From the sequence record NC_070957.1: 64,000 bases of DNA; one strand, 5' to 3'. Positions 1 through 64,000 of the stretch are shown here, one piece after another. A program made the translations under genes and the position numbers. The notes under the pieces were generated by a model. The model saw only the letters and a program-made list of their open reading frames with translations, was not told the origin of the DNA and did no database searches. How positions within the stretch are numbered: position 1 is the first letter of the stretch; each line of letters starts with the position of its first letter.

Positions 1-20
1 CAGGCGGAAGAGATATTCCA

Positions 21-737
21 TTGGTGATAATGGATACTGAAGCGAAAGACATCAGGACCCAAGCCGAAGTGTTCCTGAGAATGATGGACGACAAGTCCAT
101 TGACAATCATAACGCATCCCACTTTATATGGCGGGGTCCGTATCTGATTCTCCGTACTTTCGGTCACCGTTCTTTTGAAGCAACCATCAGCGATTCCAGA
201 ACTGAAAAGTTCGGGTCGAGAGAAGGGCACAAGAACGTACTGAAACGTTTGATCGGAGTGATCACCGAGTTCCTTGCCGGACAACACGATTACTCCAAGT
301 ACAGTGTGGAGACTGATACGATCAAACACGTCTTCTACAATGAGAGCGTGATTGTTGACGGGACCGCCAGTATCTCTCGGGTTCAATCTTTCAATGCTGT
401 TTGTAAAACACTGGAAGAGCCCAACAAGAAGATGTTGACGTTGACGAGTATTAAGGGTGCTATCAACATCGTGGTCACCGAAGAAATGGATCTCTCTGGT
501 CTGCTCAAATCCATTGAACGTGGTGTAGGTGGCGAGAGTTTTGTCTCCACGGAAACTGGTGCGAATAACTTCGGACACTCCAGTTTGATTTACCACGTTA
601 TGGAGCCCAACAAAGGTTGTAACGAACCGCACATCCGGATTATCCATAGTACCAAATCCAAAGGAACGTCGCTGGCCTTTATAGCGACCCCTTTGTTTAT
701 TGAACGGATAACAGAAGTTGTAATGTCTGCACGGTAA
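21..737 (+). CDS. Hypothetical phage protein, ~238 aa (frame is open to the window edge, so the true start may lie upstream)
   Basis: ORF track; followed by a 15-bp hairpin; no recognisable family motif. Confidence 0.6.
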   Translation: MVIMDTEAKDIRTQAEVFLRMMDDKSIDNHNASHFIWRGPYLILRTFGHRSFEATISDSRTEKFGSREGHKNVLKRLIGVITEFLAGQHDYSKYSVETDTIKHVFYNESVIVDGTASISRVQSFNAVCKTLEEPNKKMLTLTSIKGAINIVVTEEMDLSGLLKSIERGVGGESFVSTETGANNFGHSSLIYHVMEPNKGCNEPHIRIIHSTKSKGTSLAFIATPLFIERITEVVMSAR

Positions 738-742
738 CGATA

Positions 743-775
743 AACCCTCTCCAACCATAGTGGTTGGAGAGGGTT
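743..775 (+). terminator. Stem-loop, probable intrinsic terminator
   Basis: AACCCTCTCCAACCA-TAG-TGGTTGGAGAGGGTT, perfect 15-bp stem just after the stop; weak U-tract. Confidence 0.65.
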
Positions 776-827
776 GTCATCCTTATATTTCTTTTTGATT
801 ATATGCCATCTATAGAGGGAATATAAC

Positions 828-1838
828 GTGAACGTAGACATTAATGATATCGACCACGTGCTCAGTTGCATGAGTGGTTTTGAAGCATTTTCCAATCAGC
901 AGGATAATAGCGATGCAGAGTACGCTAAGTCCTGCCTCAAACTCAATGGGGTGAATCTGGTCGCCATCGCCGGTAATGAGAGTTTCTTTGAAGCTATCAA
1001 ACAGGGCGGAAAGAAGATGTACGAGATGATCGTCAATCTTCTCAGGGGAATCAAGAACTTCTTCTTTGGTTCCGGTGGAACCGGGAAAGATAAAGCAGTT
1101 TCCCAAGCTAAGACCGAAGTGAACAATACCAAGAAAAGCATTGTCATTACGGTGAAGACTTTGGAGAAAGGGGATCTCCCTAGTGGGTCAGCCGGTGTTT
1201 CCAACACCAACCTGAACCGCGCCAAAGAAATGCTGGAAGAAGGTAAAGCCGCCGCTGAACAGATCAACAAACTGATGAGTGGTGAGAACTTTGCACAAGG
1301 TGCAGAAAAATGGACCAAGTTCGTAGAGAACTATACCAGTGCCATGTGGACTGCTGAAAGCCGTGCCCACTTTGTACGCAACATTCCTCAGGTTAAGGTG
1401 AGCGACCTTGCCGCCCAAACCACCAAGCTCGAAAAGAGTCTCCGGGAAGTTGTTGCTGCTATTAAAGACGGTAACAAATACAACCACAATGATGCCCAGT
1501 ATATCGTAACTACGGTGGAAGGCGGTAGCAAGGTTATCGATGCGATGGACAAGGCACGGAGCGCAGCCAAAGAAATGCTCGCAAAAGTCACCATCGATTT
1601 GGAGCACAACAACAAAGAGTACAAGAAACTCTTGGAGTTTACCGACGAAGTTCTTGTTAACCGTGGTAAGGAAATGCAGAAGCTCGGTAGCGATCTCGTC
1701 CGCGTTACTAACAATCTCACCGCACTGATCAAGGACCTGGAAGAAAGTATCAGCTCGCTCTGTTATGGTGTCGGGCGTATCGCCAAGAAATTGGGTGTGG
1801 AATTTAATAACCCGCTTACCTCCATTTTGGCCAAATAA
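828..1838 (+). CDS. Putative head inner-body/ejection protein (paralog of 20417-21358), 336 aa
   Basis: GTG start with GAGGG upstream. N-terminus YAKSCLKLNG...AGNESF aligns by eye with YARTCLELNGYSGNEGF of 20417-21358. G-x-E protease-type sites; helical body. Confidence 0.65.
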   Translation: MNVDINDIDHVLSCMSGFEAFSNQQDNSDAEYAKSCLKLNGVNLVAIAGNESFFEAIKQGGKKMYEMIVNLLRGIKNFFFGSGGTGKDKAVSQAKTEVNNTKKSIVITVKTLEKGDLPSGSAGVSNTNLNRAKEMLEEGKAAAEQINKLMSGENFAQGAEKWTKFVENYTSAMWTAESRAHFVRNIPQVKVSDLAAQTTKLEKSLREVVAAIKDGNKYNHNDAQYIVTTVEGGSKVIDAMDKARSAAKEMLAKVTIDLEHNNKEYKKLLEFTDEVLVNRGKEMQKLGSDLVRVTNNLTALIKDLEESISSLCYGVGRIAKKLGVEFNNPLTSILAK

Positions 1839-1847
1839 CAAATAAAG

Positions 1848-1888
1848 AACTCCTACCTCCCCGTCAAGGGAGGTAGGAGTTAATTTTC
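1848..1888 (+). terminator. Intrinsic terminator, family A
   Basis: AACTCCTACCTCCC-CGTCAA-GGGAGGTAGGAGTT then AATTTTCT; 20-nt core identical to 38612-38631. Confidence 0.8.
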
Positions 1889-1896
1889 TATTTTAT

Positions 1897-1912
1897 TTCA
1901 AACCGATATTAC
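1897..1912 (+). promoter_or_regulatory. Candidate early (virion RNAP) promoter
   Basis: TTCAAACCGATATTAC; last 8 nt one mismatch from the phiKZ early consensus TATATTAC; near copy at 31847-31862. Confidence 0.35.
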
Positions 1913-1998
1913 TTAGTTGATAAACAAATGGTTTATCGAATCAGCGTGTAAGTTGGTAGAGCAACTTACACATCTTTCAACTACACGGGAGGTGACAT

Positions 1999-2130
1999 AT
2001 GTCTCTTTCAGGTTTGGTGAAGTTTAATTCGAATCGCACTAATAGCGGTGAGAAACAACAGGCACCTAATCAAGGTAACGGATTTGTGGTAACGGCCACG
2101 AAACGCATGCCGGACTACCTTAACAAATAA
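1999..2130 (+). CDS. Small protein, 43 aa (MSLSGLVKFNSNRTNSGEKQQAPNQGNGFVVTATKRMPDYLNK)
   Basis: Read by hand, below ORF-track cutoff. Strong SD GGAGGTGA shortly before ATG 1999; TAA at 2128-2130; flanked by terminators. Confidence 0.6.
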   Translation: MSLSGLVKFNSNRTNSGEKQQAPNQGNGFVVTATKRMPDYLNK

Positions 2131-2149
2131 TAGGTGGTCAACGTAATAA

Positions 2150-2176
2150 AGTACCTCTCCCAATGGGAGAGGTACT
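2150..2176. terminator. Bidirectional terminator between small ORF and DNA polymerase gene
   Basis: AGTACCTCTCCC-AAT-GGGAGAGGTACT, 12-bp stem; AATAAA upstream gives the minus-strand U-tract. Confidence 0.75.
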
Positions 2177-2197
2177 ACACCCATAACTTATTTTTTT

Positions 2198-3940
2198 TTA
2201 TGCCGCTTCTTTCTGTTTCTGCTCTTCAATGAATGGCATTACTCGGCTTGCATAGAAGTCATTTGCTTCAACCAAACTAGGCATGCCGAAGATTGTTGTG
2301 CACAGGGTGTTCGCATTAGCTATCGGACTACTGGCATAGTTAACACCGAGTCGTCTGTAATCCAAGCGATCAAGACCTTGTACTTCGCAAACCTCCAGCT
2401 TAGTGGTCTTGTTAGACACGTTAAGCGCAACGGTAACGTGAGGGTACGCACCAGTTACGTCAATGTCGTCCGTGGAACCACGCCCCATTGATTTCCAGTC
2501 CTGGAGACCGGTATACAACGCTCTGCCATTGGCTTCGTTGAGTTCAGCATGAAGCAACGCAATCCAGTCACGAAGATCTGGCTTAAGTTCTTTGAACGGA
2601 TCCTCTTTACGACGACCAACAGTTCCCCAAACATAACCATTTTGTTTTGCAATGAATGACAGTTTGTCAGAGATCATTGACGGTTGGGATTGATAGGAAC
2701 GAAGCTCAGAAGAAGTAACCAGAGACGGTAACGACAGTGAGTAATCGTTAGTTGCTCGGTTAAGATCTTCGATAGTCCAGTTATCTCGGATGTTGTACAT
2801 CGCGTACAGATACGGTTCATGTTTGAGCATCCATTTGTGCCACTCAGCAGAACCAGCCTGGAGATGTGAACCTTTCTCCGTATACAACTTACCTTCGATG
2901 CCTTCTGATTCAGCTGTGAACTGAAGACTGTACGATTCACGTTTACCACCAGGGGCGCGTTTAATAGCATAGAACGACATGCCATCGAACCACTGCCACT
3001 TAGCGGGTGCTTGAACCACAGGGAATTTCTCGTGGTTATCCAACGGTGACTTAGAACCATCTACCTTCGTCTTAAACTGCCGACCAGGATAATAAAGATA
3101 ATCTTGGTAAGCACGTGGACAATCAGGGTCAGAGTAAGTCATCGCCAGGTCGTAACCTTCATTCAACAAAGCTTCCTGGTTCGCTTCCATATCAAAGTTA
3201 GCGTTCCATGAAACAATGAAGTCAGGTCCTACCTTGTGCCACCACTGAATGTTGTTGTAAACAATCACCCCAGGACGATCGGCCAACTCATAAACGATTT
3301 CAACGTTATGTTTGTCGATATACTCTTGGAGATATTGCTTCTCGTACAACTTCAAATTCTTCATGATGGTTTCGTCATCATGACCGTGGAATATCTCACG
3401 GAGACCACACCAGTAAACCTTATTCTTGATGGTGGTAGATGCCATGTTGATTGGACCGGTACTGCCGTCATCCAGAATGAAGGTCTCCACGTCATACGCG
3501 GCTACTGAGTACGCTTCTTGCGGTTGGTGATCTGGGTACTTATCGAAGAACTTCTGCTTGAAGATAACCGGAACAGTTTCCTGACATCCAAATACGAATG
3601 GGTTATTCTTCAACATGGTGATGTCAGCTTTACGGTCAGGACGACCATGCAACACCTTACTAATGTTGACATGAAGTCGTGCTGCGTTAGAACTGAACTT
3701 GTCACACTTCTTGATTTCGATGTAGTCTCGGTTATCCTTGAAGGTCCGATATTTGGGTTTCACCACATAGAAATCAGTTTTGTAATCTTCCAAGAAGACG
3801 AGACGATCTGTACGCCCACCCTCTTCGTCGATCTCAGTAATCTTGGCTGTCAGAAGGTCATGGTCCGGGTCATTCTTGTGATAGCTCAAATACGCGTGTT
3901 TGCAAACACGAGCAATTACTTTTGGTTTCGTGGTTAGCAT
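2198..3940 (-). CDS. Split family-B DNA polymerase, 3'-5' exonuclease + motif A subunit (phiKZ gp082-like), 580 aa
   Basis: ExoI AAYDVETF, ExoII SWNANFD, ExoIII YNIRD, PolB motif A DIDVTGAYP; no DTD motif C seen. Confidence 0.85.
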   Translation of the reverse strand: MLTTKPKVIARVCKHAYLSYHKNDPDHDLLTAKITEIDEEGGRTDRLVFLEDYKTDFYVVKPKYRTFKDNRDYIEIKKCDKFSSNAARLHVNISKVLHGRPDRKADITMLKNNPFVFGCQETVPVIFKQKFFDKYPDHQPQEAYSVAAYDVETFILDDGSTGPINMASTTIKNKVYWCGLREIFHGHDDETIMKNLKLYEKQYLQEYIDKHNVEIVYELADRPGVIVYNNIQWWHKVGPDFIVSWNANFDMEANQEALLNEGYDLAMTYSDPDCPRAYQDYLYYPGRQFKTKVDGSKSPLDNHEKFPVVQAPAKWQWFDGMSFYAIKRAPGGKRESYSLQFTAESEGIEGKLYTEKGSHLQAGSAEWHKWMLKHEPYLYAMYNIRDNWTIEDLNRATNDYSLSLPSLVTSSELRSYQSQPSMISDKLSFIAKQNGYVWGTVGRRKEDPFKELKPDLRDWIALLHAELNEANGRALYTGLQDWKSMGRGSTDDIDVTGAYPHVTVALNVSNKTTKLEVCEVQGLDRLDYRRLGVNYASSPIANANTLCTTIFGMPSLVEANDFYASRVMPFIEEQKQKEAA

Positions 3941-3977
3941 TGTTACACTCTCTACTTAATCTAATTATAAGACCTCG

Positions 3978-3986
3978 AATGTTATG
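3978..3986 (+). promoter_or_regulatory. Candidate late promoter AATGTTATG
   Basis: TATG-containing motif recurring at 18213 and 29509, each before structural genes; phiKZ late promoters have TATG at the start site. Confidence 0.45.
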
Positions 3987-4056
3987 ACGTCTTAAGAAAT
4001 GGGGTTCGCTAAACTATAGCTTCCTCACTGTTTATTTACTCCGGAGCAAAACAGTT

Positions 4057-5412
4057 ATGATTGGTATTGACTTCATCAGACCCCGGGCCGATTTCGGACC
4101 CATGGGGTTTAGTGGTTTGGAATTTTTGGACAAACAAACTGACACAGTATTTCGTCAGCTTGTTACCATGTTCCAGACCATGATCAAACAAGATCAGCAC
4201 GGTCAAAACGTCCTGGATTGGGACAACGCTGACCGCCAGGAAATCAGTGATTATCTTCTCGACGCAACCGGGATGAAGATCATTATGATGGATGGCACCA
4301 ACACCGTTGGTAACGCCGCTATCGAAGCAGGGTACTTCTCCCCCAACAACCTGATCAACAGCACCGAGGTTGACAAGTGGTTGGATGTGAAACACACCAA
4401 CGTTGCACAGGCACTCCGTACACTCAAGGTTGACGTGATGTCCGGTTGGATCGATACTTCTACTGGTAAGGTCGGTGGTGACCTCAGTAAGATCGAATTC
4501 AAACTCTACATCCAGTCCTACCTGGACATGTTCCTCGTTCAAAAGCGTTTCGCTAAATGGGGTGCTAACTTCCCCGAGCTGTTGGCTTCCATTGTTCTTC
4601 ATGAAATGGGTCACGCTTGGACAGCGATGGTTTACGCATTCCAAACCTGTTTCGACTCTTTGTTCCCGATTGCTGCGGTTCGACTGGCGATGAACGCCAA
4701 GGGTGAACGCGAGAAAGCAACGATCATCAAAGAAGCAAAGGCAGCCCTGGAGATCCCTGAGAACCTCACGGACAAAGATCTCGAAGTAATGGCCGATCCC
4801 GAAGGTCTGACACTCTACTTCAAGAAAGCCATCGAAACCCGCAACCTCCGTCGTACACTGTCTCTGGGTGTCAGTGCTCGTAACGCTGAAAGCTTCGCTG
4901 ACATTTACGCTGTTCGGATGGGTGCCAGTAAAGAACTGGTGATCGCACTCGCTTCTCTTCCAAACGCCGTCCCGATGTGGGTCCCGACTTGGTTCATGGT
5001 GGCTGCCGTGCTTGGTTCCATGGTGGGTTCTCCTTTCATTGTCGGTTACGCCGGCACCATGGCTGTGTTGATGACTCTGGTCTCCCTGGCGGAATCTCTT
5101 CGCCCTGGCGATACTTACGACACTCCGTATCGTCGTATAAAGGCAATCCTTCGTGAGATGGTTGCTGAATTCCAGAATTCCAAGCACCTCTCCAACAATG
5201 ACAAACGTCGTCTGTTGAATCAGTGCAAAGACATGGCCAAACTGATCGAAGATCAGAAACCCATGCTGGAAGGTACTGCCGTTCAACGCATGGTAGGTTG
5301 GATCTTCTCTGGTTCTGACTTCAAGGCTCAGGACTTCGAACACTACACCCACGAAATCATGTCCCACAATCTCAGTCTCTACGAAGACTTCTTCAAATCC
5401 GATAAGGAGTAA
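4057..5412 (+). CDS. Zincin (M48-like) metallopeptidase-like protein with hydrophobic hairpin, probable virion protein, 451 aa
   Basis: HEMGH (4600-4614), downstream AESFADIYA, ~40-aa hydrophobic segment; first gene of the structural operon. Confidence 0.7.
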   Translation: MIGIDFIRPRADFGPMGFSGLEFLDKQTDTVFRQLVTMFQTMIKQDQHGQNVLDWDNADRQEISDYLLDATGMKIIMMDGTNTVGNAAIEAGYFSPNNLINSTEVDKWLDVKHTNVAQALRTLKVDVMSGWIDTSTGKVGGDLSKIEFKLYIQSYLDMFLVQKRFAKWGANFPELLASIVLHEMGHAWTAMVYAFQTCFDSLFPIAAVRLAMNAKGEREKATIIKEAKAALEIPENLTDKDLEVMADPEGLTLYFKKAIETRNLRRTLSLGVSARNAESFADIYAVRMGASKELVIALASLPNAVPMWVPTWFMVAAVLGSMVGSPFIVGYAGTMAVLMTLVSLAESLRPGDTYDTPYRRIKAILREMVAEFQNSKHLSNNDKRRLLNQCKDMAKLIEDQKPMLEGTAVQRMVGWIFSGSDFKAQDFEHYTHEIMSHNLSLYEDFFKSDKE

Positions 5413-5414
5413 CT

Positions 5415-5864
5415 ATGTCTCATCTCGCTCACCTGGTCGAAGTACAACAAGACCTGATCGCCAAAGGCGTTACATCCCCCAAGGTTCACATGGACGTGGG
5501 TCGTGGTGCCTATGTGCGTGCCCTGGCCGTGTTCCAACAGCGTCGCCGTCTTCCCGAAAAGGATCTCGGTCATTTCAATGACATGATCCTGGGTTACTGG
5601 AACGAAACCTCCCCCATCCAGGGTAACCTGATCATCGCTGAACTGCGCGCATTCAATGCCGCACTCCGTAACCAACTGGAATCACTGGGTGGTCTGGACC
5701 AAGTTTGTGTCGAATTCGTACGACCCGCTGACCTGGACGCATCCATTCAAGTTTCCAGCCTGAATGGTTTCAAAGCCATGGTTGAGTCCTTGGTATCCGA
5801 TACCGAGAAGAAACTCAAGGAATGGTTGGAGTGTGATTACTTCAGTGTTAACGAGGCGGTATAA
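5415..5864 (+). CDS. Hypothetical protein, probable virion component, 149 aa
   Basis: ORF track, SD AAGGAG, tight operon packing. Confidence 0.65.
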   Translation: MSHLAHLVEVQQDLIAKGVTSPKVHMDVGRGAYVRALAVFQQRRRLPEKDLGHFNDMILGYWNETSPIQGNLIIAELRAFNAALRNQLESLGGLDQVCVEFVRPADLDASIQVSSLNGFKAMVESLVSDTEKKLKEWLECDYFSVNEAV

Positions 5865-5866
5865 CT

Positions 5867-7414
5867 ATGGAAGTTACTGGCACTGAAGAAAAGAAGCTGG
5901 GTAGTGTTATCCAGCTTTCCCCGCACGGTCAATCCGAGAATGTTCGGATGATCTCTCAACCCGAAGATGGTGAACCACTGGTCTCTTTGGACGATATGTA
6001 CGAAGTGACTGGCCAAGAAGCTATCACCAAACTGGTTCGTAGCTGCAACGAGTACTTCAAGAAAGGTCGTCTTGCCAAAGAGTCGATGACCTGTCTCAAC
6101 CTGGTTGGTGCTGAAAGCTTTGTTCCGATGTACGACAAGTACAACGCCCGTCTGGGTGGTGAAAGCTTCGTCAAAGGTCTGAAAGACGGTTTCGTGGCTG
6201 TCATCAAGGCGATCATCAAGTGGATCAAAGCACTGACAGCCTGGATCATCAATGGTGTTAAAACTCTGTTGGGGTTCAACAAAACCGAACATGAGTGCGC
6301 CATCGCTTCCGAGAACGCTGACAGTATCACCAAGAACGTTTCGGCACTCCTCGGTTCTGTATTCGAAACCGGTAAGGATGAATACACTGCTTGGGTGAAT
6401 GACACTGCAATGGTGGAAGGCATTCCCAATAACCTGGGTAACCGGAACACTGTGAAGGTGATTCACGCTAAGACTCTTAGCGCTGAGGAATCTCTCGCCA
6501 AGATGGTGGCGAATACAGAAGTCATCAACCAAGTGGACAAGCTGATCGCTGATTCCCGAGCTCGTGAACAGAAGGCTGCTTCTGATTACAAAGTTGCTAT
6601 CGCAAGACTTCGTCGTAAGGCGAAAGAAGAGAAAGTAACTGAATCAGATGTTGCTGAGTTCGTTGAAGAACTCGAACGGATCGTATTCCAGGACATCAAG
6701 TTCCGTGAACTGGCCAAGACCTCCAAAGACCTGATTTCGTCTCTGTTCGATATCGAGATTAAGGACCTGGGTTACGACGCCAACTTCAAGGAATTGAAAG
6801 AGCTCACTCGGAACCAGATCATCACCACACAGGTGAAGACATTCGATCGCCAGGAAGCTGTTTTCGCCAAAGCACTAGCTGGTATTAAGAAACGCACTGC
6901 TGACGCATCCACTCGTTTCCTCGATACCAAAGCAATGACTGCGTTCAGTGAAATCGCCGACGAAGATGACGCTATCTTCATTCGTGGTGTTTCCGAGATC
7001 ACTGGTAACGGCATCATGGGTGACTTCGCGACCTTCAAGACACGTCAGCGTGGTTATCTGGAGCTGATCGAAACAGTTACTCGTGTTCTGGCATCCACCA
7101 AAGCCACCATGAACAGCATGGTCGATTACAACTCTCGTTTGAAGGCGATCACCGCCGCTTACGTTGTTCGTGATCTGGAAGCCATTGCCGATTACAACAA
7201 GAAGATCAGTAAAGAGAATGCCGACATTCTGACTCAGGGTGGTGGTTCTCTCTTCTTCGATATGGATGACACTTCCGTACTGAAGTCGTACTATCCTGGT
7301 CTCCATGTAACTGACGATCTGGTACTCGCCATCCGCAACGCACGGGAACTCCCCAAGGTGAAAGGTGCTATCAACAACCTGCTGGGTTCTCTCGGTGTTG
7401 GTATGAGGGTTTAA
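5867..7414 (+). CDS. Head/ejection protein with propeptide, 515 aa
   Basis: TGQEAI, VGAESF and LGGESF sites then an amphipathic helix; helical body; position among phiKZ/SPN3US-type head genes. Confidence 0.7.
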   Translation: MEVTGTEEKKLGSVIQLSPHGQSENVRMISQPEDGEPLVSLDDMYEVTGQEAITKLVRSCNEYFKKGRLAKESMTCLNLVGAESFVPMYDKYNARLGGESFVKGLKDGFVAVIKAIIKWIKALTAWIINGVKTLLGFNKTEHECAIASENADSITKNVSALLGSVFETGKDEYTAWVNDTAMVEGIPNNLGNRNTVKVIHAKTLSAEESLAKMVANTEVINQVDKLIADSRAREQKAASDYKVAIARLRRKAKEEKVTESDVAEFVEELERIVFQDIKFRELAKTSKDLISSLFDIEIKDLGYDANFKELKELTRNQIITTQVKTFDRQEAVFAKALAGIKKRTADASTRFLDTKAMTAFSEIADEDDAIFIRGVSEITGNGIMGDFATFKTRQRGYLELIETVTRVLASTKATMNSMVDYNSRLKAITAAYVVRDLEAIADYNKKISKENADILTQGGGSLFFDMDDTSVLKSYYPGLHVTDDLVLAIRNARELPKVKGAINNLLGSLGVGMRV

Positions 7415-7415
7415 C

Positions 7416-8096
7416 ATGGTTATCAAAGAAGAAATCCGCAAAACAGCGGAAGAGATCATTGCTGGTCAGCAACAACTGAACCGGTACAATGAGTACTACG
7501 AAACGTTCCTCTCAGAGGCGCGGTGTAAGAAGGGGATCATGGATTTCCTTAGCACCCTCTTCGACAAAGAAACTACTGACGAATTCGTTCAGTATCCCTA
7601 TGGTCGAGCCAGAGAAGAAATGGTTCTCAAACTCACCACTGGTAAGTCGGCAGCTAACTCTATGCTCTGTCGTCGACTGATCATGGACGTGGGTGTGGAA
7701 TCCAGAGGTTTCCAAGCTTTGGAAGAAGCACGCAAGACACTTCTCAATCAAGTAGCCGATTATATCGTGCAGACCTTTGAGAAGCTGAACAAGTCAGAAC
7801 TGACGGATGTGCATGAGCGCCATGTGTATTTGCGCCGTGCAATCGCTAAGCTGGTTCGGTTGTTCTACACCGCTCCCCTGGCAGCTATCACCATGGACCA
7901 ATGGTCCGAGGTTGAACCTTCCGAACACACCAAGTATCTCACTACCACTATCGAGGAAATGGTTGATCGGATTCGACCGACTCGTACTGATGGCTGGTGT
8001 TCTGTTTGGTTCGCTGAAAATGGTTTGGATAACACGAACGTTATTCGTTCCATTATCAGTTATCTGGACTATCTGGATACATTCGACCAGTATTAA
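7416..8096 (+). CDS. Hypothetical protein, 226 aa
   Basis: ORF track; starts 2 nt after the previous stop; followed by terminator. Confidence 0.65.
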   Translation: MVIKEEIRKTAEEIIAGQQQLNRYNEYYETFLSEARCKKGIMDFLSTLFDKETTDEFVQYPYGRAREEMVLKLTTGKSAANSMLCRRLIMDVGVESRGFQALEEARKTLLNQVADYIVQTFEKLNKSELTDVHERHVYLRRAIAKLVRLFYTAPLAAITMDQWSEVEPSEHTKYLTTTIEEMVDRIRPTRTDGWCSVWFAENGLDNTNVIRSIISYLDYLDTFDQY

Positions 8097-8104
8097 GACA
8101 TAAG

Positions 8105-8139
8105 CCCCCTACCCCACCGAAAGGATGGGGTAGGGGTTT
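8105..8139. terminator. Bidirectional terminator, family B
   Basis: CCCCTACCCCACC-GAAA-GGATGGGGTAGGGG-TTT between convergent genes; near-identical to 47213-47249. Confidence 0.8.
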
Positions 8140-8148
8140 ATTATGTTG

Positions 8149-11067
8149 TTATGATCTTGGCATGTGGCGCTTGAACATTATCTCGATGGACTCTTTGATT
8201 GTCAGGAGTTGGTCAGAGGTCTGATCCAGTTCCTTACGTACAGAGAAACCATTCGTGTCATCGATGTTGGTGATAACGTCAACCGGTTCGTTACCGGCAG
8301 TTGCGATTATCTTAACGTCGAGCACGTCACTGGATTTAAGGACACGAGTGAGCTCAGAAACACTGAAGGTCTTGCTACGAAGGTGTTCGTTGGTTACCTG
8401 GTGAGTGTTCTTAATCAAACTGTTCTTCAGGTCATTGTCAGCCATACCCTCGTCATTGAGGTAGTAAGTGACAGTAAACCCGATGTCGGTACGAATGGTT
8501 TTCTCGATACCCTCGTTGAGGATAACCTGAGTAAAGCCCATCGTGGACCGAGGTTTAAACAGTATCGTGGTTTCATCCAGTGTGGACTTGTTCAGATCAG
8601 TCAACCAGTCGTTAACTTCGTTAGCGAAGAAGTCTTCTACCAACCCGACGTAAGTGGCGTCGTACTCATCCTGACTGAGCAGGTAGTTGAAGTCAAACCC
8701 GATGAAGTCCCAATGGTACTTCAGGAGTCTCGGATGGAGAAGTACTGGTTTATCATCCTGATCGTAAACAGTAGTGCCTTTCTCATGTTCCCAAACCGGA
8801 GAACCATCGGCGTTATACCGAGTTTCACCAGCCTTGTGTTCAAGGACTGCTTTCCCGTCTACAATGACCAGTTTCCCGTTTTCGTACTTGTACACATCTT
8901 CCTTGTAAACAGCAGGAACGTTGTCAGTGTACTTCGCGTACTGAGCTGGTCCGATAATCGGTCTGATCCGTGCATAAAGCGAACTGAGTCGTTTACCAAA
9001 TTGAACACGGTATTCCGTTTCAATAATGGCTACACTCAACTGCTCGAACAGAGACTGATCGATTTTACCGTCAGAGGGAGAACGGAGAACTTGTCCATCA
9101 CCAGCATAGGTAAAGATAAACGTGGCGATCTCTTCCAGTTTGACACGGACTTCATCTTGAGGACGTCCAAACTGTTGGAAACCACGAAGGTCTATCTCGT
9201 CACGATCTGTGATGTCGAAACGACTAGGGATCTTGAATTCCCATACACGTTCCTTATCCTTGTTCAGACCTTTCAATTTACCACGGATAGAAGCCAGTGC
9301 GTTGGAACCTTCAGTGTTCAAAGACATCTGAATTCCAACAGATGTGTCGGCGAGCTTCTTATATGCTTCAGAGGACTTGGTGACTATACCAATCGTGTAA
9401 CCTTCCTCATCCACAGTGATGTTGATCTGACCGATCCCGGCCTGGATACCCAGAGATGCGTTTTCATACCGGAAGGTCTGGTAACGAATCTGAGGGCGAT
9501 CGGTTCTGTACGTTCTGATGGACGCACGGTTGTCAGATGTATCGATCACATACATGAACGGAGTGTAGACCAATGAACGCTCACCAGACACATCAATCTT
9601 GGTTTGGTTCCCAGCCCGCTTCAACTGCTCGATTTCATACTTGGGGACGAACCGAGCCGTTTGTTCAGTAATGTCGAATACAGCACCACGAGGTATAGTG
9701 ATGCGGCGTCCATTGTCGATAGCATTAGCCGTGCTGATCAGTTCTTCCAACGATGCCAGATGGGTACCAGTGTAGGTGCCAATAGAGCTGTTGAAACGAG
9801 CCAGAGATTCATCTTCGAACAACTTGGTTTCCTGGATAGGAAGGTCCTTAGTGGTTCGGTAAAGACGGTTAGTTACAAAGTCAATGGACTTAACCGAGTC
9901 GTAACCATTCCGCAACAGGGTTTGGGTGAGGTCGCTGTTACTAACTGGTACCTGGCGTCGACGATGGCGATAGACGACCATATTCTTGAGCTCTTGGAAA
10001 CTAGCGCTATCCAGACCACCCACCACAGGTTCGATTGTGTCCAGTGTCACTGTACTCGCGGAACGAAGCGGGACGCTATAACCAGACAACTTACCTTGGG
10101 GGTTGCTGTAGTCATAGTAAGCGTACGTGTGCTCCTTCGTCCTCAGCGTCGAGAGATCCTGATTCATTTTACCACGAGTGGTGTAGGTGAGAATCGTGAT
10201 GCGACCGAGTGCCATTCCGTTCTGAAGATAAACAGAAGGAATAGACGCCTCATAGACACCATCCCGGATCATATCGATAGTCAGGGTCGGCATTGCCGGA
10301 TCGAAGACGTCATTGTTGAACACAACAGCCATCTCGCTACGACGGGTACTCCCATCAGGAGTGATGAACGCCCTAACGGCATAAAGCTTGTCGTTGTAAT
10401 CGATCCGATCCCGGAAACCCACCGCCATGTTAACAGCCGTAGCCGGTTTCTCTTTCACCTCCAATTGACGTACAGGAAGATGAATAGAGAGATAACGCTG
10501 ATCATCGATGTTCAGCTCTTCGTAACGAGGTGAGTTGGAGGAGAGAGGATACAGCGGGGACTGTTTTTCAGAGTTGTAAACAATCTGAAGTCCACCGTGT
10601 TCCATCAACCGGATCTCGACCGGATTTTCCAGCAGGAAGGGAATACCCGCGACCGTGAAGATGGTGTCGGACGGGAGTTCCAGCTTACGGTAGTTGTTAA
10701 CAGCAGTCCCGACTACCTCAGTGAAGGGGAGAGCACGCTTCTCCAATTCATCCATGGCGATCATCCAACGGAACGTAGTGCCGCTGGGTTCGGCAAATAC
10801 ACCGTACCAATCTTCGTCACTCATGTTAGCAGCCAGATCGGCAATAGTTCTTGCATGAGTGGGGAAACGCTTGGCAATGCCGTCACCATTGCGCACTGCA
10901 AAGTTGTACTGGGTTGCCACGATCATATCGAGAGCATAGGAGAACGGATGCCCGGCTGCGTTAATCGAACCAGGTCCTGTTCCCAAGGCATCTTCGATTT
11001 CTTGGAAGCAGCGGTTGATAGCACGTGCCGGGTTATTCCGATATCGCTCTAAATCATCATAAGTCAT
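8149..11067 (-). CDS. Virion structural protein, probable baseplate wedge (phiKZ gp087-like), 972 aa
   Basis: Size, strand, beta-rich composition and remembered synteny; T4 gp6-like role is inference. Confidence 0.6.
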   Translation of the reverse strand: MTYDDLERYRNNPARAINRCFQEIEDALGTGPGSINAAGHPFSYALDMIVATQYNFAVRNGDGIAKRFPTHARTIADLAANMSDEDWYGVFAEPSGTTFRWMIAMDELEKRALPFTEVVGTAVNNYRKLELPSDTIFTVAGIPFLLENPVEIRLMEHGGLQIVYNSEKQSPLYPLSSNSPRYEELNIDDQRYLSIHLPVRQLEVKEKPATAVNMAVGFRDRIDYNDKLYAVRAFITPDGSTRRSEMAVVFNNDVFDPAMPTLTIDMIRDGVYEASIPSVYLQNGMALGRITILTYTTRGKMNQDLSTLRTKEHTYAYYDYSNPQGKLSGYSVPLRSASTVTLDTIEPVVGGLDSASFQELKNMVVYRHRRRQVPVSNSDLTQTLLRNGYDSVKSIDFVTNRLYRTTKDLPIQETKLFEDESLARFNSSIGTYTGTHLASLEELISTANAIDNGRRITIPRGAVFDITEQTARFVPKYEIEQLKRAGNQTKIDVSGERSLVYTPFMYVIDTSDNRASIRTYRTDRPQIRYQTFRYENASLGIQAGIGQINITVDEEGYTIGIVTKSSEAYKKLADTSVGIQMSLNTEGSNALASIRGKLKGLNKDKERVWEFKIPSRFDITDRDEIDLRGFQQFGRPQDEVRVKLEEIATFIFTYAGDGQVLRSPSDGKIDQSLFEQLSVAIIETEYRVQFGKRLSSLYARIRPIIGPAQYAKYTDNVPAVYKEDVYKYENGKLVIVDGKAVLEHKAGETRYNADGSPVWEHEKGTTVYDQDDKPVLLHPRLLKYHWDFIGFDFNYLLSQDEYDATYVGLVEDFFANEVNDWLTDLNKSTLDETTILFKPRSTMGFTQVILNEGIEKTIRTDIGFTVTYYLNDEGMADNDLKNSLIKNTHQVTNEHLRSKTFSVSELTRVLKSSDVLDVKIIATAGNEPVDVITNIDDTNGFSVRKELDQTSDQLLTIKESIEIMFKRHMPRS

Positions 11068-11076
11068 TTCTTTTCC

Positions 11077-12153
11077 TTATTTACGCACCCACCAGGTGAG
11101 TTTGATACCATCACGCCCCACAGCACCATCTTGCCTACGGTCATTACGAACCGGCAGCAAAAGAGGATACGCACCAGAGTAACCGTATTCAAGATACTCA
11201 TCAGCAGAGAGTCTCCTGAAATACTGATCACGGGTCTTTGGTCGGATGTTGGGGTTGTACATGTAACTGTGTTCGTTAAAGGCTTGGATCAATCCAGGTT
11301 CGTTGAACCGCATCGCTGTGGAACTGAACTGAACCGAGAAGTCATCCTGCCCTTCCCCACGCAGTGAGTTTTGGGTGTTATCGATATTAGCCTGGGACCC
11401 TGATGGGAACGTCACAGGTATAGATTGAACTGTGGCGAATATTTGTTCCAGGAATTCACCGTCCTTATTCATGATAAGGTGGTAAATGCGTGTATCGTAA
11501 TCGATACGGTTCCCAAACAAATATTTAGCCCTTGGATAACAGCCCCGGTCACCACTTGTTACTTCAGAAATATAGGTCATCCAGTATTGGAACAGAGCCG
11601 GAATAACACTGGGTTTAGGGTTGAAGTAAGTCTGGTTCATAGAGTAAAGACCGTTCTCTTCCAGCTTACTCGCAACTCGTTGATAAACCTGTTCCCGCAT
11701 ACCAGGATCAGTGGTCTGGATTTGCATACTCAAATCACCGAAACCATTACTGGTTTTGAGGTAAGTTGTTAATGCAACGATGAATGGATTGGCATTATCA
11801 AGAGCCGGACACGGATTGGCGGCAGCCCACCGTTCATCCAGAGTCCCTCTTATATATGCACCGATAGAGTTACCAGATACGTCCTTCAAAACTTTCAAAC
11901 GCTCTGAACGTGCAATGACATCATCGATCAGATTCAGCTGGGGTCTGGTCACGAAGCTTAATCCTATGGTGTCATCAGCCAGCGGCATCATGGCCGGGCC
12001 TTTACCAAAGATCCTGAATGACCTTAAACTGTTCATCAACGGGGCATTTGTCCCCGGAGTTCCAGAGTCCAGTAAAGCTGCGTTGAATATGTCTTTGCTG
12101 TGTTCCAGGGTTTCCCCTGAATAGTTTGTAAAATCTTCCTTATTATCTTCCAT
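11077..12153 (-). CDS. Virion structural protein, possible tail-tube/baseplate junction protein (phiKZ gp088-like), 358 aa
   Basis: ORF track and synteny with the 972-aa gene; role is inference. Confidence 0.55.
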   Translation of the reverse strand: MEDNKEDFTNYSGETLEHSKDIFNAALLDSGTPGTNAPLMNSLRSFRIFGKGPAMMPLADDTIGLSFVTRPQLNLIDDVIARSERLKVLKDVSGNSIGAYIRGTLDERWAAANPCPALDNANPFIVALTTYLKTSNGFGDLSMQIQTTDPGMREQVYQRVASKLEENGLYSMNQTYFNPKPSVIPALFQYWMTYISEVTSGDRGCYPRAKYLFGNRIDYDTRIYHLIMNKDGEFLEQIFATVQSIPVTFPSGSQANIDNTQNSLRGEGQDDFSVQFSSTAMRFNEPGLIQAFNEHSYMYNPNIRPKTRDQYFRRLSADEYLEYGYSGAYPLLLPVRNDRRQDGAVGRDGIKLTWWVRK

Positions 12154-12181
12154 ACAAAATGTCTCTTCTAGGAGTTTCTAA

Positions 12182-13294
12182 ATGATACTTGAAGCCGTTT
12201 CGTTTGGTCAGATGCTCAGTACCGTAGCCAAGATCTTTGGTAAGGGTAAGGATCTGACTGACGCCATCGATCCCGTGCTGGATACCGCCGCTAAAGCGAT
12301 GAACCTGATGAACACGCGCAGTGTTTCACAGTCTGCATCCCGCACGCTCATCTCCCCTATGGTTGCGATCGAACGCGATCTGATCCACCAGGAGTACATG
12401 ACCGACGTCGTTACAGTCGTCAACATCCGTGACATCAAAGACGCCCTCTCCCACCTTGCTTTGCAGGGTGAAGTAGACGGTATCAAAATCAGTCACTTGA
12501 TCGATCAGATCAACCCCCGTCGTGCCGGTCTTCTGGCACTGTCCGGTCTGGAAGCTTTCGCCGGTAATGAGTCGGCAGCTCCTGTTCAGAATAAGGGAAC
12601 GAAGATCCCTGCGACAGGTAAAGAGTCTCCTCGTGTCAGCATTGGTGGCAAGGAATACTCCGACCTGACTACCTTCCAACCGCTCGCTGTAGGCCGGACA
12701 GTTATCGCTTCTGTACGGATCGGTAGTGGTAACCCGGTAGAGTTTCCGCTCAATTTCCGTCAGGTTCCAATTCCTGTCTCTTCAAATGATCTGGAAGCCA
12801 TCTTCTCGGCGGCTCGTTCTACCGATGGTTTCTTCGGTCGTATCAGCATGTTGCAGGGTGGTGAAATCACTCTTCCCGAGTTCCTCACTGGTACTGACGA
12901 GATCAAACGTGAATTCAATATTCGCATGAACGATCTCTCTGGTTATTACAGTGAAGCAATGGCTCGTGATAGCAACAACAAGAAAGCGGCACTGCGGACT
13001 GGTCTGGTCTCCATGAACACCATGGCTAACACCATCATCATGTCCAAGGCCACTGCCAACCAGATCGAGCTGGAACACGGTCTCCGTTTCGATCGTAACG
13101 GTATCACCAAGATCCGTCAGAAAGTGATGGCCAACACTATCGTTATCATCGATGACGACTCCGGACTGTTCACATTCTGGAACGCCGGCCAACCTCTGCC
13201 GGAACAGTACACTCGTCGCGAGATCCAGGTAACCGCTAAGAAGGATACCTCCATGGATCTGGCATCCCTCATGAAAATGTTCAACGGGCGGTAA
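12182..13294 (+). CDS. Head inner-body protein (phiKZ gp089-like), 370 aa
   Basis: SD TAGGAG; SGLEAFAGNES tandem G-x-E sites; synteny. Confidence 0.65.
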   Translation: MILEAVSFGQMLSTVAKIFGKGKDLTDAIDPVLDTAAKAMNLMNTRSVSQSASRTLISPMVAIERDLIHQEYMTDVVTVVNIRDIKDALSHLALQGEVDGIKISHLIDQINPRRAGLLALSGLEAFAGNESAAPVQNKGTKIPATGKESPRVSIGGKEYSDLTTFQPLAVGRTVIASVRIGSGNPVEFPLNFRQVPIPVSSNDLEAIFSAARSTDGFFGRISMLQGGEITLPEFLTGTDEIKREFNIRMNDLSGYYSEAMARDSNNKKAALRTGLVSMNTMANTIIMSKATANQIELEHGLRFDRNGITKIRQKVMANTIVIIDDDSGLFTFWNAGQPLPEQYTRREIQVTAKKDTSMDLASLMKMFNGR

Positions 13295-13297
13295 TAA

Positions 13298-14173
13298 ATG
13301 ATCCTGATCAAAAACACCAAGAAGGAAGATGTTTCTCTCCGTCTTGAAAACGAAATCAACTATGTCGGCGGTCTGCTCGATACCATTCGTCTTCTGAACA
13401 AGGTAAGTCCCGATCAGTGGAACAAGATGGCTGACTACGCCAACAGCAATGCTGTTATGAAATCCATCGAAGCCGGTGTCAAGAAAGGGATCCATCCCAA
13501 ACTGTCCACTGTCGATGCGATCTCCGCTGCACTGTCCAACCTGGCCATCTGGATGCCGAAGCTGAAGGATCGTCTCAAGAAGTCCAGTACCAAGACTTTC
13601 GATACCGAAACGATCACTTTCCGTGAACGCGGTATCCTGGACGCGATCTCCGCGGTGAACTTCTTCAACCGCTACGCTTCCATGTACCTGGACATCCTGC
13701 TGGACCAAGGTTACAAGAAGTCCGACATTTCCAAGTTGCTGACTCGTCACGACCTGACCTTCTTCAACGACACCGCCAAGCACTTCGTGACCATCCTGGT
13801 TCGTTTCAACCAGTCCGTTAAGGATCTGGAAGGGATGCTCGATGCACTGTCCGAAGAGCTGGCTGATGAAATGTCTGAACAGATCCTCGGTGAGACCACC
13901 GGTGCCGCTTCTGTCAGCATTCGTCATGGTCTGGCTCCGCACCAACTGAACCCGGTCTACTGGTATCGCCTGTGGCGGATGGAGCGTGACGTCAAGTCCA
14001 TCGAAGTCAACCAGAAGCGTATCGAGATCCTCGCTATGAAGATCGCGCGTCTGAATAACCAGCGCACTGGTCAGGATGATCCGGCACTGGATAACACCAT
14101 CAACATCTATCAAGACAAAATCATCAAGATGGATGCCGAGATCCGTGAAATCGTGGAGAAACACCGTGGCTAA
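13298..14173 (+). CDS. Head inner-body protein (phiKZ gp090-like), 291 aa
   Basis: ORF track, C-terminal coiled coil, biased codons, synteny. Confidence 0.6.
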   Translation: MILIKNTKKEDVSLRLENEINYVGGLLDTIRLLNKVSPDQWNKMADYANSNAVMKSIEAGVKKGIHPKLSTVDAISAALSNLAIWMPKLKDRLKKSSTKTFDTETITFRERGILDAISAVNFFNRYASMYLDILLDQGYKKSDISKLLTRHDLTFFNDTAKHFVTILVRFNQSVKDLEGMLDALSEELADEMSEQILGETTGAASVSIRHGLAPHQLNPVYWYRLWRMERDVKSIEVNQKRIEILAMKIARLNNQRTGQDDPALDNTINIYQDKIIKMDAEIREIVEKHRG

Positions 14174-14690
14174 AGAGTTCCGTCATGCTCGGTTCGGTAT
14201 GATCCCCAGTGATCTGTCCCAACCTATGATGGACATGAATGAACAGGTGTTCAAGAGCTTCCTCCGTAATTGTGGGACGGGAGCTCTCATGTCCAGCCTC
14301 GACAGTCATGTGGAGATCTTCTCCCTTGGCTCTCATTACATCGGCGATAACTTCCGTAACTGGCTGATCGCCAACTACTACAACGGTAAGGGCGTTCGTT
14401 CTGAACTGGTTAGCAAAATTGTTGCTTACATTCAGGGTGAAGTGACTGGCAATGCGGTGACCAATCAACTGAAGATTGATAACACCAAACTGACTTACGC
14501 TCCTCCCGGTAAGCAGATCGCTCAACCTATGTTGTTCAAGGTGGACGATTTCCGTTCCAAGAAAGATCCCGTGGAGCATGTCAACTTTAATGTGGTCAAG
14601 AACGAGCATATGTACGACTTCTTTGCTCTGATTGGTCCTGAAGGTTTGGCGCGTCTCTGCCTCAGCCTGGATGGTACTGCAAATGGATAA
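14166..14690 (+). CDS. Hypothetical protein, 174 aa (start revised to GTG 14166)
   Basis: GGAG at 14155-14158, 7 nt before an in-frame GTG overlapping the upstream stop region. Confidence 0.6.
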   Translation: MAKEFRHARFGMIPSDLSQPMMDMNEQVFKSFLRNCGTGALMSSLDSHVEIFSLGSHYIGDNFRNWLIANYYNGKGVRSELVSKIVAYIQGEVTGNAVTNQLKIDNTKLTYAPPGKQIAQPMLFKVDDFRSKKDPVEHVNFNVVKNEHMYDFFALIGPEGLARLCLSLDGTANG

Positions 14691-15951
14691 AGATCTCGAA
14701 ACCAAACTGTTAATGAGTGAGGTTTCTCTGGCCAAGATCGACGACGTGGAGAAAATGACCAAAGAAGCGAAAGCTGCTGTTCATAATCTCCGTACCGACG
14801 TTCGTGTCAAAGACCGGGTTGAAGAGATCCTCAAAGAAGTGGAATCTCGTCAGGACTATGAACTGACAACTTCCTTTATCCAACAAGTGGATTCCGAAAT
14901 CAATGAATATGGCCGGTCCAAGATTGGTCGTAATGGAATGATCAGTGTGGCTGGTACCGAAGCGTTCGGTCTCACCATCATGCCGCGTGATTGGCGTTCC
15001 AGTCGTCTGGAAGCACTGCGTGATCTCCTCGCCGATACTTATAAGAACATCAAGCGTTGGGCAAACCAACTCGAAGATTCCTTTAAGGATCGTTGGACTG
15101 AGATCTCCACCACTCTGGAAGTGATCAGAACGCGCGTAGACAACGTTGAAGAACACCTGGATATGGTTCAGGGTCTCCGGGACGAATGTCGCACTGTGAC
15201 GATCCCAGGCATCGTGGTGAAAGCACTGACCAAGGGTAGCGAACCTGTACCCAAGGATATCTCCAGTTCTGTCATCAAAGACATCAACTACTTTGCTTCA
15301 GTAATGAAGTTTGTTGAAGCCGAAGAAGTGCGTGTCAAGAACGCGATCACCAAGTATTTCGGTAACCCTAAGCTCAAAGACATGTCCAGCATGGTGTTTG
15401 GGATCCCCCGTATCTTGGACGTCAGAGTTAAGAGTGAAGACCAGTCTGATGTTGGTAAATACGTTGAAATGGCTAGCCGTCCGTTCCTGGAAGGTTTCCG
15501 TATCAACTGTAAGGCGATCGATCCTCGTTTCCTCAAGAACGGTTACGAGCCGGGTGCTGGTAACACCGACCTGGTGTCCATGATGGTTGAATGCGGAATC
15601 GACTTGCAGCGTGTTGAACGCCGTGAAAGCAAGGAAGAGACAATCAAAACTCTTACTCTTTCCGATCTCTTCACTCTGACTAGCGCTGTCAAGGACATGG
15701 TTCTTTACATTGAACGTGCCAATGACAAAGACAGTCCGCTCAACATGAACCCGTCTGAAGTCAAGGATAACCTGGCGACCCTGAAGAGTAACGAAGACGA
15801 GAAGGAGCGAGCCGATCACTATGTCGCCCTCGCCACCGATTACCAATTCCGTCTGAATGCACTCCGGGCTGACATTGCCAGTTATCTTACTGTTCTGACA
15901 AGTCATCTGCTCACGTTCATCACACTCAACCTGGAGTGTTACGATGCCTAA
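14683..15951 (+). CDS. Head/inner-body family protein, 422 aa (start revised to ATG 14683)
   Basis: ATG overlaps the upstream stop region; charged propeptide-like N-terminus then AGTEAF. Confidence 0.65.
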   Translation: MDKDLETKLLMSEVSLAKIDDVEKMTKEAKAAVHNLRTDVRVKDRVEEILKEVESRQDYELTTSFIQQVDSEINEYGRSKIGRNGMISVAGTEAFGLTIMPRDWRSSRLEALRDLLADTYKNIKRWANQLEDSFKDRWTEISTTLEVIRTRVDNVEEHLDMVQGLRDECRTVTIPGIVVKALTKGSEPVPKDISSSVIKDINYFASVMKFVEAEEVRVKNAITKYFGNPKLKDMSSMVFGIPRILDVRVKSEDQSDVGKYVEMASRPFLEGFRINCKAIDPRFLKNGYEPGAGNTDLVSMMVECGIDLQRVERRESKEETIKTLTLSDLFTLTSAVKDMVLYIERANDKDSPLNMNPSEVKDNLATLKSNEDEKERADHYVALATDYQFRLNALRADIASYLTVLTSHLLTFITLNLECYDA

Positions 15952-16906
15952 CATCAATGCAACCTTGGAAATCGCAATGCGTGAAATGCACTGTGGTTTC
16001 GTTGTGGATGGTAATGAGTCGTATCTCACCGATATGTTCTCGACTACCAAGACCGCTATTTTCAGTGCGGTTAAACAAGGTGCGGGTAAGGCCAGCGAAA
16101 GTCTTGTAAGAGCGTTGCGTAATGCTGATCAAGCTCTGCTCAAAGCAATCGGTGCACGCCGATTGCTTCTTTCCACAATGGTCAACCGTGCCAACCGTGA
16201 CGGCGTTAAAGAGGAAATCACTTTCCCGGCAGGTTTGCTGAGCCGGACAACTGTGAAAGGTTATCCCGGAGACATCGTCAAATCGATTGAAGTGTTGATG
16301 GAAGCTATCAAACAGGTAGCTGACTACGAACAAGACCTGGAAGGATTCTACGAGAAGCAACTCGCTCTCCTCAAATCTATCACCAAGATCAAGGACACCA
16401 AGGAAGCCGCCGAACTCATCACCAAACTGGATGATATGAAGCGACCCGCTCCCAAGTTCCCTGACAGTGTTAATTCTATGTCGAAGAGAACCAAGCTTTT
16501 GCCGGGTGGTCGTGACTTCGTTTACAACTCCGAGACTGATCGTTTCTCGATCGGTAACTCTGACGTTGATGCCAAGGATGAAACTACATCCTTTGCTAAG
16601 GAAGACATGATCCGTATTCTCGCTATGTTGAACAAACTTATCGAGACGTACACTTCCATCAGTAAGGCTAACGAGCGCTATGCAAAGCACGTTTCCGAAT
16701 TCAATACTGTGGTAGGTAAGAGCTTTTCTCACCTTGAAGGTCTCAAGGGTTCTGTTAGTGCCACTTTGCTGAACGATCTCTCCGGTCGTCTCAATGGTGA
16801 TGCTAGCACCTTTGCTTTCTATACCGGCTTCCTCCCCAAGGTAGTTTTGGTTGTAGACAATCATGTGGAAGAACTCACGTCCTTCTTAAGTAAACACTTT
16901 AATTAA
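15944..16906 (+). CDS. Head/inner-body family protein, 320 aa
   Basis: SD GGAG; DGNESY site; paralog cluster. Confidence 0.65.
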   Translation: MPNINATLEIAMREMHCGFVVDGNESYLTDMFSTTKTAIFSAVKQGAGKASESLVRALRNADQALLKAIGARRLLLSTMVNRANRDGVKEEITFPAGLLSRTTVKGYPGDIVKSIEVLMEAIKQVADYEQDLEGFYEKQLALLKSITKIKDTKEAAELITKLDDMKRPAPKFPDSVNSMSKRTKLLPGGRDFVYNSETDRFSIGNSDVDAKDETTSFAKEDMIRILAMLNKLIETYTSISKANERYAKHVSEFNTVVGKSFSHLEGLKGSVSATLLNDLSGRLNGDASTFAFYTGFLPKVVLVVDNHVEELTSFLSKHFN

Positions 16907-16958
16907 ACTGTTTCTCACTAAGTTCTGTTTTGAACGTTCATAACTGAAAGGAATAAAT

Positions 16959-18125
16959 ATGTCTCTGCATACTGTATTCGCTAGCGTTGCTGGCCAAGAA
17001 GACTCCAGCGTAGCTGTCGTTACCGAAGCTACCGTCGAGCAACTGGTTGAAGCCCAGGTTGAGGCCGAAGTAGCCGAAGCGACTGCCGAAGTAGCCGAAA
17101 TCGAGAAGGACATGGACAAGATCGAACTGTCCATGGACGCGATCGAAGACAAGGTTGAAGAGCTGGAAGAAGCCATCGAAGGCATGGAATCCATGCTGGC
17201 TGGTTCCGTCGAGTTCAACGCCGGTCTGTTCGCCCACCAGTTCGCCCAGGCTACCAAGATCGCCAACCGTTTCGGTGGTGAGCAAGTTGCCGTTCTGGGT
17301 GCCGAGTCCCTGGCTGATGCCGGTACTGCTCAGCTGAACGCTGTTGCCGGTATCGAATCCTTCAAGGAAAAGCTGTCCGCCGGTGCTAGCGCCGTCAAGG
17401 GCTTCTTCGTTGAGCTGTACAACAGCTTCATCAACTTCGTCACCGGTATCTTCAACAAGTACAAGGCCCTGGGTAACAAGGCTACCGCTCTGAAGACCAA
17501 GGTCGAAGCCAAGAAGGAATTCGAAGGCGAAGTCAAGCGTCCGAAGGCTGCTGGCTGGGTTGCCGCTGATGGTAAGGGTCCGGATGTTGCCGCTCTGATG
17601 AGCAAGGTCCTGTCCGACGCCGATTCCGTTGCCACCGGTAAGTGGATGAAGGCTGCCGACGCAGTCAACTCCGTCAAGGCCATCGGTCAGTCCAGCCCGG
17701 CTGGTTCCACCGAAAACACTGCTACCTTCAAGGTACAGGTTGGTACCGGTGTTGTGACCTGCGTGGTTCCGAAGACTGAAGCCGGTCTGGGTTCCGCTGA
17801 CATCGCTGTTGGTTCCGCCTCCACCGATCTGACCGCCATCAAGTCCATGAGCAAAGAGGGCCTGGTCGGTCTGTGCAACAGCGTCTCCGCTGAAATCGGT
17901 AAGATCCAGAGCCAGAAGCTGGACGGTAAAGCCCTGGCCGCCAAGCGCGACAAGGTCATCGCCGAACTCGAGAAGTACCAGAAAGAGAACGGTGCCAAGA
18001 ACCAGTCCTACATCGCTGCTGCCCGTGCTGGCCACAAAGCCATCCTGCGCATCCAACGTGGTGTACTGAAGCTGGGTGAACAGATCCTGGGTGCCAAGCT
18101 GGCCCTGGTTGCTGCTCACGTCTAA
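16959..18125 (+). CDS. Abundant inner-body/ejection protein (phiKZ gp093 / SPN3US gp53-54 type), 388 aa
   Basis: Glu-rich propeptide, LGAESL and AGIESF sites, extreme codon bias like the capsid gene, own terminator. Confidence 0.75.
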   Translation: MSLHTVFASVAGQEDSSVAVVTEATVEQLVEAQVEAEVAEATAEVAEIEKDMDKIELSMDAIEDKVEELEEAIEGMESMLAGSVEFNAGLFAHQFAQATKIANRFGGEQVAVLGAESLADAGTAQLNAVAGIESFKEKLSAGASAVKGFFVELYNSFINFVTGIFNKYKALGNKATALKTKVEAKKEFEGEVKRPKAAGWVAADGKGPDVAALMSKVLSDADSVATGKWMKAADAVNSVKAIGQSSPAGSTENTATFKVQVGTGVVTCVVPKTEAGLGSADIAVGSASTDLTAIKSMSKEGLVGLCNSVSAEIGKIQSQKLDGKALAAKRDKVIAELEKYQKENGAKNQSYIAAARAGHKAILRIQRGVLKLGEQILGAKLALVAAHV

Positions 18126-18154
18126 GCTGACCTGGGAATAAAGCAATAAGTATT

Positions 18155-18189
18155 GGGGAGGAGAGAGCTTCGGCTCTCTCCTCCTCTTT
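18155..18189 (+). terminator. Intrinsic terminator
   Basis: GGGGAGGAGAGAGC-TTCG-GCTCTCTCCTCCTC-TTT (cUUCGg loop). Confidence 0.85.
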
Positions 18190-18212
18190 ACCGTCCTTTG
18201 TTTATTTTCAAG

Positions 18213-18221
18213 AATGCTATG
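18213..18221 (+). promoter_or_regulatory. Candidate late promoter AATGCTATG
   Basis: Matches 3978 and 29509; lies between a terminator and the next gene. Confidence 0.45.
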
Positions 18222-18241
18222 GCTTCTTATAGGAGGACATC

Positions 18242-19345
18242 ATGTCTTTAAGCTTATCCAATAAAGGTGCCGGTGGAACGACCTCTGATAAAACAGTTGG
18301 TGAGACACTCGGTCCCTACGAAGAGAGTATGGCTTTCTTCGAAAAGAAAGAAATTAAGGTTGATAAGGAGAGTGTTACTTTCCCTAACAAACTTTATGTC
18401 GATGGTATTGAATCCATCGTAACCAGTTTCGGTTCTGTTCAGGTTCCTCTTCGTCAATACCTGGGTTCCGAGAATGAACAAACGCTGGCTGACGACTATA
18501 GTGGTAATGAATCCCTCGGTGAAACACTGAAGAACATCATGAAAGCTATCATCCAGCTGGCCAAAGACGCAGTTGAGTTCGTGATGAACCTGATCAACAA
18601 TAAACTCACACGTCTGGATAACGCACTATTCCGTCTGAAGGGTCGTAGGAAGCGTCAAGGTCTCGCTGATAAGGAAGTTTCTTATCCCATTGGGGTAAGA
18701 CGTCTGATGATCCCTGGTAAGGTTTCCACTGGTCCTGAATGGATTCCTGCTTCTCTCACCGAAGTGAAGAAGTTCTATCAGAGCTACATCAAAACCTATC
18801 GTGATCTTACCAAGCTGATTTACATCAGTCCCGATCACTTTAGTCCTGAAGCTCACAACGAAAAGATCAATGCCATCATGCGTACTGATATGGGGATGAA
18901 CATCGCCCAGTCAAACAGTGATGGTTCTGATGCGTATCGTTGTGGTCCGATTCCGGGTAACCGTTATTTCTGCTTTGATAGCCGAAGCGACGTAAAGGCA
19001 GAACGGTCCAGCATCTACTTCACTGACACCACCATGGAAGTGAAGTTGCTGTCCAAGACCTTCATGGCCACAGGTCACGTTATCGATAAGACTATTGACG
19101 GTATTCAGGAGTTGATTGATGAAGTGCGAAAGAACCAGAAAACTGTTGGCGAGCTCCACCGCGAGTTCGAGAAGGCGGTTGTGGGTTTTGAGAAGAGAGA
19201 AGGACGAGCAGTCACAGCAGACCAGCGACACTTCCTCAGGTACCTCATCAATCATTCCAAACGTCAGTCCCAACTGACAGTCCAGTACGTCACCTCTGTA
19301 TGTGACATCGCCATGGACTTCTGTGACGCAGGTATCCGTAAATGA
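18242..19345 (+). CDS. Head/inner-body family protein, 367 aa
   Basis: SD AGGAGG; DGIESI and SGNESL sites then an amphipathic helix. Confidence 0.7.
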   Translation: MSLSLSNKGAGGTTSDKTVGETLGPYEESMAFFEKKEIKVDKESVTFPNKLYVDGIESIVTSFGSVQVPLRQYLGSENEQTLADDYSGNESLGETLKNIMKAIIQLAKDAVEFVMNLINNKLTRLDNALFRLKGRRKRQGLADKEVSYPIGVRRLMIPGKVSTGPEWIPASLTEVKKFYQSYIKTYRDLTKLIYISPDHFSPEAHNEKINAIMRTDMGMNIAQSNSDGSDAYRCGPIPGNRYFCFDSRSDVKAERSSIYFTDTTMEVKLLSKTFMATGHVIDKTIDGIQELIDEVRKNQKTVGELHREFEKAVVGFEKREGRAVTADQRHFLRYLINHSKRQSQLTVQYVTSVCDIAMDFCDAGIRK

Positions 19346-19878
19346 ACATAGAGATCTCTACGATTTGTCGTAAGCGATTGAAGCGTTCAGTGATTTGTCT
19401 GTACAACGACCTTACCGACGATACACTCGATGTCGCTGTCGATCCACTTACACTGCACAACCATAATGACTCGTGCATTCTGGTTAAGGACGGATTAAGT
19501 CACGGTGGGTTGTTGGTTGATAAGATCGACCTGAAAGATTTGTTCCCCGGTACGTTGGATATCCGACACTACAAGGGTCAAAACAAAGATCATCACCAAG
19601 TAGTGATGGACACGTCACAAGAGGGCCTGAATCGCTTTATAAACGATTTCTCCGCCAAACACGACTGTGACATGGTGGGTCTCAATCATCCTCTCCTGAA
19701 CGATCCTGTAAGCTATAGCAAAGAGTTGCTACGAAACTTTGTTCTGTTCTGTCGGTTGCATGGGTTCTGGGAACTCGATGCTGTTGATTTGAGCCTGCAC
19801 ATGGATGAGGAGAAACTCTACATGACCGTTGTCAAAACTCATCCGGTCTACACTGGTTCAATCGAGGTACTGATATGA
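19342..19878 (+). CDS. Hypothetical protein, 178 aa
   Basis: ORF track; 4-nt overlap coupling with neighbours. Confidence 0.6.
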   Translation: MNIEISTICRKRLKRSVICLYNDLTDDTLDVAVDPLTLHNHNDSCILVKDGLSHGGLLVDKIDLKDLFPGTLDIRHYKGQNKDHHQVVMDTSQEGLNRFINDFSAKHDCDMVGLNHPLLNDPVSYSKELLRNFVLFCRLHGFWELDAVDLSLHMDEEKLYMTVVKTHPVYTGSIEVLI

Positions 19879-20414
19879 ACGAAACCCTGAATCACGATTT
19901 GTTCCTTCTTTTGAAGCAGCAGCTTGTGATTGCCGAACTTGTCTCTCTCAATGCCGCGGTAAAAATCGACGGTATTGAAGTTGACATTAACGAATTGGAG
20001 AAGAGCATTGTTAAACTGGTTACTCAGATTGACCAGGACATGACTCCTCCCATTGCACTCTTGGCTGGACGTAAAGTGAAGGTCGATGTTCGTGGGCTGG
20101 CCAACGAGCTCTCTGATAGCCTTTCACGGTACTACGGGGGTCAAGGTGCATGCAATCCTGAACGTATCGCTTTCCTGGTCCACAAGTGTCCACGCAACGA
20201 TGAAGTGATCGATCTGTGTAACCTCGAAGAGTACTCTAACTACGACAAAGAAGATGTGACTACACTTCTTGTCCAGGTGACTCGCATCACTGATGCTGTT
20301 CGAGGTTTCCGCAAAGCCAATGAACGCTCATTGGGTGGTCTGTTGGTATTGGTCAACTTCATGCAGATTGTCGATATGGTGTTTGAAACCACCAATGAAC
20401 GTTATGGAGCCTAA
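19875..20414 (+). CDS. Hypothetical protein, 179 aa
   Basis: ORF track; ATGA overlap; SD GAGGT. Confidence 0.6.
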   Translation: MNETLNHDLFLLLKQQLVIAELVSLNAAVKIDGIEVDINELEKSIVKLVTQIDQDMTPPIALLAGRKVKVDVRGLANELSDSLSRYYGGQGACNPERIAFLVHKCPRNDEVIDLCNLEEYSNYDKEDVTTLLVQVTRITDAVRGFRKANERSLGGLLVLVNFMQIVDMVFETTNERYGA

Positions 20415-20416
20415 CT

Positions 20417-21358
20417 ATGGGTACAGTAACAGATTTACCACAACACAGTTGGGATGAGGACGATTATCCCGACGCAGCAGTGACTGCTTCCGATGACATG
20501 CCCACGGTATATCCTACTGAGGAACAGCGTGCCAGGGAAGAGCAGCAAGAGAGCGATCTCAAACACGCAGAACTCATCCTGGACGGTTACGGTGAGATGC
20601 TGGGCGATAAAGAACCTGGAATGGATATCTCCGGTAATGAAGCCTACGCCAGAACTTGTCTGGAGCTGAATGGCTACAGTGGCAATGAAGGGTTTGGTGA
20701 AGACCTCGCAGCCTCCGGCAAAGCCGCGTACGAGTCTCTCAAAGAAGTACTCAGTAACATCATGAAGTATTTCAAGGGTGACGGCAAGGCTCGCGCTGAA
20801 GCCGCTGAAGAAGGTAGTAAAACTGCTATCAAAGCCCTGGCTGAAAACGAGGATCGTTCAGCACCGATCAAGAAAGAGTCCGTACTCGCTAAGTCCGCAA
20901 CCTACGTCGCTAGCCTTCGTGAGACTCAGGTCATCGCTGCTATTCTCAGTAAGCACCCCGATCTCAAGAAGTCATTCGAGGACGTAGTTGCGGCAACTAG
21001 CCGGATTGACAACGCGCAAACCGTAGGTCAGTTCGGGGCTTGCTTGGAACTCATGTCCAGTAAAGCGGCCGCCTGTCTCGATAAGGTCCTCACACTCGCA
21101 GAAGAACAGCTCCGGAATGCAGACACAACTGTTTCCAAACTTCGTTCTCCTAAACGGGTTGGGGACACCGAACCCTCCGAGGTAAAGGCCGCGGCTAAAG
21201 CCGAACAAAAGGGTGTTGTTGATCAAGGCAAAGAAGCGGTAGCCGATGCTCGTAAGTTCACCTCTATTCAGAACACCCTTATCGGGTACCTGAACAAGAT
21301 TGCTGGTGCTGCCAACTCTGTTGCCAAGGTAAAAGCACCTTCCAAATTCAAGGGGTGA
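20417..21358 (+). CDS. Head/inner-body family protein (paralog of 828-1838), 313 aa
   Basis: Acidic propeptide; SGNEAY and SGNEGF; Ala/Lys-rich helical body. Confidence 0.7.
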   Translation: MGTVTDLPQHSWDEDDYPDAAVTASDDMPTVYPTEEQRAREEQQESDLKHAELILDGYGEMLGDKEPGMDISGNEAYARTCLELNGYSGNEGFGEDLAASGKAAYESLKEVLSNIMKYFKGDGKARAEAAEEGSKTAIKALAENEDRSAPIKKESVLAKSATYVASLRETQVIAAILSKHPDLKKSFEDVVAATSRIDNAQTVGQFGACLELMSSKAAACLDKVLTLAEEQLRNADTTVSKLRSPKRVGDTEPSEVKAAAKAEQKGVVDQGKEAVADARKFTSIQNTLIGYLNKIAGAANSVAKVKAPSKFKG

Positions 21359-22281
21359 TGATTGTGACCTTTACAGAACTGGTTGAACAGAATCTCCCTG
21401 AAGGTCACTCCCTTTCGAGAATCTATTCCGTGAGCAAGACCCATTCCGTATTGGAAACACACCAAGACGGGATCCCACATGAATACATGATGGAAAAGCT
21501 CGACATCTCCGAGTTGTTCATTATGCCTCCAGTGATAGGTCTTCCTCATGCAATAAGTCGCGACTCTCTTTATAACCTGATGTCAGAACGTTTTGACCTC
21601 GGGTTGGTAAAGGGGATTGATTACTTAGACGGGACCATGCAACAAGTAACTGATGACCCGATGTATGTCACGCTGCCAATACATGAAGACAGTCACGGAT
21701 ATACCGGTGAACTTCGGTTCTACGTTGTTAACGAGAAACGGTCCCTTTCAGGTAATCTGAAGCGTCGCGATCTCACTGGCTGTGATCACACCATCGTTCT
21801 CAATGACTTCAAACTCCGGACCCTCCTTGTGTCCAAGACTTGGGGTTATGGATCTGAAAAACGGATGTTCTCTTTTGAGACACTCTCGGGTTACTTTGTT
21901 TCCCTGTTGATGACCGCTATCAAAGAAACATTCGGTGAAGAACAGGATGTAGTAGAAGAAGGTCAATTCACTCGTGGTGTAGTGACAGGATTGTTAAATG
22001 ACGGTCTTTCCGACATTGCAATCTTCAAGCTCTATAACGGTGTTGAATACCTGATTCGTTTCTCTTCTCCTAAAGGGGATTTACCACTTCACTTAAAAGA
22101 AACTGAAGACGCAAACTTATTGGATGAGAACTCGAAAGAGATCTTAGCCGGGAGTGTGGAAAGAATCGGGAAAAGTGAGGGGGAAGAAACTATTACTACA
22201 GAGGAGGAAGAGATAGCGATAGCTATTGATGACGACTTCCTTATTCCTTCTTTACCTCCGAAGGAGAATACTCCTAGTTAG
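21355..22281 (+). CDS. Hypothetical protein with acidic C-terminus, 308 aa
   Basis: ORF track; GTGA overlap with the upstream stop. Confidence 0.6.
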   Translation: MMIVTFTELVEQNLPEGHSLSRIYSVSKTHSVLETHQDGIPHEYMMEKLDISELFIMPPVIGLPHAISRDSLYNLMSERFDLGLVKGIDYLDGTMQQVTDDPMYVTLPIHEDSHGYTGELRFYVVNEKRSLSGNLKRRDLTGCDHTIVLNDFKLRTLLVSKTWGYGSEKRMFSFETLSGYFVSLLMTAIKETFGEEQDVVEEGQFTRGVVTGLLNDGLSDIAIFKLYNGVEYLIRFSSPKGDLPLHLKETEDANLLDENSKEILAGSVERIGKSEGEETITTEEEEIAIAIDDDFLIPSLPPKENTPS

Positions 22282-22311
22282 AAAAGAGAAGAAGAAAAGA
22301 TAATACAATAC

Positions 22312-22344
22312 CTCTCCTCACCCCTTTCGGGAGTGAGGAGAGTT
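22312..22344 (+). terminator. Probable intrinsic terminator
   Basis: CTCTCCTCACCCC-TTTC-GGGAGTGAGGAGAG-TT with a bulged A. Confidence 0.7.
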
Positions 22345-22388
22345 ATGTTTGTTAAGATCTTATGGACTTGTTATAAAGAGGAAAGGAT

Positions 22389-23939
22389 ATGATCAAGGTA
22401 CGTATTCCCTCTGCTGAGTCATACAAGATTTCAACCAGACCTGCTGCATACGCTTCTTTGAAGCAAGCACTGGACTATTTCCATTTGTTGAAGCAAGGTC
22501 AGAAAATCTACTTCAATGGGGAGGCTGAAGTCTCTAAGCTCATCGGTGGTGAGTTCGATAATAATCGAGGGTCTGATATACAAACAGACGTCGGTTATGA
22601 CGACAAAATCTTTATTGAGTTTGAAGTAGGAGAGAGTGAATATAACGATGGATTGGACAGTGCTGATTTTGACGCGCAAACTGTTCCAACCATGTGGACT
22701 GATCCCCAGACTGGTTCTTGGATTCGTCCTGTATTCAGTGGGCGTAAGTGCGAAGTAACAGTGAACAAGTTCTTTAAGGACCGAGTTCAAGCACAACGTT
22801 ACCAACACGAGATACGCGATAAACTGAACCAAAAGGTTTTCAATACACTCTTCGACGTACAGACTCATTATCCATTAACCGTAGACATCCTGGAATGTTT
22901 CCAAGAAATCTACAACCGATTGAACAATGTTGGTGAGATCGCACCTGAACACAGTAACTTTATCAAATGGTTCTGTGCTAAATCAGAAGTCCCTTACGAC
23001 TTTATCTCCAACATCATCGGAAATAACACGGTATTCGCATTCAAGCAAGAGTCATCTGAAAATGGACTCAACTACGGGGTGGTCAACATCGCCGCAGTGA
23101 ATAAAGGTGCTTATATCGGGAAGTACGAAGTGAGTTGGAGTTATTCCTTCTATTGGAATATCCACACCCACTGGGATCTTTGTTTCCCCATCCAGGTATG
23201 GCAACAACCCATGCCGCATGAATATCTTCCCGATCTGTTTGTTAATACCAAGTACGAGTACGCAAGCAGAATGTTCATGGAATCCAAACTGGCTAGCCAG
23301 ATCTTTGATTACCGGAAGAGTTCTCCAATCCAGTACCACGCGCTCCCATCACAGGACAACTGGCGTCCACCCGTTACGTCTTGGGTTTCTCCCCAACTCC
23401 AGGTATTGGTGTGCATGGAAGATGTTCCTGGGGAACAGGTCATACTGAATATCAAAGAGATCCATGGTTTCACTTGGAACCAGGAAATACTCGATTGGAT
23501 CATGAAGTTTAGAACCAAGGTGACACGGCGACATGCCAACCCACTCCAGTTCAAACTGTACTCTAACGAAGTGGAGGTCAAGAATGACCAACTCGAACTC
23601 AGAGAAAACGGAGATCTCGTTCTCCTACGACCGGCTACTCTTGGAAACATCTATCGGCTTACTTTCAACCTCGATTACGCCCTTCGTCTTTATGATGACG
23701 AGTGTCGTGACGATCTTGTAAACAATCCTGATTGGTGTGAATGGATTATCGGAATCCTGTTCCCCAATTACAAACCTCAACCTGGTTTCGGTGATGACGG
23801 TGTTTGGGATTGGTGGGAGATACACAACGACATCGATGTGGGTGACGGTGAAGAGGTAGATTTCTTCGAAAGAGGAACTATCGGTGCACTTATCATTGCA
23901 CATAACCGTGATGAGACTAATACCCGCATTTGGTATTAA
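22389..23939 (+). CDS. Virion structural protein (phiKZ gp098-like, neck/tail), 516 aa
   Basis: ORF track, aromatic beta-rich sequence, synteny. Confidence 0.55.
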   Translation: MIKVRIPSAESYKISTRPAAYASLKQALDYFHLLKQGQKIYFNGEAEVSKLIGGEFDNNRGSDIQTDVGYDDKIFIEFEVGESEYNDGLDSADFDAQTVPTMWTDPQTGSWIRPVFSGRKCEVTVNKFFKDRVQAQRYQHEIRDKLNQKVFNTLFDVQTHYPLTVDILECFQEIYNRLNNVGEIAPEHSNFIKWFCAKSEVPYDFISNIIGNNTVFAFKQESSENGLNYGVVNIAAVNKGAYIGKYEVSWSYSFYWNIHTHWDLCFPIQVWQQPMPHEYLPDLFVNTKYEYASRMFMESKLASQIFDYRKSSPIQYHALPSQDNWRPPVTSWVSPQLQVLVCMEDVPGEQVILNIKEIHGFTWNQEILDWIMKFRTKVTRRHANPLQFKLYSNEVEVKNDQLELRENGDLVLLRPATLGNIYRLTFNLDYALRLYDDECRDDLVNNPDWCEWIIGILFPNYKPQPGFGDDGVWDWWEIHNDIDVGDGEEVDFFERGTIGALIIAHNRDETNTRIWY

Positions 23940-23948
23940 GGATACGAA

Positions 23949-25244
23949 ATGGCACAGACGATCATTGGGGCTACTCCGGCCCCAAAGCGTGAAGAACGCG
24001 CAATGGATCCTGCCTACAAGCACAGCTTGGTAGAATCCAGTTATACCCCGCATACTAGTATGCTCTCCTTCGTTTCTGGGGAACCAACTCTCACTGAGTA
24101 TTACCGTGGGAGTTACGCACAGGACGAAGAACAACATAGTTTCGAGCCACAGTCCATACAGACCTACGCTTCGTATAAGCGGATTAACCATCTCATCATG
24201 AAACTGAACGTGGGTGAAAACTTCATGTTCGATCAGGTGACTGGTCAAAGTTCCGTAACAATCACCGGATACGTTCTTTTCGACCTCACCCCTAACAAGG
24301 GCGACTTGTTCATTAAAGACGTGGGTGATGGCCGAGCCGGTTTGTTTACCCTGGTAGAGCAGCCCGAGATCTACACCGTTACCGCTGACAAGTGTTACGG
24401 TATCGAAGCCAGAATGATCGGGTTTGTTACTCAAGCTATCATGGACAACCTCAACAGTAAAGTGATTGAGGAACTGTGGTATCAAAAGGATATGGCTGTT
24501 GCTGGTGGGAATGCTATTCTCTCCACGATGGATCACGATTTGAACAAAGAGCTTTACTCTGCGCAAATCGCTATTGTGGAAGACGTGCTCGCTAACCACT
24601 ACTATTGGGATGAGGACACCATCGCAATTCCCAATGACGAAGAAGACCTCCTCTACGATCCCTACCTTGCTAAATTCCTGAGTTACGTCATTCCGACGAG
24701 TCTCATGGGTCAACGCAAGAAGATCTGTTTGCTCAGTGTCAACTATTGGGTAGACAACAGGAAGATGCAAGAACCGCTCACTATCTGGGATATGTTCTAC
24801 CGGAACGATTTCAGTAACCCTGCTAGGTTCAAGCAGGACTTCTTTGTTCATCCGCGTAACAGTCTGTTGAATGCGAGAACGTATGGTTCAGTATTCTTCT
24901 CGAAGTTTGACAGAGCGATTGTCATTCATGAAAAGGCGGCACGGCGTGACGCTTACAAAATGAATGGTGCCATGTTCGCAATCGGCCCGTCCCCGACCTA
25001 CTCCACCACACCGGGTGAACCGTACAGCTATTACTTTAGCGATGAGTTCTACGAGGGCAAATCCACTAATGACAATGAGAAGTTTGTCTGGGATATGTTC
25101 AAAGACAAAACGGTGGATAAGAAGAAACTGTTGGAAGTACTCAAGGGTTTCTGGTCTATGGACGAGAAAGATAAGCTTTACATGAGCGGGATCTATCTAT
25201 TAGCCATCAGAATGGCTCTGGTGAAATCTTCTGCTTATGTATAA
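23949..25244 (+). CDS. Virion structural protein (phiKZ gp099-like), 431 aa
   Basis: ORF track, synteny. Confidence 0.55.
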   Translation: MAQTIIGATPAPKREERAMDPAYKHSLVESSYTPHTSMLSFVSGEPTLTEYYRGSYAQDEEQHSFEPQSIQTYASYKRINHLIMKLNVGENFMFDQVTGQSSVTITGYVLFDLTPNKGDLFIKDVGDGRAGLFTLVEQPEIYTVTADKCYGIEARMIGFVTQAIMDNLNSKVIEELWYQKDMAVAGGNAILSTMDHDLNKELYSAQIAIVEDVLANHYYWDEDTIAIPNDEEDLLYDPYLAKFLSYVIPTSLMGQRKKICLLSVNYWVDNRKMQEPLTIWDMFYRNDFSNPARFKQDFFVHPRNSLLNARTYGSVFFSKFDRAIVIHEKAARRDAYKMNGAMFAIGPSPTYSTTPGEPYSYYFSDEFYEGKSTNDNEKFVWDMFKDKTVDKKKLLEVLKGFWSMDEKDKLYMSGIYLLAIRMALVKSSAYV

Positions 25245-25259
25245 CAGAAGGTATTAAGA

Positions 25260-25928
25260 ATGATCTACGAGCGCTACAACGCCGTTAGGAAGCGTTTAAT
25301 CGAACTCCATAAAGCAATGACCAAATACACCTATGACGTCGTTGCTCCCCCATCTGCTTTTATGCAGATGGAAGAGTTGAAAGATACGGTTGCACGTGAA
25401 CGGTACAAAATCGGATTGGACCGATTAGGTGATTTGGTTGAACGACCAATGACTATCATGAAAATGGCTTCTGCAATCTCCATTAATGGGGATGACAGCC
25501 AAATCCATTTCAGATGGCCCAGGAGAGACATACCGGATATTTACGAAAACATCCAGGAGTACATCAAGCTGTGGTTGGAAATCAAAACTGACTACGCTTG
25601 GTTGAAAGCTGCAAGCCTGGAAGAACTCGAATATCTGGAAGCAGTTGCAAAGTTTGTCTTCGGTCCCTATAAAGAGTATCGCGCAGGAAAGATCAACAAA
25701 GAGATCAATCGTGGCGGTACTGGTTCTGACCTCCTGGATGCGTTGACAGGCGTTTGGATGCTCGGTGAGGAAGGTATGCAAGAGATCTCCTTTGTTAGTC
25801 ACATAGCGCTTTACAGAGAGGCTAATGGGATCAGCAAGGGCATCAGTACCAACCTCGGTCATTCTGAGACCCTGGAATCCCTGCTTCGCGGAAGTTCGTT
25901 TGGCGGTGGTATGAGCGGACTGGTTTAA
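25260..25928 (+). CDS. Hypothetical conserved-position protein, 222 aa
   Basis: ORF track; operon packing. Confidence 0.55.
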   Translation: MIYERYNAVRKRLIELHKAMTKYTYDVVAPPSAFMQMEELKDTVARERYKIGLDRLGDLVERPMTIMKMASAISINGDDSQIHFRWPRRDIPDIYENIQEYIKLWLEIKTDYAWLKAASLEELEYLEAVAKFVFGPYKEYRAGKINKEINRGGTGSDLLDALTGVWMLGEEGMQEISFVSHIALYREANGISKGISTNLGHSETLESLLRGSSFGGGMSGLV

Positions 25929-25938
25929 GGGGATTTAA

Positions 25939-27291
25939 ATGTCAATGAACGTTCTGGTAAGTAGCTTGTTACAACAGGCTAAGATTACCGCCAAAATCTC
26001 CGGTAAGATAGCTGATAGCACGACACTCCGTGCTATCTTTATCACACCAGTTGCACAGCACACCGCTATAAAGGTACTTCAGCATACCAGACAAGCCGAT
26101 TTCATTTCTAACAGAGCTGAATGGGTTGGGCTCACAGTCCAACTCCAACCTGGTGTTTACCAGGATAAGATACTCCCATACAGAGACGATCTCCGTGTCC
26201 AGGTTATCTCCTCAACAGAAACAGATGTGAAAATATCTGAGTACGTTGCGGTCCCTCTCAATAGTGACGATCCCAGAGTGATGAGCAATACAACTGTCAA
26301 TGCTGATTTTTCAGCGCAGGACTCCGTTGCATTGCAAGAATTCCAATTCCAGCTTATCGATCCTGGGTTTGCTAAGTTGAAGAACTTGGAAGTAAGTGAT
26401 AACTTCCCAATGAGCAACGTTGCGGATGTGATCAGAATCACGATGGAGGAGAATACACAAAAGGTCGGTCTGGAAGGGAAGGAAAAGTATCGTGGACTCT
26501 ACATGGTAGAGCCTGTGGACAATGTGAATAAGTACCGACAGATCTTGATTCCTAGTGGAACAAGACTGATCAACCTTCCATTGTTTATTCAGAACCACCC
26601 TGAGTTTGGAGTTTACAGTCGTGGGTTAGGTTGTTTCTACAAACAGAACTATTGGTGGGTTTATCCCCTCTTCAATACAAGTCTTGTGGACGTACACCAC
26701 CGACCTATTGACCTCATCAGGATGCCAAGGGACAAAGCCCCTACACTTGATGAAACCTTTTATGTTTCTGATGTGGCACTCACTATCATCTCAACTGGGG
26801 ATGGTGAACATAGTGATACGGCCGACATTACGAAACAAAATAAAGGCGTTGGTTCAAGGATCGTGATGGGTGACGCGATCTCTGGTGATGCAGGGTATCA
26901 TTACTCTAAAGGACAGGCAATCACTACACGTCAAGAAACGATACAAGAGTATAAGCTTTCTGATAGAAAGGATGGGTCCGAATATACTCCTTTGGATCTT
27001 AACCCAACCGGTAACGTTTGTCGGGCAATGACCAATAACTCCATCAACGAAGGTGAAGTTATTACCGTTGAGTGGCATAACGGAGACATTGGGTATCTCG
27101 AACCAGGTCATCCATTGCGTTACCAATACATATCTTCAGAAGGTGGGCTCACCACTCGTAAAGGTGTGCTTCTCGGATATCGTTGTGATTACGTTCCTAT
27201 CACTGGCGGTCCATTACCCAAGATGAAGAGGACTTGTGTGCTCACAGTGTTCCTCAAGCGTCAAGAACGGTATAAAGCTCCACAGGAATAA
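25939..27291 (+). CDS. Virion structural protein, probable baseplate hub (phiKZ gp101-like), 450 aa
   Basis: Size, beta-rich pattern and synteny; T4 gp27-like role is inference. Confidence 0.55.
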   Translation: MSMNVLVSSLLQQAKITAKISGKIADSTTLRAIFITPVAQHTAIKVLQHTRQADFISNRAEWVGLTVQLQPGVYQDKILPYRDDLRVQVISSTETDVKISEYVAVPLNSDDPRVMSNTTVNADFSAQDSVALQEFQFQLIDPGFAKLKNLEVSDNFPMSNVADVIRITMEENTQKVGLEGKEKYRGLYMVEPVDNVNKYRQILIPSGTRLINLPLFIQNHPEFGVYSRGLGCFYKQNYWWVYPLFNTSLVDVHHRPIDLIRMPRDKAPTLDETFYVSDVALTIISTGDGEHSDTADITKQNKGVGSRIVMGDAISGDAGYHYSKGQAITTRQETIQEYKLSDRKDGSEYTPLDLNPTGNVCRAMTNNSINEGEVITVEWHNGDIGYLEPGHPLRYQYISSEGGLTTRKGVLLGYRCDYVPITGGPLPKMKRTCVLTVFLKRQERYKAPQE

Positions 27292-27297
27292 CATACT

Positions 27298-27331
27298 AGC
27301 TAGAGCTACCCCACGGGGTAGCTCTAGCTTT
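27298..27331. terminator. Bidirectional terminator
   Basis: AGCTAGAGCTACCCC-AC-GGGGTAGCTCTAGCT-TT, long perfect stem between convergent genes. Confidence 0.8.
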
Positions 27332-27338
27332 ATCTTAG

Positions 27339-28874
27339 TTACATTGCATCGAAATCGTCACCACCACCCATTGCTTCACTACGGTGTTGCAAACTCTTAC
27401 GGAACATTTTCTTTTCCATGTTCACATCATGAACAAGACCATTGACCGGGTCGAGCGGATAGATAAAGAACCTGGCTGATTCAGGAGAACCCTCACCACG
27501 TTGTTTACCTACATATGCTGTAAAGAAACATTCATCGTTACTCATTTTAGCAACGTGGAATGTCAACTCTACGTCAACCTCGTTAGTAAGCTTGGTTGAA
27601 CCTTCGGTCATTGATTTACCACCAACTTCCCGAGCGAAGTAAATTTCAGAGTCATCATCAGACTCACGAATGAACTTCTTGGCGTCAGGGTTCAACTGGT
27701 GAGGTGTGAAGAACGCAGCACCACGAGAAGTAAAGAAGTTACGAGCACGGCGATACAAATCCTGGAGTTTATCAGAACGGGATTCACCCTGGGTACCTTC
27801 CAAGTCAGCCATGGCCAGATAGTCATACGCAGCAACGATGATTTCATGACCTTTCATCTCGAGGTCACGAGTACGTTGCATGATTTCGTAAATGTTGTCA
27901 TGACTGGGGTTGACGCGATAGAACACAAAGTTCCAACCGTTCTCCTTGAAACCATCGATGATAGCTTCTACCACTTCATCGGTAGTTGCCGAGAAGAAGT
28001 CGGGTTTAGTCCCTGTCTTAGCAGTACCAAACAACTCGTACATACGTTTGAAGATCAAACCAAGCGAATCCTCAGCCGACATCAACAGAACAGTTGGAAT
28101 ACGAGTCTTGTCACGAAGCATCGGTCGATTATACAAAGGAACAGATGCTAACAGGTGAGCCAAACCAAAAGACTTACCACGGTTAGTCAGTGCGTTGATG
28201 AGATACATCAGACCACGCCGAATACCACAGTCCGGATAGAGAGCTTCGTTCAAACCGGCAAGACCGGTTTTCATGATACCTTCCGGAGAAGTTTCAACCT
28301 TCAACTGGTTGATAACATCTGCGATAGCGGTAGGATCGGTGTTACTCGCTTTCTCGACTACAGCCCTATCGAATTGAGAACCAGAATCAGCAATCCGTGC
28401 CGAGATCAATTCACTGGCTTTGATCCAGTCCTCTTTACTTACATCCATTTCACCTTCGAACATGAATGGACGGAGGAGCTTCTTGAGTTCAGTCTGAAAC
28501 TTACTCTTTACATCAAGTTCCCTCAACTCCTTAATAATTTGAAAGATGAGCTTACGTGCTACATCTTCCACCATCTCGTTGTCACACGCTTGGTTTAAGA
28601 GTTTACCAAGAGATTCGTCAAGGAAAACAATTTCCGCTATCTTGGTTGGGAGCAGGGATGTTATGACATCCGAATCTTTTGGCTGTTCAAGCATCCATTG
28701 CAGGAGTTTGCGCAGCAGAGCTTCAACTTTCTTATCCTGGACCACCATGCTTTCTTTACTGTGTGGTACCGCTTCCGCCATGATCATCAGCTCGTTCATC
28801 ATATCGCGGTCTTGAAGACGATATGCTTGATACATTGCTGTAAAAATCTTGGCAAGGCGAATCAGGTTATTCAT
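27339..28874 (-). CDS. dnaB: Replicative DnaB-like (SF4) helicase (phiKZ gp118-like), 511 aa
   Basis: Walker A ALTNRGKS, catalytic SAED, Walker B AAYDYL, FTPHQLN, arginine-finger KQRG; SD TAAGGAG. Confidence 0.9.
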   Translation of the reverse strand: MNNLIRLAKIFTAMYQAYRLQDRDMMNELMIMAEAVPHSKESMVVQDKKVEALLRKLLQWMLEQPKDSDVITSLLPTKIAEIVFLDESLGKLLNQACDNEMVEDVARKLIFQIIKELRELDVKSKFQTELKKLLRPFMFEGEMDVSKEDWIKASELISARIADSGSQFDRAVVEKASNTDPTAIADVINQLKVETSPEGIMKTGLAGLNEALYPDCGIRRGLMYLINALTNRGKSFGLAHLLASVPLYNRPMLRDKTRIPTVLLMSAEDSLGLIFKRMYELFGTAKTGTKPDFFSATTDEVVEAIIDGFKENGWNFVFYRVNPSHDNIYEIMQRTRDLEMKGHEIIVAAYDYLAMADLEGTQGESRSDKLQDLYRRARNFFTSRGAAFFTPHQLNPDAKKFIRESDDDSEIYFAREVGGKSMTEGSTKLTNEVDVELTFHVAKMSNDECFFTAYVGKQRGEGSPESARFFIYPLDPVNGLVHDVNMEKKMFRKSLQHRSEAMGGGDDFDAM

Positions 28875-28906
28875 CGAGTAAACTCCTTAAACTGTATAGG
28901 TACGCT

Positions 28907-29461
28907 ATGATCATTAAATTAGGAGATAGCGAGCAGAAGATCGTATTCCTTCGGGAACAAGATCTCAAGCTCTTGAAGATGTTCAATCTCCAGCCTACTG
29001 ATCTTCCTACGCTTCCGGCGATTCGGGAAGTCAGTGATGAAGATTGTTTGAGTTGGCTTGAATTCCAACGTGCTGCTGAGAAGACACTGTTCGGATTTTC
29101 AAGTACAACTTATACCAATGCTGGTAACATTAAAAATCTGATGGGTGAACGGACCAACTCCGCACTCTTCAAAGCCAAGATGGACAAGGTCCTCGAAGCA
29201 ACCCCGGGTAAAGTAAAATATAATCATCTGTACGGGTATAACCTTAACGGAATGATGTTTGTACTGCTCACCAGTAATACTGTGGAGAGTACATGGTTCC
29301 GTGAATTGCCAGGTTCCCTGGCTAATGCAGTAATGCGTGTTTGCCTGGATACTGTGGGTAGCTTCGGGTTTTACTTTAAATCTGAACGCAATCTTTCTCA
29401 AACCACAGAACAGAAAGGCTACGTTACTGCGGGCACTATTCTGTCCAAAGTACTTGCGTGA
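28907..29461 (+). CDS. Virion protein upstream of the capsid gene (phiKZ gp119-like), 184 aa
   Basis: ORF track; position between helicase and capsid genes. Confidence 0.6.
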   Translation: MIIKLGDSEQKIVFLREQDLKLLKMFNLQPTDLPTLPAIREVSDEDCLSWLEFQRAAEKTLFGFSSTTYTNAGNIKNLMGERTNSALFKAKMDKVLEATPGKVKYNHLYGYNLNGMMFVLLTSNTVESTWFRELPGSLANAVMRVCLDTVGSFGFYFKSERNLSQTTEQKGYVTAGTILSKVLA

Positions 29462-29508
29462 TACTTTGTACAGTACGTGTGCATTAACTTCCATGCTATA
29501 TGTATGTT

Positions 29509-29517
29509 AATGTTATG
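29509..29517 (+). promoter_or_regulatory. Candidate late promoter of the capsid gene, AATGTTATG
   Basis: Identical 9-mer to 3978-3986; ~66 nt upstream of the capsid ATG. Confidence 0.5.
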
Positions 29518-29534
29518 CGTAGAAACCTTAACGC

Positions 29535-29552
29535 AAACAAATATATTTGTTT
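29535..29552. promoter_or_regulatory. Perfect 18-bp palindrome in the capsid leader
   Basis: AAACAAATATATTTGTTT. Confidence 0.55.
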
Positions 29553-29583
29553 TCGCTTCCAATGATCAAGGAATATTTGAACT

Positions 29584-31752
29584 ATGAGTATTGCATTCAC
29601 CACTCGTGGCGGCCAATCCGGTGCCGCACTGAAGGCCATCATCAACAACGTGTCCGGTATGACCATGGGTCAGGATGACGTCTGGGCCGGCATCGCTGGT
29701 ACCGAATCCCTGAGCACTGCCGTCAAAGCCCAACTGCCCGAAGTCGGTTTCAACCAGAAATCTGCCATGGGCTCCGTTGTTGACTCCATCAATGATGGTT
29801 CCTTCAACCAGCGTCTGAGCCAGATGGCTCAGGAAGTTCGGAACATGAACGGTTTCGAAACCTTCTCCCATTCCCTGGAACAAGGCGATGCTGCTCGTCA
29901 GAAAGCTGCAACCATCGACCTGAACGCCCGTGCCAACCGTCAGTGGGCCGGTGCCGAAGCTCTGTACAAGACCGTCGTGGTCGGCTACAAAGAAGAAGGT
30001 ATCTCCCTGCCGATCGACGTTGCCGGTGTTGGTGCCTACAACACTTCCGGTAACATGAACGAGTCCTGGGAAGATCTGCGTCCGATCGCTTCCGTCCTGG
30101 CTGACTCCAAGTTCAACCCGGGCGACGACCTGAAGCTGGTTCCGGTACTGCCGGAAGATCCGAAGAACGCCAACGCTGCTGCCTTCGTCGATCCGACCGT
30201 GTGGACTCCGTGGGACGTCGTGTACGACACCAACGACCTGCTGCGCCGTGAAGCGCACAAGACCAACTACCTGAAGCCCAGCAAGATTCAGAACCTCCTG
30301 AACCTGTGCCGTGCCCCGGGTGCTACTCCGTTCGAGCAGAACGACGAGATCGAATCCAACTCCATCCGTCTGGAAGACGTCCTGGTCACCCTGAAGACCG
30401 CCGGCGGCGAAGACGTGCTGAACCTGCACACCGGTAACATGAGTGGCAACACCATGCGTCCGAGCAACAGCACCACCTCCGACGAGAAGCGTCAGATGTC
30501 CTTCATCATCACCGGTGAGAACATCAAGAACTTCCTCGACAAGGACGAGAAGCCGACCGAACTGTTCAAGGGCCTGACCGATCTGGGTTACAGCGTACAC
30601 CTGGGCTTCGACATCGTTGCCACCTATCAGCGTGCTACCAAAGCCTGGACTCCGACCATCAGCGGCGTAAGCATCGCTTACCTGATCAGCAAAGACGGCG
30701 AGAAAGTCATCCCGGGCACTCCTGGCATGCCGGAAGCCACCCAGGCTCTGATCGACGCTCTGAAGTTCGAAGGTGACATCACCGGTCTGCACATGACCAT
30801 GAACCACAACAACGTCAACCGTAGCCGTTACGGTACCACCGTTGTTTACGGTACTGTCAACAAGTTCTACAACGTTCAACGCCGTACTCCGATCTCCGTC
30901 AAGTACCCGATGAACGATCAGGACAACAACGCTGACATCCTGGCCCGCCTGGTCAAAGACATGAACACCATGGTCACCCGCAACATGACCCATGATGCGT
31001 TCAAGGCTGCCAACAAGCACTTCGACTACGTCTACGCCAACCACGGTGCCAAGATCGTCAACATCAACGACGATTCCAGCGCTGTTATGCCGGGTCAGCA
31101 CTTCCTGACCACTACCGGTATCAAGGGTAGCATGGACCTGATCAAGGAAGTTTCCACTCTGGACTCCAAAGACACTCGCGAGAACATCTCCGAAGCTCTG
31201 GTATCCAAGCTGTGGGACGTCATCACCGCGATGCGCGTTTCTTCCAACACCGCAGCCCTGAAAGAGCTGGACGGCCGTGACGAGAGCTACACTGTTGTTG
31301 CTCACTCCTCCCTGGCTCCGTTCCTGCTGACCCAAGGTGACTACCGTACCTTCGGTGCGAACATCAAGTTCAACATCGTAGAAACCAACGTCGACTCCGA
31401 AATCGGTCGTATGTGGGTGGTTCCGACCTCCCTGACTACCGACAACGAAATCGACCTGTTCGGTGGTATCGGTATCTGTGTTGCCAAGGACCTGCTGGTT
31501 GTTGAAGGTCAGGTACAACAGTCCGACCGTCAGTACCGCATGATCATCACCCAGCCTGCCTACCAGCACCACAGCCTGTGCCCGGTCATCGGTCTGGTTG
31601 AAGTTGCCGACATGGACAAGCTCCTGGGCGACGAAGGTCTGATCACTGCCGTGAACAAGCACCTGGCCAAGATCAGTGGTTCCATCGAAACCACCGGCAC
31701 TGGCACTGGTACTACTACCGGTAAAGAACTGCCGATCGTTAAAGTACCGTAA
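29584..31752 (+). CDS. Major capsid protein precursor (phiKZ gp120-like), 722 aa
   Basis: Size, extreme codon bias, propeptide with AGTE41, NGFE92 and AGAE125 sites, position between helicase and RNAP subunit, strong terminator. Confidence 0.9.
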   Translation: MSIAFTTRGGQSGAALKAIINNVSGMTMGQDDVWAGIAGTESLSTAVKAQLPEVGFNQKSAMGSVVDSINDGSFNQRLSQMAQEVRNMNGFETFSHSLEQGDAARQKAATIDLNARANRQWAGAEALYKTVVVGYKEEGISLPIDVAGVGAYNTSGNMNESWEDLRPIASVLADSKFNPGDDLKLVPVLPEDPKNANAAAFVDPTVWTPWDVVYDTNDLLRREAHKTNYLKPSKIQNLLNLCRAPGATPFEQNDEIESNSIRLEDVLVTLKTAGGEDVLNLHTGNMSGNTMRPSNSTTSDEKRQMSFIITGENIKNFLDKDEKPTELFKGLTDLGYSVHLGFDIVATYQRATKAWTPTISGVSIAYLISKDGEKVIPGTPGMPEATQALIDALKFEGDITGLHMTMNHNNVNRSRYGTTVVYGTVNKFYNVQRRTPISVKYPMNDQDNNADILARLVKDMNTMVTRNMTHDAFKAANKHFDYVYANHGAKIVNINDDSSAVMPGQHFLTTTGIKGSMDLIKEVSTLDSKDTRENISEALVSKLWDVITAMRVSSNTAALKELDGRDESYTVVAHSSLAPFLLTQGDYRTFGANIKFNIVETNVDSEIGRMWVVPTSLTTDNEIDLFGGIGICVAKDLLVVEGQVQQSDRQYRMIITQPAYQHHSLCPVIGLVEVADMDKLLGDEGLITAVNKHLAKISGSIETTGTGTGTTTGKELPIVKVP

Positions 31753-31774
31753 TAGGTACTAAGCTAAACGAACT

Positions 31775-31814
31775 AACCTCAGGAGTCCTTCGGGGCTCCT
31801 GAGGTTTTTCTTTT
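31775..31814 (+). terminator. Intrinsic terminator of the capsid gene
   Basis: AACCTCAGGAGTCC-TTCG-GGGCTCCTGAGGTT-TTTCTTTT. Confidence 0.9.
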
Positions 31815-31846
31815 GTTCTGTCTTCATTTATTTACCTCCATACTTT

Positions 31847-31862
31847 TTGAAACAGATATTAT
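31847..31862 (+). promoter_or_regulatory. Candidate early promoter of the RNAP-subunit operon
   Basis: TTGAAACAGATATTAT; near copy of 1897-1912. Confidence 0.4.
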
Positions 31863-31912
31863 CACTGTGTATTGTATCTGGAAAATCCCTTTCAGATAAG
31901 GAGGTAATAATA

Positions 31913-33091
31913 ATGGCACCGACTATGGCGCTACCCCAATATGAGGGTGAGCGTTACTATAAGTCGGGAATCAATGTATCAATGAGATGTCATAAACCTG
32001 GCTTCCTCGTTGATTGTTTTGGAGCGCTGGTTGAATTGCCGGCATCGACAGATAGCGCTTTTGGTAACCGACCCGGTAACGAGTACGGTATTGCCATAGA
32101 GAGCTACTCTCTTTCCAGGTTCCCTGACTTGACGTTCTATCGTTCAGTTGAACGAGAAGGCGATCATGGCTTGACCAATGAATTGAGAAAGATGAATGAG
32201 AACCGTAAACTGGAAGGTCATCCTTTCGGTGGGGTACGAGTTCCTAACTCTCACTTCACAGTCGAGAACGGCATAAAACAACAAGGTATGACCGACGTAT
32301 TAATGACGGCCAGACCTAAAGAGATGGAAGTCTACTTCCACAAGTACGACCCTGACACTGTCAAGGAAGTACACCATAACCGAACAGGACACTACGTTGT
32401 AGGGTTCGATCGTGATGCAGTTATAACTGCGGCTATCAATGCAGGATATATCCAGCAGGCACCCGGGACAGTTGACGCTTCCCTCATGCCAACCGAAGGC
32501 CGAATGATTATTACGGATGATCTGCCAGGGTCTCCGATGACAGTTACTCTGTTCATGAAAGATACTACAGGTAGGTTCTCGAACCTGTGGCACACTGCTG
32601 CCGGACGTTCGGTTATTGTTCCTAATCTGAAAGACTACAATGGAGCCGACGGGCTTTACGTAGTTATTAATAGCAATCGTAAACAAGTCATCAATGACTT
32701 TGTACCATTCACCATTGGAGTGGACACGGTTGATATTGAAAAAGACCTTATGAAGTTTGAAGTCTATTCTTCTGAGGCTGCTATGTCTAGCACCATGACT
32801 CCTAAGCAGGTTGCCGATCTTGAAAAAGCTCGTGAACAACTTAAAGCTGAGTTGGAAAAGGCAAAGAAAGAGTTGGATAAGAAGGAAGAAGAGATCAGGA
32901 GGCTCACTGATGAGCTGAATGAGGTCAAACGTTTACGTGTTCGCGACCGTGAAGGGTTTGATGACGTGAAATCCGACTTGAAGAAGAATACTAAGCTCGA
33001 CTGGTTCAAGACTGGGATGTCTACCTTCGGGATGGAAATAAAGAAAACGCTATACTGGATGGCGAAGCTGGCCATGACAGTCTTTATCTAA
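31913..33091 (+). CDS. Conserved-position hypothetical protein (phiKZ gp122-like), 392 aa, C-terminal coiled coil
   Basis: SD AAGGAGGT before ATG 31913 (preferred over TTG 31847). Confidence 0.65.
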   Translation: MAPTMALPQYEGERYYKSGINVSMRCHKPGFLVDCFGALVELPASTDSAFGNRPGNEYGIAIESYSLSRFPDLTFYRSVEREGDHGLTNELRKMNENRKLEGHPFGGVRVPNSHFTVENGIKQQGMTDVLMTARPKEMEVYFHKYDPDTVKEVHHNRTGHYVVGFDRDAVITAAINAGYIQQAPGTVDASLMPTEGRMIITDDLPGSPMTVTLFMKDTTGRFSNLWHTAAGRSVIVPNLKDYNGADGLYVVINSNRKQVINDFVPFTIGVDTVDIEKDLMKFEVYSSEAAMSSTMTPKQVADLEKAREQLKAELEKAKKELDKKEEEIRRLTDELNEVKRLRVRDREGFDDVKSDLKKNTKLDWFKTGMSTFGMEIKKTLYWMAKLAMTVFI

Positions 33092-33113
33092 AACAAACCT
33101 GTAGGAGGGTTTA

Positions 33114-34841
33114 ATGGATCCGCAATTGCTGAAACTTTCGCGTAATGCCTTTAACCAAGATCTGGTTGACGGGATTCACATGAAGCAACTGAACGGTAGT
33201 GGTTTGAATTACCTGGAAGATTGTTTCAGAACGATCTTGAAACCGCTTGCCGCAAAAGGCTACGTATTTGAAGGACTCGAGCGGGTCGACCCAATAGACT
33301 TCTACAACGCTATCACCCGTCCTGGTTCTGCGACCGGTGGCGGTAGTAGTGGTACAAAGGAGTTTGAGATCGCTAAGAACTCGTTCATTGGTGTCAGGAT
33401 GAAGAACCACTTCATCGATCCCAAGACAGGTCAGCGTGAAGCACTTAAAGAGCCTTTGTTCTTTATTGCATACACCAACCGTCATGGTGATGTCTACACA
33501 CGGAACAGTTTGTACGGGATGCAGTATGTCCTGGCCGAACGTGGACCGTCAGTGGATGGTGCCAGAGAAAAACGAGTCTTTGTACGGGTAACTGGTTATA
33601 AGTTCAACGTTACTCGTGAGCTCCATACGTTCTCAAGACTTCATCTGACAGAACGTGGACTTCACAGTAGCTCCACCAACGTAACACTTCCTGCAAACCG
33701 GTTCTATGCTGCAAAGCAAGATCGTAGTCTGAAGAACCGTAAGAAAGTTCCGATTCCGCTGTTGTCCTGGTACCTGTTCGGTAAGTACGGGTTCAGTCAC
33801 TGCATGTCGGAATTTGCAGAGTGTGAATACATTCTCGATACCACCGACTCCCTGGTAGAACGTTGCCGAGGGGAAGATGGTTGGGAGATCTATGAAAACA
33901 ACGGAACAGTCAATCCGAAGGTAATGCCGCGTCCTCGCGGTGCAGAGCGTCAAGAATATGAACCGGCAATCGCTATCCGCAACAAGCGTGGTGGCGAGGT
34001 GAGTAACCTGGCGTTGCAATATGTCGGCGGACTGCTGTTCATGCTGAGTGTGTTCCCGTACGAATCGGACATCGGTGCAATTGATGAAATCGATTACTGG
34101 CGTTACATTGTAGGTCGTTGTTCAATCAACCTCCCTGCAAACGCCAAGAAAGATGACTACCTCTGCCAGATGGACGAGCATTTCACTTCGGTGGAGGAGT
34201 ACTTCGATGACCACACGCTCAACCGTTATGCAAGCGTCGGTATCCAGGTGAAGGACACTTACGAGTTCCTGAACTATTTGATGACCGATTACTCCAACCT
34301 GATCAAAACCTATGATCCGGCAAACATGCTCCACAAAGAGCTGTCGTCCATGGAATTCCTCATGGATAACATGATTGAGGTTGCCAACAACTTCAAGTAC
34401 CGGATTAAGAACAAGGCAAACATTGCCCCGCGTTACATCAACCGAGAACTGGACACCCATTTCAGGCTGTTCAATATCGACAAGAGTATTCGCGAGAACA
34501 ACGTTTGTTTAGAACAAACCGGGACCGACAACCCGTTCATCGATTATGGCCTGGGTATTATACTCCAGACCAGAGCATCCGTAGGCCGTGCCGCCGGACG
34601 CAAAGGTGACGATTTCGATCCCAACCACCCCGGAAGCGTTATACACGAAAGTCAACCTTTTGTGTGCAGTTATCAGTGTGCTTCCAAGCCGTCACCAGAC
34701 GCGAGGGGTATGCTGCATCCGCGAGTCTTCCTGCAAGGTGGAAAGTATACAGCCCTTCGACCCGAACATCGTGAACTCTATGAGCACGTTCGTCGGCGTC
34801 TGAATCAACGACAGCATACAAACGAGGCACACAATGAATAA
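33114..34841 (+). CDS. Non-virion RNA polymerase beta-type subunit (phiKZ gp123-like), 575 aa
   Basis: SD AGGAGG; size, position two genes after the capsid gene, C-terminal EQTGTDNPF...FVCSY...PSP..G.LHP region resembling beta-subunit conserved segments. Confidence 0.8.
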   Translation: MDPQLLKLSRNAFNQDLVDGIHMKQLNGSGLNYLEDCFRTILKPLAAKGYVFEGLERVDPIDFYNAITRPGSATGGGSSGTKEFEIAKNSFIGVRMKNHFIDPKTGQREALKEPLFFIAYTNRHGDVYTRNSLYGMQYVLAERGPSVDGAREKRVFVRVTGYKFNVTRELHTFSRLHLTERGLHSSSTNVTLPANRFYAAKQDRSLKNRKKVPIPLLSWYLFGKYGFSHCMSEFAECEYILDTTDSLVERCRGEDGWEIYENNGTVNPKVMPRPRGAERQEYEPAIAIRNKRGGEVSNLALQYVGGLLFMLSVFPYESDIGAIDEIDYWRYIVGRCSINLPANAKKDDYLCQMDEHFTSVEEYFDDHTLNRYASVGIQVKDTYEFLNYLMTDYSNLIKTYDPANMLHKELSSMEFLMDNMIEVANNFKYRIKNKANIAPRYINRELDTHFRLFNIDKSIRENNVCLEQTGTDNPFIDYGLGIILQTRASVGRAAGRKGDDFDPNHPGSVIHESQPFVCSYQCASKPSPDARGMLHPRVFLQGGKYTALRPEHRELYEHVRRRLNQRQHTNEAHNE

Positions 34842-37503
34842 CCAACGTCCTGGTAGCGCAATGAACGACTGGAACACCCCACGCCCTCAAGGCGGCGGTG
34901 GTCAGCAACCAATGCAAGGTCAACGTCCTATGATGGGCGGTCGTACCAACCCCAATGCTCCTGCAATGCAAGGTAACACTATGCAAGGCGGTCAACCCAT
35001 GCAACCGCAGCAACCTATGCAACGCACTCCGCTCACCATGCTTTCTGGCATGTTGAGTAACTTTGGCGCAGGTCGGAACCAATCCAACCTGTACGCACCC
35101 GCTGGTGCTTCCCAACAACCAACTCAAATCAGTCCCGGGATGGACGCCACAATTAACGGAACTGAGGAGCAGCAGCGCTTTGATGCACACTGCCTGCAAA
35201 ACACTTCCGTTGTTGTCGGTAACCTTCTCCAGGTCTTCGCTCGTCGGTCAACTCAGACTGACGGTGGGATGGCGTTCAAACGCGCTATAGATCTCTTTGG
35301 TGTTAGTAAAAGTGGTGCCGGTATCAACACCGTTAACCATAGCTACATCGATGAGTTCAAAGGCGTTGTCCAGGGTACACAAAACACTTACTTTTCATTC
35401 GTAGGTCGTGCGTGTACCCTTATCGCAATTCGTCTCTATGTCTACAAGCGCGAGCACCAAGGCATGGATCCGGATAACAACACTATGGGTGCACTGATCA
35501 TTCGTGCAACCACAGATGCGATGGCATTCGACTTCTTGGCTTGGCTTGAACAATCCAAGAAAGCAATGTATGTTGTTGAACAACTGGATCACGAACTTCG
35601 TAACCAGATCCGTGAACTCCCCAATGTTTGGGATATCTATATCTCTAACGGCGGGGCGTTCCTCCAAGCTAACAATGGTGATATGCCATGGCGACGTGAT
35701 CCCATCACTGAGTACATGAACAATAACACCGCTCCTAACCCGATGTTTGAAAACCTGCTGTTTGACGGCATGTCTGATAACGTCAAGGCTCGTCTCCAGG
35801 GGCTGAATCCTTCTGATCTTTGTTTCGGTCAAGGCAACCCTATGGATGCGGCTTTGTGGGAACAGATGACTGGTACTCCGTATCATGATCATCTCCCGGT
35901 TCAGTTCCAACACTACACCCCACCTAGCGCAGAACAACGTGCCAGGGCTGCTGCTCAACAGCCGCAGCAAACCCAACAACCTCAGCAACAACAACGTGCA
36001 TGGCCTCCCGCTCCGACTCCGTCTGATCCGGATGAGTACATGCCGTATTCCGCTGTGCTGATGTACGATACCCCGAAACCCACCGAGTCCCAACAACCTG
36101 AAGCTCCACAGCAACAGGCAGAACCGGCTCCTCAACAATCCGTCCAAACCAAACGTGCTTTTAGTGAGTATACTTACGAAACACGTAATGAGTTCCGGAT
36201 GGAAGATTATTTCATCGTTTTGAAAGATGGTTGGATGTCAGGCCAAGTGGAAGATGTAATGCATCTGCTTGGGACAACCCCGTCTAACGAAACCAACGGC
36301 ACAATTCCTACCCCAGATATGTTCGAGTCTGCTAACGGTGCAATGTTCACTGCGTTCCGGCTCGATGAGAAGGGGTATACCAATTGGAGGCGAGTAGTCC
36401 CAACCATGTTCAGTACAGCTGATGTGCACCGTATGGTGCTGACCGACCCCGAGAAGTATCTCCCTGAACTCTGGGAGAAAGACGGCGTGACTCATTCCAG
36501 CTTTGAAGCTCGGATGGAAACCGTTGTTCAACGTCTCCGTGACGGTGTTGTAATTCCGATGGGGGAAATGAAACCCCTGGAAGAAGAACCGAACATGATG
36601 GCCAGCGACGCCCCTATGTTCGACCATGACCTCAATAACGTTTGTAAGCGTATCGAGGTTGTCACCAATGCAGTTGACCCGGAAAGTAAATTGGATGCGT
36701 TCGTTGCACCTGTTGTGATGAATGACCAGTTCGTTCTGGAAGATGACTGTCCTGCTCAAGAAGTGTATGAGAAGTTCGGTGCGATCATCAAAGGTTCCGA
36801 TATCAGTCGGTTCGAGTCCAGTGTGGATTTCTTGAACGAGATCGCTCTGGCAGTTGCTGACTGCAATGACAGTACCTTTGCCAGCGTGGTTCGTGATAAC
36901 GTAACGAACGTGATCAACCGTTGGTTGGTAGAAGAGCGTGGTTATTCAGCGGTTCCGGTTCCGGAAGGTTCCGGTCGTTCCCACCTGGTCCTGGCAGACT
37001 ACATCAATGACTCCCAGAAACTGGCAGACATGATGAAGAATGATCCTGACACCGGTCGTGCTCTCCTTCAACTTGATCGTAACGGGTTCTTGGTGAACAA
37101 CATCCAAAACCTCCTCCCGCTCGCCGAGGCTAAAAAGCACTTTGCCCGTGGTAAGGACATGGATAACTTTGAATCTGTTCTTGAAGTAGAGAACGCTCTC
37201 AAAACAACTATTGTCTTTAGCCGTGACTACGTTATGGTTAAAATGGACAATGACATCGGTCCCCGTATTAACGGTGTGGTTGTTTCTAAGGTATCTGAAG
37301 ATCCTCGGTTCCACGAAATCATCAAGACTGCCATAGAACAAGGTAAGAAGCATTTCAAAACTGTTCCCGTGATTGTAGTACATTACGGAAACCCGAAAGA
37401 CTGCGCCCCTCGCGTGGTGACTGCTTCTGCTTTCGATCAGAGTGTGATGCGAACCCGTGCTATGCTCGGCGGGCATTTCTCGTTCTGTAATGTCGCTTCT
37501 TAA
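34834..37503 (+). CDS. Large protein with Gln/Pro/Met low-complexity regions, 889 aa
   Basis: 8-nt overlap with the RNAP subunit; SD GAGG; two obvious low-complexity tracts. Confidence 0.75.
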   Translation: MNNQRPGSAMNDWNTPRPQGGGGQQPMQGQRPMMGGRTNPNAPAMQGNTMQGGQPMQPQQPMQRTPLTMLSGMLSNFGAGRNQSNLYAPAGASQQPTQISPGMDATINGTEEQQRFDAHCLQNTSVVVGNLLQVFARRSTQTDGGMAFKRAIDLFGVSKSGAGINTVNHSYIDEFKGVVQGTQNTYFSFVGRACTLIAIRLYVYKREHQGMDPDNNTMGALIIRATTDAMAFDFLAWLEQSKKAMYVVEQLDHELRNQIRELPNVWDIYISNGGAFLQANNGDMPWRRDPITEYMNNNTAPNPMFENLLFDGMSDNVKARLQGLNPSDLCFGQGNPMDAALWEQMTGTPYHDHLPVQFQHYTPPSAEQRARAAAQQPQQTQQPQQQQRAWPPAPTPSDPDEYMPYSAVLMYDTPKPTESQQPEAPQQQAEPAPQQSVQTKRAFSEYTYETRNEFRMEDYFIVLKDGWMSGQVEDVMHLLGTTPSNETNGTIPTPDMFESANGAMFTAFRLDEKGYTNWRRVVPTMFSTADVHRMVLTDPEKYLPELWEKDGVTHSSFEARMETVVQRLRDGVVIPMGEMKPLEEEPNMMASDAPMFDHDLNNVCKRIEVVTNAVDPESKLDAFVAPVVMNDQFVLEDDCPAQEVYEKFGAIIKGSDISRFESSVDFLNEIALAVADCNDSTFASVVRDNVTNVINRWLVEERGYSAVPVPEGSGRSHLVLADYINDSQKLADMMKNDPDTGRALLQLDRNGFLVNNIQNLLPLAEAKKHFARGKDMDNFESVLEVENALKTTIVFSRDYVMVKMDNDIGPRINGVVVSKVSEDPRFHEIIKTAIEQGKKHFKTVPVIVVHYGNPKDCAPRVVTASAFDQSVMRTRAMLGGHFSFCNVAS

Positions 37504-37530
37504 CGACATGTAATAACCTGGCTTATATAA

Positions 37531-37558
37531 GGTCGCTCTGGGGAAACCCAGGGCGGCC
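37531..37558 (+). terminator. Stem-loop with GAAA tetraloop, possible terminator
   Basis: GGTCGCTCTGGG-GAAA-CCCAGGGCGGCC; no clear U-tract. Confidence 0.55.
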
Positions 37559-37672
37559 TATAAGCTTGTGTGCGCTTATTAGAGCGCTTTCTATATGTAA
37601 TGTGACACATTGCTTACGTTATCTATAGAAAACGTTTTAACGTTGATACAGTAAGTTTAAGATACATAGAAA

Positions 37673-37688
37673 GTTAGACATATATTAT
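37673..37688 (+). promoter_or_regulatory. Candidate early promoter
   Basis: GTTAGACATATATTAT; TATATTAT is one mismatch from the phiKZ early consensus TATATTAC; AT-rich context. Confidence 0.45.
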
Positions 37689-37746
37689 TTACGTGTACAC
37701 ATATCAATGTGTTCTTTATTTAACCACACTCCACAAGGTAACAATC

Positions 37747-38598
37747 ATGAAAAACGTAATCGCCCTCCTGAAGTTCGCTCCTAACACCGCCGTCCGTACT
37801 CAACCCGCCATCGCCCTGCCCAACTGCATGGACTACTATGGTCAACTCGAGCTCAAAGACGTCGACTTCACCAACCCCGTGCCGGTCAAGGTAGTTCTCC
37901 CGGAGATCATCAAACTCCTGAAGAACGCTGACTGCAAAGAAGAAAGCCTGGTTTCCTTCGAAGTCTATCTGGTAGAGGTAGACAAAGAAGGTGTGTTCGA
38001 TGCCGAAGCCCTGGTAGAAGAAAACCGGATCAAGCTGGTCCATCAACAAGAAGATGAAGAAATGTCCAAAGAAGAACAAGCCCTGGCCGAGAAGACCGAA
38101 GTCGTGAAAGGTGCACCGGTCAACCAAGGTACCAACGTTTACCATCAGCCGACCAACGAGTTCGGTAAGAAGTACAAAGACGTGAAGACTGCTCGCCTCA
38201 CTCCGCGTGGTAGCGTCATCACTGCCGGCTTCGGTGCCCTGGCCGCCAACCTGGGTGATCAGCTCCTGAACGACAACTGGGAAAGTGCACGCTGCATCTC
38301 TACCGGTCTGGCTACCGTGGTCGTTGGTATGGGTGCGCACGCGCTCCACAACACCACCAAGAAGATGACCAACGAAAGCGGTGCTGGTATGCACGCCGGT
38401 CTCAACCTGGTAGCTGGTGGCGTTACTGGCCTGGTGATCGGTCGCGGTTTCGAAGCCATTTTCGAAGCCCAAGAGATGTTCTCTTTCAGCAAGAAAGAAG
38501 AAGCAACTCACGAGAACCCCAACGAAGAAGCCATGATCGTTCCGGTCAGTGATCCCGAAGTAAAAGCGATCATCAACGAGTACGAACAGGAAATGTAA
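37747..38598 (+). CDS. Hypothetical protein with three Gly/Ala-rich hydrophobic segments, 283 aa
   Basis: ATG 37747 with CAAGGT SD (preferred over GTG 37693); strong codon bias; stand-alone unit. Confidence 0.7.
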   Translation: MKNVIALLKFAPNTAVRTQPAIALPNCMDYYGQLELKDVDFTNPVPVKVVLPEIIKLLKNADCKEESLVSFEVYLVEVDKEGVFDAEALVEENRIKLVHQQEDEEMSKEEQALAEKTEVVKGAPVNQGTNVYHQPTNEFGKKYKDVKTARLTPRGSVITAGFGALAANLGDQLLNDNWESARCISTGLATVVVGMGAHALHNTTKKMTNESGAGMHAGLNLVAGGVTGLVIGRGFEAIFEAQEMFSFSKKEEATHENPNEEAMIVPVSDPEVKAIINEYEQEM

Positions 38599-38604
38599 GA
38601 GTTA

Positions 38605-38640
38605 AACCTCCACCTCCCCGTCAAGGGAGGTGGAGGTTAT
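38605..38640. terminator. Bidirectional terminator, family A
   Basis: AACCTCCACCTCCC-CGTCAA-GGGAGGTGGAGGTT between convergent genes. Confidence 0.8.
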
Positions 38641-38647
38641 TTACTTA

Positions 38648-41600
38648 TTACTTTTTCTTTTTGCCTTTACCTTCGGGAGGAAGGTCAGACTCATCGAATG
38701 CACTCATTTCTGGTGCAATCTCTTCTTCCTCTACAACTACGTCTTCTTCAAGTTTCTTTTCATCACCTTCAATTACTTCAGGATCAGAACCTTGTTCAAC
38801 GTCGTTATCGAGTTGATCTTGATCTTCGATTACCGCTTCATCATCCGCAGGCGGAAGATCGTCAGGACCGAATGCCTCAAGATCTGATTCAGGTTCAGGA
38901 GTCACATCTTTCCCAAGATCGTCACCGGTTACCTCGGTTTCGTCATCGGGAATAGTGTCGACACCGGCGTCATCAGGAGGAAGGTCGAGTTCTGCCGATT
39001 GTGCCATCGGTTCAGCACCTGCTTCCGCACCAGCCTCATCACCACCTTCACTACCTACATCAGGTCCGGCAGGGAGATCGTCCATTGAGAACGCACTCAT
39101 GTCAGAACCGTCCGTGTCGGTAGCGCCTGTGTCCTCAGCACCGAAATCGGAACCACCGCCGAAATCTCCAGCACCACCATCGAATCCACCGCCAGGCTGT
39201 TCTTCCAGCATACCAGGGTTAGATGGCTCAGCACTTTCGTCCGGTTTCTCACCGTTGATCTCGTCGGACTTGGCCTTCAGTTTTTCCAGGAGCTTATTGG
39301 TCTTCTTATTACCGTTGACATAAGCTTCCAGGAACTTAATGGTATTGGTCTCGAGGTTGGTGATACTATCTACCATCGAGAAGATACCACCACCGTCACC
39401 GTCGTTGAGGACCTCTTCGAACGGCATCGGGATATTGAAACGCTGGAACGCATCAGCCAACATCGCTCCCTTAACCTGACTAATAATCAGATCAGGTTCA
39501 ACGTTGATTTCAGCAGCCAGTCGCTCAATAGCCTTGGCACCACCCATCAACTGTGTCCAACGCTCAACGAGTTTATCGATTGCCTCGATTTTGTCGTCGA
39601 TCTTGTTGAGGGTATCAGTGATAGCCGGTTTAGGAAGTTCCACATAGAAAGACTTGAGGAAGTCCAGGAAGACCATCTCAACCTTTTCTTCTTCAGTGAG
39701 TTTACCTTCCAGTTCGAGACCTTCCGCCTCAGCGATTTCTTCCAAGCTGTATTGAGAAGAAGTCTTCTCGTAAAGTTTGGCGTTTTCCTTAATGGTCTTA
39801 AGGAGATCAGTGACCAAAGGCTCGTTGCACATGATGTGCTTCCGCATGAAGTCGGAGAAGAACCGAGAGAACTTGTCAGACAGTTCGGCGGTTTGGTTAC
39901 GAAGCATTTCCTGCTCAGCCAAAGCCTCTACCTGGAAATCGTTACCTTCACCACTGTCATCCAACCAACTACGTTTCAGGTTAAAGTAACCAGAAATAAC
40001 GTTGAGCAGTTGCTCACGAGTACTAGGATCGATTGTCTTGAGTGGTTCACGTTCCATTTGGTGGGCGTTGATCTCGGGAGCGATTACCGAACGGTTTTCA
40101 CCAGCATCGACACGAATAGTCAACGACTGTTCTTTAAACCGATCCAACACCGCATCAATAGACACGTTGTTAAAACCGATAATGTCGTGCAGAGTCGGGT
40201 TGTTGGCAAACCACTCGTCACGAACCATCGCAACAAGGTTACGAGCATCAGGGTTCTGTTTCTCCAGAACAATAGAAAGTTCTGTGTGAGAAATAGAGTT
40301 CTCGATGTTGGCCAGGGCATCAGCAGTTTCCAAAACCGCAAGGCGGGTGATGTGGAGCTTAGCTTCTTCTACCAAAGAACGACCAGTACCAAGAGCGTTA
40401 AACTCAGTGGCAATGTAGGTCATGTATTCGGCAGGGACAAAGACACAACGAACACCTTGCTGACGGAAGGCACGACCCAAGAACAGTTTCTTGTTATGCT
40501 CGGTCAGTGAGATGGTAACTGATTTACGGAGATCACCGTTAATGAAACCTTCAGCCAGTTCCTTCTCAAGTGTTGCAGATGCAAACTCAACCATCCAGGA
40601 CATGTCGACCGCACAATCTCTGCCCTGAGCAACAGCCTTGATATGGGACGCCATTTCGTTGATGGAGCCGACCCCGTTCTTCAACACGGTTCCGCTTTGA
40701 GAACCTTGATAGAACTTCATATCCCCGACAGTACGGAGAAACTCACCAGTGTCCGGGTCAGTCAACAGAATGTAACCGAATGGGTTGCCGATGTCACCAT
40801 TGGCGTGAACAGGGATACATGCTTCACTGGGAACGTGGTAAGTGATACCGATACCTTTCCCGCTACCAGTGTAGAAACGACTCCTACGAACGCTCAGGGA
40901 CTCAGAATAACGATAGTTGCGCTTGGGATACAACTCAGCAATGATTTTGTTGCTATCCTCGATGCTGGCGATACCTACCTTGTTGTTATTCTGGTTCTTC
41001 TCTTTCTTGGCCTTAGCCAGCTGTTTCTTGCCAGTCTCAAAAACCTGACCCATCACAGTTCGTAATGTCTCGTTACCAGTGACAGAACGGAGACGTCTGG
41101 AGGTCAGCGTCTGACGAAGTTCAGCTGCACGCATCACAATCGGGTTATCAGTAAAGGTCCAGTTCAGTCCTTCTTCAACCAGGTTGTATTCACTACCAGC
41201 ACTGGCGTTCCCCGAAACACCCCAGAGACTTTCCATACCACCGGCATCAGCAAGTGCGTTGTTCGGCGTTTTGCGAATGTATCCCAGGTTCTTGGCTTTC
41301 TTAAAGCTACCATCGAAATGCTTTTCGAATATAGCTTTGCCCCGTTCAAAACCCTCGTTACCAGAAGTCTCGAGTGACATCTCGTAACCATTTATGAGGT
41401 GGTCCAAAACGCTGTGGGACATGTTCAAAAGAGCATAAGAACCTGATCGGAACATTACGTCTTTAATGATTTGAGCCAGGTCTTTCTCAAAGGGGTATTG
41501 TGTTGTGAAATACTTCTTTACTGACGAGATCAAGTTGTCGTGGAGTTCCACGTTCTTCATGTCGGTATTTTCAGTAAGGAAGTTCAATATGTTACGCTGA

Positions 41601-41905
41601 TCCCCATTAGGTTTCAGCAGTAGAGTAACCCAGAGATCCTCGGCACGTTTTATCAACTGTGTGACTGAACGAAGATCGGTACTCGCTTGTGTGTTGTTAG
41701 AGATGATATCGGAAAGTTTACGTACCTTGCGATAATCTGCCTTGGACTTCTCATCACGATCCCGATTACCACGAATATCGCGATCGGCAACCATGAGAGA
41801 TTGCATCCCCTTCTCCACCGGAGTGAGGTTTTCCATACGGGCCTTCATCACTGTCTTATCGACAGGAGCAAACCCCTTTGGAACACCCTTCTGTTTAGTG
41901 CTCAT
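38648..41905 (-). CDS. Portal protein (phiKZ gp129 / SPN3US gp81-like), 1085 aa with long acidic tail
   Basis: Size, divergent position beside the gp128-like gene, N-terminal G-x-E sites (SGNEGF, GGMESL, TGNETL), helical core; assignment rests on synteny. Confidence 0.7.
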   Translation of the reverse strand: MSTKQKGVPKGFAPVDKTVMKARMENLTPVEKGMQSLMVADRDIRGNRDRDEKSKADYRKVRKLSDIISNNTQASTDLRSVTQLIKRAEDLWVTLLLKPNGDQRNILNFLTENTDMKNVELHDNLISSVKKYFTTQYPFEKDLAQIIKDVMFRSGSYALLNMSHSVLDHLINGYEMSLETSGNEGFERGKAIFEKHFDGSFKKAKNLGYIRKTPNNALADAGGMESLWGVSGNASAGSEYNLVEEGLNWTFTDNPIVMRAAELRQTLTSRRLRSVTGNETLRTVMGQVFETGKKQLAKAKKEKNQNNNKVGIASIEDSNKIIAELYPKRNYRYSESLSVRRSRFYTGSGKGIGITYHVPSEACIPVHANGDIGNPFGYILLTDPDTGEFLRTVGDMKFYQGSQSGTVLKNGVGSINEMASHIKAVAQGRDCAVDMSWMVEFASATLEKELAEGFINGDLRKSVTISLTEHNKKLFLGRAFRQQGVRCVFVPAEYMTYIATEFNALGTGRSLVEEAKLHITRLAVLETADALANIENSISHTELSIVLEKQNPDARNLVAMVRDEWFANNPTLHDIIGFNNVSIDAVLDRFKEQSLTIRVDAGENRSVIAPEINAHQMEREPLKTIDPSTREQLLNVISGYFNLKRSWLDDSGEGNDFQVEALAEQEMLRNQTAELSDKFSRFFSDFMRKHIMCNEPLVTDLLKTIKENAKLYEKTSSQYSLEEIAEAEGLELEGKLTEEEKVEMVFLDFLKSFYVELPKPAITDTLNKIDDKIEAIDKLVERWTQLMGGAKAIERLAAEINVEPDLIISQVKGAMLADAFQRFNIPMPFEEVLNDGDGGGIFSMVDSITNLETNTIKFLEAYVNGNKKTNKLLEKLKAKSDEINGEKPDESAEPSNPGMLEEQPGGGFDGGAGDFGGGSDFGAEDTGATDTDGSDMSAFSMDDLPAGPDVGSEGGDEAGAEAGAEPMAQSAELDLPPDDAGVDTIPDDETEVTGDDLGKDVTPEPESDLEAFGPDDLPPADDEAVIEDQDQLDNDVEQGSDPEVIEGDEKKLEEDVVVEEEEIAPEMSAFDESDLPPEGKGKKKK

Positions 41906-41925
41906 ATTTCTCCCTAGGAAAGATT

Positions 41926-44058
41926 ATGTTGAACAATATTGAATACAACGCTTATTTAATGAAGAATCTGGCATTGGCCAGAACGATCGTCATTAAGTGC
42001 GAAGACATCGCATTACTGGATAACCAGGCGATGGAAGATCATTATGGAATCGAAATAGGTTCGGACCGCACACAATGGCGCTACTATCTCAACCTGAATG
42101 GCGAGTATCACCAGACTGACGAAATGATGCGCGTCCAATCCCTGGATAATGGTGAGATGATTGATTTCACCAAACAGAACCTGGACCTGCACCTCGCCAC
42201 AAAACGTGCATACCGTGAAGGTAGTTATTACTTCTCTAGACTAACCGAAAAATACCAAGGTCAGTCAGAATTGATTAAGGGCATCATAAACCCTATTCCA
42301 CCGTCAGAATCGATCCCAGCAAAGAATTACCAGATACTCAGGTATAACACAGACCAGGTTCTTTGGAATGAGTATCAGTTGATCCCGGCGCTGCAACGAC
42401 ACGTCTACAACCTTGTAGAGACATTCTTCAAAACAGAATACATCTACACCGATGACCTGATGCTCACCATATTGCTGACACATCTCCATGCGTCCCTCTT
42501 CTCGGCTATTCTTCAGATACGCGAAGATGCTGATGGAACACGTTATGCGCATGAGTTCCACATTTGGTCCAGACTCACCTCGTTGGGGATGTCCCCGATC
42601 TACAAACAAGTACTCGATCGTAAACAGACCATGTGGTTCTACCGTAACCTGGATTACGTGCTTAGGAAACAAGGTCGTCGTCAAACCTTCGATGAACTGA
42701 CAGACATCATACTGACTCATCGCCGCATTCCGTTGTCCCGACACATCACGTTGCAGAACACTGAAAACATGTTGGAGTCGATCACACCGGAACCGATGTT
42801 CCAAAGTCAGCCGGTTAACAAGATCACTGGTCTGGGTTCCAACTTCCAGTTGTGGAGTGTACAGGATGTAATAAGGAAAGAGATTCCCCTGGCACTCGAC
42901 AACGAAGAGAATAGGGACACCAACCAACTGTTGACAGAACACCGTATCAAGTACGGACTCCACTCTGATATTCCAACCAAGGTTCTGGAATCCACAATGG
43001 TGGACGTAACCGATCGAAACCCCAATTCGATAATGCGTGTTCTGAACAATCAGTGGCTCTATATGGCTAAGAATAATCTCTATGTCATAAACCACGATTT
43101 CACTGATCTGAGAACAGGGAAACATTTCCGTCTGAACACCAAGGAAGCGTATATCCTTTGGGCTTACCTGGTGAACCGTTATACCGGTAACACCACAGAG
43201 CGTATTGGTTATTACACCTACTATCGAGCTGCCAAACAGACTGTACCCACTTATAAGGAACTCATGCTTTTAGGGTACGATAAGATCCTGTCTGAGAAGC
43301 TCTGTAAGGACATTGTGGCGAGTTGCCCTGACATTGTTAAGGTTATCTCACCCTCAACGTTTTATAACACATGTCGTGACATCATGGACGCTGATTGGAA
43401 TCAGTCTAAAATGAGAACTGTCGTCATGAACATGTTCTGGGAAGCGCAAACCGGCAACGCTATTGAGGCTTGTTACGAGACAGGAACTGTTTCCTTCGCG
43501 GATGGTAACAAAACCTATCACCAATGGTTAACCGAACACGACCTTTCATTCGAAGATTACTCTCAAGATGAACTGTTGGATCTTGCTTGGGCGGTGTGGC
43601 AAAAGGTTACTGGTTGGGATAACGCGGTCATTCTCTCTTTGGGAGATCAACAGCGTGCACTCATCAACCTGATGAAAGACCTAACTAGCTACACCGTTCA
43701 ATACATCGGTTCTACCGAGAATGATCTTGGTTGGGTACGGCTTGGCTTCCAACCCATGATGGAATCTGATTTCTTCAAACAAGTAGGTCCTGACGATCCC
43801 GGTACTGGGTTGGTCAATGAGATGGAACAGATACTCCCTGGCATTTATAAGGGTGTTCCTGAGATGTCTCTTGAAACCAAGAGTAAACCTATGTCGGTGG
43901 AAGGTGACATGATAGAATCTATTTACATGGAGTCTATTGCTCATGCTTACCTCAAGGATGGTTCCCACCTTAAACCTGTACCTCTAGATGCGAGTCAGTC
44001 GGTAAGAGCTAATCTGTTTATGGCTCTCACTCTGAGACCCGTTCCAATAGAGGGATAG
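41926..44058 (+). CDS. Virion structural protein (phiKZ gp128-like, probably baseplate), 710 aa
   Basis: ORF track, aromatic-rich, synteny next to the portal gene. Confidence 0.6.
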   Translation: MLNNIEYNAYLMKNLALARTIVIKCEDIALLDNQAMEDHYGIEIGSDRTQWRYYLNLNGEYHQTDEMMRVQSLDNGEMIDFTKQNLDLHLATKRAYREGSYYFSRLTEKYQGQSELIKGIINPIPPSESIPAKNYQILRYNTDQVLWNEYQLIPALQRHVYNLVETFFKTEYIYTDDLMLTILLTHLHASLFSAILQIREDADGTRYAHEFHIWSRLTSLGMSPIYKQVLDRKQTMWFYRNLDYVLRKQGRRQTFDELTDIILTHRRIPLSRHITLQNTENMLESITPEPMFQSQPVNKITGLGSNFQLWSVQDVIRKEIPLALDNEENRDTNQLLTEHRIKYGLHSDIPTKVLESTMVDVTDRNPNSIMRVLNNQWLYMAKNNLYVINHDFTDLRTGKHFRLNTKEAYILWAYLVNRYTGNTTERIGYYTYYRAAKQTVPTYKELMLLGYDKILSEKLCKDIVASCPDIVKVISPSTFYNTCRDIMDADWNQSKMRTVVMNMFWEAQTGNAIEACYETGTVSFADGNKTYHQWLTEHDLSFEDYSQDELLDLAWAVWQKVTGWDNAVILSLGDQQRALINLMKDLTSYTVQYIGSTENDLGWVRLGFQPMMESDFFKQVGPDDPGTGLVNEMEQILPGIYKGVPEMSLETKSKPMSVEGDMIESIYMESIAHAYLKDGSHLKPVPLDASQSVRANLFMALTLRPVPIEG

Positions 44059-44060
44059 AT

Positions 44061-44390
44061 ATGAATCGATTAACACGATACTATCCAGGGGATTGTATAG
44101 TTCGTGTAGTTGCGCATGGAGAGTACGTTTTGACTCTCCTTGTCGATGATAGTCATGTCAAACACGATAAAATCAACCTGGCTTGTCTCAATGCCTACAA
44201 GCTTGAAACAAGTTCAAAAACAGAACTCACTGGGAGAATGATCAGTCGAATCGTTTTCCCTTATTACGATGATCTCTATGCTGAAGATATTGACCGCATA
44301 GAAGATAACGGTGGATTCTACACAATCTACATTCGTAAAGGAGTTCTTGTTCATTTCGGTCATTTCAACATATATAAGAGGGATAAGTAA
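44061..44390 (+). CDS. Hypothetical protein, 109 aa
   Basis: ORF track; tight packing. Confidence 0.55.
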   Translation: MNRLTRYYPGDCIVRVVAHGEYVLTLLVDDSHVKHDKINLACLNAYKLETSSKTELTGRMISRIVFPYYDDLYAEDIDRIEDNGGFYTIYIRKGVLVHFGHFNIYKRDK

Positions 44391-45310
44391 TGGCTCAACA
44401 AATCGACAACAACCGTCAGAAGAGTATTCTTCCCAACCAGCTGGTTTCCCCCACTGGTATCGGTGTCGTTGTCTCCGCCGCAATCAACTGTAACCGCCCT
44501 GTGGACATTCCCAAGTACACCACACTGAATGAACACTTCAACATTCTGGCTGATGAGTCCATCGGTAAGAAGAACGGGAAAGATTTCCAACTGGCTTACT
44601 TCGGTATCGGTATCGGTGGTTCCCGCTCCATTGGCGAGGACAGTTTTGGCCTGGAAGACCGCAAGGTAAACCAGCACAAGGCCACCGACTTCAACGCCTT
44701 CCACGGTATTCCGTTTATCGCCCGTGAACTCAGCAATGACCTCGACCCGGTTCTGCGGGATCAGTATCGTCTCCGTGTCGTACGGAAGATCGGTGAAAAG
44801 ATCTACGTTCTCTACTTCCTGAAGCTGATCAACTTCGATAGCTTTGCGCCGAGTATGAAGGTCGGTACCCGTGATCCGGCCACTGGTAATGAAACCAGCT
44901 ATCCTTACGAACCCAAGAAAGAAGATCTTCAGCCGACCCCGTTCCAACTGACGGTGCAGGACTCCATTCCGTTGTCCAACACCTATGTTCACGGGACTGG
45001 GACTTTGGATCTCACCCTGAACGTGGACGATCTCCACGAGATTCGTAACGCCTGTCGTATCCTCTACGGTAACGCCAACAAAGCAGCGATCAATGAATGG
45101 TACGTGTGCCATGGTATTGAGACCCGCAACGACGGTGAAATCGGTGAAGGTGGTACAGTGGTTTATAAGGAACTGCAATCCGCAGTTGTCTCCTTTAACA
45201 TCACTGAAGCTTGGGCGCGTGACGCGAACGCGAATACCAAGATGCCGTGCTTCTTCGAATACGGTAACTCTCTCCCCCTGTTGGTTGGTAGCGACGAACT
45301 GGCTGGTTAA
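44390..45310 (+). CDS. Virion structural protein (phiKZ gp127-like), 306 aa
   Basis: SD GAGG; TAATG coupling; biased codons; synteny. Confidence 0.6.
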   Translation: MAQQIDNNRQKSILPNQLVSPTGIGVVVSAAINCNRPVDIPKYTTLNEHFNILADESIGKKNGKDFQLAYFGIGIGGSRSIGEDSFGLEDRKVNQHKATDFNAFHGIPFIARELSNDLDPVLRDQYRLRVVRKIGEKIYVLYFLKLINFDSFAPSMKVGTRDPATGNETSYPYEPKKEDLQPTPFQLTVQDSIPLSNTYVHGTGTLDLTLNVDDLHEIRNACRILYGNANKAAINEWYVCHGIETRNDGEIGEGGTVVYKELQSAVVSFNITEAWARDANANTKMPCFFEYGNSLPLLVGSDELAG

Positions 45311-45325
45311 TAAAGAGGTTCTGTC

Positions 45326-45946
45326 ATGTCTCAAAAACAACAGAACCTGTATCTCTCCCTGAAAGCCGGGGAGAGTGTTCTTTCTCTTATTCCTGCCCTG
45401 AACAAACGGTATGGTTTGTCATTGGACCCCAACAAGTATCATGACGATACCGTTGAACATGACGAACTTACTCGCTTGTCAGGTGGGTTGGTGAGTAAAG
45501 AAACAGGTGAACTGGATTGGATAGTTATCGATTCCTCCGATGGCTCAGGTAAGAATACTGTCCTCCCAATGGCTCAATTCAAGAATCCCAAAAAGCTGCT
45601 GCAAACAGAGATAAGCCGATATTCGTGCATTCAGATCAACACTTATAAGGAGATCGAATTCCTTGAACAAGTAAGTGTTGGTGTTTCTAACAATATCGGC
45701 TTTAACGGTTCCGACGCACCCAGACTTCTTATGGAGTTGATGAATCGATACGGTATCGGTTCTGGGTGGAGTTGTAACCATGGTCGTGGAAACACTACCG
45801 CAGGTTTCACGCTTCTCCATTTAGGTAAGCCTGAGACCATTCCCAGTGAATATCTCGCCAACAGTAATGTGGATTATGTTGCCGTCGTCGAATTGGAAAC
45901 CTACACTGGGAAAGCGGTATACAGCTTGACAGTGGGTAAATTATGA
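45326..45946 (+). CDS. Hypothetical protein, 206 aa
   Basis: SD GAGGT; operon packing. Confidence 0.55.
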   Translation: MSQKQQNLYLSLKAGESVLSLIPALNKRYGLSLDPNKYHDDTVEHDELTRLSGGLVSKETGELDWIVIDSSDGSGKNTVLPMAQFKNPKKLLQTEISRYSCIQINTYKEIEFLEQVSVGVSNNIGFNGSDAPRLLMELMNRYGIGSGWSCNHGRGNTTAGFTLLHLGKPETIPSEYLANSNVDYVAVVELETYTGKAVYSLTVGKL

Positions 45947-46530
45947 CAGTACGTATCTTGGGGATTGACCCTGGCATCTCTAGCCTTGGTTTGAGCTGCA
46001 TCGAACTCGATCCCTACGAGAAGAAACCTTTCAAACTCATCTATGCTGAAACAGCGAACGGTGAGTACAACGAGTTTGGCATAAGAGCGGATAACCCTCA
46101 CCAGGTCAGAGCTAAAGGTTTGACCCGGGTTTACTCTTATGTTTTTGATAAGTTCGAACCTCACGTGGTTGCTTGCGAAGATAACTTCCTCGGAATCAAC
46201 CCTGCTTCCTTTAAGCGACTCATCGAAGTAGTCTCCTACTTCAACATCCACACTGTTACCAATAAGAAGGACGCTGCATTCCGTCTCGTTCTCCCCCGAT
46301 TGGCTAAACAGATTGTGGATGCTGACTTCCGTGGTGCTACCAAAGATGATGTTAAAATCGGGCTGGCTAAATGTGAGTTCTTGGACTTGAATGGGTTTGA
46401 TCTCGATCTTTTGACTGAGCACGCTCATGACGCCATCCTCTTGGCGGTTTATTTGGGTGTCCAGTACTATAAGGACCTCGGATGGGATTTGATCCATGAT
46501 AAAAAGAGTAAAGCCTCAGCCAAGACCTGA
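45943..46530 (+). CDS. ruvC: RuvC-like Holliday junction resolvase, 195 aa
   Basis: ILGIDPG, VVACED, ATKDDV, HAHDA catalytic pattern. Confidence 0.9.
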   Translation: MTVRILGIDPGISSLGLSCIELDPYEKKPFKLIYAETANGEYNEFGIRADNPHQVRAKGLTRVYSYVFDKFEPHVVACEDNFLGINPASFKRLIEVVSYFNIHTVTNKKDAAFRLVLPRLAKQIVDADFRGATKDDVKIGLAKCEFLDLNGFDLDLLTEHAHDAILLAVYLGVQYYKDLGWDLIHDKKSKASAKT

Positions 46531-47206
46531 TCGCTGGGATTGGATACCGCTGACTCTCCGGTCAGTCTCCGGTTTCAACTCGTGCATCACGGTTGCTCTT
46601 ACATCCGTTATCTTTATGGTCACCATTCGTGACGCTGTGTTAGCATCTACGATAGGGTGGTTCAATGGGGTCACTATCACCATCATGACGGTGGCTCCCA
46701 TTGTTATTGCCTGGCATTTTACTAATGCTCGTGGTATGCTGGAAAAGGTTCTCAAGATGCCTCCATCCGAAGATGGGCTGGTAGAATCGGTTAAATCCGA
46801 AGTTCAATCAGCACATAACTCGCTTGGTAATCTCGAGACTTGTACAACTGAAGAATGTGATCAACACACCATCCCGCAAGGACTTGGTGTAATCACTGAG
46901 AGGGACGTCGGTATCGAACGTGAGATCTTTGGTTTCACAACGGTACTCCTTAGGGCCATCGCTGGTTTCATCGCCTCCCATGCTATCTGTATGGGGAGTA
47001 TCATTTATACCTTCACTATTCGTAGTGCTGTTATAACTGGTAAAGGGATGCCGGGGGATGTGGAAGTCTTTCTTGCAATCATCGGTCCTGTGATTACTAG
47101 CTGGAGCTTTATGCGTGCAGCTAATACGATCAGTGCATTGATGACCGGGACAACCGCAGTGATTAAGATGCGGAAACGTATAGCGGAGTTAATTTCTCCA
47201 AAGTAA
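46496..47206 (+). CDS. Multi-pass membrane protein, holin candidate, 236 aa
   Basis: At least four hydrophobic segments and a basic C-terminus; converges on the spanin genes. Confidence 0.55.
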   Translation: MIKRVKPQPRPDRWDWIPLTLRSVSGFNSCITVALTSVIFMVTIRDAVLASTIGWFNGVTITIMTVAPIVIAWHFTNARGMLEKVLKMPPSEDGLVESVKSEVQSAHNSLGNLETCTTEECDQHTIPQGLGVITERDVGIEREIFGFTTVLLRAIAGFIASHAICMGSIIYTFTIRSAVITGKGMPGDVEVFLAIIGPVITSWSFMRAANTISALMTGTTAVIKMRKRIAELISPK

Positions 47207-47212
47207 TAAAGA

Positions 47213-47249
47213 CCCCCTACCCCATCCGAAAGGACGGGGTAGGGGTTTT
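47213..47249. terminator. Bidirectional terminator, family B
   Basis: CCCCCTACCCCATCC-GAAA-GGACGGGGTAGGGG-TTTT. Confidence 0.8.
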
Positions 47250-47259
47250 GTCAGTACAC

Positions 47260-47712
47260 TTATTTTTTCTTGACGTAGTCCTTGTTAAACTCGTCGATGA
47301 TCTTATTAATGTTAATAATGAGCTGATCAATGGTACTCCTGAGGGCATTGATCGTTTCTGCGTCATTATCCAACTCTTTGGTTGTGGCAATAAGTATCAG
47401 TCGTGTCGAATTGTAACAAGCGTCTTTGGCAACGGTTTTGGTGCAGTCGTTTTGACTCAAGAATTGACCGAGTTGCTCCATCCTTGCTTGTTTAGGTTTC
47501 CATCCAGGGGAGTAAACCTCAGCAGGAATGAGAGTTAGGTCATCCTTCATTAACTGCAACTGATCTTTATAAAGCTGGAGCTTTGCCAGTTCCGTCTTCA
47601 TCTCCACGTACGTGCCCGCTGCGGTTACTTTGGGCTGTGAGGCGCAACTGGTCATTATAAAGATCATCGAGAGGACTATTGCCATCCGACTCACTATATC
47701 CGTAAGTTTCAT
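47260..47712 (-). CDS. Outer-membrane lipoprotein, o-spanin (Rz1-like), 150 aa
   Basis: Start revised to ATG 47712 (AAGGA SD); signal peptide MKLTDIVSRMAIVLSMIFIMTS-C23; helical mature part. Confidence 0.7.
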   Translation of the reverse strand: MKLTDIVSRMAIVLSMIFIMTSCASQPKVTAAGTYVEMKTELAKLQLYKDQLQLMKDDLTLIPAEVYSPGWKPKQARMEQLGQFLSQNDCTKTVAKDACYNSTRLILIATTKELDNDAETINALRSTIDQLIININKIIDEFNKDYVKKK

Positions 47713-48004
47713 AGATATCCTTGTATCCACGTTTAAGCAACTGATTGTTGACAATGAGTTGACGTTCCAACCCAGCTGCCCACTCACGCTGTGCAACCGC
47801 CGCCTTGGCTATTTCATCAGAGACCTTGGCGAAGTTATCGACAGCACTTACCAGTTGATTGACCGTGGCCGTATTCAGTTTATTCGGATCTTCCCGGAAG
47901 AATGTGCTGTACATAAATCCGAGTACCAAAATCCAGATACCTATCACAGCAAAGAGTTTCGTCTTCGCTCCTTCAGTACCTGGGATAGATGGGAGTCCTA
48001 ACAT
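47567..48004 (-). CDS. Inner-membrane i-spanin (Rz-like), 145 aa
   Basis: Single N-terminal TM (LFAVIGIWILVLGFMYSTFF), coiled-coil periplasmic part, 146-nt out-of-frame overlap with the lipoprotein gene. Confidence 0.7.
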   Translation of the reverse strand: MLGLPSIPGTEGAKTKLFAVIGIWILVLGFMYSTFFREDPNKLNTATVNQLVSAVDNFAKVSDEIAKAAVAQREWAAGLERQLIVNNQLLKRGYKDIYETYGYSESDGNSPLDDLYNDQLRLTAQSNRSGHVRGDEDGTGKAPAL

Positions 48005-48005
48005 C

Positions 48006-49238
48006 TTATTTCACCTTGAAATTGATGCCGTGGATCTTAAAGAAGAACCCTTTCACCAGAGTGCAGGGATTCCCTTGGTTGACATACATGGAGTTAACCT
48101 TATGACCGCCAAGTGTACCCGTCGTCTGGATCGGGTAAATCCTGTTGATCCTGAGGTCCACGTTTAAGATACGCTGCTTTATCCCGTAAGAACGCATATA
48201 CGGAACAGGGAACAGCCCGTTGTCGAGCACAATAGGATGCTGGAAGCGTTCCTCAGTGTGCATCGCACTGGGGTAGAGGAAAGTGGTCAAAGGGACCAAA
48301 TCCACTGCCAGTGTTGGGTTATCAATCAGCACGAGGAAGGAGTTGTGCATAGTCAGTGCTTCTTCCTTATACTGATCAAGTTTCGTCATATCCTTAAGTT
48401 CCGGAGTGACGGTGTAATTACTGAATACCTGATGATGACGCATCGCATCAAAACCATGAAGTCTTACTGAAAGATGATCAGAACTCACTCGGTCCAACAT
48501 GTCCTGGTCAACAAGCAGTTGGCCATTCACAACAATCCAAACGGTCCTGTTGTCAAGCTTGTTTGCTCCGACCTTGATCTTCCAACGTCGCTCACCATTA
48601 CTAGGCACGGTGGTCAACATATCCTTGGTGATCGGCAGTGTGGTGACTTTACCGAGCTTCTCAAAGGACATAGCGCCGATACGAAGATCCTGTTTCTTCT
48701 TGATGTAGTCATTCCCGGCACCAAGGAGATAGATCCCATCTTGACGTCCGATAGACCTGTAGAAGACACCGTTACATGTGAACAAAGCGTGATCAGATTG
48801 CTTGTTGTAATTGATCCCTGACTTGTACATGTAGTGCTTTACCAGGAGGTCAGGAGCCCCGTCTGACAAGAGGTCTGACTGTCTATCCTTTGTAAGGTTT
48901 ATATCACCTGGGAAGTGGAAATAGCCGTGAGTGAACAATCGTTCCAGTTTCACGTACTCGGCTTTATCTTCCGGGATGACATTGCTGGTTTTCAAAATGG
49001 TTGTTTTCTGAAGATCCAACCACTCTTGGATGACAAGATCAGAGTTAGCGATGAAGCTAGCGTGATGGTCTTCCAAAGTGATACAAATCTTCTCTTTGTA
49101 CATTTCATCATTGACGACTATGTAGAGCATGGAGAACAGTTTATCCAGGTCACCTAGTCGGTAATTAGAAATGTCTGCAAAGTGGTAACCAGGAATGTAT
49201 CCCTTATACCGCCCAACCGCATATAAGTATTTGTACAT
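48006..49238 (-). CDS. Probable virion structural protein, 410 aa
   Basis: ORF track; aromatic beta-rich; divergent from the fibre cluster. Confidence 0.55.
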   Translation of the reverse strand: MYKYLYAVGRYKGYIPGYHFADISNYRLGDLDKLFSMLYIVVNDEMYKEKICITLEDHHASFIANSDLVIQEWLDLQKTTILKTSNVIPEDKAEYVKLERLFTHGYFHFPGDINLTKDRQSDLLSDGAPDLLVKHYMYKSGINYNKQSDHALFTCNGVFYRSIGRQDGIYLLGAGNDYIKKKQDLRIGAMSFEKLGKVTTLPITKDMLTTVPSNGERRWKIKVGANKLDNRTVWIVVNGQLLVDQDMLDRVSSDHLSVRLHGFDAMRHHQVFSNYTVTPELKDMTKLDQYKEEALTMHNSFLVLIDNPTLAVDLVPLTTFLYPSAMHTEERFQHPIVLDNGLFPVPYMRSYGIKQRILNVDLRINRIYPIQTTGTLGGHKVNSMYVNQGNPCTLVKGFFFKIHGINFKVK

Positions 49239-49268
49239 ATTCTTTCCTAATTGTTTACGAGGTTCTGC

Positions 49269-50021
49269 ATGGCAAACAATTCAATTAAGGGGCTTCCGGT
49301 CTACCCCTGGAACCCTTTCAACGACATGACGATTAACGAAATCAAAGGTGAAATCGTTAACGTGCAACCGACTCCTGGTGGGTCTATCATCATTCCGCGT
49401 TGCGCTCCTTTCTTTACTCGCGAAGTAAAGATCCGGCTCCGTGGTTCCAACCGTGAACTGGATATGAAGAAAGGGGAATTCTCCTTCCTTTATCCGTTCG
49501 GCGATTTCATCAGCACGTACAGCCAACTGGTATACAGCGGAATCATTATCCACAATGTAACCGAACCAGCCAACTTCGAGATCGATTACAACACCATCGG
49601 TTCGGATTTCGTTCTCGACGATATCGCCTATGCACAAGCTGTCGCTAATACGCTGACTGCGCCTCGTCGAGCTGACTGGAGCGATCTGGTCAATCTCCCG
49701 CCAGCATGGCCTGCTGATCCTCACGATCACCCTGCATCCGATACCTTTAACTATAATGACATGATTGTGTCCATTCATAGTTATATCGATGCGATGACCG
49801 GTTCCAATAACCCTGAGAGCATTCAGTCCGCTTTCGAGGAACACTTGAAAGCCGAGCTTCAGTCGGCTCACAAAGCCAAACTGAGCGACCTCGGGATTAA
49901 GAACCTTCAAGACTGGGCGATGGCCAAGACAGAAGACATCAGTGGTAACTCTGACCAGCTTTTGGTTAACGTCAACGTACTGAAAGCTGCAATTCGCTCT
50001 TACAAGAACGGTTGGGAGTAA
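49269..50021 (+). CDS. Short paralog of the tail-fibre N-terminal module, 250 aa
   Basis: ATG 49269 with GAGGT SD; IPRCAPFF and DWSDLVNLPPAWPADPHDH resemble IPLQAPFY and HWDNIDNKPLWFDPEIHLH of the next gene. Confidence 0.6.
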   Translation: MANNSIKGLPVYPWNPFNDMTINEIKGEIVNVQPTPGGSIIIPRCAPFFTREVKIRLRGSNRELDMKKGEFSFLYPFGDFISTYSQLVYSGIIIHNVTEPANFEIDYNTIGSDFVLDDIAYAQAVANTLTAPRRADWSDLVNLPPAWPADPHDHPASDTFNYNDMIVSIHSYIDAMTGSNNPESIQSAFEEHLKAELQSAHKAKLSDLGIKNLQDWAMAKTEDISGNSDQLLVNVNVLKAAIRSYKNGWE

Positions 50022-50033
50022 ACCCTTTAAACT

Positions 50034-50068
50034 AGGAAAGGGGGTCTTCGGATCTCCCTTTCCTTATT
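50034..50068 (+). terminator. Stem-loop / terminator
   Basis: AGGAAAGGGGGTC-TTCG-GATCTCCCTTTCCT-TATT. Confidence 0.8.
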
Positions 50069-50079
50069 AGGAAGTAATA

Positions 50080-53000
50080 ATGAACAGACCTGATTACCAA
50101 CTCTTGAAGTTGGACCTGTCCGGTGAATCTGTTTTTAACAGATTTGACCAGGAGTACGGAGAGAAACCAGATGGCGAGTACAATAACCTCGTTATCCCTC
50201 TTCAGGCTCCTTTCTATATCAGTTCCGTGAAGATGTATCATCCTGACGGTTCCCCGATGGATTATGGTGTTGACTACGATTTCTATGGGATGCTCGGTAA
50301 ACTCACTGAGTACACTGCCAAAGAAGTGGGTCTCTTCATCCGGATACTGAAACCAGAAATTAAAGGTTACTACATCGATTACCAGGCGGTGGGTAACTTC
50401 AACAAAATCACCGATGAAATTCTCAGTATGCTTCGCGTCATTGCTAATGATGACCGTCCAGTACACTGGGATAACATCGATAACAAACCTCTTTGGTTCG
50501 ATCCCGAGATCCACCTTCACGACTATACTTTCCATTTCTTTGGATTCGCAGACCTTGCTGCCGAACTGGCCAGAATCCAGCAACTCGGTGACATGTTCCA
50601 GAATAACGTCAAGATCACCATTGATGTTTTCAAAGAACGTATGGAGAGTTACATCGAGCAATACCAGAAAGTCCTTTACGACCTGATGGCCGCGCACGAT
50701 AAGAGTAAAGTGGATCCTCACGGTGTCTGGAAAACAGATATCGGTCTCGGTAAAGTGGATAACTTTAAGACAGCCACTCTCCAAGAGACATTGGACGTCG
50801 CTCGCTCCGATCTCCATATCACAGTTGGTAACGCCGCCCGCGCTATCGAACTTACTAAAGCGAATAACGAACGTCTGTACCCGGCTGGTACACTTCCATT
50901 ACTTCGTTATGGTAACGACAGTTACATCCCACCGAAGATCGATGGGTCATTTGAAGGGATGGGTGGGTACAATCTTCGCGGTTGTGTTGCACGGGAAAGT
51001 AACGGCTCCATTGTAGGACTCCAGCATCGCAATGATGGTGTGATCCGTGGACTCTATTACATCAAGTGTGATGACCCTTACGCCAAGAATCCCATCTGGA
51101 GTTTTACCGGTTATCGTTACATGCACCCCACTGCTATTGCCGATGGCGCTAACATCGACTCAGTCGTTAACGGCAGTGGGCGTTACGTAATGATGATAGG
51201 CGATGCCATTAAAGGCATTTGGTATTGGTGTGAGACTAACGGGACTCTGGATCCCTCCAAGCACGTCCTGAAACGCATCTCTGGTGATTTCATTAACTAT
51301 CCCTATGGGATGGGTCAGGATCTCACCATCCTTGCCGACAGCGATTACAGGGACCAGTGGTTCGTCATGGCGACAATGTCGCATGGTGCTGTTAAAGCAC
51401 TTCGTCCCAGTTACCCAACGGAAGGCCAGTCAGGGAGTGGAACCAGAACCGTAGAGGCGATCCGGATATTCACTTGTATTAACCAAGCTAATGCGCTGAA
51501 CATAGCGACGGTTGATTTTACCGAGCAAGATGGAACCACTCCCAAAGACAAAATTTGGATGCCCTACACAAGGACACTAAAGGTTGTCGATGGCGTTACC
51601 GTCGTAACCGGTTACGACGCCGAGTACACTCAGCCACTCAGAACGCTCTGGAACTATCGGAACATTCAGGCTATTTGTCGGAGAACCGGAACCCCTGGAG
51701 AGTACGCATTTTCGATCCAGAACTATTTGTTCATGATTCAATACGGAACCGAATATGCGAGTAGCAAGGTCCCGCTATGGAAAGGAACCATGAAACTTGA
51801 TAAGAATAACAACACTGTCAAGATCGTTCCAGGCCCTGGTGAGAAACGGTATCGCCTTGATCCAAGAAACCCTGCAATAGCCCAGCAAGAAGAATGGGAA
51901 CTCTATAAAGATTGGAAAACTATTAGTTACAGTTTCGTGACCGATGGGGACGGATTCGTGGAGTTCGACGAGACAGGTAATGCGATTTGGGTGTACCCTC
52001 TGGCCTCAGGGGTTCTTCCATGTGGTGTCCGGATCATGAAGCCCAGTAACCCCAAAACCCCGGAACGGGTGATCGGGAGACGGTCAGAATACGACTATGG
52101 TATTGATCGTGTCTCTGCGATAAGTGAGATTAACCCTGCTGGCCTGACGACCGGATTCTCCGAACCCATGAGTATTCTGGGTGATACCACGAAACCCCAA
52201 ACAGGTGTGGTACTTGCCCGTCAACTCTATGTGGATGGCAACTCACTTAAAACAGAATGGATCGCAAGACCGACTCCGTTCATGAATCCAGACTGGACGG
52301 GTAGAAATGACAACCTGTTCCAGATGACTGTTGGCGGCACCCAGGTGGCTGCGTACCCACTTACGCCGGAAGTTTATAAGTGTGATCTGGGACCCTACAA
52401 GTTCTGGTCTCTTCATGGATTCTCGATCGCCCCTCCAGGTAATGCAGTCAGAGAACGCTGGACACGTTTTGGTGGTGCCGATGGGGTGGGGAACATCAAT
52501 GGTGATTTTGGGGTTCCTGCTGACTTCTTATTCCCTCGTATTTCCAAAACAGAGATCGTCGGGAAGAAGATTGTAGTCACCCCGGTGGAAGTCTACAACC
52601 TGAGATCGATGCTTGAGACACAGATCAAGCCGTATCTCGATAGTAAAGGGATCAACACCGCCACCATCATGACGTCCTGGACACTTGCAACGGTTTATAA
52701 CCGTTTAGGTGAAGAAGCCGTGTTGCTCATGATAAGTGATCGTAATTTGGGTCCTGGCCAACAACATGTCCAAGCAACCCTATTCCTTGGTAAGTTGCGT
52801 GGTTTAGGAACGCCAACTATCAAAGATGGTTACACTTACTACGAAAATGCAACCCTGGATTTCGGTAACAAACATTACCGGACAGGGACAGTGGTTTCCA
52901 ACTCGATTTCAACAGTGATCGAGAACAGACACCCAACTGCATGGCGTACCGGATTCTGTATTACCGACATCAACACCGGGACTACTCCCGGAAGCAAGGA

Positions 53001-53721
53001 TCAAACCTGTGTTTACCTTCGGTCTTTGCATAAATATCAGGTCAATGGCGATACAGTTCCAGTCTCCCTGGTGATTGAATTTGATAACGCCTTCACCATA
53101 TCTCGTGTCGGATCCAAGTACGTTAGTAGTTCACCCTACTCTGAATCTGTCTGTTGTTCTCCAGGTAACACCATGGGGTACGTTTCCCCAGCAGATAGCG
53201 GATTAGCGAGAGGTGCGTGCTTTGTTGCTTCTGGGCTCTCAGTAACCACAAACAGGTATGACTGTCTGATTTCCAGTGATCCGGGTGGAGCCACCCCTAA
53301 GCGGCTAATTGTGAGTAATCTGCTGTCTTCAGCATACATTATTTACTTCCAAGAAGCTGACAACGTGTTGCTCGGTGGTCGTAAATACAAGATCGATGCC
53401 ACGTACGTAGATATTCGTGACTTCGACCCCAATCCGGCTAACAAGACGTTTTACGTATACCTGACCTTCAACAACGGTGCTCCGTCATACAGCATTGAAC
53501 GTTCTCCTCTCCCTGAGGGTTCGTTGATAGCGTGTGTCGCTGTCGTAACCGTCGGTTCTGATCGTATACAGACTGTAGTTCCCTACAACCGTTTCTTGAT
53601 GGACGGTGTGGAGATCAGTCAGAAACGTCGCGGTAGTTCCATCCTTGCTTCTACAGGTACTGTCTTCGAAGTAGGTTGGGTTGGCGGTATTTTCAAGAAC
53701 ACCGATTACATCCCTGAGTAA
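50080..53721 (+). CDS. Tail-fibre / receptor-binding family protein, 1213 aa
   Basis: PHGVWKTDIGLGKVDNFKTAT fibre-type motif; PPKIDGSFEGMGG; C-terminal module shared with 53789-57505. Confidence 0.7.
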   Translation: MNRPDYQLLKLDLSGESVFNRFDQEYGEKPDGEYNNLVIPLQAPFYISSVKMYHPDGSPMDYGVDYDFYGMLGKLTEYTAKEVGLFIRILKPEIKGYYIDYQAVGNFNKITDEILSMLRVIANDDRPVHWDNIDNKPLWFDPEIHLHDYTFHFFGFADLAAELARIQQLGDMFQNNVKITIDVFKERMESYIEQYQKVLYDLMAAHDKSKVDPHGVWKTDIGLGKVDNFKTATLQETLDVARSDLHITVGNAARAIELTKANNERLYPAGTLPLLRYGNDSYIPPKIDGSFEGMGGYNLRGCVARESNGSIVGLQHRNDGVIRGLYYIKCDDPYAKNPIWSFTGYRYMHPTAIADGANIDSVVNGSGRYVMMIGDAIKGIWYWCETNGTLDPSKHVLKRISGDFINYPYGMGQDLTILADSDYRDQWFVMATMSHGAVKALRPSYPTEGQSGSGTRTVEAIRIFTCINQANALNIATVDFTEQDGTTPKDKIWMPYTRTLKVVDGVTVVTGYDAEYTQPLRTLWNYRNIQAICRRTGTPGEYAFSIQNYLFMIQYGTEYASSKVPLWKGTMKLDKNNNTVKIVPGPGEKRYRLDPRNPAIAQQEEWELYKDWKTISYSFVTDGDGFVEFDETGNAIWVYPLASGVLPCGVRIMKPSNPKTPERVIGRRSEYDYGIDRVSAISEINPAGLTTGFSEPMSILGDTTKPQTGVVLARQLYVDGNSLKTEWIARPTPFMNPDWTGRNDNLFQMTVGGTQVAAYPLTPEVYKCDLGPYKFWSLHGFSIAPPGNAVRERWTRFGGADGVGNINGDFGVPADFLFPRISKTEIVGKKIVVTPVEVYNLRSMLETQIKPYLDSKGINTATIMTSWTLATVYNRLGEEAVLLMISDRNLGPGQQHVQATLFLGKLRGLGTPTIKDGYTYYENATLDFGNKHYRTGTVVSNSISTVIENRHPTAWRTGFCITDINTGTTPGSKDQTCVYLRSLHKYQVNGDTVPVSLVIEFDNAFTISRVGSKYVSSSPYSESVCCSPGNTMGYVSPADSGLARGACFVASGLSVTTNRYDCLISSDPGGATPKRLIVSNLLSSAYIIYFQEADNVLLGGRKYKIDATYVDIRDFDPNPANKTFYVYLTFNNGAPSYSIERSPLPEGSLIACVAVVTVGSDRIQTVVPYNRFLMDGVEISQKRRGSSILASTGTVFEVGWVGGIFKNTDYIPE

Positions 53722-53730
53722 AACCCAAGT

Positions 53731-53763
53731 TGAGAGTGCGATCTTTTGATCGCACTCTCACTT
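53731..53763 (+). terminator. Stem-loop / terminator
   Basis: TGAGAGTGCGATC-TTTT-GATCGCACTCTCA-CTTT, perfect 13-bp stem. Confidence 0.8.
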
Positions 53764-53788
53764 TACCCTTTATTGTCAAGAGGACATC

Positions 53789-56700
53789 ATGAAAGACATT
53801 CAGATTGTCAACATTGACTATTCAGCAGTAGACCCGAAATACCGTAGAAAAGAGAAGCACGTAATCGCAAAGATTCCTGCTCCCTGGTTAGTGCCTGATG
53901 AAGGTCCTTTCTACACTCAAGGTATTCGGTTGCTGAATGGTGGAACACCGCTCATTTACGAGAAAGATTTCGAGTACGCCACTCCGGCAGCTGATATCAC
54001 AGAACAACTTGGCCGTGATATTTATCACCACATCAAGTTGAAAGAACACATCCTCACAACAGCAACAGCTATCGATATCGAATACCAAACCGTTGGCGAC
54101 CCCATCATTGGTCGCAATAAACTGTTGCAACTTTTGGAAGACATGATCATCAAGGGCGAACCCATTGATATCACTACAAGTGTCATCGGCATGCCCGACA
54201 CTTTCTTCCCGTCCAAACACTCCATGGACGTTACCAAACCTGACGAAGTTGTGGGCTTTGGTAACCTTATCCAGTTGTTCAGTATTCTCGGATCACGTGT
54301 CGAAGCAGGTTCCGGTCAAATCAAGGAACTGCTGAATAAATTGAACGAGGACGCTTTCAAGAAACTGGACTACGTTCAGAACCTTCAGTGGAACGCCATC
54401 ATGCGGCACGCCACCAAGGATCGTAACCCGCACCTGATCAAAGCCCCTGATGTTCAGTTGAGTAACCTTTCCAACTTCGCAACAGCCAATCTTCAGCAAG
54501 AAGTAGAAGGTGTGCGTTCTGACCTTTATTCCACACCCCGTGGTCTGGGGGAGATCGTTAAAGAAGCCGAACCTGATGCTAGTGAGTTTGTTTTCCAAAA
54601 CGAACTTCCGTTCAGTTATTATGGATCGGGCATTTACCTCCCTCCTCCTATCTCAGGTTCATTCGAAGGTTTAGGTGGAGACCAGGAAACTGGATGTTTC
54701 ATCCAAGAAGGTAACGGTTGGCTGGTTGGACTCCTGCGAGCATTTGACGGAAAGGTTCGGAACCTCTTCTATATTTACGACACCCAACTGACAGACGACC
54801 CTCGTCAAGGGTTCTGGCGCCAGAGTTATGTTCAGTACAAACATCCCGCTATCACTGCGGCTGGTTGTGATGCCAACTACGTGATCTCTGGTTCTGGTGA
54901 CCGTGTTCTCATGCTTGGTGATAACACCAAGAGTCGGTGGTGGATCTGTGATCCTAACTCCACTCTTGACGCAGCGGCTCACAACTTTAAAGAAGTTGAT
55001 ACATCCGCCATGCACGCCCGTCCGAACTGGAGTTTCAATTTCTGGCACCAAGGTAACGTGTTCCGGGTTGGTGATTGGCTTTACTTTTTGATGTTCACTC
55101 CTGAGATAAACTTGTTCCCTGGCGACTATAAAGGGGCCGTCAGCGGTGACAATATGATCGGATGGTTATACAGGGCACCTGCCTCTGATCTCACCAATCC
55201 GGCAAAGACTAACATTAAGTTTGAACCTTGCACCATCAATTACGATAACCTCAGAAGAGAACGCCGTAACTCTCAAGCCGCCTTTTCTATGGACCGGTTC
55301 GAGGTTGATGGTAATAACTTGATTACCTCAGGTGGTGGGTGTCAGTACAGTATTCCAGTCAACTCATTTATGTCCCATCGACGTCGTAACGTCATCGTGG
55401 TCGAGAACCCCAACAATCCAAACCAAGCTAGAATTCGGTTTTACGCCTTGGTACGTCCTACCTACAACGATGGTGGTTTGACAGTACAACAATCCCAAAT
55501 GACGGTGGATTATCTTTTCGATAACAACACGCTGACTTTGGCACTGGATCCCAAGTGGAAGTACATGTACTATGACCTCCGGCAAAACTGGATAACCAAC
55601 CTTACCGAGGAAGAACTCCGGCGTCAGTGGGTTCCCTGGGGTGGTGGTGCAAAGGGGAACCTTCCTGGAACGGGTACTGCTATTCCAGTGTCTTATGTAC
55701 CAGGGTTTGGACACATAGGGATACTGACAGGGTCCGATGGTGGGATGCCCTACATCGTGTGTAAAGTTTTGAACAACCCATCAAGGGACCCGCGTCGTGA
55801 TTGGGAATACTTCGCTCAACCCAATTCGTGGAGGGATGCTTCGGGGCGAATGAACGATGGTAACCAGTACATCCAACCAGACACTCCGTTTGGCTTTACT
55901 TCGTTCCCTAGGTGGTACAGTGATCTTTACGATGTGAACGGTCAAATACTGACAACCCCCATCGAACTGTTCATTGCAGATAACCCAGGTGTTGATGGGC
56001 AGCACTACTACCGTGAAGTAGAACCAGGAACTGGGACACAATACATCCCCCGTCCAGAAGCCAAATTGATGGACGGTACTATTCCCTACGCACGGGAAAT
56101 GAATAGTAAGTTTGGACCAGTGACGAACCGACTCCCGTGTTCACTTGGCCGGGTGAACAATCCAAAGTCCAAAGACCAGTATTCCACCGAATACGGGATT
56201 TTCACTGTAACTTGGCCGAATTACCGAGTCGCCAAAACACCGTTGTTTTCACCGGTAGTTGTGAGTAAGGACACGTACGCTCCGCCCACTATGGATTCCG
56301 AAGGGAGTATTGTCATACCGTTGTTGTTGGATCACACCATCGTTAATGGTAAAATGACGTTAAGTCCGAATCCATCTAAGTCTGTACATATCCCCGCTTA
56401 TATTTGGCGTGACTGGATGCACAGATTGATTGGAGCAGAAATGGACAACGTCATCGACATTGTCGTTGACTTCTTCATTTCCCCCAAACAGGATGGTCTC
56501 GCCTATAAGCGTCATTCCTACGCGATGTTCACTTTCCACACCACCGATAATCCAAAAGCCATTAGACAGATTATATCCAAGTTTACTTGGGCTGTAAGAA
56601 GTTATAACTCTCAAGGTGTGAGGATAATGCAGGTGAGTTCTGAACAGTACCCGTTCGTCTCTTCTGTTGGTTCTCAACCATATTCACTCGCACCAGGTGT

Positions 56701-57505
56701 CGATAACACACTCATCGATGCAGGATGGAACGACGCCCAGTTCAACCCGAACGGAACTTGGAAAATTCTGAACGTCCCGTCACAACTTTCGACACCCAAC
56801 ATGCAAGTGTTGGAACACCGTGAGCTCGGTGAAGGAGTGTATGAGATTTTCGCGTACACTGGCTGGCGGATTTTCACGCAGAGCTATTCACGGATTTTCG
56901 GATTTAAGGACTATAACAATCCTCATAAACCCAAAGAGACGTTTGCATTTTCACCGTACACTGGTGCGTTCGTAAGTTACGCAACATACGGCGTCGCTAA
57001 CCCTGAACACGGGATGTGTACTGGTGAAAACTATCTCACGGTGGGCGGTGGTGCTGTCGATATGACCATCAGTGAGGTGGGTGCTAAGAAAGTAATGCGA
57101 GGTGCGACGTTCTCTGTGGGTAACTGGAGTGTGTTTATCGCAAGTGATATCGTGGTCTCTTTCGGTGGATACTCGATGACCGCAGTGAAACGCAACTTTG
57201 ATCTTCGGAACTTCACCAGTAAGTTTAGAAACAATACTTTCTACATCTATTGTGTGGCAAGAGGTTCCAAAGCTGAATACGAAGTATCTGGTATGCTTCG
57301 TTACCCACGTTCTGATTCGCTCTTGGTCGCCAAGATTATCACTGGTGATCTGGGTGTTGAAAGTATCGAACGTTATCAACCGTTTGCCATTGCTGGATTC
57401 CCGCTTACGCGAGTGAGGGATGCTGGTATCCCAGTTAGTTCTGGGTCCATCTTTGATGAGGGTACTTACTCCTTTATCAAGTATTCCGAACTTTACACTG
57501 ACTAA
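53789..57505 (+). CDS. Tail-fibre / receptor-binding family protein, 1238 aa (paralog of 50080-53721)
   Basis: NPHLIKAPDVQLSNLSNFATA; PPPISGSFEGLGG; shared C-terminal module (NTFYIY...YQPFAIAG...IPVSSG). Confidence 0.7.
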   Translation: MKDIQIVNIDYSAVDPKYRRKEKHVIAKIPAPWLVPDEGPFYTQGIRLLNGGTPLIYEKDFEYATPAADITEQLGRDIYHHIKLKEHILTTATAIDIEYQTVGDPIIGRNKLLQLLEDMIIKGEPIDITTSVIGMPDTFFPSKHSMDVTKPDEVVGFGNLIQLFSILGSRVEAGSGQIKELLNKLNEDAFKKLDYVQNLQWNAIMRHATKDRNPHLIKAPDVQLSNLSNFATANLQQEVEGVRSDLYSTPRGLGEIVKEAEPDASEFVFQNELPFSYYGSGIYLPPPISGSFEGLGGDQETGCFIQEGNGWLVGLLRAFDGKVRNLFYIYDTQLTDDPRQGFWRQSYVQYKHPAITAAGCDANYVISGSGDRVLMLGDNTKSRWWICDPNSTLDAAAHNFKEVDTSAMHARPNWSFNFWHQGNVFRVGDWLYFLMFTPEINLFPGDYKGAVSGDNMIGWLYRAPASDLTNPAKTNIKFEPCTINYDNLRRERRNSQAAFSMDRFEVDGNNLITSGGGCQYSIPVNSFMSHRRRNVIVVENPNNPNQARIRFYALVRPTYNDGGLTVQQSQMTVDYLFDNNTLTLALDPKWKYMYYDLRQNWITNLTEEELRRQWVPWGGGAKGNLPGTGTAIPVSYVPGFGHIGILTGSDGGMPYIVCKVLNNPSRDPRRDWEYFAQPNSWRDASGRMNDGNQYIQPDTPFGFTSFPRWYSDLYDVNGQILTTPIELFIADNPGVDGQHYYREVEPGTGTQYIPRPEAKLMDGTIPYAREMNSKFGPVTNRLPCSLGRVNNPKSKDQYSTEYGIFTVTWPNYRVAKTPLFSPVVVSKDTYAPPTMDSEGSIVIPLLLDHTIVNGKMTLSPNPSKSVHIPAYIWRDWMHRLIGAEMDNVIDIVVDFFISPKQDGLAYKRHSYAMFTFHTTDNPKAIRQIISKFTWAVRSYNSQGVRIMQVSSEQYPFVSSVGSQPYSLAPGVDNTLIDAGWNDAQFNPNGTWKILNVPSQLSTPNMQVLEHRELGEGVYEIFAYTGWRIFTQSYSRIFGFKDYNNPHKPKETFAFSPYTGAFVSYATYGVANPEHGMCTGENYLTVGGGAVDMTISEVGAKKVMRGATFSVGNWSVFIASDIVVSFGGYSMTAVKRNFDLRNFTSKFRNNTFYIYCVARGSKAEYEVSGMLRYPRSDSLLVAKIITGDLGVESIERYQPFAIAGFPLTRVRDAGIPVSSGSIFDEGTYSFIKYSELYTD

Positions 57506-57509
57506 CTAT

Positions 57510-57532
57510 GTGGGGAGGGAACTCCCCACTTT
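57510..57532 (+). terminator. Stem-loop / weak terminator
   Basis: GTGGGGAG-GGAA-CTCCCCAC-TTT. Confidence 0.65.
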
Positions 57533-57547
57533 AATAGAGAGAGTCGT

Positions 57548-60500
57548 ATGTACATAGATAAGGATAAACCTCACCAGGAACCTGAACCCAGGGATAATCC
57601 TGTTGGGGTTGTGCTGAATGAGTTCATCAAGAACGACCGTAAAGCACAAGAAGTAACAGGTGATGTTGCAGACACTATCCTTGAAATAGTGGAAGCCAAA
57701 ACAGACATCGAGAAACGCATTGACGAATTCTCCAAAGATGTCACAGATAAAATCGCCGAACATACCAGTCGTGTTGGTGCCATCCATGGTGAAACCAAGG
57801 TCACCGTTGGGCTCGGTAACAAAGATAACTTCAGGATGGGGACCATCGCAGAACACATTGCTGGTGCTCCCGATAACGTTTATGCTCATCCTGCTGGTTT
57901 GAAAGAACTGGTACAATCCAGAGTGAAGGTCAACCCGGACAACTACATCCCGGCAGGGATTATCCCCTACGCCCATGGCGGGATGATTGGTGAAGTTCCC
58001 CAGTACGAGTACGATACCAGCATTGGTGAAATGCTCCAAAGTGCACTTGATCCCAAAGACTACATGTTTGAGACTCCTTGGGAATTCAGCACTAGTTCTG
58101 GATCACTCGTTTTCCCATCACTCAACCACTCTCCTACCCACGGGATCTATACCCAACTGGGTGCGGTCACACCTACCCTTAACTCTCCTCACGGCGGGAC
58201 CAAGATTCGTGTCTATAACAAGACGCTGGATGCTCGTAAAACTCGCCCTAGCAACATCAGGGCATGGAGTAGCAACGGGCTAGGAGATATGGCTCAAGTC
58301 GACTCCTCTTTGATGGACCGGTACTCAGTGTTCCTTAAAGAAGGTTCTGAGTGGGTGGTGCGTTCTTTTAATAAGAACATTATCCCGGTGGACTATTTCA
58401 AACTGGGTGCATTTTATCCTGGTAAGCCCTCAGGCATGTTCCAGTTCTCCGAAGGACTCATGTATAACTTGGTCCATAACCAAAGTTACAGCAATCCCAT
58501 CGGTGAAAGTTCTCCTGAAATCCACAGTCGGTACGACTATCTGACTTTCGGGTTCCGCATCAATGATTACAATGCCGTTAATGGCGGTGATCAAGGTGCA
58601 GAACAAGAAGGGACATTACTCGGACGGATTGGTAGTTTCACCGGGACAGTTCCCGCACACGGTAAACTTAAGTTCACCAATGATGCTGCGAACAAACAAG
58701 GCTCTATTGTAATCAAACTCAGTTCACTGGTTCAAATGCCTGCTGGTGTCCAACCTGAACTCGTCAAGAATATGTCGATTAAAGAGTTTGGTAACAAGAT
58801 CGGATTTGCTTGGAACAACCGTATGGCGTTTCATAGCTACATTCGTCTCCCTATGGGTTGGTGGAACAAGAACCGCACTAAGTACTGGCATGCTTGGCTC
58901 GACTTCGAGATTATCGATGTCCCTGGGACCACAACGGTCGCATCTCAGTTGAGAATCAATACCCTCGACCCGGCTTGGAATAATCCTCGTCAGGTGATGA
59001 ACGCTAACTACGATTTGACTGGCGAAGGTCTCTTCAAGGAATACGCTCCAGATGTACGGGAGAACCCGACACATCCGCTGGCGCTTGGTGGTATCTTCGA
59101 ATCACTGGGTGGTCACGTCAAAACCCACACCATGTACGGTCGTCAGTACGTAAGTTATGTTCACCACGGTTATGGCGATGTATTGTCCATGATCCAAGGT
59201 GGTTCGGGTAAATTCCCGGCAGCGACTGAAGAGGAACATAGTGTTCGTTCCACGCTGAACAGTAACGGCCTGTTTGGAGACCATCTCCGGCACATCCCTG
59301 TCAATGTAAACCGGCTCCAAGGGGATAATGCAGGTGAGGTGACGTACCTCACTCAAGTGCGAGATAGCCGTGAACGTTATCGCTGGGCCAAAGTCGTTAT
59401 AGATGGACAAGAAGAAGTTCAACAGAATCGGGCTTTCGGGAACTACCTCGCTCCCACTGTTCAAAGCTTTGACTGGATGGATCGTTCATTTGAACCGCCC
59501 AAACCGTTCCTCATCTCCAATGATGACTTCCAGGACGAGATGGGCATCAGCGGTATGGTGTTTACATCAGAAAACAGTTTCATCGGGTTTAGTCAGTACG
59601 AACTGACAGAAGCGACCGATAACAGTTTCCTGACGTACAAGGATCAGATCCGTCTTGATTCTAAAATCGAGTCTTGGGTGGCTAAGAACACCGGTGGTTA
59701 TACCAATCCGGACATGCTGTTCTTTTATTTCCGTAACACAATTTTCTTTGTGTCTCGTTGTACTGTTCCTGGGGAATATCCTGCTGACGGTAAGGACGCA
59801 ACCTGCGGGTACTTTGCCGACTGTCATGTTGTCGGGGATATCTTTACGGGTAAACGTGTAACCACGGTGGGAGACATTGGTGGGTCTGTTACCATGTCCA
59901 AGTTCAACCTGAACAAGAAATCCACGCTCGAGATCGATGATAACCACGTTTTCGGTATAGACCAATTAACGGGTCGTGATGTTTACATCATGATGACCAA
60001 CCATGATAACACAACTCAGGCTCAGAGCCATGACGTCATGTTGAATATGGGTCCGTTCAAGAACTTCTATATCGAGATGAAACTGATCCGTAATGGTGAT
60101 GGCACATTCGTGTTCCGACCCAAACCGGAAGCTGTGGATCCTATCTTCCCTTATGTGGAAGGTGTCGGGTACCAGATCGATTACGACGAACATATTCAGT
60201 ACGGTAAGAAACTTCCTCATCGTCTCCATATCAACTACCAATCACCGGTAATGTTGAAGAAAGGCATGTGGAGTTTCCGCAAGACCCCTAACAACTTTGG
60301 TGTCTTCACTCGACGTCACGGGTTCTTTGTGACAACGGGTTGTATGATGTCGAACTACTTCGGTGTCGATGTTTACCCTATGGGTTCTGTCCTGACTGTC
60401 AGTGGTAAAAACACCGTGGTTGATAAACCCGTTTCGCTGAAGATGAAGGCAAAGGGTTACAACTCCGAACTGTATGTGCGTCTGGAAGGTGATGGTCCGA

Positions 60501-63500
60501 AGCTGTACGGCACCGACATGAACCCTGACGGGTATGAGTTGGAACCCCACATTGGTGCAGCACCTGCTGGTTGGCAGTACGGAACTTCCTTCTTCTATTA
60601 CGACCCCAATGGGTGGAGGAATAGTTTCCTTCCGGTGATAGATGGAAACCGTATGAGCTGGTACGACTACGGTAGTACGTTCCCGGCGTTCCTCGGTCAA
60701 CCAGGAAGTAAAGTTCCTACCAACCGTTACTTCATCGGAGCCAATCCGACGATAATGACTTGGGATACTTCCAAAGGCAGGAAAATACCGACTATCAGTA
60801 CGCTCCCCATGAACGTAATGGTTAACGGTGTTGATTACTTCACTAGTGGTACAGAGTTTGTCATCCCGGCAGAATACACAGGGATTGTCAATATCAAGAT
60901 GTTCCACGCCAACACGTTGAAGTGGGCACCTGGTCTGGTCAGTATCTCTGATATCGGTAACAAGGTAACTGTTCTGGACTTCTCTAATTCGGAAGGGTTC
61001 AGTATATCAGCACCTCTCCCGAGACGAATCAAAACCCTGAACCAAACCTTCAAGGGTGCGAAGGCCGCCGCTTACCCAGGGATTGAGAACTGGGATGTCA
61101 CACACATCCAGGAGTTCGTTGAGACTTTCCGTGGTGCACCTTTGTTCAACCAACCCTTGAACTGGGTTTGTACAGAAGGTCGGATGTTTAACGGGATGTT
61201 CCAAGATTGTCCGGTGTTCAACCAAGACATCTCTGGATTCAAACCGGTTAACGGCACGCTGTTTTACAACATGCTCCGTGACACTGGTGCGTTTAACAAG
61301 CCGATCAACTGGAAGTTGAACAGTGTGCAATCCATGAAGGGGTTCCTGAGGGGTGCGAAAGCATTCAACTCCTCTGTGACTGGTATTCAAATCAAGTCAC
61401 TTGCGGGACTCCAAGAGTTCTTCATGGAAACCAGCGTGTATAACCAAACCTTGGATGGTTGGGATTGGAGTCTGGTATCTTCCGTTCAGGATATGTTCAA
61501 CGGTGCGAAAGCATTCAACAAGGACATTAACCAGAACGCTCCGCAGTGTCACACAGTTACACAGATGTTCCGGTATAACCAAGTCTTCAACAGCAAGGTT
61601 AATATCCAGCTCCCGATCTGTGTTAACTTCCATCGGATGTTTGAACAAACAAAGGTGTTCAACCAGAAGTTGCCTAACTGGAGTTTCTCGCCTGGAACAA
61701 GTCTGACAGAGATGTTCAGAGGTGCCGAAGCGTACAACCAGTCTATGGACCACTGGATGATGGAGCGAGTTGTCTCTGTTCGCGGAATGTTCCGTGATGC
61801 AGTTGCGTTCAATACTCCGGTCAAGACTTGGAAGTTCTACAAGCTGAGGGATTGTGCTTATCTGTTTGCAGCACCAAACTTCAACGCTGATGTAAACGAC
61901 ATCCAATGGCCTAACGACAAGACCCTGGACATCGACGCCGGTGGTATTTTCTACGGTGCATTGGTATTCAACAAACCACTGAATAAGTGGAATGTAAGTG
62001 CGTTTGGTCAGTTCAACGGCATGTTCAACAACGCTCCTGTTTTTAATCAGGATATCTCCATGTGGGATACCAGCAACTGTTGGCGAATGGCGAATCTGTT
62101 CCTGAGAGCGACAGCGTTTAGCGGGGACATTTCCAAGTGGGACGTCAGTAAGGTAATTGATTTCTCGCAGTTCGCTGCCAATGCAATCAATTTCAAATCT
62201 GACCTTTCCAAATGGAAGGTGGGTGCTTGTCTGAACTTCAATCGGATGTTCCGTCACGCTCTGGCATTCAACTCACCGATAGGTGATTGGGATGTGAGCA
62301 ATGGCGTTGACTTCGAAAGCATGTTCGATGCGTACCACATAACGGAGACGGTCACCGAACCCAATTACGCCATGACCTTTAACCAGGACATCAGTAAGTG
62401 GAATGTAGGTAAGGGTGTCAAGTTCAATGCGATGTTCCGTAAGTGTGAGTCCTTTAATCAGGATATCTCCAACTGGAACATGGGGAATGCAGAAGAAACT
62501 GGTGCGATGTTCCAGAACTGTTACCTCTTCAACGCAGACCTCTCCAAGTGGAACCCGGGTCGTTTGATGAACATCAAGTACATGTTCTACAAGGCCAGTT
62601 CTTTCAACAGAAGTATCGGTCATTGGGACGTGAGTCGTTGTACCGAGTTCACCCAGGTATTCCTTGGTGCAACCGAGTTCAACCAAAACCTTAATAACTG
62701 GAACGTTTCTAACGGTACAGACTTTAAGGGGATGTTTGAGAGCGCTACCAAGTTCAACGGGACTATCGGTGGATGGGACGTTCGGAAAGGTGTTACTTTC
62801 AACCGGATGTTCTGGCATTGTTTCGCATTGGATCAGGATATCTCAGCTTGGAGAGTCGACTCTGGTCAAAACTTCCAGGACATGTTCCGTGATTGTTACT
62901 ACTACAACTCTCCGATGAACGATTGGGGGATGGGTAATGCGATTACTTGTACTGACATGTTCACAGGCTGTCTGACGTTTAACCAACCGTTGGATAAGTG
63001 GAACACTAGCCGTGTCACCTCGATGCAGGCGATGTTCTACAAGACACCGAAGTTCAACCAGAACCTCAATAACTGGACGACATCCAGTGTGCTGAACATG
63101 GCCAACATGTTCAAAGGTGCGAGTGTGTACAACCAACCCATGGATAAATGGGATGTGAGTAAAGTCACCGACTTTACCAACATGTTCGGTCCTATCGCCG
63201 ATACTGATCCGTACGCATTTAACCAACCTCTCGCTACTTGGAATACCGCTTCTGCGGTAAACATGACTGCGATGTTCAGGATGTGTTGGAACTTCAACCA
63301 GAAACTCACTGGTTGGAATACATCCAATGTTACCAGCATGGCTGTAATGTTCTATCGTTGTGAACGTCTGGTAGACCCTGATGTTAACGGTTGGAACGTC
63401 GGTAAAGTTTGGTCCTTCGAATCCATGTTCCAAGGTTGTTCGCTGTTTAACGGATCCCTGTTCGCCTGGCGTCCGGTGGAAGCACGGAATATGGCATCCA

Positions 63501-64000
63501 TGTTCCAGGGCGCGACCAAGTTCAATTCCAACATTAGTAGTTGGAACATGACCAAGGTCGGTACGTTTGCCAGCATGTTCCAGAGTGCTGAAGCGTTCAA
63601 CCAAGACATCTCCGGTTGGAATACTAGCGCGGCCACTGACATGTCCAACATGTTCTATGGTGCGGTAGTTTTCAACGCACCCATTGGTAGTTGGAACACT
63701 GGTAACGTAAATAACATGTCTGGTATGTTCCATGAAGCCAGGATCTTTAACCAACCAATCGGTACCTGGAACGTTGGTAAAGTCCAGACAATGGAATCTA
63801 TGTTCGAGAACGCCAAGCGATTTAACCAACCTCTCGCTAATTGGAATGTTAGTGCGGTAACCACCATGTCTCATATGTTCCATGGAGCTGAAAAGTTCAA
63901 TGGGTTGTTGACTAACTGGAGCACTGCATCGGTAACCGACATTAGCTGGATGTTTAAAGTCGCCAACGACTTTAACCAACCTATAGGGCACTTCAACACC
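57548..64000 (+). CDS. Giant tail-fibre-like protein, at least 2151 aa, runs off the window end; C-terminal DUF285/PARCEL repeat array
   Basis: ATG 57548 (MYIDKDKPHQEP...); IHGETKVTVGLGNKDNFRMGT fibre motif; same frame hand-checked at 57548-57860, 60302-61200 and 63962-64000; absence from the ORF track fits having no stop in the window. Confidence 0.85.
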   Translation, partial: MYIDKDKPHQEPEPRDNPVGVVLNEFIKNDRKAQEVTGDVADTILEIVEAKTDIEKRIDEFSKDVTDKIAEHTSRVGAIHGETKVTVGLGNKDNFRMGTIAEHIAGAPDNVYAHPAGLKELVQSRVKVNPDNYIPAGIIPYAHGGMIGEVPQYEYDTSIGEMLQSALDPKDYMFETPWEFSTSSGSLVFPSLNHSPTHGIYTQLGAVTPTLNSPHGGTKIRVYNKTLDARKTRPSNIRAWSSNGLGDMAQVDSSLMDRYSVFLKEGSEWVVRSFNKNIIPVDYFKLGAFYPGKPSGMFQFSEGLMYNLVHNQSYSNPIGESSPEIHSRYDYLTFGFRINDYNAVNGGDQGAEQEGTLLGRIGSFTGTVPAHGKLKFTNDAANKQGSIVIKLSSLVQMPAGVQPELVKNMSIKEFGNKIGFAWNNRMAFHSYIRLPMGWWNKNRTKYWHAWLDFEIIDVPGTTTVASQLRINTLDPAWNNPRQVMNANYDLTGEGLFKEYAPDVRENPTHPLALGGIFESLGGHVKTHTMYGRQYVSYVHHGYGDVLSMIQGGSGKFPAATEEEHSVRSTLNSNGLFGDHLRHIPVNVNRLQGDNAGEVTYLTQVRDSRERYRWAKVVIDGQEEVQQNRAFGNYLAPTVQSFDWMDRSFEPPKPFLISNDDFQDEMGISGMVFTSENSFIGFSQYELTEATDNSFLTYKDQIRLDSKIESWVAKNTGGYTNPDMLFFYFRNTIFFVSRCTVPGEYPADGKDATCGYFADCHVVGDIFTGKRVTTVGDIGGSVTMSKFNLNKKSTLEIDDNHVFGIDQLTGRDVYIMMTNHDNTTQAQSHDVMLNMGPFKNFYIEMKLIRNGDGTFVFRPKPEAVDPIFPYVEGVGYQIDYDEHIQYGKKLPHRLHINYQSPVMLKKGMWSFRKTPNNFGVFTRRHGFFVTTGCMMSNYFGVDVYPMGSVLTVSGKNTVVDKPVSLKMKAKGYNSELYVRLEGDGPKLYGTDMNPDGYELEPHIGAAPAGWQYGTSFFYYDPNGWRNSFLPVIDGNRMSWYDYGSTFPAFLGQPGSKVPTNRYFIGANPTIMTWDTSKGRKIPTISTLPMNVMVNGVDYFTSGTEFVIPAEYTGIVNIKMFHANTLKWAPGLVSISDIGNKVTVLDFSNSEGFSISAPLPRRIKTLNQTFKGAKAAAYPGIENWDVTHIQEFVETFRGAPLFNQPLNWVCTEGRMFNGMFQDCPVFNQDISGFKPVNGTLFYNMLRDTGAFNKPINWKLNSVQSMKGFLRGAKAFNSSVTGIQIKSLAGLQEFFMETSVYNQTLDGWDWSLVSSVQDMFNGAKAFNKDINQNAPQCHTVTQMFRYNQVFNSKVNIQLPICVNFHRMFEQTKVFNQKLPNWSFSPGTSLTEMFRGAEAYNQSMDHWMMERVVSVRGMFRDAVAFNTPVKTWKFYKLRDCAYLFAAPNFNADVNDIQWPNDKTLDIDAGGIFYGALVFNKPLNKWNVSAFGQFNGMFNNAPVFNQDISMWDTSNCWRMANLFLRATAFSGDISKWDVSKVIDFSQFAANAINFKSDLSKWKVGACLNFNRMFRHALAFNSPIGDWDVSNGVDFESMFDAYHITETVTEPNYAMTFNQDISKWNVGKGVKFNAMFRKCESFNQDISNWNMGNAEETGAMFQNCYLFNADLSKWNPGRLMNIKYMFYKASSFNRSIGHWDVSRCTEFTQVFLGATEFNQNLNNWNVSNGTDFKGMFESATKFNGTIGGWDVRKGVTFNRMFWHCFALDQDISAWRVDSGQNFQDMFRDCYYYNSPMNDWGMGNAITCTDMFTGCLTFNQPLDKWNTSRVTSMQAMFYKTPKFNQNLNNWTTSSVLNMANMFKGASVYNQPMDKWDVSKVTDFTNMFGPIADTDPYAFNQPLATWNTASAVNMTAMFRMCWNFNQKLTGWNTSNVTSMAVMFYRCERLVDPDVNGWNVGKVWSFESMFQGCSLFNGSLFAWRPVEARNMASMFQGATKFNSNISSWNMTKVGTFASMFQSAEAFNQDISGWNTSAATDMSNMFYGAVVFNAPIGSWNTGNVNNMSGMFHEARIFNQPIGTWNVGKVQTMESMFENAKRFNQPLANWNVSAVTTMSHMFHGAEKFNGLLTNWSTASVTDISWMFKVANDFNQPIGHFNT
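61020..64000 (+). repeat. Coding tandem array of at least 39 units of ~75 nt (25 aa), DUF285 / PARCEL / TIGR02167 type
   Basis: Consensus W(N/D)xSxVxxxxxMFxxAxxFNQx(I/L)xx; Trp codons spaced exactly 75 nt over most of 61988-63917. Confidence 0.9.

What the first reader, a model, noticed from the sequence alone, without database searches (positions are those of the whole stretch)
828..21358. Head-protein family: G-x-E cleavage site followed by a cationic amphipathic helix
Seen: at least seven genes (828, 5867, 14683, 15944, 16959, 18242, 20417) have an often acidic N-terminal region, then G-x-E-[S/A/G]-[F/L/Y], then a Lys-rich amphipathic helix. Examples: SFVKGLKDGFVAVIKAIIKWIKALTAWII (from 6164), SFFEAIKQGGKKMYEMIVNLLRGIKNFFFG, SLGETLKNIMKAIIQLAKDAVEFVMNLI, SFKEKLSAGASAVKGFFVELYNSFINFVTGIF. 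Known: phiKZ-family prohead proteases cut after S/A/G-x-E, and inner-head proteins are ejected into the host. Inference: maturation unmasks membrane-seeking helices that resemble antimicrobial peptides. They could form a protease-armed module for building the trans-envelope conduit or the early-infection vesicle.
Basis: partly seen in the sequence, partly recalled or inferred. Interest (0 to 1): 0.75.

Follow-up and report, generated by a model that had tools for sequence, protein, structure and literature searches.

The report
Protease-cut internal head protein cassette
Seven head-protein genes of the nucleus-forming jumbo phage Aeromonas D3 carry a conserved cut site for the head-maturation protease directly in front of the first helix of a helical-bundle domain. 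The family and its processing are already known, and the proposed membrane role of that helix remains an untested idea.

Summary
The window is Aeromonas phage D3 (Chimalliviridae), gene-for-gene syntenic with phiKZ gp83-gp120. The motif is real: G-x-E-[SAG]-[FLY] occurs 18 times in 43 window proteins against 2.6 expected. It also marks the major capsid protein, the portal and the gp89 homologue, so it is the recognition site of the gp175-type prohead protease.

All seven N-terminal regions are acidic (-3 to -23). The helix claim holds only in part. It is strongly amphipathic in 828, 18242, 20417 and 5867, clearly cationic only in 828 and 5867, and unremarkable in 14683, 15944 and 16959.

Six genes belong to the PF12699 "phiKZ internal head protein" superfamily. 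Gene 5867 is the positional counterpart of phiKZ gp86 and SPN3US gp47.

What is new, modestly:
- A homologous cassette of about 70-110 residues (acidic propeptide, G-x-E site, helix) is shared across these otherwise different families.
- 220 database representatives match it at E <= 0.001; among the 149 best examined, Gly and Glu are invariant.
- Mass-spectrometry-mapped N-termini of SPN3US gp53, gp54 and gp47 start with the same kind of helix.

AlphaFold places the site at the N-cap of a confidently modelled bundle helix. The charge geometry is apolipoprotein-like (class A), not antimicrobial-peptide-like. Membrane targeting is neither shown nor excluded.

The parts
828..1838 (+). D3 gp198. 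Member of a multi-copy paralogue family (with 20417) that carries the full cassette. Predicted elongated all-alpha bundle.
   Evidence: Annotation. Paralogue family. AF2 pLDDT 83.6 and pTM 0.82. Twenty of 41 family members give sub-threshold PF12699 hits at profile positions 86-120.
972..980 (+). G49-N50-E51, predicted maturation site of gp198. A second conserved G-F-E lies at 876-884.
   Evidence: G49 and E51 are invariant in 148 of 148 representatives.
981..1067 (+). Helix S52-F80 directly after the site. Most amphipathic segment of the protein, net charge +3 over the first 30 residues.
   Evidence: AF2 helix H50-80 with pLDDT 86-93.
5867..7414 (+). D3 gp194. Positional counterpart of phiKZ gp86, SPN3US gp47 and 201phi2-1 gp148; homologue of OBP gp102.
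   Evidence: Synteny. tblastn hit to OBP. PHROG 14541.
6155..6163 (+). G97-G98-E99, predicted maturation site. An upstream G-A-E lies at 6107-6115.
   Evidence: Invariant in the 9 homologues of A1 and in 12 phage orthologues.
6164..6268 (+). Hydrophobic, amphipathic helix S100-L134. Most hydrophobic segment of the protein and borderline transmembrane (Kyte-Doolittle 19-residue mean 1.69).
   Evidence: Best-conserved block of the family.
14683..15951 (+). D3 gp187, a PF12699 member at the gp92 position. Site G91-T92-E93 at 14953-14961. The following segment is not notably amphipathic.
   Evidence: Pfam E 2.5e-14..
15944..16906 (+). D3 gp186, remote PF12699-like paralogue. Site G23-N24-E25 at 16010-16018. 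The following segment is only weakly amphipathic.
   Evidence: hhalign 93.7% to the 14683 family and 86% to the 18242 family..
16959..18125 (+). D3 gp185, 'internal head protein' (PF12699). Propeptide of 133 residues with charge -23. Sites G-A-E at 17298-17306 and G-I-E at 17349-17357. Helix at 17358-17465.
   Evidence: Pfam E 2.2e-27..
18242..19345 (+). D3 gp184 (PF12699). Site G88-N89-E90 at 18503-18511. Strongly amphipathic but neutral helix at 18512-18616.
   Evidence: Pfam match starts at residue 88 = profile position 90..
20417..21358 (+). D3 gp181, paralogue of 828. Sites G-N-E at 20633-20641 and 20681-20689. Amphipathic helix region at 20690-20779.
12182..13294 (+). gp89 homologue. Conserved G-L-E site at 12545-12553 with A/S-F after it, but no helix follows. 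Shows that P1'/P2' belong to the protease motif and not to the helix.
29584..31752 (+). Major capsid protein. Motif copies at 29698-29706 and 29950-29958. Residues 77-137 weakly resemble the propeptide half of the cassette.
38648..41905 (-). Portal protein (phiKZ gp129 homologue). Motif copies at 41354-41362 and 41231-41239, in its N-terminal region.
   Evidence: SPN3US portal has a 254-residue propeptide (PMC10052503).

Best explanation
The seven genes encode substrates of the chimallivirus prohead protease (the phiKZ gp175 / SPN3US gp245 type). Six belong to the PF12699 internal-head / ejection protein superfamily. One (5867) is the gp86/gp47-type head protein.

They share a homologous N-terminal cassette: an acidic, helical propeptide; one or two loop-exposed sites with the consensus hydrophobic-x-G-x-E | S/A/G - F/L; and then the first long helix of an elongated all-alpha bundle.

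How it most likely works:
1. The precursor is built into the prohead core, with the conserved propeptide half serving as targeting and/or protease-docking element. This step is inferred by analogy with the T4 capsid-targeting sequence and with the SPN3US gp47 data.
2. The protease cuts after Glu at the N-cap of the bundle's first helix. The site position is shown by homology and by the model; the cut itself is inferred for D3.
3. This removes 25-133 acidic residues and leaves a mostly basic helical-bundle protein (net +3 to +14 in five of seven) inside the DNA-filled head. From there the PF12699 members are later injected with the genome, as shown for phiKZ and Goslar relatives and inferred for D3.

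The S/A/G-F/L after Glu is a subsite preference of the protease. The amphipathicity of the next helix is primarily what a bundle helix needs in order to pack, and its positive charge follows the basic character of the mature proteins. Any membrane activity after ejection would be an additional, unproven property.
For: - Identity and synteny with phiKZ gp83-gp120. Family Chimalliviridae.
- PF12699 above threshold for 14683, 16959 and 18242.
- Profile-profile links: 828~16959 94.4%, 16959~18242 96.1%, 14683~15944 93.7%, 15944~18242 86%, 828~5867 94.8%, 20417~5867 95.2%. The predicted P1 residues align exactly.
- Motif enrichment and near-invariance in orthologues. The same motif is present in the MCP, the portal and the gp89 homologue, without a following helix.
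- A profile of the 828 family finds 220 representatives at E <= 0.001, and most match only profile positions 1-110. G49 and E51 are invariant in 148 of 148.
- The site maps to PF12699 profile positions about 88-92, where the matches of phiKZ gp92, phiKZ gp96 and D3 18242 begin.
- SPN3US N-termini mapped by mass spectrometry (gp53 after E125, gp54 after E137, gp47 after E111; PMC5694885, PMC10052503) are followed by helices of the same type.
- AF2 of 828: loop 40-49, helix 50-80 with pLDDT 86-93, overall pTM 0.82.
- The phiKZ capsid paper states that cleavage separates the helix-rich domains of gp93 and gp162 from their N-terminal capsid-binding regions, and that mature gp86 is a helix bundle whose modelled N-terminus lies near the cleavage site.
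- gp175 homologue in the near-identical phages D9 and LAh10: 36% identity, E 1e-25.
- Acidic propeptides and basic mature parts.
Against: - No D3 virion proteomics exists in what I could reach, so no N-terminus is mapped for D3 itself.
- I could not compute burial of the helix because no model coordinates were available. The 5867 model was poor (pLDDT 51).
- In 828 and 5867 the helix is the best-conserved block of the family and the most amphipathic or most hydrophobic segment of the protein. That is more than ordinary bundle packing requires and points to an extra function.
- Direct profile comparisons of the D3 families with single phiKZ or SPN3US sequences are not significant (probability below 10%). 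The link to experimentally mapped sites therefore rests on Pfam coordinates, synteny and the motif itself.
- 14683 has an acidic mature part (-7), so the 'basic mature protein' rule is not general.
Confidence: 0.72

Rival explanations
1. Cleavage unmasks free, antimicrobial-peptide-like cationic helices. After ejection these insert into the inner membrane and build the trans-envelope conduit or the early-infection (EPI) vesicle.
For: - HeliQuest-type discriminant (formula from my own knowledge) is above 1.34 for 828 (1.67) and 5867 (1.59), and 2.66 for the module consensus. Only 3% of background 18-mers exceed 1.34.
- The 5867 helix is borderline transmembrane. The SPN3US gp47 counterpart is clearly transmembrane-like (Kyte-Doolittle 2.58), and its authors proposed membrane interaction.
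- Acidic propeptides could mask cationic helices.
- PF12699 proteins co-localise with the lipid-stained EPI vesicle, and injected gp93 pulls down membrane proteins.
- How the vesicle forms is an open question.
Against: - Five of the seven D3 helices fall below the 1.34 threshold, and three are unremarkable.
- The helix is a confident element of the predicted bundle.
- The gp86 counterpart is bundle-packed on the capsid in the virion.
- Acidic residues sit at the centre of the polar face and Lys at its edges, which is a class A pattern, not that of lytic peptides.
- A conserved Glu lies in mid-helix (E66: 113 Glu plus 24 Asp of 148).
- Cytoplasmic truncated gp93 is tolerated and lacks the membrane interactors.
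- P1'/P2' are explained by the protease alone.
Confidence: 0.12
2. The cassette is read as one unit before cleavage. Propeptide plus first helix would form the element that targets the protein to the prohead core and docks it on the protease. The helix would then be conserved for assembly, not for a post-ejection role.
For: - Homology spans both sides of the scissile bond in families whose C-terminal domains differ.
- Most database relatives share only profile positions 1-110.
- The MCP propeptide weakly matches the propeptide half, with two G-x-E sites at similar spacing.
- A C-terminally truncated SPN3US gp47 is still packaged, and SPN3US gp243 is needed to incorporate gp53/gp54.
- Specific polar residues of the helix are conserved: K58, K63, E66, K73.
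Against: - The MCP match stops 11 residues after the site and is weak (7 bits).
- Nothing here tests binding.
- If only targeting mattered, the helix could be discarded with the propeptide, as T4 does with its capsid-targeting sequence.
Confidence: 0.3
3. The cationic face of the helix serves DNA contact and charge neutralisation inside the packed head, like the basic T4 internal proteins. Removal of the acidic propeptide is what permits DNA packaging.
For: - Mature parts are basic in five of seven (+3 to +14) and propeptides are acidic.
- gp93 is reported to associate with phage DNA and to travel with it to the nucleus.
- The next helix of 828 (H82-114) is also +4.
Against: - This explains the charge but not the strong, conserved hydrophobic face or the aromatic F-F-F-G end.
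- The 18242 and 20417 helices are neutral, and mature 14683 is acidic.
Confidence: 0.25
4. Chance or compositional artefact. The pattern would be a short motif in Ala/Lys/Glu-rich helical proteins, multiplied by paralogy.
For: - Six of the seven genes are paralogues, so the seven occurrences are not independent.
- Plain G-x-E is not enriched.
Against: - The extended motif is about sevenfold enriched.
- It is invariant across 20-40% identical orthologues and 148 of 148 representatives.
- It is present in the unrelated MCP and portal.
Confidence: 0.02

Closest known systems
Pfam PF12699 'phiKZ-like phage internal head proteins' (phiKZ gp92-97, gp162, gp163; SPN3US gp53/gp54; Goslar gp53-58)
   Same: - Three D3 genes pass the Pfam threshold, and the others link to them by profile-profile comparison.
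- Same operon position.
- Acidic N-terminal region removed at an x-E site.
- Helix-rich bundle.
- Variable number of paralogues per phage.
   Different: - P3 is almost exclusively Gly in the D3/OBP clade. It is S/A/G (L-S-x-E) in phiKZ and Ala in SPN3US.
- 828 and 20417 belong to a separate multi-copy subfamily that Pfam does not call.
- No virion, copy-number or injection data exist for D3.
phiKZ gp86 / 201phi2-1 gp148 / SPN3US gp47 (cleaved head protein in the gp85-gp87 slot)
   Same: - 5867 sits in the same slot.
- Propeptide of about 100 residues.
- Site directly followed by a hydrophobic/amphipathic helix.
- SPN3US gp47 is essential, inferred to be ejected, and has a predicted N-terminal transmembrane helix in the mature form.
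   Different: - No significant sequence similarity to gp86 or gp47 (hhalign probability below 1%). Homology is demonstrable only to OBP gp102-type proteins.
- In phiKZ the mature protein is a structural part of the capsid vertex complex.
- The D3 helix is only borderline transmembrane (1.69 against 2.58).
T4 internal proteins and capsid-targeting sequences cut by the gp21 prohead protease
   Same: - N-terminal propeptide used for prohead incorporation, cut after Glu by a homologous protease.
- Basic internal proteins injected with the DNA.
   Different: - The T4 propeptides are 10-20 residues long and are not homologous.
- T4 has no conserved amphipathic helix at the new N-terminus.
Exchangeable apolipoproteins (apoLp-III, PF07464) and class A amphipathic helices
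   Same: - Elongated bundles of amphipathic helices.
- Lys at the polar/non-polar boundary and acidic residues at the centre of the polar face.
- Five of 41 relatives of 828 give ApoLp-III hits.
   Different: - The best hit is just under Pfam's threshold (35.7 against 36.3 bits) and lies in the C-terminal domain of a relative, not in D3.
- No apolipoprotein appears among the 50 Foldseek matches listed.
- Lipid binding is untested.
Cationic antimicrobial-peptide precursors with anionic pro-pieces
   Same: Acidic pro-region, proteolytic release, cationic amphipathic helix at the new N-terminus.
   Different: - The helix stays attached to a domain of 220-420 residues and is predicted to be part of its fold.
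- It has a conserved mid-helix acidic residue and class A charge geometry.
- Net charge is 0 to +1 in five of the seven D3 proteins.

Membership tests
PF12699 phiKZ_IP superfamily | Match to the Pfam model above the gathering score (27 bits) | tested here: met
   14683 scores 53.7 bits, 16959 scores 96.7 and 18242 scores 51.7. Not met directly by 828, 15944, 20417 or 5867.
PF12699 phiKZ_IP superfamily | Remote homology of the non-Pfam genes (828, 15944, 20417) to Pfam-positive members | tested here: met
   hhalign: 828~16959 94.4%, 20417~16959 94.5%, 14683~15944 93.7%, 15944~18242 86%. Twenty of 41 members of the 828 family hit PF12699 below threshold.
PF12699 phiKZ_IP superfamily | Helix-rich elongated bundle fold | tested here: met
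   AF2 of 828 is all-alpha with nine helices of 12-48 residues plus a 6-residue C-terminal one, pTM 0.82. BFVD matches are all chimallivirus virion proteins. The other six genes were not modelled successfully.
PF12699 phiKZ_IP superfamily | Location in the conserved head-gene block downstream of the gp89-gp91 homologues | tested here: met
   828 lies outside this block, upstream of the gp83 homologue.
PF12699 phiKZ_IP superfamily | Presence in the virion at high copy number, and injection into the host | not testable with these tools
   Shown only for phiKZ, Goslar and SPN3US relatives.
Substrates of the phiKZ gp175-type prohead protease | The phage encodes the protease | tested here: met
   tblastn of phiKZ gp175 finds D9 and LAh10 (98-99% identical to D3 over the 3.1 kb compared) at 36% identity, E 1e-25. 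Twenty Aeromonas phage records match in all. D3's own row was not among the 60 listed.
Substrates of the phiKZ gp175-type prohead protease | Conserved small-x-Glu site, also present in MCP and portal propeptides | tested here: met
Substrates of the phiKZ gp175-type prohead protease | Mature N-terminus mapped at the site | not testable with these tools
   Only indirect support. The site sits at the same Pfam profile position as the start of the conserved core and in the same region as the SPN3US sites mapped by mass spectrometry.
gp86 / gp47 / gp148 head protein | Gene slot between the gp85 and gp87 homologues | tested here: met
   Also OBP gp102, which PMC5694885 names as the positional equivalent.
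gp86 / gp47 / gp148 head protein | Detectable sequence homology to phiKZ gp86 or SPN3US gp47 | tested here: not met
   hhalign probability 0.6% and 0.4%. A profile search of the PDB does not find 8Y6V gp86. The authors of PMC5694885 also report this slot as diverged beyond detection.
gp86 / gp47 / gp148 head protein | Long propeptide, with the site followed by a hydrophobic helix | tested here: met
Lytic (class L) antimicrobial-peptide-like helix | High net positive charge and a Lys-filled polar face essentially without acidic residues | tested here: not met
   Net charge is 0 to +1 in five of seven. In 130 representative helices, 81% of D/E lie at 150-180 degrees from the hydrophobic moment and 43% of K/R lie at 90-120 degrees. 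The class definitions are from my own knowledge (Segrest classification).
Apolipophorin-III (PF07464) | Pfam match above the gathering score | tested here: not met
   The best relative, P0024, scores 35.7 against 36.3 bits. No D3 protein hits at E <= 0.01.

The most novel reading that the evidence does not exclude
The conserved cassette is a protease-gated switch found across the chimalliviruses sampled. In the precursor the acidic propeptide keeps a class A (apolipoprotein-type) amphipathic first helix, and the bundle behind it, closed and targeted to the prohead. Cleavage frees the helix. After ejection the hundreds to thousands of PF12699-type bundles, together with the gp86/gp47-type protein carrying the most hydrophobic version of the helix, open onto the inner-membrane lipid. 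There they coat or shape the early-infection vesicle around the incoming genome. This would give the 'mystery' PF12699 proteins a function and the vesicle a mechanism.
Probability: 0.15. Interest if true: 0.75.

Novelty: new member of a known kind. Interest (0 to 1): 0.4.

Why it matters
[quoted passage not shown] The mechanism of early-infection vesicle formation is listed as an open question (PMC12908238).

This analysis does not solve either problem. It adds three concrete, testable facts:
1. Different head and ejection protein families share one homologous propeptide-site-helix cassette.
2. The protease cuts, or is predicted to cut, exactly at the N-cap of a conserved amphipathic helix, so that helix becomes the mature N-terminus. 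This also holds at the sites mapped by mass spectrometry in SPN3US.
3. The helix has apolipoprotein-type rather than lytic-peptide-type geometry.

For annotation, the clade-specific site logo (hydrophobic-x-G-x-E | S/A/G-F/L) lets one predict mature ends of head proteins in D3/OBP-like phages.

Tried and rejected
- Sequence search of the PDB with 5867, 16959, 828 and the A1 profile gave only coiled-coil noise.
- AF2 of 5867 with 9 homologues gave pLDDT 51, too poor to use. I did not run Foldseek on it.
- Thomas et al. 2012, the paper with the phiKZ cleavage-site table, is not held. The phiKZ sites used are therefore only those quoted in other papers (gp93 E13, gp120 E163, gp162 E17/E137). The gp93 E156, gp95 E260 and gp94 E214 positions are my candidates, not mapped sites.
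- hhalign of the D3 families against single phiKZ or SPN3US sequences was not significant. The exact coincidence of P1 in those alignments is partly circular, because the motif anchors them.
- Foldseek against the PDB found nothing at E <= 0.001. Weak similarities to ClyA and Hbl pore-forming toxins and to designed four-helix bundles were judged generic for long helical bundles.
- The pairwise MCP alignment puts phiKZ E163 opposite D3 E99 rather than the G-A-E at 123-125. The mature end of the D3 MCP is left undecided.
- The apoLp-III lead is kept as a lead only, because it is below threshold and does not occur in D3 itself.
- I considered convergent evolution of the motif-plus-helix in unrelated proteins and rejected it in favour of common descent of the cassette.

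Full report
WHAT THE WINDOW IS. The window is identical to Aeromonas phage D3 (NC_070957.1, positions 62001-126000), a 262 kb jumbo phage. Its genus, Ludhianavirus, is now placed in Chimalliviridae, the nucleus-forming phages. The region is gene-for-gene syntenic with phiKZ:
- 2198(-) = gp83
- 4057 = gp84
- 5415 = gp85
- 5867 = gp86
- 8149(-) = gp87
- 11077(-) = gp88
- 12182 = gp89
- 13298 = gp90
- 14166 = gp91
- 14683 onward = the gp92-97 paralogue array
- 27339(-) = DnaB
- 28907 = gp119
- 29584 = the major capsid protein, gp120

The same order holds in 11 related phages of Aeromonas, Pantoea, Edwardsiella, Klebsiella, Pseudomonas (OBP), Shewanella, Erwinia and Vibrio, and in SPN3US.

THE OBSERVATION: MOTIF. 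All seven genes are annotated CDSs with the stated motif. G-x-E-[SAG]-[FLY] occurs 18 times in the 43 annotated proteins of the window, against 2.6 +/- 1.7 in shuffles (maximum 9 in 500). Plain G-x-E is not enriched. Besides the seven genes, the motif is found in the gp89 homologue (12182), twice in the N-terminal part of the MCP (and once more near its C-terminus), and twice in the N-terminal part of 38648(-). A PDB search identifies 38648(-) as the portal, phiKZ gp129. These are exactly the classes of proteins that phiKZ-type prohead proteases are known to cut. In 85 aligned orthologous sites, P3 is Gly 84 times, P1 is Glu 85 times, P1' is S/A/G 79 times, P2' is F/L/M/W 72 times, and P5 is mostly V/L/I/Y. 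In the gp89 family the A/S-F after Glu is conserved although no helix follows. The two residues after Glu are therefore part of the protease's recognition sequence and not the 'start of a peptide'. The phiKZ protease homologue is present in D9 and LAh10, which are 98-99% identical to D3 over the 3.1 kb compared.

THE OBSERVATION: HELIX. The N-terminal regions are acidic, -3 to -23. The helix claim is uneven.
- Against all 18-residue windows of the 43 proteins, the post-site segment ranks at the 99.8th percentile (828), 99.0th (18242), 95.0th (20417) and 94.4th (5867). It ranks only 58th-65th for 14683, 15944 and 16959.
- Net charge over 30 residues is +3 and +4 for 828 and 5867, and 0 to +1 for the rest.
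- Within their own proteins, the 828 helix is the single most amphipathic segment and the 5867 helix is the most hydrophobic one, with a Kyte-Doolittle 19-residue mean of 1.69, borderline transmembrane.
- A HeliQuest-type discriminant (formula from my own knowledge) exceeds the 'lipid-binding' value of 1.34 only for 828 (1.67) and 5867 (1.59).
- Across orthologues the property is conserved in four families: 828/20417 (moment 0.58-0.72, charge +1 to +5 in the 828-family alignment), 5867 (0.53-0.72; 0 to +4), 16959 (0.35-0.58; +1 to +4) and 18242 (0.50-0.70; -1 to +3). It is absent in 14683 and weak in 15944.

WHAT THE GENES ARE. Pfam places 14683, 16959 and 18242 in PF12699, 'phiKZ-like phage internal head proteins'. 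Genes 828 and 20417 are paralogues of each other and belong to a family with two to six copies per phage in several relatives. Profile-profile comparison links the families and aligns the predicted P1 residues exactly in the cassette-sharing pairs:
- 828~16959: 94.4%
- 20417~16959: 94.5%
- 16959~18242: 96.1%
- 14683~15944: 93.7%
- 15944~18242: 86%

The site of 14683 aligns with the first of the two sites of 16959. Gene 5867 is homologous to OBP gp102, which the SPN3US authors already named as the positional equivalent of phiKZ gp86, 201phi2-1 gp148 and SPN3US gp47. Direct similarity of 5867 to gp86 or gp47 is not detectable.

A SHARED CASSETTE. This is the part I did not find described. The 828 and 20417 families align with the 5867 family at 94.8% and 95.2% probability, but only over 68-123 columns. 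Those columns cover the end of the propeptide, the site and the helix. A profile of the 828 family searched against 1.84 billion representatives finds 220 proteins at E <= 0.001, and most match only profile positions 1-110. Among the 149 best representatives with a module hit, protein lengths run from 129 to 497 residues, and seven carry the module more than 100 residues in from the N-terminus. Among the 149 module-bearing representatives, G49 and E51 are invariant (148 of 148). A first G-x-E (positions 17-19), H10, Y32 and V36-L37 are also conserved. The helix has a sharp consensus with K58, G60, K63, E66, I68, K/R73, I75 and an aromatic F-F-F-G end. The Pfam hits of these relatives fall on PF12699 profile positions 86-120, which is this same site plus helix. 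Scanning all six-frame ORFs of the window with the module profile returns, in order, 828, 20417, 5867, 16959, the MCP and 18242. The MCP match covers residues 77-137 and only the propeptide half.

LINK TO EXPERIMENTALLY MAPPED SITES. In Pfam profile coordinates, the D3 sites fall at about positions 88-94 for 18242 and 16959, and the site of the 828-family relatives at about 88-90. The matches of phiKZ gp92, phiKZ gp96 and D3 18242 begin at 88-90. The SPN3US maturation sites mapped by mass spectrometry (gp53 after E125; gp54 after E124 and E137; PMC5694885, PMC10052503) lie at about 83-97 on the same scale. Each is followed directly by a helix with moment 0.58-0.72 and charge +3. The expected maturation site of SPN3US gp47, after E111, is followed by a clear transmembrane-like helix (Kyte-Doolittle 2.58). 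In phiKZ gp86, an S-Q-E at residue 116 precedes an amphipathic helix (moment 0.65). It corresponds to the published S-Q-E-113 of 201phi2-1 gp148.

STRUCTURE. AF2 of 5867 with nine homologues was too poor to use (pLDDT 51). AF2 of 828 with 41 sequences is good (pLDDT 83.6, pTM 0.82):
- two short propeptide helices (5-22, 28-39)
- a loop (40-49)
- a 31-residue helix (50-80, pLDDT 86-93) that starts at the scissile bond
- then helices 82-114, 127-151, 158-183, 194-214, 230-268 and 274-321

The site thus sits at the N-cap of the first long helix of an elongated all-alpha bundle. Foldseek finds only chimallivirus virion proteins in BFVD and nothing significant in the PDB. The solved mature phiKZ gp86 (8Y6V chain G, 297 modelled residues) is among the top matches at TM about 0.4. 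The phiKZ capsid paper reports that mature gp86 is a helix bundle at the edge of the vertex-binding complex, with its modelled N-terminus near the cleavage site. It also reports that cleavage separates the helix-rich domains of gp93 and gp162 from N-terminal regions that stay glued to the capsid wall. I could not compute burial of the helix because model coordinates are not exposed.

GEOMETRY OF THE HELIX. In 130 representative helices, 81% of Asp/Glu lie 150-180 degrees from the hydrophobic-moment direction, at the centre of the polar face. Forty-three per cent of Lys/Arg lie at 90-120 degrees, at the polar/non-polar boundary. SPN3US gp53 and gp54 and D3 828 and 5867 show the same pattern. 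By the classical classification (my own knowledge), that is the class A pattern of exchangeable apolipoproteins, not the class L pattern of lytic peptides. Separately, five of 41 relatives of 828 give Pfam hits to apolipophorin-III. The best is 35.7 bits against a cut-off of 36.3, in a C-terminal domain. Single relatives hit Apolipoprotein A1/A4/E, Perilipin and REF. No D3 protein does, and no apolipoprotein appears in the listed Foldseek matches. This stays a lead.

WHAT IS KNOWN ABOUT FUNCTION.
- phiKZ gp93, 94, 95, 97, 153, 163, 177 and 184 are injected.
- gp93 co-localises with the lipid-stained early-infection vesicle and then moves with the phage nucleus. Injected gp93, but not an N-terminally truncated gp93 made in the cytoplasm, pulls down membrane-associated host proteins.
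- Goslar virions carry about 2000 copies of one PF12699 protein, and the authors call the role of these proteins a key unsolved mystery.
- The mechanism of vesicle formation is listed as open.
- No paper in the searchable library connects phiKZ inner-body proteins with the word 'amphipathic'; the two papers holding all three search terms are about phage N4.

CONCLUSION. The motif is the recognition site of the prohead protease, here with a clade-specific Gly at P3. The seven genes are new members of known families of cleaved head and ejection proteins.

The helix is the conserved first helix of their helical-bundle domain and becomes the mature N-terminus. Its amphipathicity is expected for such a helix. 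Its exceptional conservation, its hydrophobicity in the gp86/gp47-type protein and its class A geometry leave room for a lipid-related function after ejection.

Three of the seven D3 helices do not qualify, the charge pattern is wrong, and the helix is predicted to be part of the fold.

Roles in targeting/docking or in DNA contact remain compatible with the ordinary explanation and are not mutually exclusive.

Noticed in passing
window 4057-5412 (+): The gp84 homologue (phiKZ gp84 is a structural head protein) contains an H-E-M-G-H motif, which is HExxH zinc-metalloprotease-like, near residue 183. It also has a pair of transmembrane-like hydrophobic segments around residues 300-345 (Kyte-Doolittle 1.91). 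Pfam finds nothing, and PHROG 2767 has no known function.
   Followed up: no
window 29584-31752 (+), residues 77-137: The MCP propeptide weakly matches the propeptide half of the cassette (E about 3e-4 among window ORFs; 7 bits). It has two G-x-E sites 34 residues apart, against 32 in the cassette. The mature end of the MCP is ambiguous: phiKZ E163 aligns to D3 E99, not to the G-A-E at residues 123-125.
   Followed up: partly
window 38648-41905 (-): This 'virion structural protein' is the portal (PDB hits to PHIKZ129 and 'Portal Protein gp36'). It carries two copies of the protease motif, at residues 182-184 and 223-225. This is consistent with a long portal propeptide, as in SPN3US (254 residues).
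   Followed up: partly
L007:34547-35494 and L008:34495-35475 (orthologues of 20417 in phages Survivor and pEt-SU): Directly after the conserved G-M-E site, these two orthologues have a long Ser/Thr-rich low-complexity insert in place of the amphipathic helix.
   Followed up: no
relatives of 828 (P0024 and four others in alignment A3): The C-terminal domains give Pfam hits to apolipophorin-III (best 35.7 bits against a cut-off of 36.3). Single hits go to Apolipoprotein A1/A4/E, Perilipin_2 and REF, all of them lipid-surface-binding amphipathic helix proteins.
   Followed up: partly
window 19875-20414 (+), 47567-48004 (-) and 46616-47206 (+): These small proteins have single transmembrane-like segments (Kyte-Doolittle 1.7-2.2). 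One of them (19875) sits inside the PF12699 paralogue array.
   Followed up: no
window 7416-8096 (+): A 226-residue gene lies between the gp86 and gp87 homologues. It has no counterpart at that position in phiKZ or SPN3US, but it is annotated at that position in all 11 D3/OBP-type phages examined (sequence similarity detected in 8). No PHROG match at E <= 1e-5; Pfam was not run on this protein.
   Followed up: no
sites in the D3/OBP clade (85 aligned sites): P3 of the protease site is Gly in 84 of 85 sites. Published logos give S/A/G (L-S-x-E) for phiKZ and Ala for SPN3US. This suggests a clade-specific shift in protease specificity.
   Followed up: partly

Follow-up and report, generated by a model that had tools for sequence, protein, structure and literature searches.

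A predicted M48-like zinc protease with a hydrophobic hairpin among the head proteins of nucleus-forming jumbo phages

In the membrane protease Ste24, seven transmembrane helices form a chamber, and the HExxH motif and the Glu are placed on transmembrane helices VI and VII. HtpX, the M48B representative, is a cellular quality-control enzyme with four transmembrane segments, in which a hairpin separates HExxH from the Glu. BepA, YcaL, and LoiP, periplasmic M48 proteases of E. coli, belong with it among the closest known systems. On the phage side, the internal proteins of T4 (IPs and Alt) carry a short N-terminal propeptide, the capsid-targeting sequence, which is cut off by the prohead protease, and SPN3US gp47, whose gene is the second one downstream of the gp45 gene, is a head ejection protein that is essential and is predicted to contain a transmembrane helix. 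The product of D3_0079 appears to have a propeptide like that of the T4 proteins, but unlike them and gp47, none of which is a zinc metallopeptidase, it looks like an M48-type zinc protease by its sequence.

The gene was found in a stretch of 64,000 nucleotides from sequence record NC_070957.1 (the window) and is 100% identical to D3_0079 of Aeromonas phage D3. Its product matches phrog_2767 (E 3e-74), the PHROG which also holds phiKZ gp84 and SPN3US gp45, and homology to both is full length (hhalign probability 99.8% and 100%, respectively). In the core-gene table of the Chimalliviridae (supplement of Prichard 2023), it corresponds to core gene cg22, whose members include phiKZ gp84, SPN3US gp45, Goslar gp67, RAY gp286, and OBP gp100. 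D3 is counted here as a chimallivirus because phage LAh10, to which it is near-identical, appears in the published chimallivirus list; the phiKZ chimallin had no match in the D3 genome, a result which is uninformative at such divergence. The gene is present as a single copy in D3, SPN3US, and OBP. With 1861 cluster representatives found at E ≤ 1e-3, it belongs to a large family. No substantive difference was seen between D3_0079 and its cg22 orthologues, with which it shares full-length homology, gene order, and the N-terminal cleavage motif.

In catalogues, phrog_2767 and cg22 go no further than the labels “putative virion structural protein” or “unknown function”, and a literature search for functional studies of gp84/gp084/PHIKZ084 or of M48 in jumbo phages found none. 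In a few GenBank records, an orthologue already goes by the name “peptidase”, “CAAX prenyl protease”, or “membrane protein”, so the protease idea is already partly present in these labels and is not wholly new. A lead to “gp146” of phage 201phi2-1 proved unrelated, as this is the phiKZ tail protein gp146.

The sequence-only reading had placed the gene at the head of a virion operon, and D3_0079 does open a tightly packed plus-strand block of virion genes (Table 1). The order of a divergent DNA polymerase gene, gp84-85-86, and a convergent gp87-88 pair is common to D3, OBP, phiKZ, SPN3US, and two metagenomic contigs (distant relatives). D3_0080 and D3_0081 sit at the positions of phiKZ gp85 and gp86, which form the inner vertex-binding complex (PMC11297242). 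BLASTP between these two D3 proteins and phiKZ gp85/gp86 was not significant, and their equivalence is therefore positional only; their PHROGs differ as well. Conservation is much stronger in D3_0079 than in the structural genes around it, which have diverged beyond BLAST detection. An opposite-strand ORF of 443 aa (4036..5367) was rejected as a gene because the homologues, the PHROG match, and the annotation all lie in the plus-strand frame.

Table 1. Features of D3_0079 and its surroundings, in positions of the window
Feature	Position	Strand	Remark
GGAG ribosome-binding site	4043..4046	+	10 nt upstream of ATG, read from sequence
CDS D3_0079, 451 aa, 50.8-kDa precursor	4057..5412	+	ATG start
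Predicted N-terminal propeptide, residues 1-22, ending S-G-L-E	4057..4122	+	(G/S/A)-x-E site
Catalytic alpha/beta + helical domain, residues 22-302, gluzincin fold as modelled	4120..4962	+	
HEMGH, residues 182-186: H182/H186 predicted zinc ligands, E183 predicted catalytic base	4600..4614	+	Conservation, alignment
ESFAD, residues 278-282 (E278, A281, D282): predicted third zinc ligand motif	4888..4902	+	Conservation, alignment
Hydrophobic helical hairpin, residues 304-348	4966..5100	+	Helices 308-323 and 326-348 predicted
TYDTPYRRI, residues 353-361: counterpart of M48 HPxxxxR-I/L	5113..5139	+	Tyr replaces His
C-terminal helical region, residues 362-451, hydrophilic	5140..5409	+	Full-length model secondary structure
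D3_0080, D3_0081, D3_0082: tightly coupled downstream genes	5415..8096	+	Intergenic gaps 1-2 nt

That D3_0079 encodes an internal head protein is strongly supported by analogy with its orthologues in phiKZ, OBP, and SPN3US, on which the case for packaging rests. Mass spectrometry has identified both phiKZ gp84 (annotated “structural head protein”) and SPN3US gp45 as head proteins, in agreement with the virion role proposed from the sequence, and OBP gp100 is annotated “putative virion structural protein”. For SPN3US gp45, the published listing reads “Head. Processed at ASE-20” and gives an SC/M of 2.99, compared with 8.84 for the 264-copy sheath (PMC5694885). This corresponds to roughly 100 copies per virion, and the orthologues studied are packed at tens to a few hundred copies per head.

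The ASE-20 cleavage of gp45, mapped by mass spectrometry and the one member of the family for which cutting at this site has been demonstrated, aligns with residue 22 of D3_0079, where E22 is invariant in 40/40 homologues and position -2 is G, S, or A in 39 of the 40, and since this (G/S/A)-x-E site is conserved, removal of the propeptide by the prohead protease is predicted. Residues 1-21 have a pLDDT below 50 in the full-length model. Judged from sequence, residues 1-22 probably act as a short capsid-targeting propeptide cut by the serine prohead protease, and the recognition of this invariant site at residue 22 is new here. The precursor would thus be cut after about 22 residues to leave a 48.4-kDa mature protein inside the capsid.

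D3_0079 was considered as the prohead maturation protease itself (of the T4 gp21, phiKZ gp175, or SPN3US gp245 type) and rejected: it has no Pfam or PHROG match to this type, and the SPN3US orthologue gp45 is a confirmed substrate of gp245 (PMC10052503). The proposed distinction from the serine prohead protease thereby holds.

The motifs named in the sequence-only reading, HEMGH at 182-186, AESFADIYA with E278, and DTYDTPYRRI at 352-361, are all present at these residues. An HExxH motif arises in only 0.5% of shuffles of the protein, and conservation across the 40 homologues is stronger evidence that the motifs are not due to chance. Among the catalytic residues, H182, E183, and H186 as well as E278 are invariant in 40/40 homologues at 17-48% identity, together with G185, A281, D282, G289, and R360. 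Y354 is nearly invariant. The observation that the HP position is not conserved was also borne out, as His stands there in only 3/40. The third motif, Y354-D-x(4)-R360-I361, keeps the 6-residue spacing of HtpX H276...R282-I283, while the Pro is not kept.

Three lines of evidence, from structure matches, a PDB-sequence profile, and Pfam recurrence, support M48 as the closest known kind. With the full-length model, the helical hairpin dominated the VIA-align matches and ZMPSTE24 came only at rank 45, so the domain was refolded alone. The best two structural matches of this domain-only model (pLDDT 90) among 48,161 solved chains were ZMPSTE24 and Ste24p, and the remaining matches spanning the whole domain in the same search were all zinc metallopeptidases, mostly M48-like gluzincins. 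The modelled catalytic-domain fold thus resembles solved M48 structures. A profile search of PDB sequences led to Ste24p/ZMPSTE24 with the HExxH and ExxAD pieces co-linear, at scores below significance. M48 was the only recurring Pfam family, in 10 of the 40 members, with a best E of 2e-4 and a best score of 17.1 bits against a cut-off of 20.3, so that no family member reached the curated threshold. HEMGH aligns with the HExxH of Ste24p/ZMPSTE24 and HtpX, and ESFAD with the ExxAD helix of Ste24p and ZMPSTE24; ExxAD is invariant in the four E. coli M48 paralogues too. In AlphaFold DB, a cluster representative with the name “Peptidase M48 domain-containing protein” matched over the full length (E 2e-10), and the neighbors in the ESM Atlas are viral clusters, some of them with PF01435 in 15% of their members.

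Formal membership of M48 is not supported, because the Pfam cut-off was not reached and the hairpin follows ExxAD instead of lying between HExxH and the Glu. Pfam M48 did not match the D3 protein itself, and an NCBIfam search of that protein returned nothing, HtpX/M48 models included. Foldseek found no match in the PDB for either the full-length or the domain model, and only weak HtpX matches (E 0.25-3) for the full-length model in AlphaFold DB Swiss-Prot. A profile of close homologues (A1) retrieved nothing relevant from PDB sequences, and hhalign against the four E. coli M48 paralogues, with a shallow profile, aligned the HExxH helix alone (78% probability).

The topology also differs. Where Ste24p and ZMPSTE24 (M48A CAAX prenyl proteases; PDB 4il3, 6bh8) have transmembrane helices, the phage protein is predicted to have soluble ones, and its HExxH-to-Glu stretch consists of hydrophilic helices, unlike the membrane topology of M48A or M48B. 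Its single hairpin comes only after ExxAD, ahead of the third motif, and Tyr stands for the His of the C-terminal “HP” motif. HtpX differs further in being a cellular enzyme, whereas the D3_0079 orthologues are virion components. Of the M48 reading proposed earlier, the likeness to M48 and the conserved zincin site are thus supported, and formal assignment to the family is not.

The uninterrupted hydrophobic stretch of about 40 aa noticed in the sequence is real. Charged residues are absent from 294-345, residues 311-345 are covered by 19-residue Kyte-Doolittle windows scoring 1.6 or more, and GRAVY is 1.44 for residues 304-348, compared with -0.89 over residues 349-451. A hydrophobic window occurs at the same place in 41/42 family members; its sequence is not conserved, apart from a conserved G324 at the turn. 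The hairpin is followed by a positive flank (R351, R359, R360, K362, and R366). With 16 residues, the first predicted helix is rather short to cross a whole bilayer, so the hairpin may instead be re-entrant or buried. If both helices enter a bilayer, the two soluble domains would lie on the membrane side from which the hairpin entered. Inside a lipid-free capsid, such a hairpin would seem to have no obvious use.

An internal head protein with an M48-like site and a hairpin is a candidate for an enzyme that enters the host together with the DNA. We consider it fairly probable that D3_0079 is a propeptide-processed, M48-like head protein of a nucleus-forming jumbo phage which is ejected with the DNA, becomes anchored in a membrane, and cuts a protein substrate. 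Zinc would be held by H182, H186, and E278 with E183 as the general base, and Y354 and R360 would replace the M48 “HP....R” motif. Most likely, the protein exits the head together with other internal proteins and the DNA, after which its hairpin would hold it in the host inner membrane or in the membrane of the early phage infection (EPI) vesicle, where the anchored protease may cut its substrate. A narrower proposal, that the ejected cg22 protease has its hairpin in the EPI vesicle membrane and is needed for a still unexplained step there, is doubtful at present. Candidate steps would be the building or opening of the vesicle, handover of the genome to the chimallin nucleus, or the cutting of host inner-membrane proteins such as defense sensors.

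The cg22 protein could instead act before ejection, as a second, metal-dependent maturation or clearance peptidase which trims propeptide fragments or internal proteins in the procapsid or capsid once the serine prohead protease has cut them, with its hairpin buried in the fold or bound to the shell, the inner body, or the vertex complex. We find this rather unlikely. Head targeting by a short propeptide like that of the T4 internal proteins would suit such a role, giant-phage heads must clear very long propeptides, and the genes at the positions of the inner vertex-binding gp85/gp86 follow it closely in a tightly coupled arrangement. Furthermore, the phiKZ proteins for which injection has so far been demonstrated do not include gp84, and some internal head proteins remain in the head. 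Set against this, all mapped SPN3US cleavages have been attributed to gp245 (PMC10052503), the 45-residue hairpin is kept in nearly the whole family without a clear purpose in a lipid-free compartment, and the gp84 orthologue is not seen in the icosahedrally ordered capsid maps of phiKZ or Goslar, an absence which counts against the favored reading as well. That the newly made protein serves during assembly, as an inner-membrane anchor whose hairpin is inserted while the two domains stay cytoplasmic and which helps to nucleate or tether proheads that its protease activity may release, appears improbable. The capsids of such phages have been reported to assemble on the membrane (Prichard 2023), and the positive flank after the hairpin fits two cytoplasmic ends. 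The orthologue nevertheless sits in mature heads, internal and propeptide-processed, and a hairpin embedded in a bilayer would need extraction to end up inside a closed shell.

We regard it as very unlikely that the protein is a structural head component with a zincin-like fold which does not cut and uses a metal site for stability only. Such a pseudo-protease would fit with the fact that curated M48 models are not reached and that Tyr has taken the place of His in the “HP” motif, and a working protease enclosed with hundreds of other proteins would have to be tightly controlled. Yet all 40 homologues, the most distant at 17% identity, retain E183, a residue that does not bind the metal, together with ExxAD and R360, and the gene has stayed within BLAST detection while the structural genes beside it have not. 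In other gluzincins, a Tyr fills the equivalent transition-state role.

The favored reading, a protease delivered with the genome and anchored in a membrane, bears on the start of infection. Nucleus-forming jumbo phages begin infection inside a lipid vesicle, and vesicle formation and genome exit were still open in a 2025 review (PMC12908238). As a core gene whose product is packaged in orthologues and combines an intact predicted zinc-protease site with a hairpin, cg22 offers a concrete, mutable candidate for these early membrane events, and packaging-and-injection assays already exist in the model phages (phiKZ gp84, Goslar gp67, SPN3US gp45). By its model, the protein would have an M48-like core with soluble helices where Ste24 and HtpX have transmembrane ones, and with its hairpin at another point of the chain. 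A role confined to the head would add a second, metal-dependent protease to giant-phage capsid biology; if the protein does work at the EPI vesicle, it would be the first component of the entry machinery of chimalliviruses that is enzymatic and membrane-active.

The window is 100% identical to Aeromonas phage D3 (MN102098.2, 262 kb, genus Ludhianavirus), with window position 4057 corresponding to record position 66057, where D3_0079 begins ten bases downstream of a GGAG. Over D3_0079 the sister phage LAh10 shares 97.9% identity with D3, and its place on a published list of chimallin-encoding (nucleus-forming) phages is the reason for treating D3 as a chimallivirus. A direct query of D3 with phiKZ chimallin gave no match, the divergence being too large for the result to inform. 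An ORF antisense to nearly all of D3_0079 looks like a shadow ORF, since homology and annotation are all on the plus strand.

Features of D3_0079 and neighboring genes (nucleotide positions in the window, residues of the D3_0079 protein)
Feature	Position	Strand	Description
D3_0079 CDS	4057..5412	+	451 codons, ATG start; annotated "hypothetical protein"
HEMGH	residues 182-186		read from translated sequence
AESFADIYA	contains E278		read from translated sequence
Uncharged stretch	residues 294-345		Kyte-Doolittle windows of at least 1.6 over 311-345
DTYDTPYRRI	residues 352-361		read from translated sequence
Antisense ORF	4036-5367	-	443 aa
D3_0078	2198-3940	-	580 aa
Gap D3_0078/D3_0079	3941-4056		116 bp
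D3_0080 to D3_0082	5415-8096	+
D3_0083	8149-11067	-	972 aa
D3_0084	11077-12153	-	annotated "hypothetical protein"

D3_0079 falls in phrog_2767 ("unknown function"; PHROGs, E 3e-74), which also takes in phiKZ gp84 and SPN3US gp45. The family profile had a single match in phiKZ, PHIKZ084 (gp84), whose record note reads "structural head protein", and hhalign paired D3_0079 with gp84 at 99.8% probability and with SPN3US gp45 at 100% over the full length (E 1e-42). In the supplement to Prichard et al. (2023), Goslar gp067, phiKZ gp084 and RAY gp286 make up Chimalliviridae core gene cg22, "putative virion structural protein"; D3, SPN3US and OBP have one copy each. The family already goes by the label of a conserved "virion structural protein", and a few GenBank records name it otherwise: Erwinia phage AH04 has "peptidase", Aeromonas phage AerS_266 "CAAX prenyl protease" and Kosakonia phage Kc263 "membrane protein". 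Among the papers searched, none treats its function, catalytic motifs or hairpin.

Gene order is common to D3, OBP, phiKZ, SPN3US and two distant metagenomic contigs: a divergent DNA-polymerase-like gene, the cg22 gene, a ~145-150-aa gene, a 400-570-aa gene and two convergent genes. By BLASTP, D3_0080 and D3_0081 have no significant similarity to phiKZ gp85/gp86, and their PHROGs differ; the two D3 genes are only positional equivalents. The contrast shows D3_0079 to be much more strongly constrained than its structural neighbors, which have diverged past BLASTP significance and PHROG membership. The inner-capsid genes D3_0080 and D3_0081 have evolved far faster than the protease-like D3_0079, although D3_0080 has exactly the length of phiKZ gp85 (149 aa), and D3_0080 to D3_0082 follow D3_0079 with gaps of just 1-2 nt. 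The divergent D3_0078 occupies the position of the DNA polymerase phiKZ gp82/OBP gp99 and has no Pfam match at E<=1e-3; the gap between it and D3_0079 must carry signals for both genes. D3_0083 has no Pfam match either, its relatives being annotated just as virion structural protein, and its position and size (~970-1000 aa) are kept in phiKZ (gp87), OBP, SPN3US and metagenomic relatives. D3_0084, the positional equivalent of phiKZ gp88, matches PF23971 (Phage_TTP_15, putative phage tail tube protein; E 3e-42), which occurs at the same position in two metagenomic relatives.

The sequence-only reading of D3_0079 as an M48-like membrane metallopeptidase had named four features (HEMGH, AESFADIYA, a hydrophobic stretch and DTYDTPYRRI), and all lie at the residues it gave. 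HExxH arises in 0.5% of shuffled versions of the protein, and conservation was taken as the real test of the motifs. An exhaustive profile search gave 1861 cluster representatives (E<=1e-3), nearly all of 415-480 aa, and 40 of these (17-48% identity to D3_0079) were aligned. M1, E22, G141, H182, E183, G185, H186, E278, A281, D282, G289 and R360 are invariant, so that the proposed catalytic residues are kept in homologues, and G324 and Y354 are nearly so. The hydrophobic segment (GRAVY 1.44 over residues 304-348) holds its position in 41 of 42 family members and is the sole hydrophobic region in most of them, while its sequence is not conserved. A distant minority (L012:7976-9286, P0083, P0097 and P0119) has His at the Y354 position, giving the canonical M48 H...R pattern; in the 40-sequence set this His occurs in three distant members and could be the ancestral state.

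Curated models do not place D3_0079 in M48, neither Pfam (no M48 match) nor NCBIfam (nothing found), yet several independent weaker signals converge on that family. Pfam M48 was the sole recurring family when members were scanned singly (8 of 25 and 10 of 40; best E 2e-4), with typical scores (17.1 bits) short of the 20.3 cut-off; one such match extends from HExxH to ExxAD. The full-length AF2 model (pLDDT 77.9, pTM 0.78) matched, over its full length, a cluster representative in AlphaFold DB that bears the name "Peptidase M48 domain-containing protein" (E 2e-10, TM 0.57), evidently a cg22 family member already so called by automatic annotation; among Swiss-Prot models its top matches were HtpX homologues, all weak. 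Four of the six matches (E<10) of the domain profile to all PDB sequences were Ste24p or ZMPSTE24 (E 0.07-0.09), each as two co-linear pieces, the HExxH and ExxAD helices. Across four E. coli paralogues (HtpX, BepA, YcaL, LoiP) and three HtpX orthologues, HExxH, ExxAD and H-P...R are invariant, exactly the set of the phage family, and the third motif is equally spaced (HtpX H276 to R282-I283, D3_0079 Y354 to R360-I361). Its canonical His is usually Tyr in the phage family; Tyr has a transition-state role in other gluzincins. In HtpX and Ste24 a transmembrane hairpin separates HExxH from the Glu, whereas D3_0079 has long soluble helices at that place (172-212, 248-268) and its sole hydrophobic hairpin between ExxAD and the third motif. 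The predicted mode of action of D3_0079 is that of an M48-type gluzincin; the protein is probably a distant relative, a distinct variant outside the family as now defined.

The earlier reading missed a conserved putative cleavage site at the N-terminus. The residue two before E22 is G (n = 16), S (n = 12) or A (n = 11) in the 40 sequences, an (S/A/G)-x-E motif, which in phiKZ-like phages the prohead protease cleaves, and hhalign aligns E22 with E20 of SPN3US gp45, described as "Head. Processed at ASE-20" (PMC5694885). Predicted masses of 50.8 (precursor) and 48.4 kDa (mature) match those of gp45 (50.3 and 48.2 kDa), and the D3_0079 model shows residues 1-21 as disordered. The authors who described gp45 processing likened its 20-residue propeptide to the capsid-targeting sequence of T4 (PMC5694885). 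As the prohead protease gp245 is confirmed to act on gp45 (PMC10052503) and the site is conserved, the serine prohead protease is predicted to process the cg22 protein, which, as had been proposed, is distinct from it. Spectral-count ratios in SPN3US (gp45 2.99, 264-copy sheath 8.84, 1560-copy capsid protein 22.6; PMC5694885) suggest ~90 to 200 copies of gp45 per virion, by rough arithmetic rather than as a measured value.

Orthology strongly supports D3_0079 as an internal head protein, and motif and orthology together strongly support processing of its N-terminus. Equally well supported are a predicted gluzincin site, intact and strongly conserved, beside which a pseudo-protease is very improbable, and a conserved hydrophobic hairpin whose turn has a conserved Gly. 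A membrane tether for prohead assembly is hardly more probable than a pseudo-protease. Since the capsid is without lipid and many internal head proteins of phiKZ-like phages are injected, the hairpin would most plausibly come into play once the protein has been ejected: it would hold the enzyme in the inner membrane or the membrane of the early phage infection (EPI) vesicle, and both soluble domains would lie on the side of entry. Its predicted helices have 16 and 23 residues, and it may be re-entrant rather than fully spanning, or shielded in the soluble state.

The absence of gp84 from the phiKZ proteins reported as injected counts against the ejection step, although just a subset was examined; some internal proteins remain in the head, and a peptidase acting within the capsid is unlikely but clearly more probable than tether or pseudo-protease. 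Gene 084 is also absent from the hits of a phiKZ antisense screen that left out most structural genes. Action at the host or EPI-vesicle membrane after ejection is our tentative preference, held at somewhat less than even confidence. A 2025 review counts the formation of the EPI vesicle and the hand-over of the genome among the open questions (PMC12908238), and D3_0079 is of interest mainly because it offers a candidate that can be tested in model phages already well established.

Follow-up and report, generated by a model that had tools for sequence, protein, structure and literature searches.

D3_0120 of Aeromonas phage D3 is probably the third and largest member of a cluster of baseplate-fibre paralogs, with a body and a PARCEL/DUF285 solenoid that would extend outward and bind the host envelope. 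The protein consists of four parts: a ∼110-aa module shared with its paralogs, a ∼900-aa beta-rich body, a ∼120-aa adapter, and a capped repeat array. The window (the whole stretch of DNA analyzed, 64,000 nt of NC_070957.1) originates from this phage (Ludhianavirus, Chimalliviridae), and the features discussed are located in it as follows:

48006..49238, − strand: D3_0116, homolog of phiKZ gp130 (BLASTP, E = 6e-16)
50080..53721, + strand: D3_0118, upstream fibre paralog, 1213 aa (BLASTP against phiKZ gp131)
51575..61544, + strand: island divergent from LAh10, D6 and D9 (blastn against LAh10, gaps in megablast coverage)
53789..57505, + strand: D3_0119, upstream fibre paralog, 1238 aa (the ortholog in LAh10 is annotated as a minor tail protein)
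57548..64000, + strand: D3_0120 ORF, truncated where the window ends (open frame, match to MN102098.2, annotated CDS)
57647..57973, + strand: fibre-paralog module, aa 34-142, with an HG..VGLG..DNF segment after a long predicted helix (hhalign, BLASTP)
57998..60733, + strand: beta-rich body, aa ∼151-1062 (AF2, Foldseek, alignment with PS1 gp126)
60734..61090, + strand: junction/adapter, aa 1063-1181, missing in array-less orthologs (end of PS1 gp126, AF2)
61091..64000 in the window, + strand: PARCEL/DUF285 array (PF03382 and NCBIfam matches, unit profile, AF2, Foldseek)
61541..61747, + strand: approximate cassette breakpoint, aa ∼1332-1400, units 7-9 (identity shifts among D3, LAh10 and D9)

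The frame that opens at 57548 is free of stops for 2151 codons, up to the window end; this includes the interval from 57548 to 61020, in which an in-frame stop was looked for. The part within the window is a 100% match to MN102098.2 (119548-126000). The first-pass annotation had reported the ORF as missing from its track, but this says nothing about the sequence itself; MN102098.2 already lists the gene as D3_0120 (119548-127578; 8031 nt, 2676 aa). Its 3′ end lies 1578 nt past the window, the full translation has a single terminal stop, and a purine-rich stretch is present 6-12 nt upstream of the ATG. UniProt and GenBank name the protein a BspA-family LRR surface protein. Assignment to a BspA-type LRR family distinct from DUF285 was rejected, as the Pfam scan returned PF03382 alone, and the label seems to be one conventionally given to DUF285 proteins. 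Chitinase, entered as a note in the GenBank record, was likewise rejected, as no glycoside-hydrolase family match was found. For the body, there was no Pfam family even at E ≤ 10 and no PDB match by sequence. Kyte-Doolittle analysis found no signal peptide, lipobox, hydrophobic segment or membrane segment (maximum 0.88 within the first 75 aa, 0.92 over the whole protein), and thus no sign of export or membrane anchoring. Membrane targeting is common, though not universal, among bacterial PARCEL members, and does not define the repeat family.

Sequence similarity between D3_0120 and the upstream paralogs is confined to the N-proximal module, which within the window occurs only in D3_0118, D3_0119, and D3_0120. 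The common HG..K..VGLG..DNF start proposed for the three genes is borne out by BLASTP (E = 1e-7 for D3_0118 and 2e-4 for D3_0119) and by profile-profile comparison, in which aa 34-142 match the D3_0118/0119 family profile (hhalign probability 97.1%, E = 7e-11). A short and weak match (BLASTP, E = 1e-4) also extends to the H..K..VGL..N segment of phiKZ gp131 (aa 193-244), and AF2 places helices at residues 18-33 and 40-73 with low pLDDT. The module lies at aa ∼170-277 in both paralogs, as compared with aa 34-142 in D3_0120, which therefore lacks their first ∼135 residues. It is these residues that correspond by homology to the N-terminal domain of gp131, and their absence makes the mode of attachment of D3_0120 uncertain. 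A further resemblance, suggested by the first-pass annotation between positions 60350-60730 and the C-terminal module of the paralogs, could not be recovered by BLASTP, profile-sequence, or profile-profile searches.

The body was modeled by AF2 with ∼80 strands and a pLDDT mostly of 75-94. Its Foldseek matches in the PDB are multi-beta-propeller proteins at low TM-score, including weak fold-class likeness to propeller sialidases and GH43, while those in BFVD are chimallivirus virion structural and minor tail proteins of 1150-1250 aa (probability 1.0). Fold matches of both body and array have TM-scores of 0.1-0.35 and therefore speak to fold class only; at that level, the predicted fold of the whole body resembles the upstream paralog class. 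In the junction, low-confidence loops (1020-1064) are followed by a confident beta segment from residue 1068, and the adapter is also confident at the start of a second AF2 model.

The repeats that follow were identified as PARCEL/DUF285 by every profile applied when the DUF285 check proposed in the first-pass annotation was run: PF03382 (E = 2e-278, 905.7 bits for the part in the window; E = 0, 1461.6 bits, 19 stretches for the full protein; cut-off 25) and the NCBIfam models TIGR02167 (113.7, cut-off 30) and NF045896 (525, cut-off 500) all exceeded their cut-offs. A unit profile delineates ∼57 units with a period of 25 aa in the full protein (aa ∼1182-2657), closed by a ∼28-aa C-terminal cap; 38 complete units and the start of a 39th fall in the window (aa 1182-2151), consistent with the original count of at least 39. 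The positions named in the proposed motif, W(N/D)xSxVxxxxxMFxxAxxFNQ, are real, with column shares of 0.81-0.97 (W1 0.91, M12 0.81, F13 0.97, A/C16 0.93, F19 0.81, N20 0.97); most other columns are at ≤0.5, and the amphipathic PARCEL pattern is present. The units have diverged from one another (∼30-35% identity), and the array has a GC content of 0.473 (genome, 0.479). Dyad symmetry, or palindromic character, of the coding DNA is a PARCEL trait (PMC2996958), and the array DNA contains 45 inverted 7-mer pairs within 75 nt, compared with 21.7 ± 5.8 after shuffling (z = 4.0; none of 200 codon-order shuffles reached the observed count), a modest effect by a crude test; the body DNA had no excess of short inverted repeats by the same shuffle test.

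The array is predicted to form an LRR-like solenoid, as the first-pass annotation had supposed. Its AF2 model (mean pLDDT 88) has short strands every ∼25 aa, and all of its top Foldseek matches in the PDB are LRR proteins, with TLR13 at a probability of 0.96 and CroV588, a giant-virus circular LRR, at 0.89. The modeled array shares with TLR13, TLR3/8/9, SHOC2, and CroV588 one short beta-strand per ∼25-residue turn, but has no sequence similarity to them; with TM-scores of 0.1-0.24 and a curvature that is predicted only, the likeness is one of fold class alone. Sequence and profile searches of the PDB detected no solved PARCEL structure. To our knowledge, no ligand has been described for any PARCEL protein.

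The body-plus-array architecture is conserved over a wide chimallivirus clade. Orthologs with an array occupy the same slot in OBP, N1M2, AH04, pEt-SU, Kc263, LAh10, D6, and D9, with ∼1 to ∼57-59 units, the D3 array being the longest found. In a database of 5.8 billion proteins, each of the 27 body homologs with a length of 1183 aa or more carries PF03382, and GenBank phages, together representing at least six host genera, have the array immediately next to the body. The hosts of phages with the fusion include Pseudomonas, Klebsiella, Erwinia, Edwardsiella, Kosakonia, Serratia, Shewanella, and Pantoea, and the bodies from these eight host genera are just 34-37% identical to that of D3. Every homolog compared has the same array start and ends in a short tail of ∼28 aa. 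OBP gp145 and the members of phrog_17273 (LAh10_51, D6/D9, N1M2, AH04, pEt-SU, Kc263, Yubaba/Sureiya, SXP01, and Survivor) are the closest counterparts, having the same slot, the adjoining array, and a body of 34-54% identity over all ∼1180 aa; they differ in unit number (∼57 in D3, but ∼14-31 in the OBP-like group, 44 in LAh10, and 33 in D9), and in the databases searched, no relative of the D3 body variant exceeds 54% identity.

PS1-like proteins of 1171-1174 aa have the orthologous body (35-37% identity, aa 1-1062) in the same slot, with the fibre paralogs on one side and a baseplate assembly gene on the other, but are without the adapter, the PARCEL units, and the cap. Among them, PS1 gp126 (1174 aa) aligns to D3_0120 aa 1-1062, its C-terminus corresponding to aa ∼1062. 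Since the body is free-standing in this protein, the array behaves as an add-on module; a midpoint-rooted tree does not separate array gain from loss. The description of a fibre-cluster protein extended by a long C-terminal PARCEL solenoid holds, with the body alone in PS1-like phages. The same fusion is common in relatives, an outcome that the first-pass annotation itself had named as reducing its novelty; with gene and domain already annotated, D3_0120 is not an oddity.

The surroundings of the gene are those of a fibre locus. In phiKZ, gp130 is a baseplate-periphery protein beneath which the fibres dock, and host binding has been proposed for the propeller domain of gp131 (PMC13250141). D3_0116 and D3_0118 have the orientation and adjacency of phiKZ gp130/gp131, and the gene order, D3_0116 on the − strand followed by D3_0117-0120 on the + strand, is the same in OBP, LAh10, and PS1. 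The D3_0118 N-terminus matches gp131 aa 21-347 (BLASTP, E = 5e-11), and tblastn with D3_0118 retrieves 224 phage records across Chimalliviridae. As with gp131-gp135 of phiKZ (PMC13250141), the D3 paralogs form a cluster beside the gp130 homolog and have a common N-terminal region with differing downstream parts, and the D3_0120 body looks beta-propeller-like in its predicted fold. Unlike D3_0120, gp131-gp135 are 110-771 aa in length and have no PARCEL repeats, and D3_0120 is without the gp131-like N-terminal domain proper, aligning only from paralog position ∼170. No atomic model of the phiKZ fibres came up among matches in the PDB copy searched.

Among near-identical Ludhianavirus genomes, sequence comparison shows D3_0120 behaving as two exchangeable cassettes, namely the body with the proximal units and the distal array, which is a new observation here. 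Between D3 and LAh10, amino acid identity rises from ∼54% to 96-99% at aa ∼1332-1400, and at the same breakpoint, identity between LAh10 and D9 falls from 96-100% to 20-64%. The island at 51575..61544, which starts midway through D3_0118, takes in the whole of D3_0119, and extends halfway into D3_0120, has ≤70% nucleotide identity or is undetectable amid a backbone that is 90-98% identical. A cassette mosaic within a near-identical backbone is typical of host-recognition genes, and as the usual signature of such genes it fits an adhesin or receptor-binding role, which is plausible for D3_0120.

By analogy with the phiKZ gp131 paralogs, the shared module may integrate D3_0120 into a hetero-oligomeric fibre base at the baseplate periphery, from which the body and solenoid would project outward. 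LRR proteins typically rise by ∼4.8 Å per unit; at that rise, the solenoid contour would be very roughly 25-30 nm. Together, body and solenoid could then bind the host envelope through a long surface of variable sequence, and cassette exchange would be a natural source of variation in host recognition. A more specific version is offered tentatively. In it, chimalliviruses would have a separate and widely conserved class of baseplate fibre whose distal, host-binding arm is the PARCEL solenoid, and independent exchange of body and distal-array cassettes in nature would change recognition.

The solenoid could instead be a rigid spacer or ruler, or a sticky arm of low specificity that makes a reversible initial contact, on a virion fibre whose specificity resides in the propeller-like body, a reading that we consider rather unlikely. 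Array-less orthologs in the same slot suggest that the body suffices for the core role, unit number varies ∼50-fold among orthologs, the distal arrays of D3 and LAh10 are nearly identical on divergent bodies, and in phiKZ it is the gp131 propeller domain that has been proposed to bind the host (PMC13250141). The converse exchange, in which LAh10 and D9 have near-identical bodies and divergent arrays, is hard to reconcile with a mere spacer, and the units are diverged and not homogenized, which suggests a specific surface. It is less probable still that D3_0120 is not in the particle but is produced during infection to act within the infected cell or on it, perhaps at its envelope, the fibre-like module being an evolutionary relic. 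In the OBP record, the ortholog OBP_145 is entered only as a "hypothetical protein", whereas its four upstream neighbours, OBP_141-144, carry the label of putative virion structural proteins; the gp131-like N-terminal domain of the paralogs is missing, and bacterial PARCEL proteins are located at the cell surface (PMC2996958). Against this, D3_0120 has no signal peptide or membrane segment, in all relatives examined its gene is flanked by fibre paralogs and a baseplate assembly gene, the predicted body fold is that of virion structural and minor tail proteins, and RefSeq calls the PS1 ortholog a "tail protein".

Very improbable is a recent horizontal capture of the array from a bacterium, specific to D3 or to its genus, as implied by the first-pass annotation's unusual, captured module. 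The patchy distribution of PARCEL repeats has been put down to horizontal transfer (PMC2996958), and the best NCBIfam match is a Mycoplasma lipoprotein family, but the fusion in phages of eight other host genera, with such distant bodies, contradicts this origin, as do the constant array start and tail, the array GC equal to that of the genome, and units that are old and diverged.

Should the solenoid of the preferred fibre reading indeed be a host-binding arm, this would be the first functional and structural role for DUF285/PARCEL, which is widespread in bacteria, algae, giant viruses, and many phages. The D3_0120 family is a clean natural system for studying the repeat, with a tail-body tether, from 0 to ∼57 units, and cassette swaps; if present on the virion, D3_0120 would be a new appendage class for the recently solved phiKZ-type baseplate.

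With the Mycoplasma Mbov_0838 family and the Listeria 26-residue-repeat lipoproteins (PMC2996958), D3_0120 shares the 25-residue amphipathic repeat and the same HMM families, and with bacterial PARCEL proteins generally, the excess of short inverted repeats in the coding DNA of the array. It differs from the latter in having no lipobox, signal peptide, or membrane segment, in the fusion of the repeat to a phage tail-protein body, and in having far more units than is typical. Among phages, a giant "putative PARCEL" ORF (ORF200, 19,254 bp) was published in 2020 from the Vibrio jumbo phage vB_VhaM_pir03 (PMC7765460); it is several times longer than D3_0120, with no attachment module reported, and the record of that phage is absent from the matches to the D3 fibre-type body. 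An algal giant virus has DUF285 proteins in its purified particles (PMC7507832), and the PARCEL/DUF285 array matches 109 phage records.

The open reading frame that runs off the window end (57548–64000) is identical (100% by megablast) to bases 119548–126000 of Aeromonas phage D3 (MN102098.2), which taxonomy lookup places in the genus Ludhianavirus of the family Chimalliviridae, and the label "phiKZ-like" given in the first-pass annotation is thus right at the family level. The Chimalliviridae are the phiKZ-like, nucleus-forming jumbo phages. The same annotation had presented the frame as an unannotated gene, which it is not: the record carries it as D3_0120, and the window merely truncates it. 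There is no in-frame stop in the 2151 window codons from 57548, and the full translation has a terminal stop only. The genes of the cluster to which it belongs are:

48006–49238, minus strand: D3_0116, homolog of phiKZ gp130
50080–53721, plus strand: D3_0118, first upstream fiber paralog
53789–57505, plus strand: D3_0119, second upstream fiber paralog
57548–64000 within the window, plus strand: D3_0120 (full gene 8031 nt, 2676 aa; stop 1578 nt past the window)

The product of D3_0120 is recorded as "hypothetical protein," with a note that it resembles a BspA-family LRR surface protein from phage LAh10, and UniProt names it BspA-family LRR surface protein. A further GenBank note, "putative chitinase," is unsupported: the body of the protein (aa ∼151–1062) has no glycoside hydrolase or other Pfam match at E ≤ 10, and its sole chitinase-related signal is a weak fold-class likeness to propeller glycosidases. 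Neither a signal peptide nor a hydrophobic segment was found in D3_0120.

The presence of a DUF285/PARCEL domain is beyond doubt, with PF03382 scoring 905.7 bits over the window part and 1461.6 bits over the full protein (cut-off 25), and the NCBIfam PARCEL models TIGR02167 and NF045896 both exceeding their own cut-offs. According to a profile built from 32 gapless, in-register units, aa ∼1182–2657 are tiled with a 25-residue period by about 57 units, three of which are broken by short insertions, and a tail of ∼20–28 aa follows the last. Within the window this profile recognizes 38 complete units and the start of another, in agreement with the earlier count of at least 39 repeats, and the motif described for them is reproduced with column shares of 0.81–0.97 at W1, M12, F13, F19, and N20. 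An AlphaFold2 model of aa 1101–2151 (pLDDT 88.2) has one short strand per ∼25 residues. Its best neighbors in the PDB by Foldseek are all LRR solenoids, with TLR13 (probability 0.96) and the circular LRR CroV588 of a giant virus (0.89) first and TLR3/8/9 and SHOC2 next; TM-scores are low, and the resemblance to the LRR-like solenoid proposed previously is one of predicted fold class only.

The N-terminal motif that had been read as common to D3_0120 and the two paralogs is recovered by BLASTP (E = 1e-7 to D3_0118, 2e-4 to D3_0119), and a profile–profile comparison with the D3_0118/0119 family (alignment of seven members) gives a probability of 97.1% (E = 7e-11). Since this module occupies aa 34–142 in D3_0120 and aa ∼170–277 in the paralogs, D3_0120 is without their first ∼135 residues. 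A second likeness, claimed between the segment at 60350–60730 and the C-terminal module of the paralogs, did not hold, as BLASTP, profile-versus-sequence comparison with hhalign, and profile–profile comparison gave no match beyond aa 34–142. Searched by sequence, the PDB yielded no meaningful match to the array, the body, either paralog, or the family profile and, for the array and the family profile, no solved structure.

In an AlphaFold2 model of aa 1–1181, computed from a 27-sequence alignment (mean pLDDT 78.6, pTM 0.70), the N-terminus is helical (18–33, 40–73) and poorly defined, the body is confident from aa ∼150 with about 80 strands, and loose loops at 1020–1064 are followed by a confident segment from 1068. 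Foldseek relates the modeled body to multi-propeller proteins of the PDB (DDB1, EMC1, DPP8/9, semaphorins, and sialidases); because TM-scores are low, this likeness would indicate fold class only. Compared with predicted viral structures, the body retrieves its own orthologs, as well as chimallivirus proteins of 1150–1250 aa annotated as "virion structural" or "minor tail" (probability 1.0 over ∼1100–1300 columns at 10–12% identity), which include the protein directly upstream of the PS1 ortholog. From these fold matches, the whole body seems to belong with D3_0118 and D3_0119 in one paralog class, at the level of predicted fold and not of sequence.

Full-length orthologs of the body, 34–54% identical, were identified by tblastn in Aeromonas phages D6, D9, LAh10, ZPAH34, CF8, AerS_266, and AhC3_1, as well as in Pseudomonas phage OBP and phages infecting Kosakonia, Shewanella, Erwinia, Klebsiella, Pantoea, Edwardsiella, and Serratia; with the array as the query, the repeat region of these genes begins where the body match ends. 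The OBP ortholog, OBP_145, has 1713 aa, which is the length of the profile phrog_17273, and this profile spans aa 1–1351 of D3_0120. In a collection of 5.8 billion proteins, PF03382 occurs in every one of the 27 body homologs that reach 1183 aa or more, with arrays that start at aa ∼1170–1250 and end ∼28 aa before the C-terminus. That search, confined to proteins of at least 1183 aa, was blind to array-less forms and was rerun with the body alone, which yielded eight clusters of 1171–1173-aa proteins without a Pfam domain. Their counterpart in PS1 is gp126, a "tail protein" of 1174 aa in the equivalent slot that aligns to aa 1–1062 of D3_0120 and at whose locus no PARCEL unit was found in any frame.

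A neighbor-joining tree separates the bodies into three deep groups: OBP-like (about 14–31 units), PS1-like (none), and Aeromonas (about 1–59 units, estimated by span). Only the immediate subclade of D3 has arrays of at least 40 units, and D3_0120 is the longest protein found, followed by metagenomic proteins of 2650, 2624, and 2530 aa. With midpoint rooting, the tree is compatible both with a single gain and with a single loss of the array. The CF8 and ZPAH34 orthologs (P0010 and P0011; 1306 and 1309 aa) have about one detectable PARCEL unit and a short C-terminal tail; their nesting among array-bearing relatives suggests secondary reduction in this lineage.

More broadly, the array matched 109 phage records (tblastn, E < 1e-10), with cyanophages, Lak phages, Sphingomonas phage PAU, Listeria phages, and Vibrio jumbo phages among them. 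A 19-kb PARCEL ORF was published in 2020 from Vibrio jumbo phage pir03 (PMC7765460), and two DUF285 proteins are present in purified virus particles of AaV, an algal giant virus (PMC7507832). The first-pass observation as a whole was largely correct, and its interpretation was half right, in that the protein belongs to the fiber cluster and bears an add-on solenoid; the arrangement is not unusual, being conserved, already annotated, and preceded by published jumbo-phage PARCEL ORFs.

The array had also been described as captured. A recent capture specific to D3 is very improbable, as its GC content (0.473) equals that of the window (0.479) and its units are diverged; no compositional sign of horizontal transfer was found in it. 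Self-similarity of the array DNA is almost nil and unit blocks are mutually ∼30–35% identical, on which grounds recent slippage or tandem expansion was likewise rejected. The array is old, each unit having its own identity, and is the product of neither recent expansion nor recent import. Dyad symmetry, a hallmark of PARCEL, is modestly present: the array has 45 inverted 7-mer pairs no more than 75 nt apart, where codon shuffles give 21.7 ± 5.8, and no such excess was found in the body.

Phages D3, D6, D9, and LAh10 have a backbone of 90–98% nucleotide identity on both flanks of the cluster. Between D3 and LAh10, similarity is ≤70% or vanishes from ∼51575 to ∼61544, a stretch that begins midway through D3_0118, takes in the whole of D3_0119, and ends at aa ∼1332 of D3_0120. 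The part of this ∼10-kb island at 51575–57547 (the latter half of D3_0118 and D3_0119 in its entirety) is ≤70% identical or unalignable to LAh10, D6, and D9 alike, and it appears that, compared with the other members of the genus, D3 has had its entire fiber cluster exchanged in one piece.

Within D3_0120, aa 1–1370 are ∼54% identical to LAh10, aa 1400–2000 and 2420–2676 are 96–99% identical, and a block of ∼365 aa (∼14–15 units) is absent from LAh10, its best counterparts lying in long-array metagenomic relatives (54–58% identity). LAh10 and D9 have the opposite pattern, with body and proximal units 96–100% identical and the distal array 20–64%, and in two metagenomic relatives a third body type (51% to that of D3) is coupled to the D3 array type (77–88%). 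From these alignments the gene is made up of two independently assorting cassettes, namely the body with about eight proximal units and the distal array with its cap, joined near units 7–9. Such independent exchange of gene halves in near-identical genomes is usual in host-recognition genes. We found no description elsewhere of the clade-wide conservation of the tail-protein/PARCEL fusion, of its range from 0 to 57 units, or of this two-cassette mosaic, which is the one new observation of our analysis.

The gene order (gp130 homolog, one small protein, a pair of ∼1200-aa paralogs, giant protein, convergent baseplate assembly gene, and SbcC) is identical in D3, OBP, LAh10, and PS1. D3_0116, on the minus strand directly upstream of the cluster, is homologous to phiKZ gp130 (E = 6e-16), and the N-terminus of D3_0118 is homologous to that of phiKZ gp131 (E = 5e-11). 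D3_0120 and gp131 have only a 53-residue stretch in common (E = 1e-4), and D3_0120 has no counterpart of the gp131 N-terminal domain. The 2026 structural atlas of phiKZ describes twelve peripheral fibers, whose bases dock beneath gp130 and consist of hetero-hexamers of gp131-paralog N-terminal domains with a six-helix bundle. At the distal side lies the propeller domain of gp131, the proposed host contact (PMC13250141).

By analogy, we consider it reasonably probable that D3_0120 is a host-binding virion fiber. The module at aa 34–142, comprising a long helix and a conserved segment, would draw the protein into a hetero-oligomeric fiber base with D3_0118 and D3_0119, presumably at the baseplate periphery, from which the body and the ∼57-turn solenoid would point outward, and variable faces of both could bind the Aeromonas envelope. 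With a rise per unit as in typical LRRs, the contour of the solenoid would be very roughly 25–30 nm.

That the protein is a virion fiber in which the solenoid serves mainly as a spacer or non-specific arm is unlikely, since an array that was no more than a passive spacer would be hard to reconcile with the two halves being exchanged independently. Less likely still is a non-virion protein. OBP_145 is not labeled as structural although its neighbors are, and the gp131-like N-terminal domain is missing from D3_0120, both of which count against the fiber; the predicted body nonetheless has the fold of proteins annotated as virion structural. Published work on N1M2, AerS_266, Kc263, and ZPAH34 contains no virion proteomics for an ortholog.

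Short GC-rich hairpins occupy the two gaps between genes of the fiber cluster, one between D3_0118 and D3_0119 with a stem of 13 bp (53731–53760) and one with a GGGGAG...CTCCCC stem directly after the D3_0119 stop (∼57510–57530), which may be transcript-processing or attenuation signals. A perfect GC-rich hairpin with a 14-bp stem and T-runs on both strands lies ∼1.6 kb past the window end (22597–22628 of L001, the extended D3 locus), between the convergent D3_0120 and D3_0121, and looks like a bidirectional intrinsic terminator. Further downstream, D3_0122 (L001:23650–26130) is the ortholog of LAh10_53 (22506–24986 of the LAh10 locus L005), which is labeled BspA. As a BspA/PARCEL gene D3_0122 was rejected, being SbcC/SMC-like without DUF285: its Pfam matches are SMC_N and ABC_tran (weak, below cut-off), and it and its OBP and PS1 orthologs are called SbcC. 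The name given to LAh10_53 seems to be erroneous and may have been copied from the adjoining gene. Two stretches of ∼280–300 nt (window ∼40433–40736 and L001 ∼23950–24227) are 95–98% identical to Aeromonas phage AP1 (MT713136), which has up to three places of this kind; the similarity is confined to such stretches in an otherwise unmatched region, and they could represent small mobile or recombined segments common to both phages.
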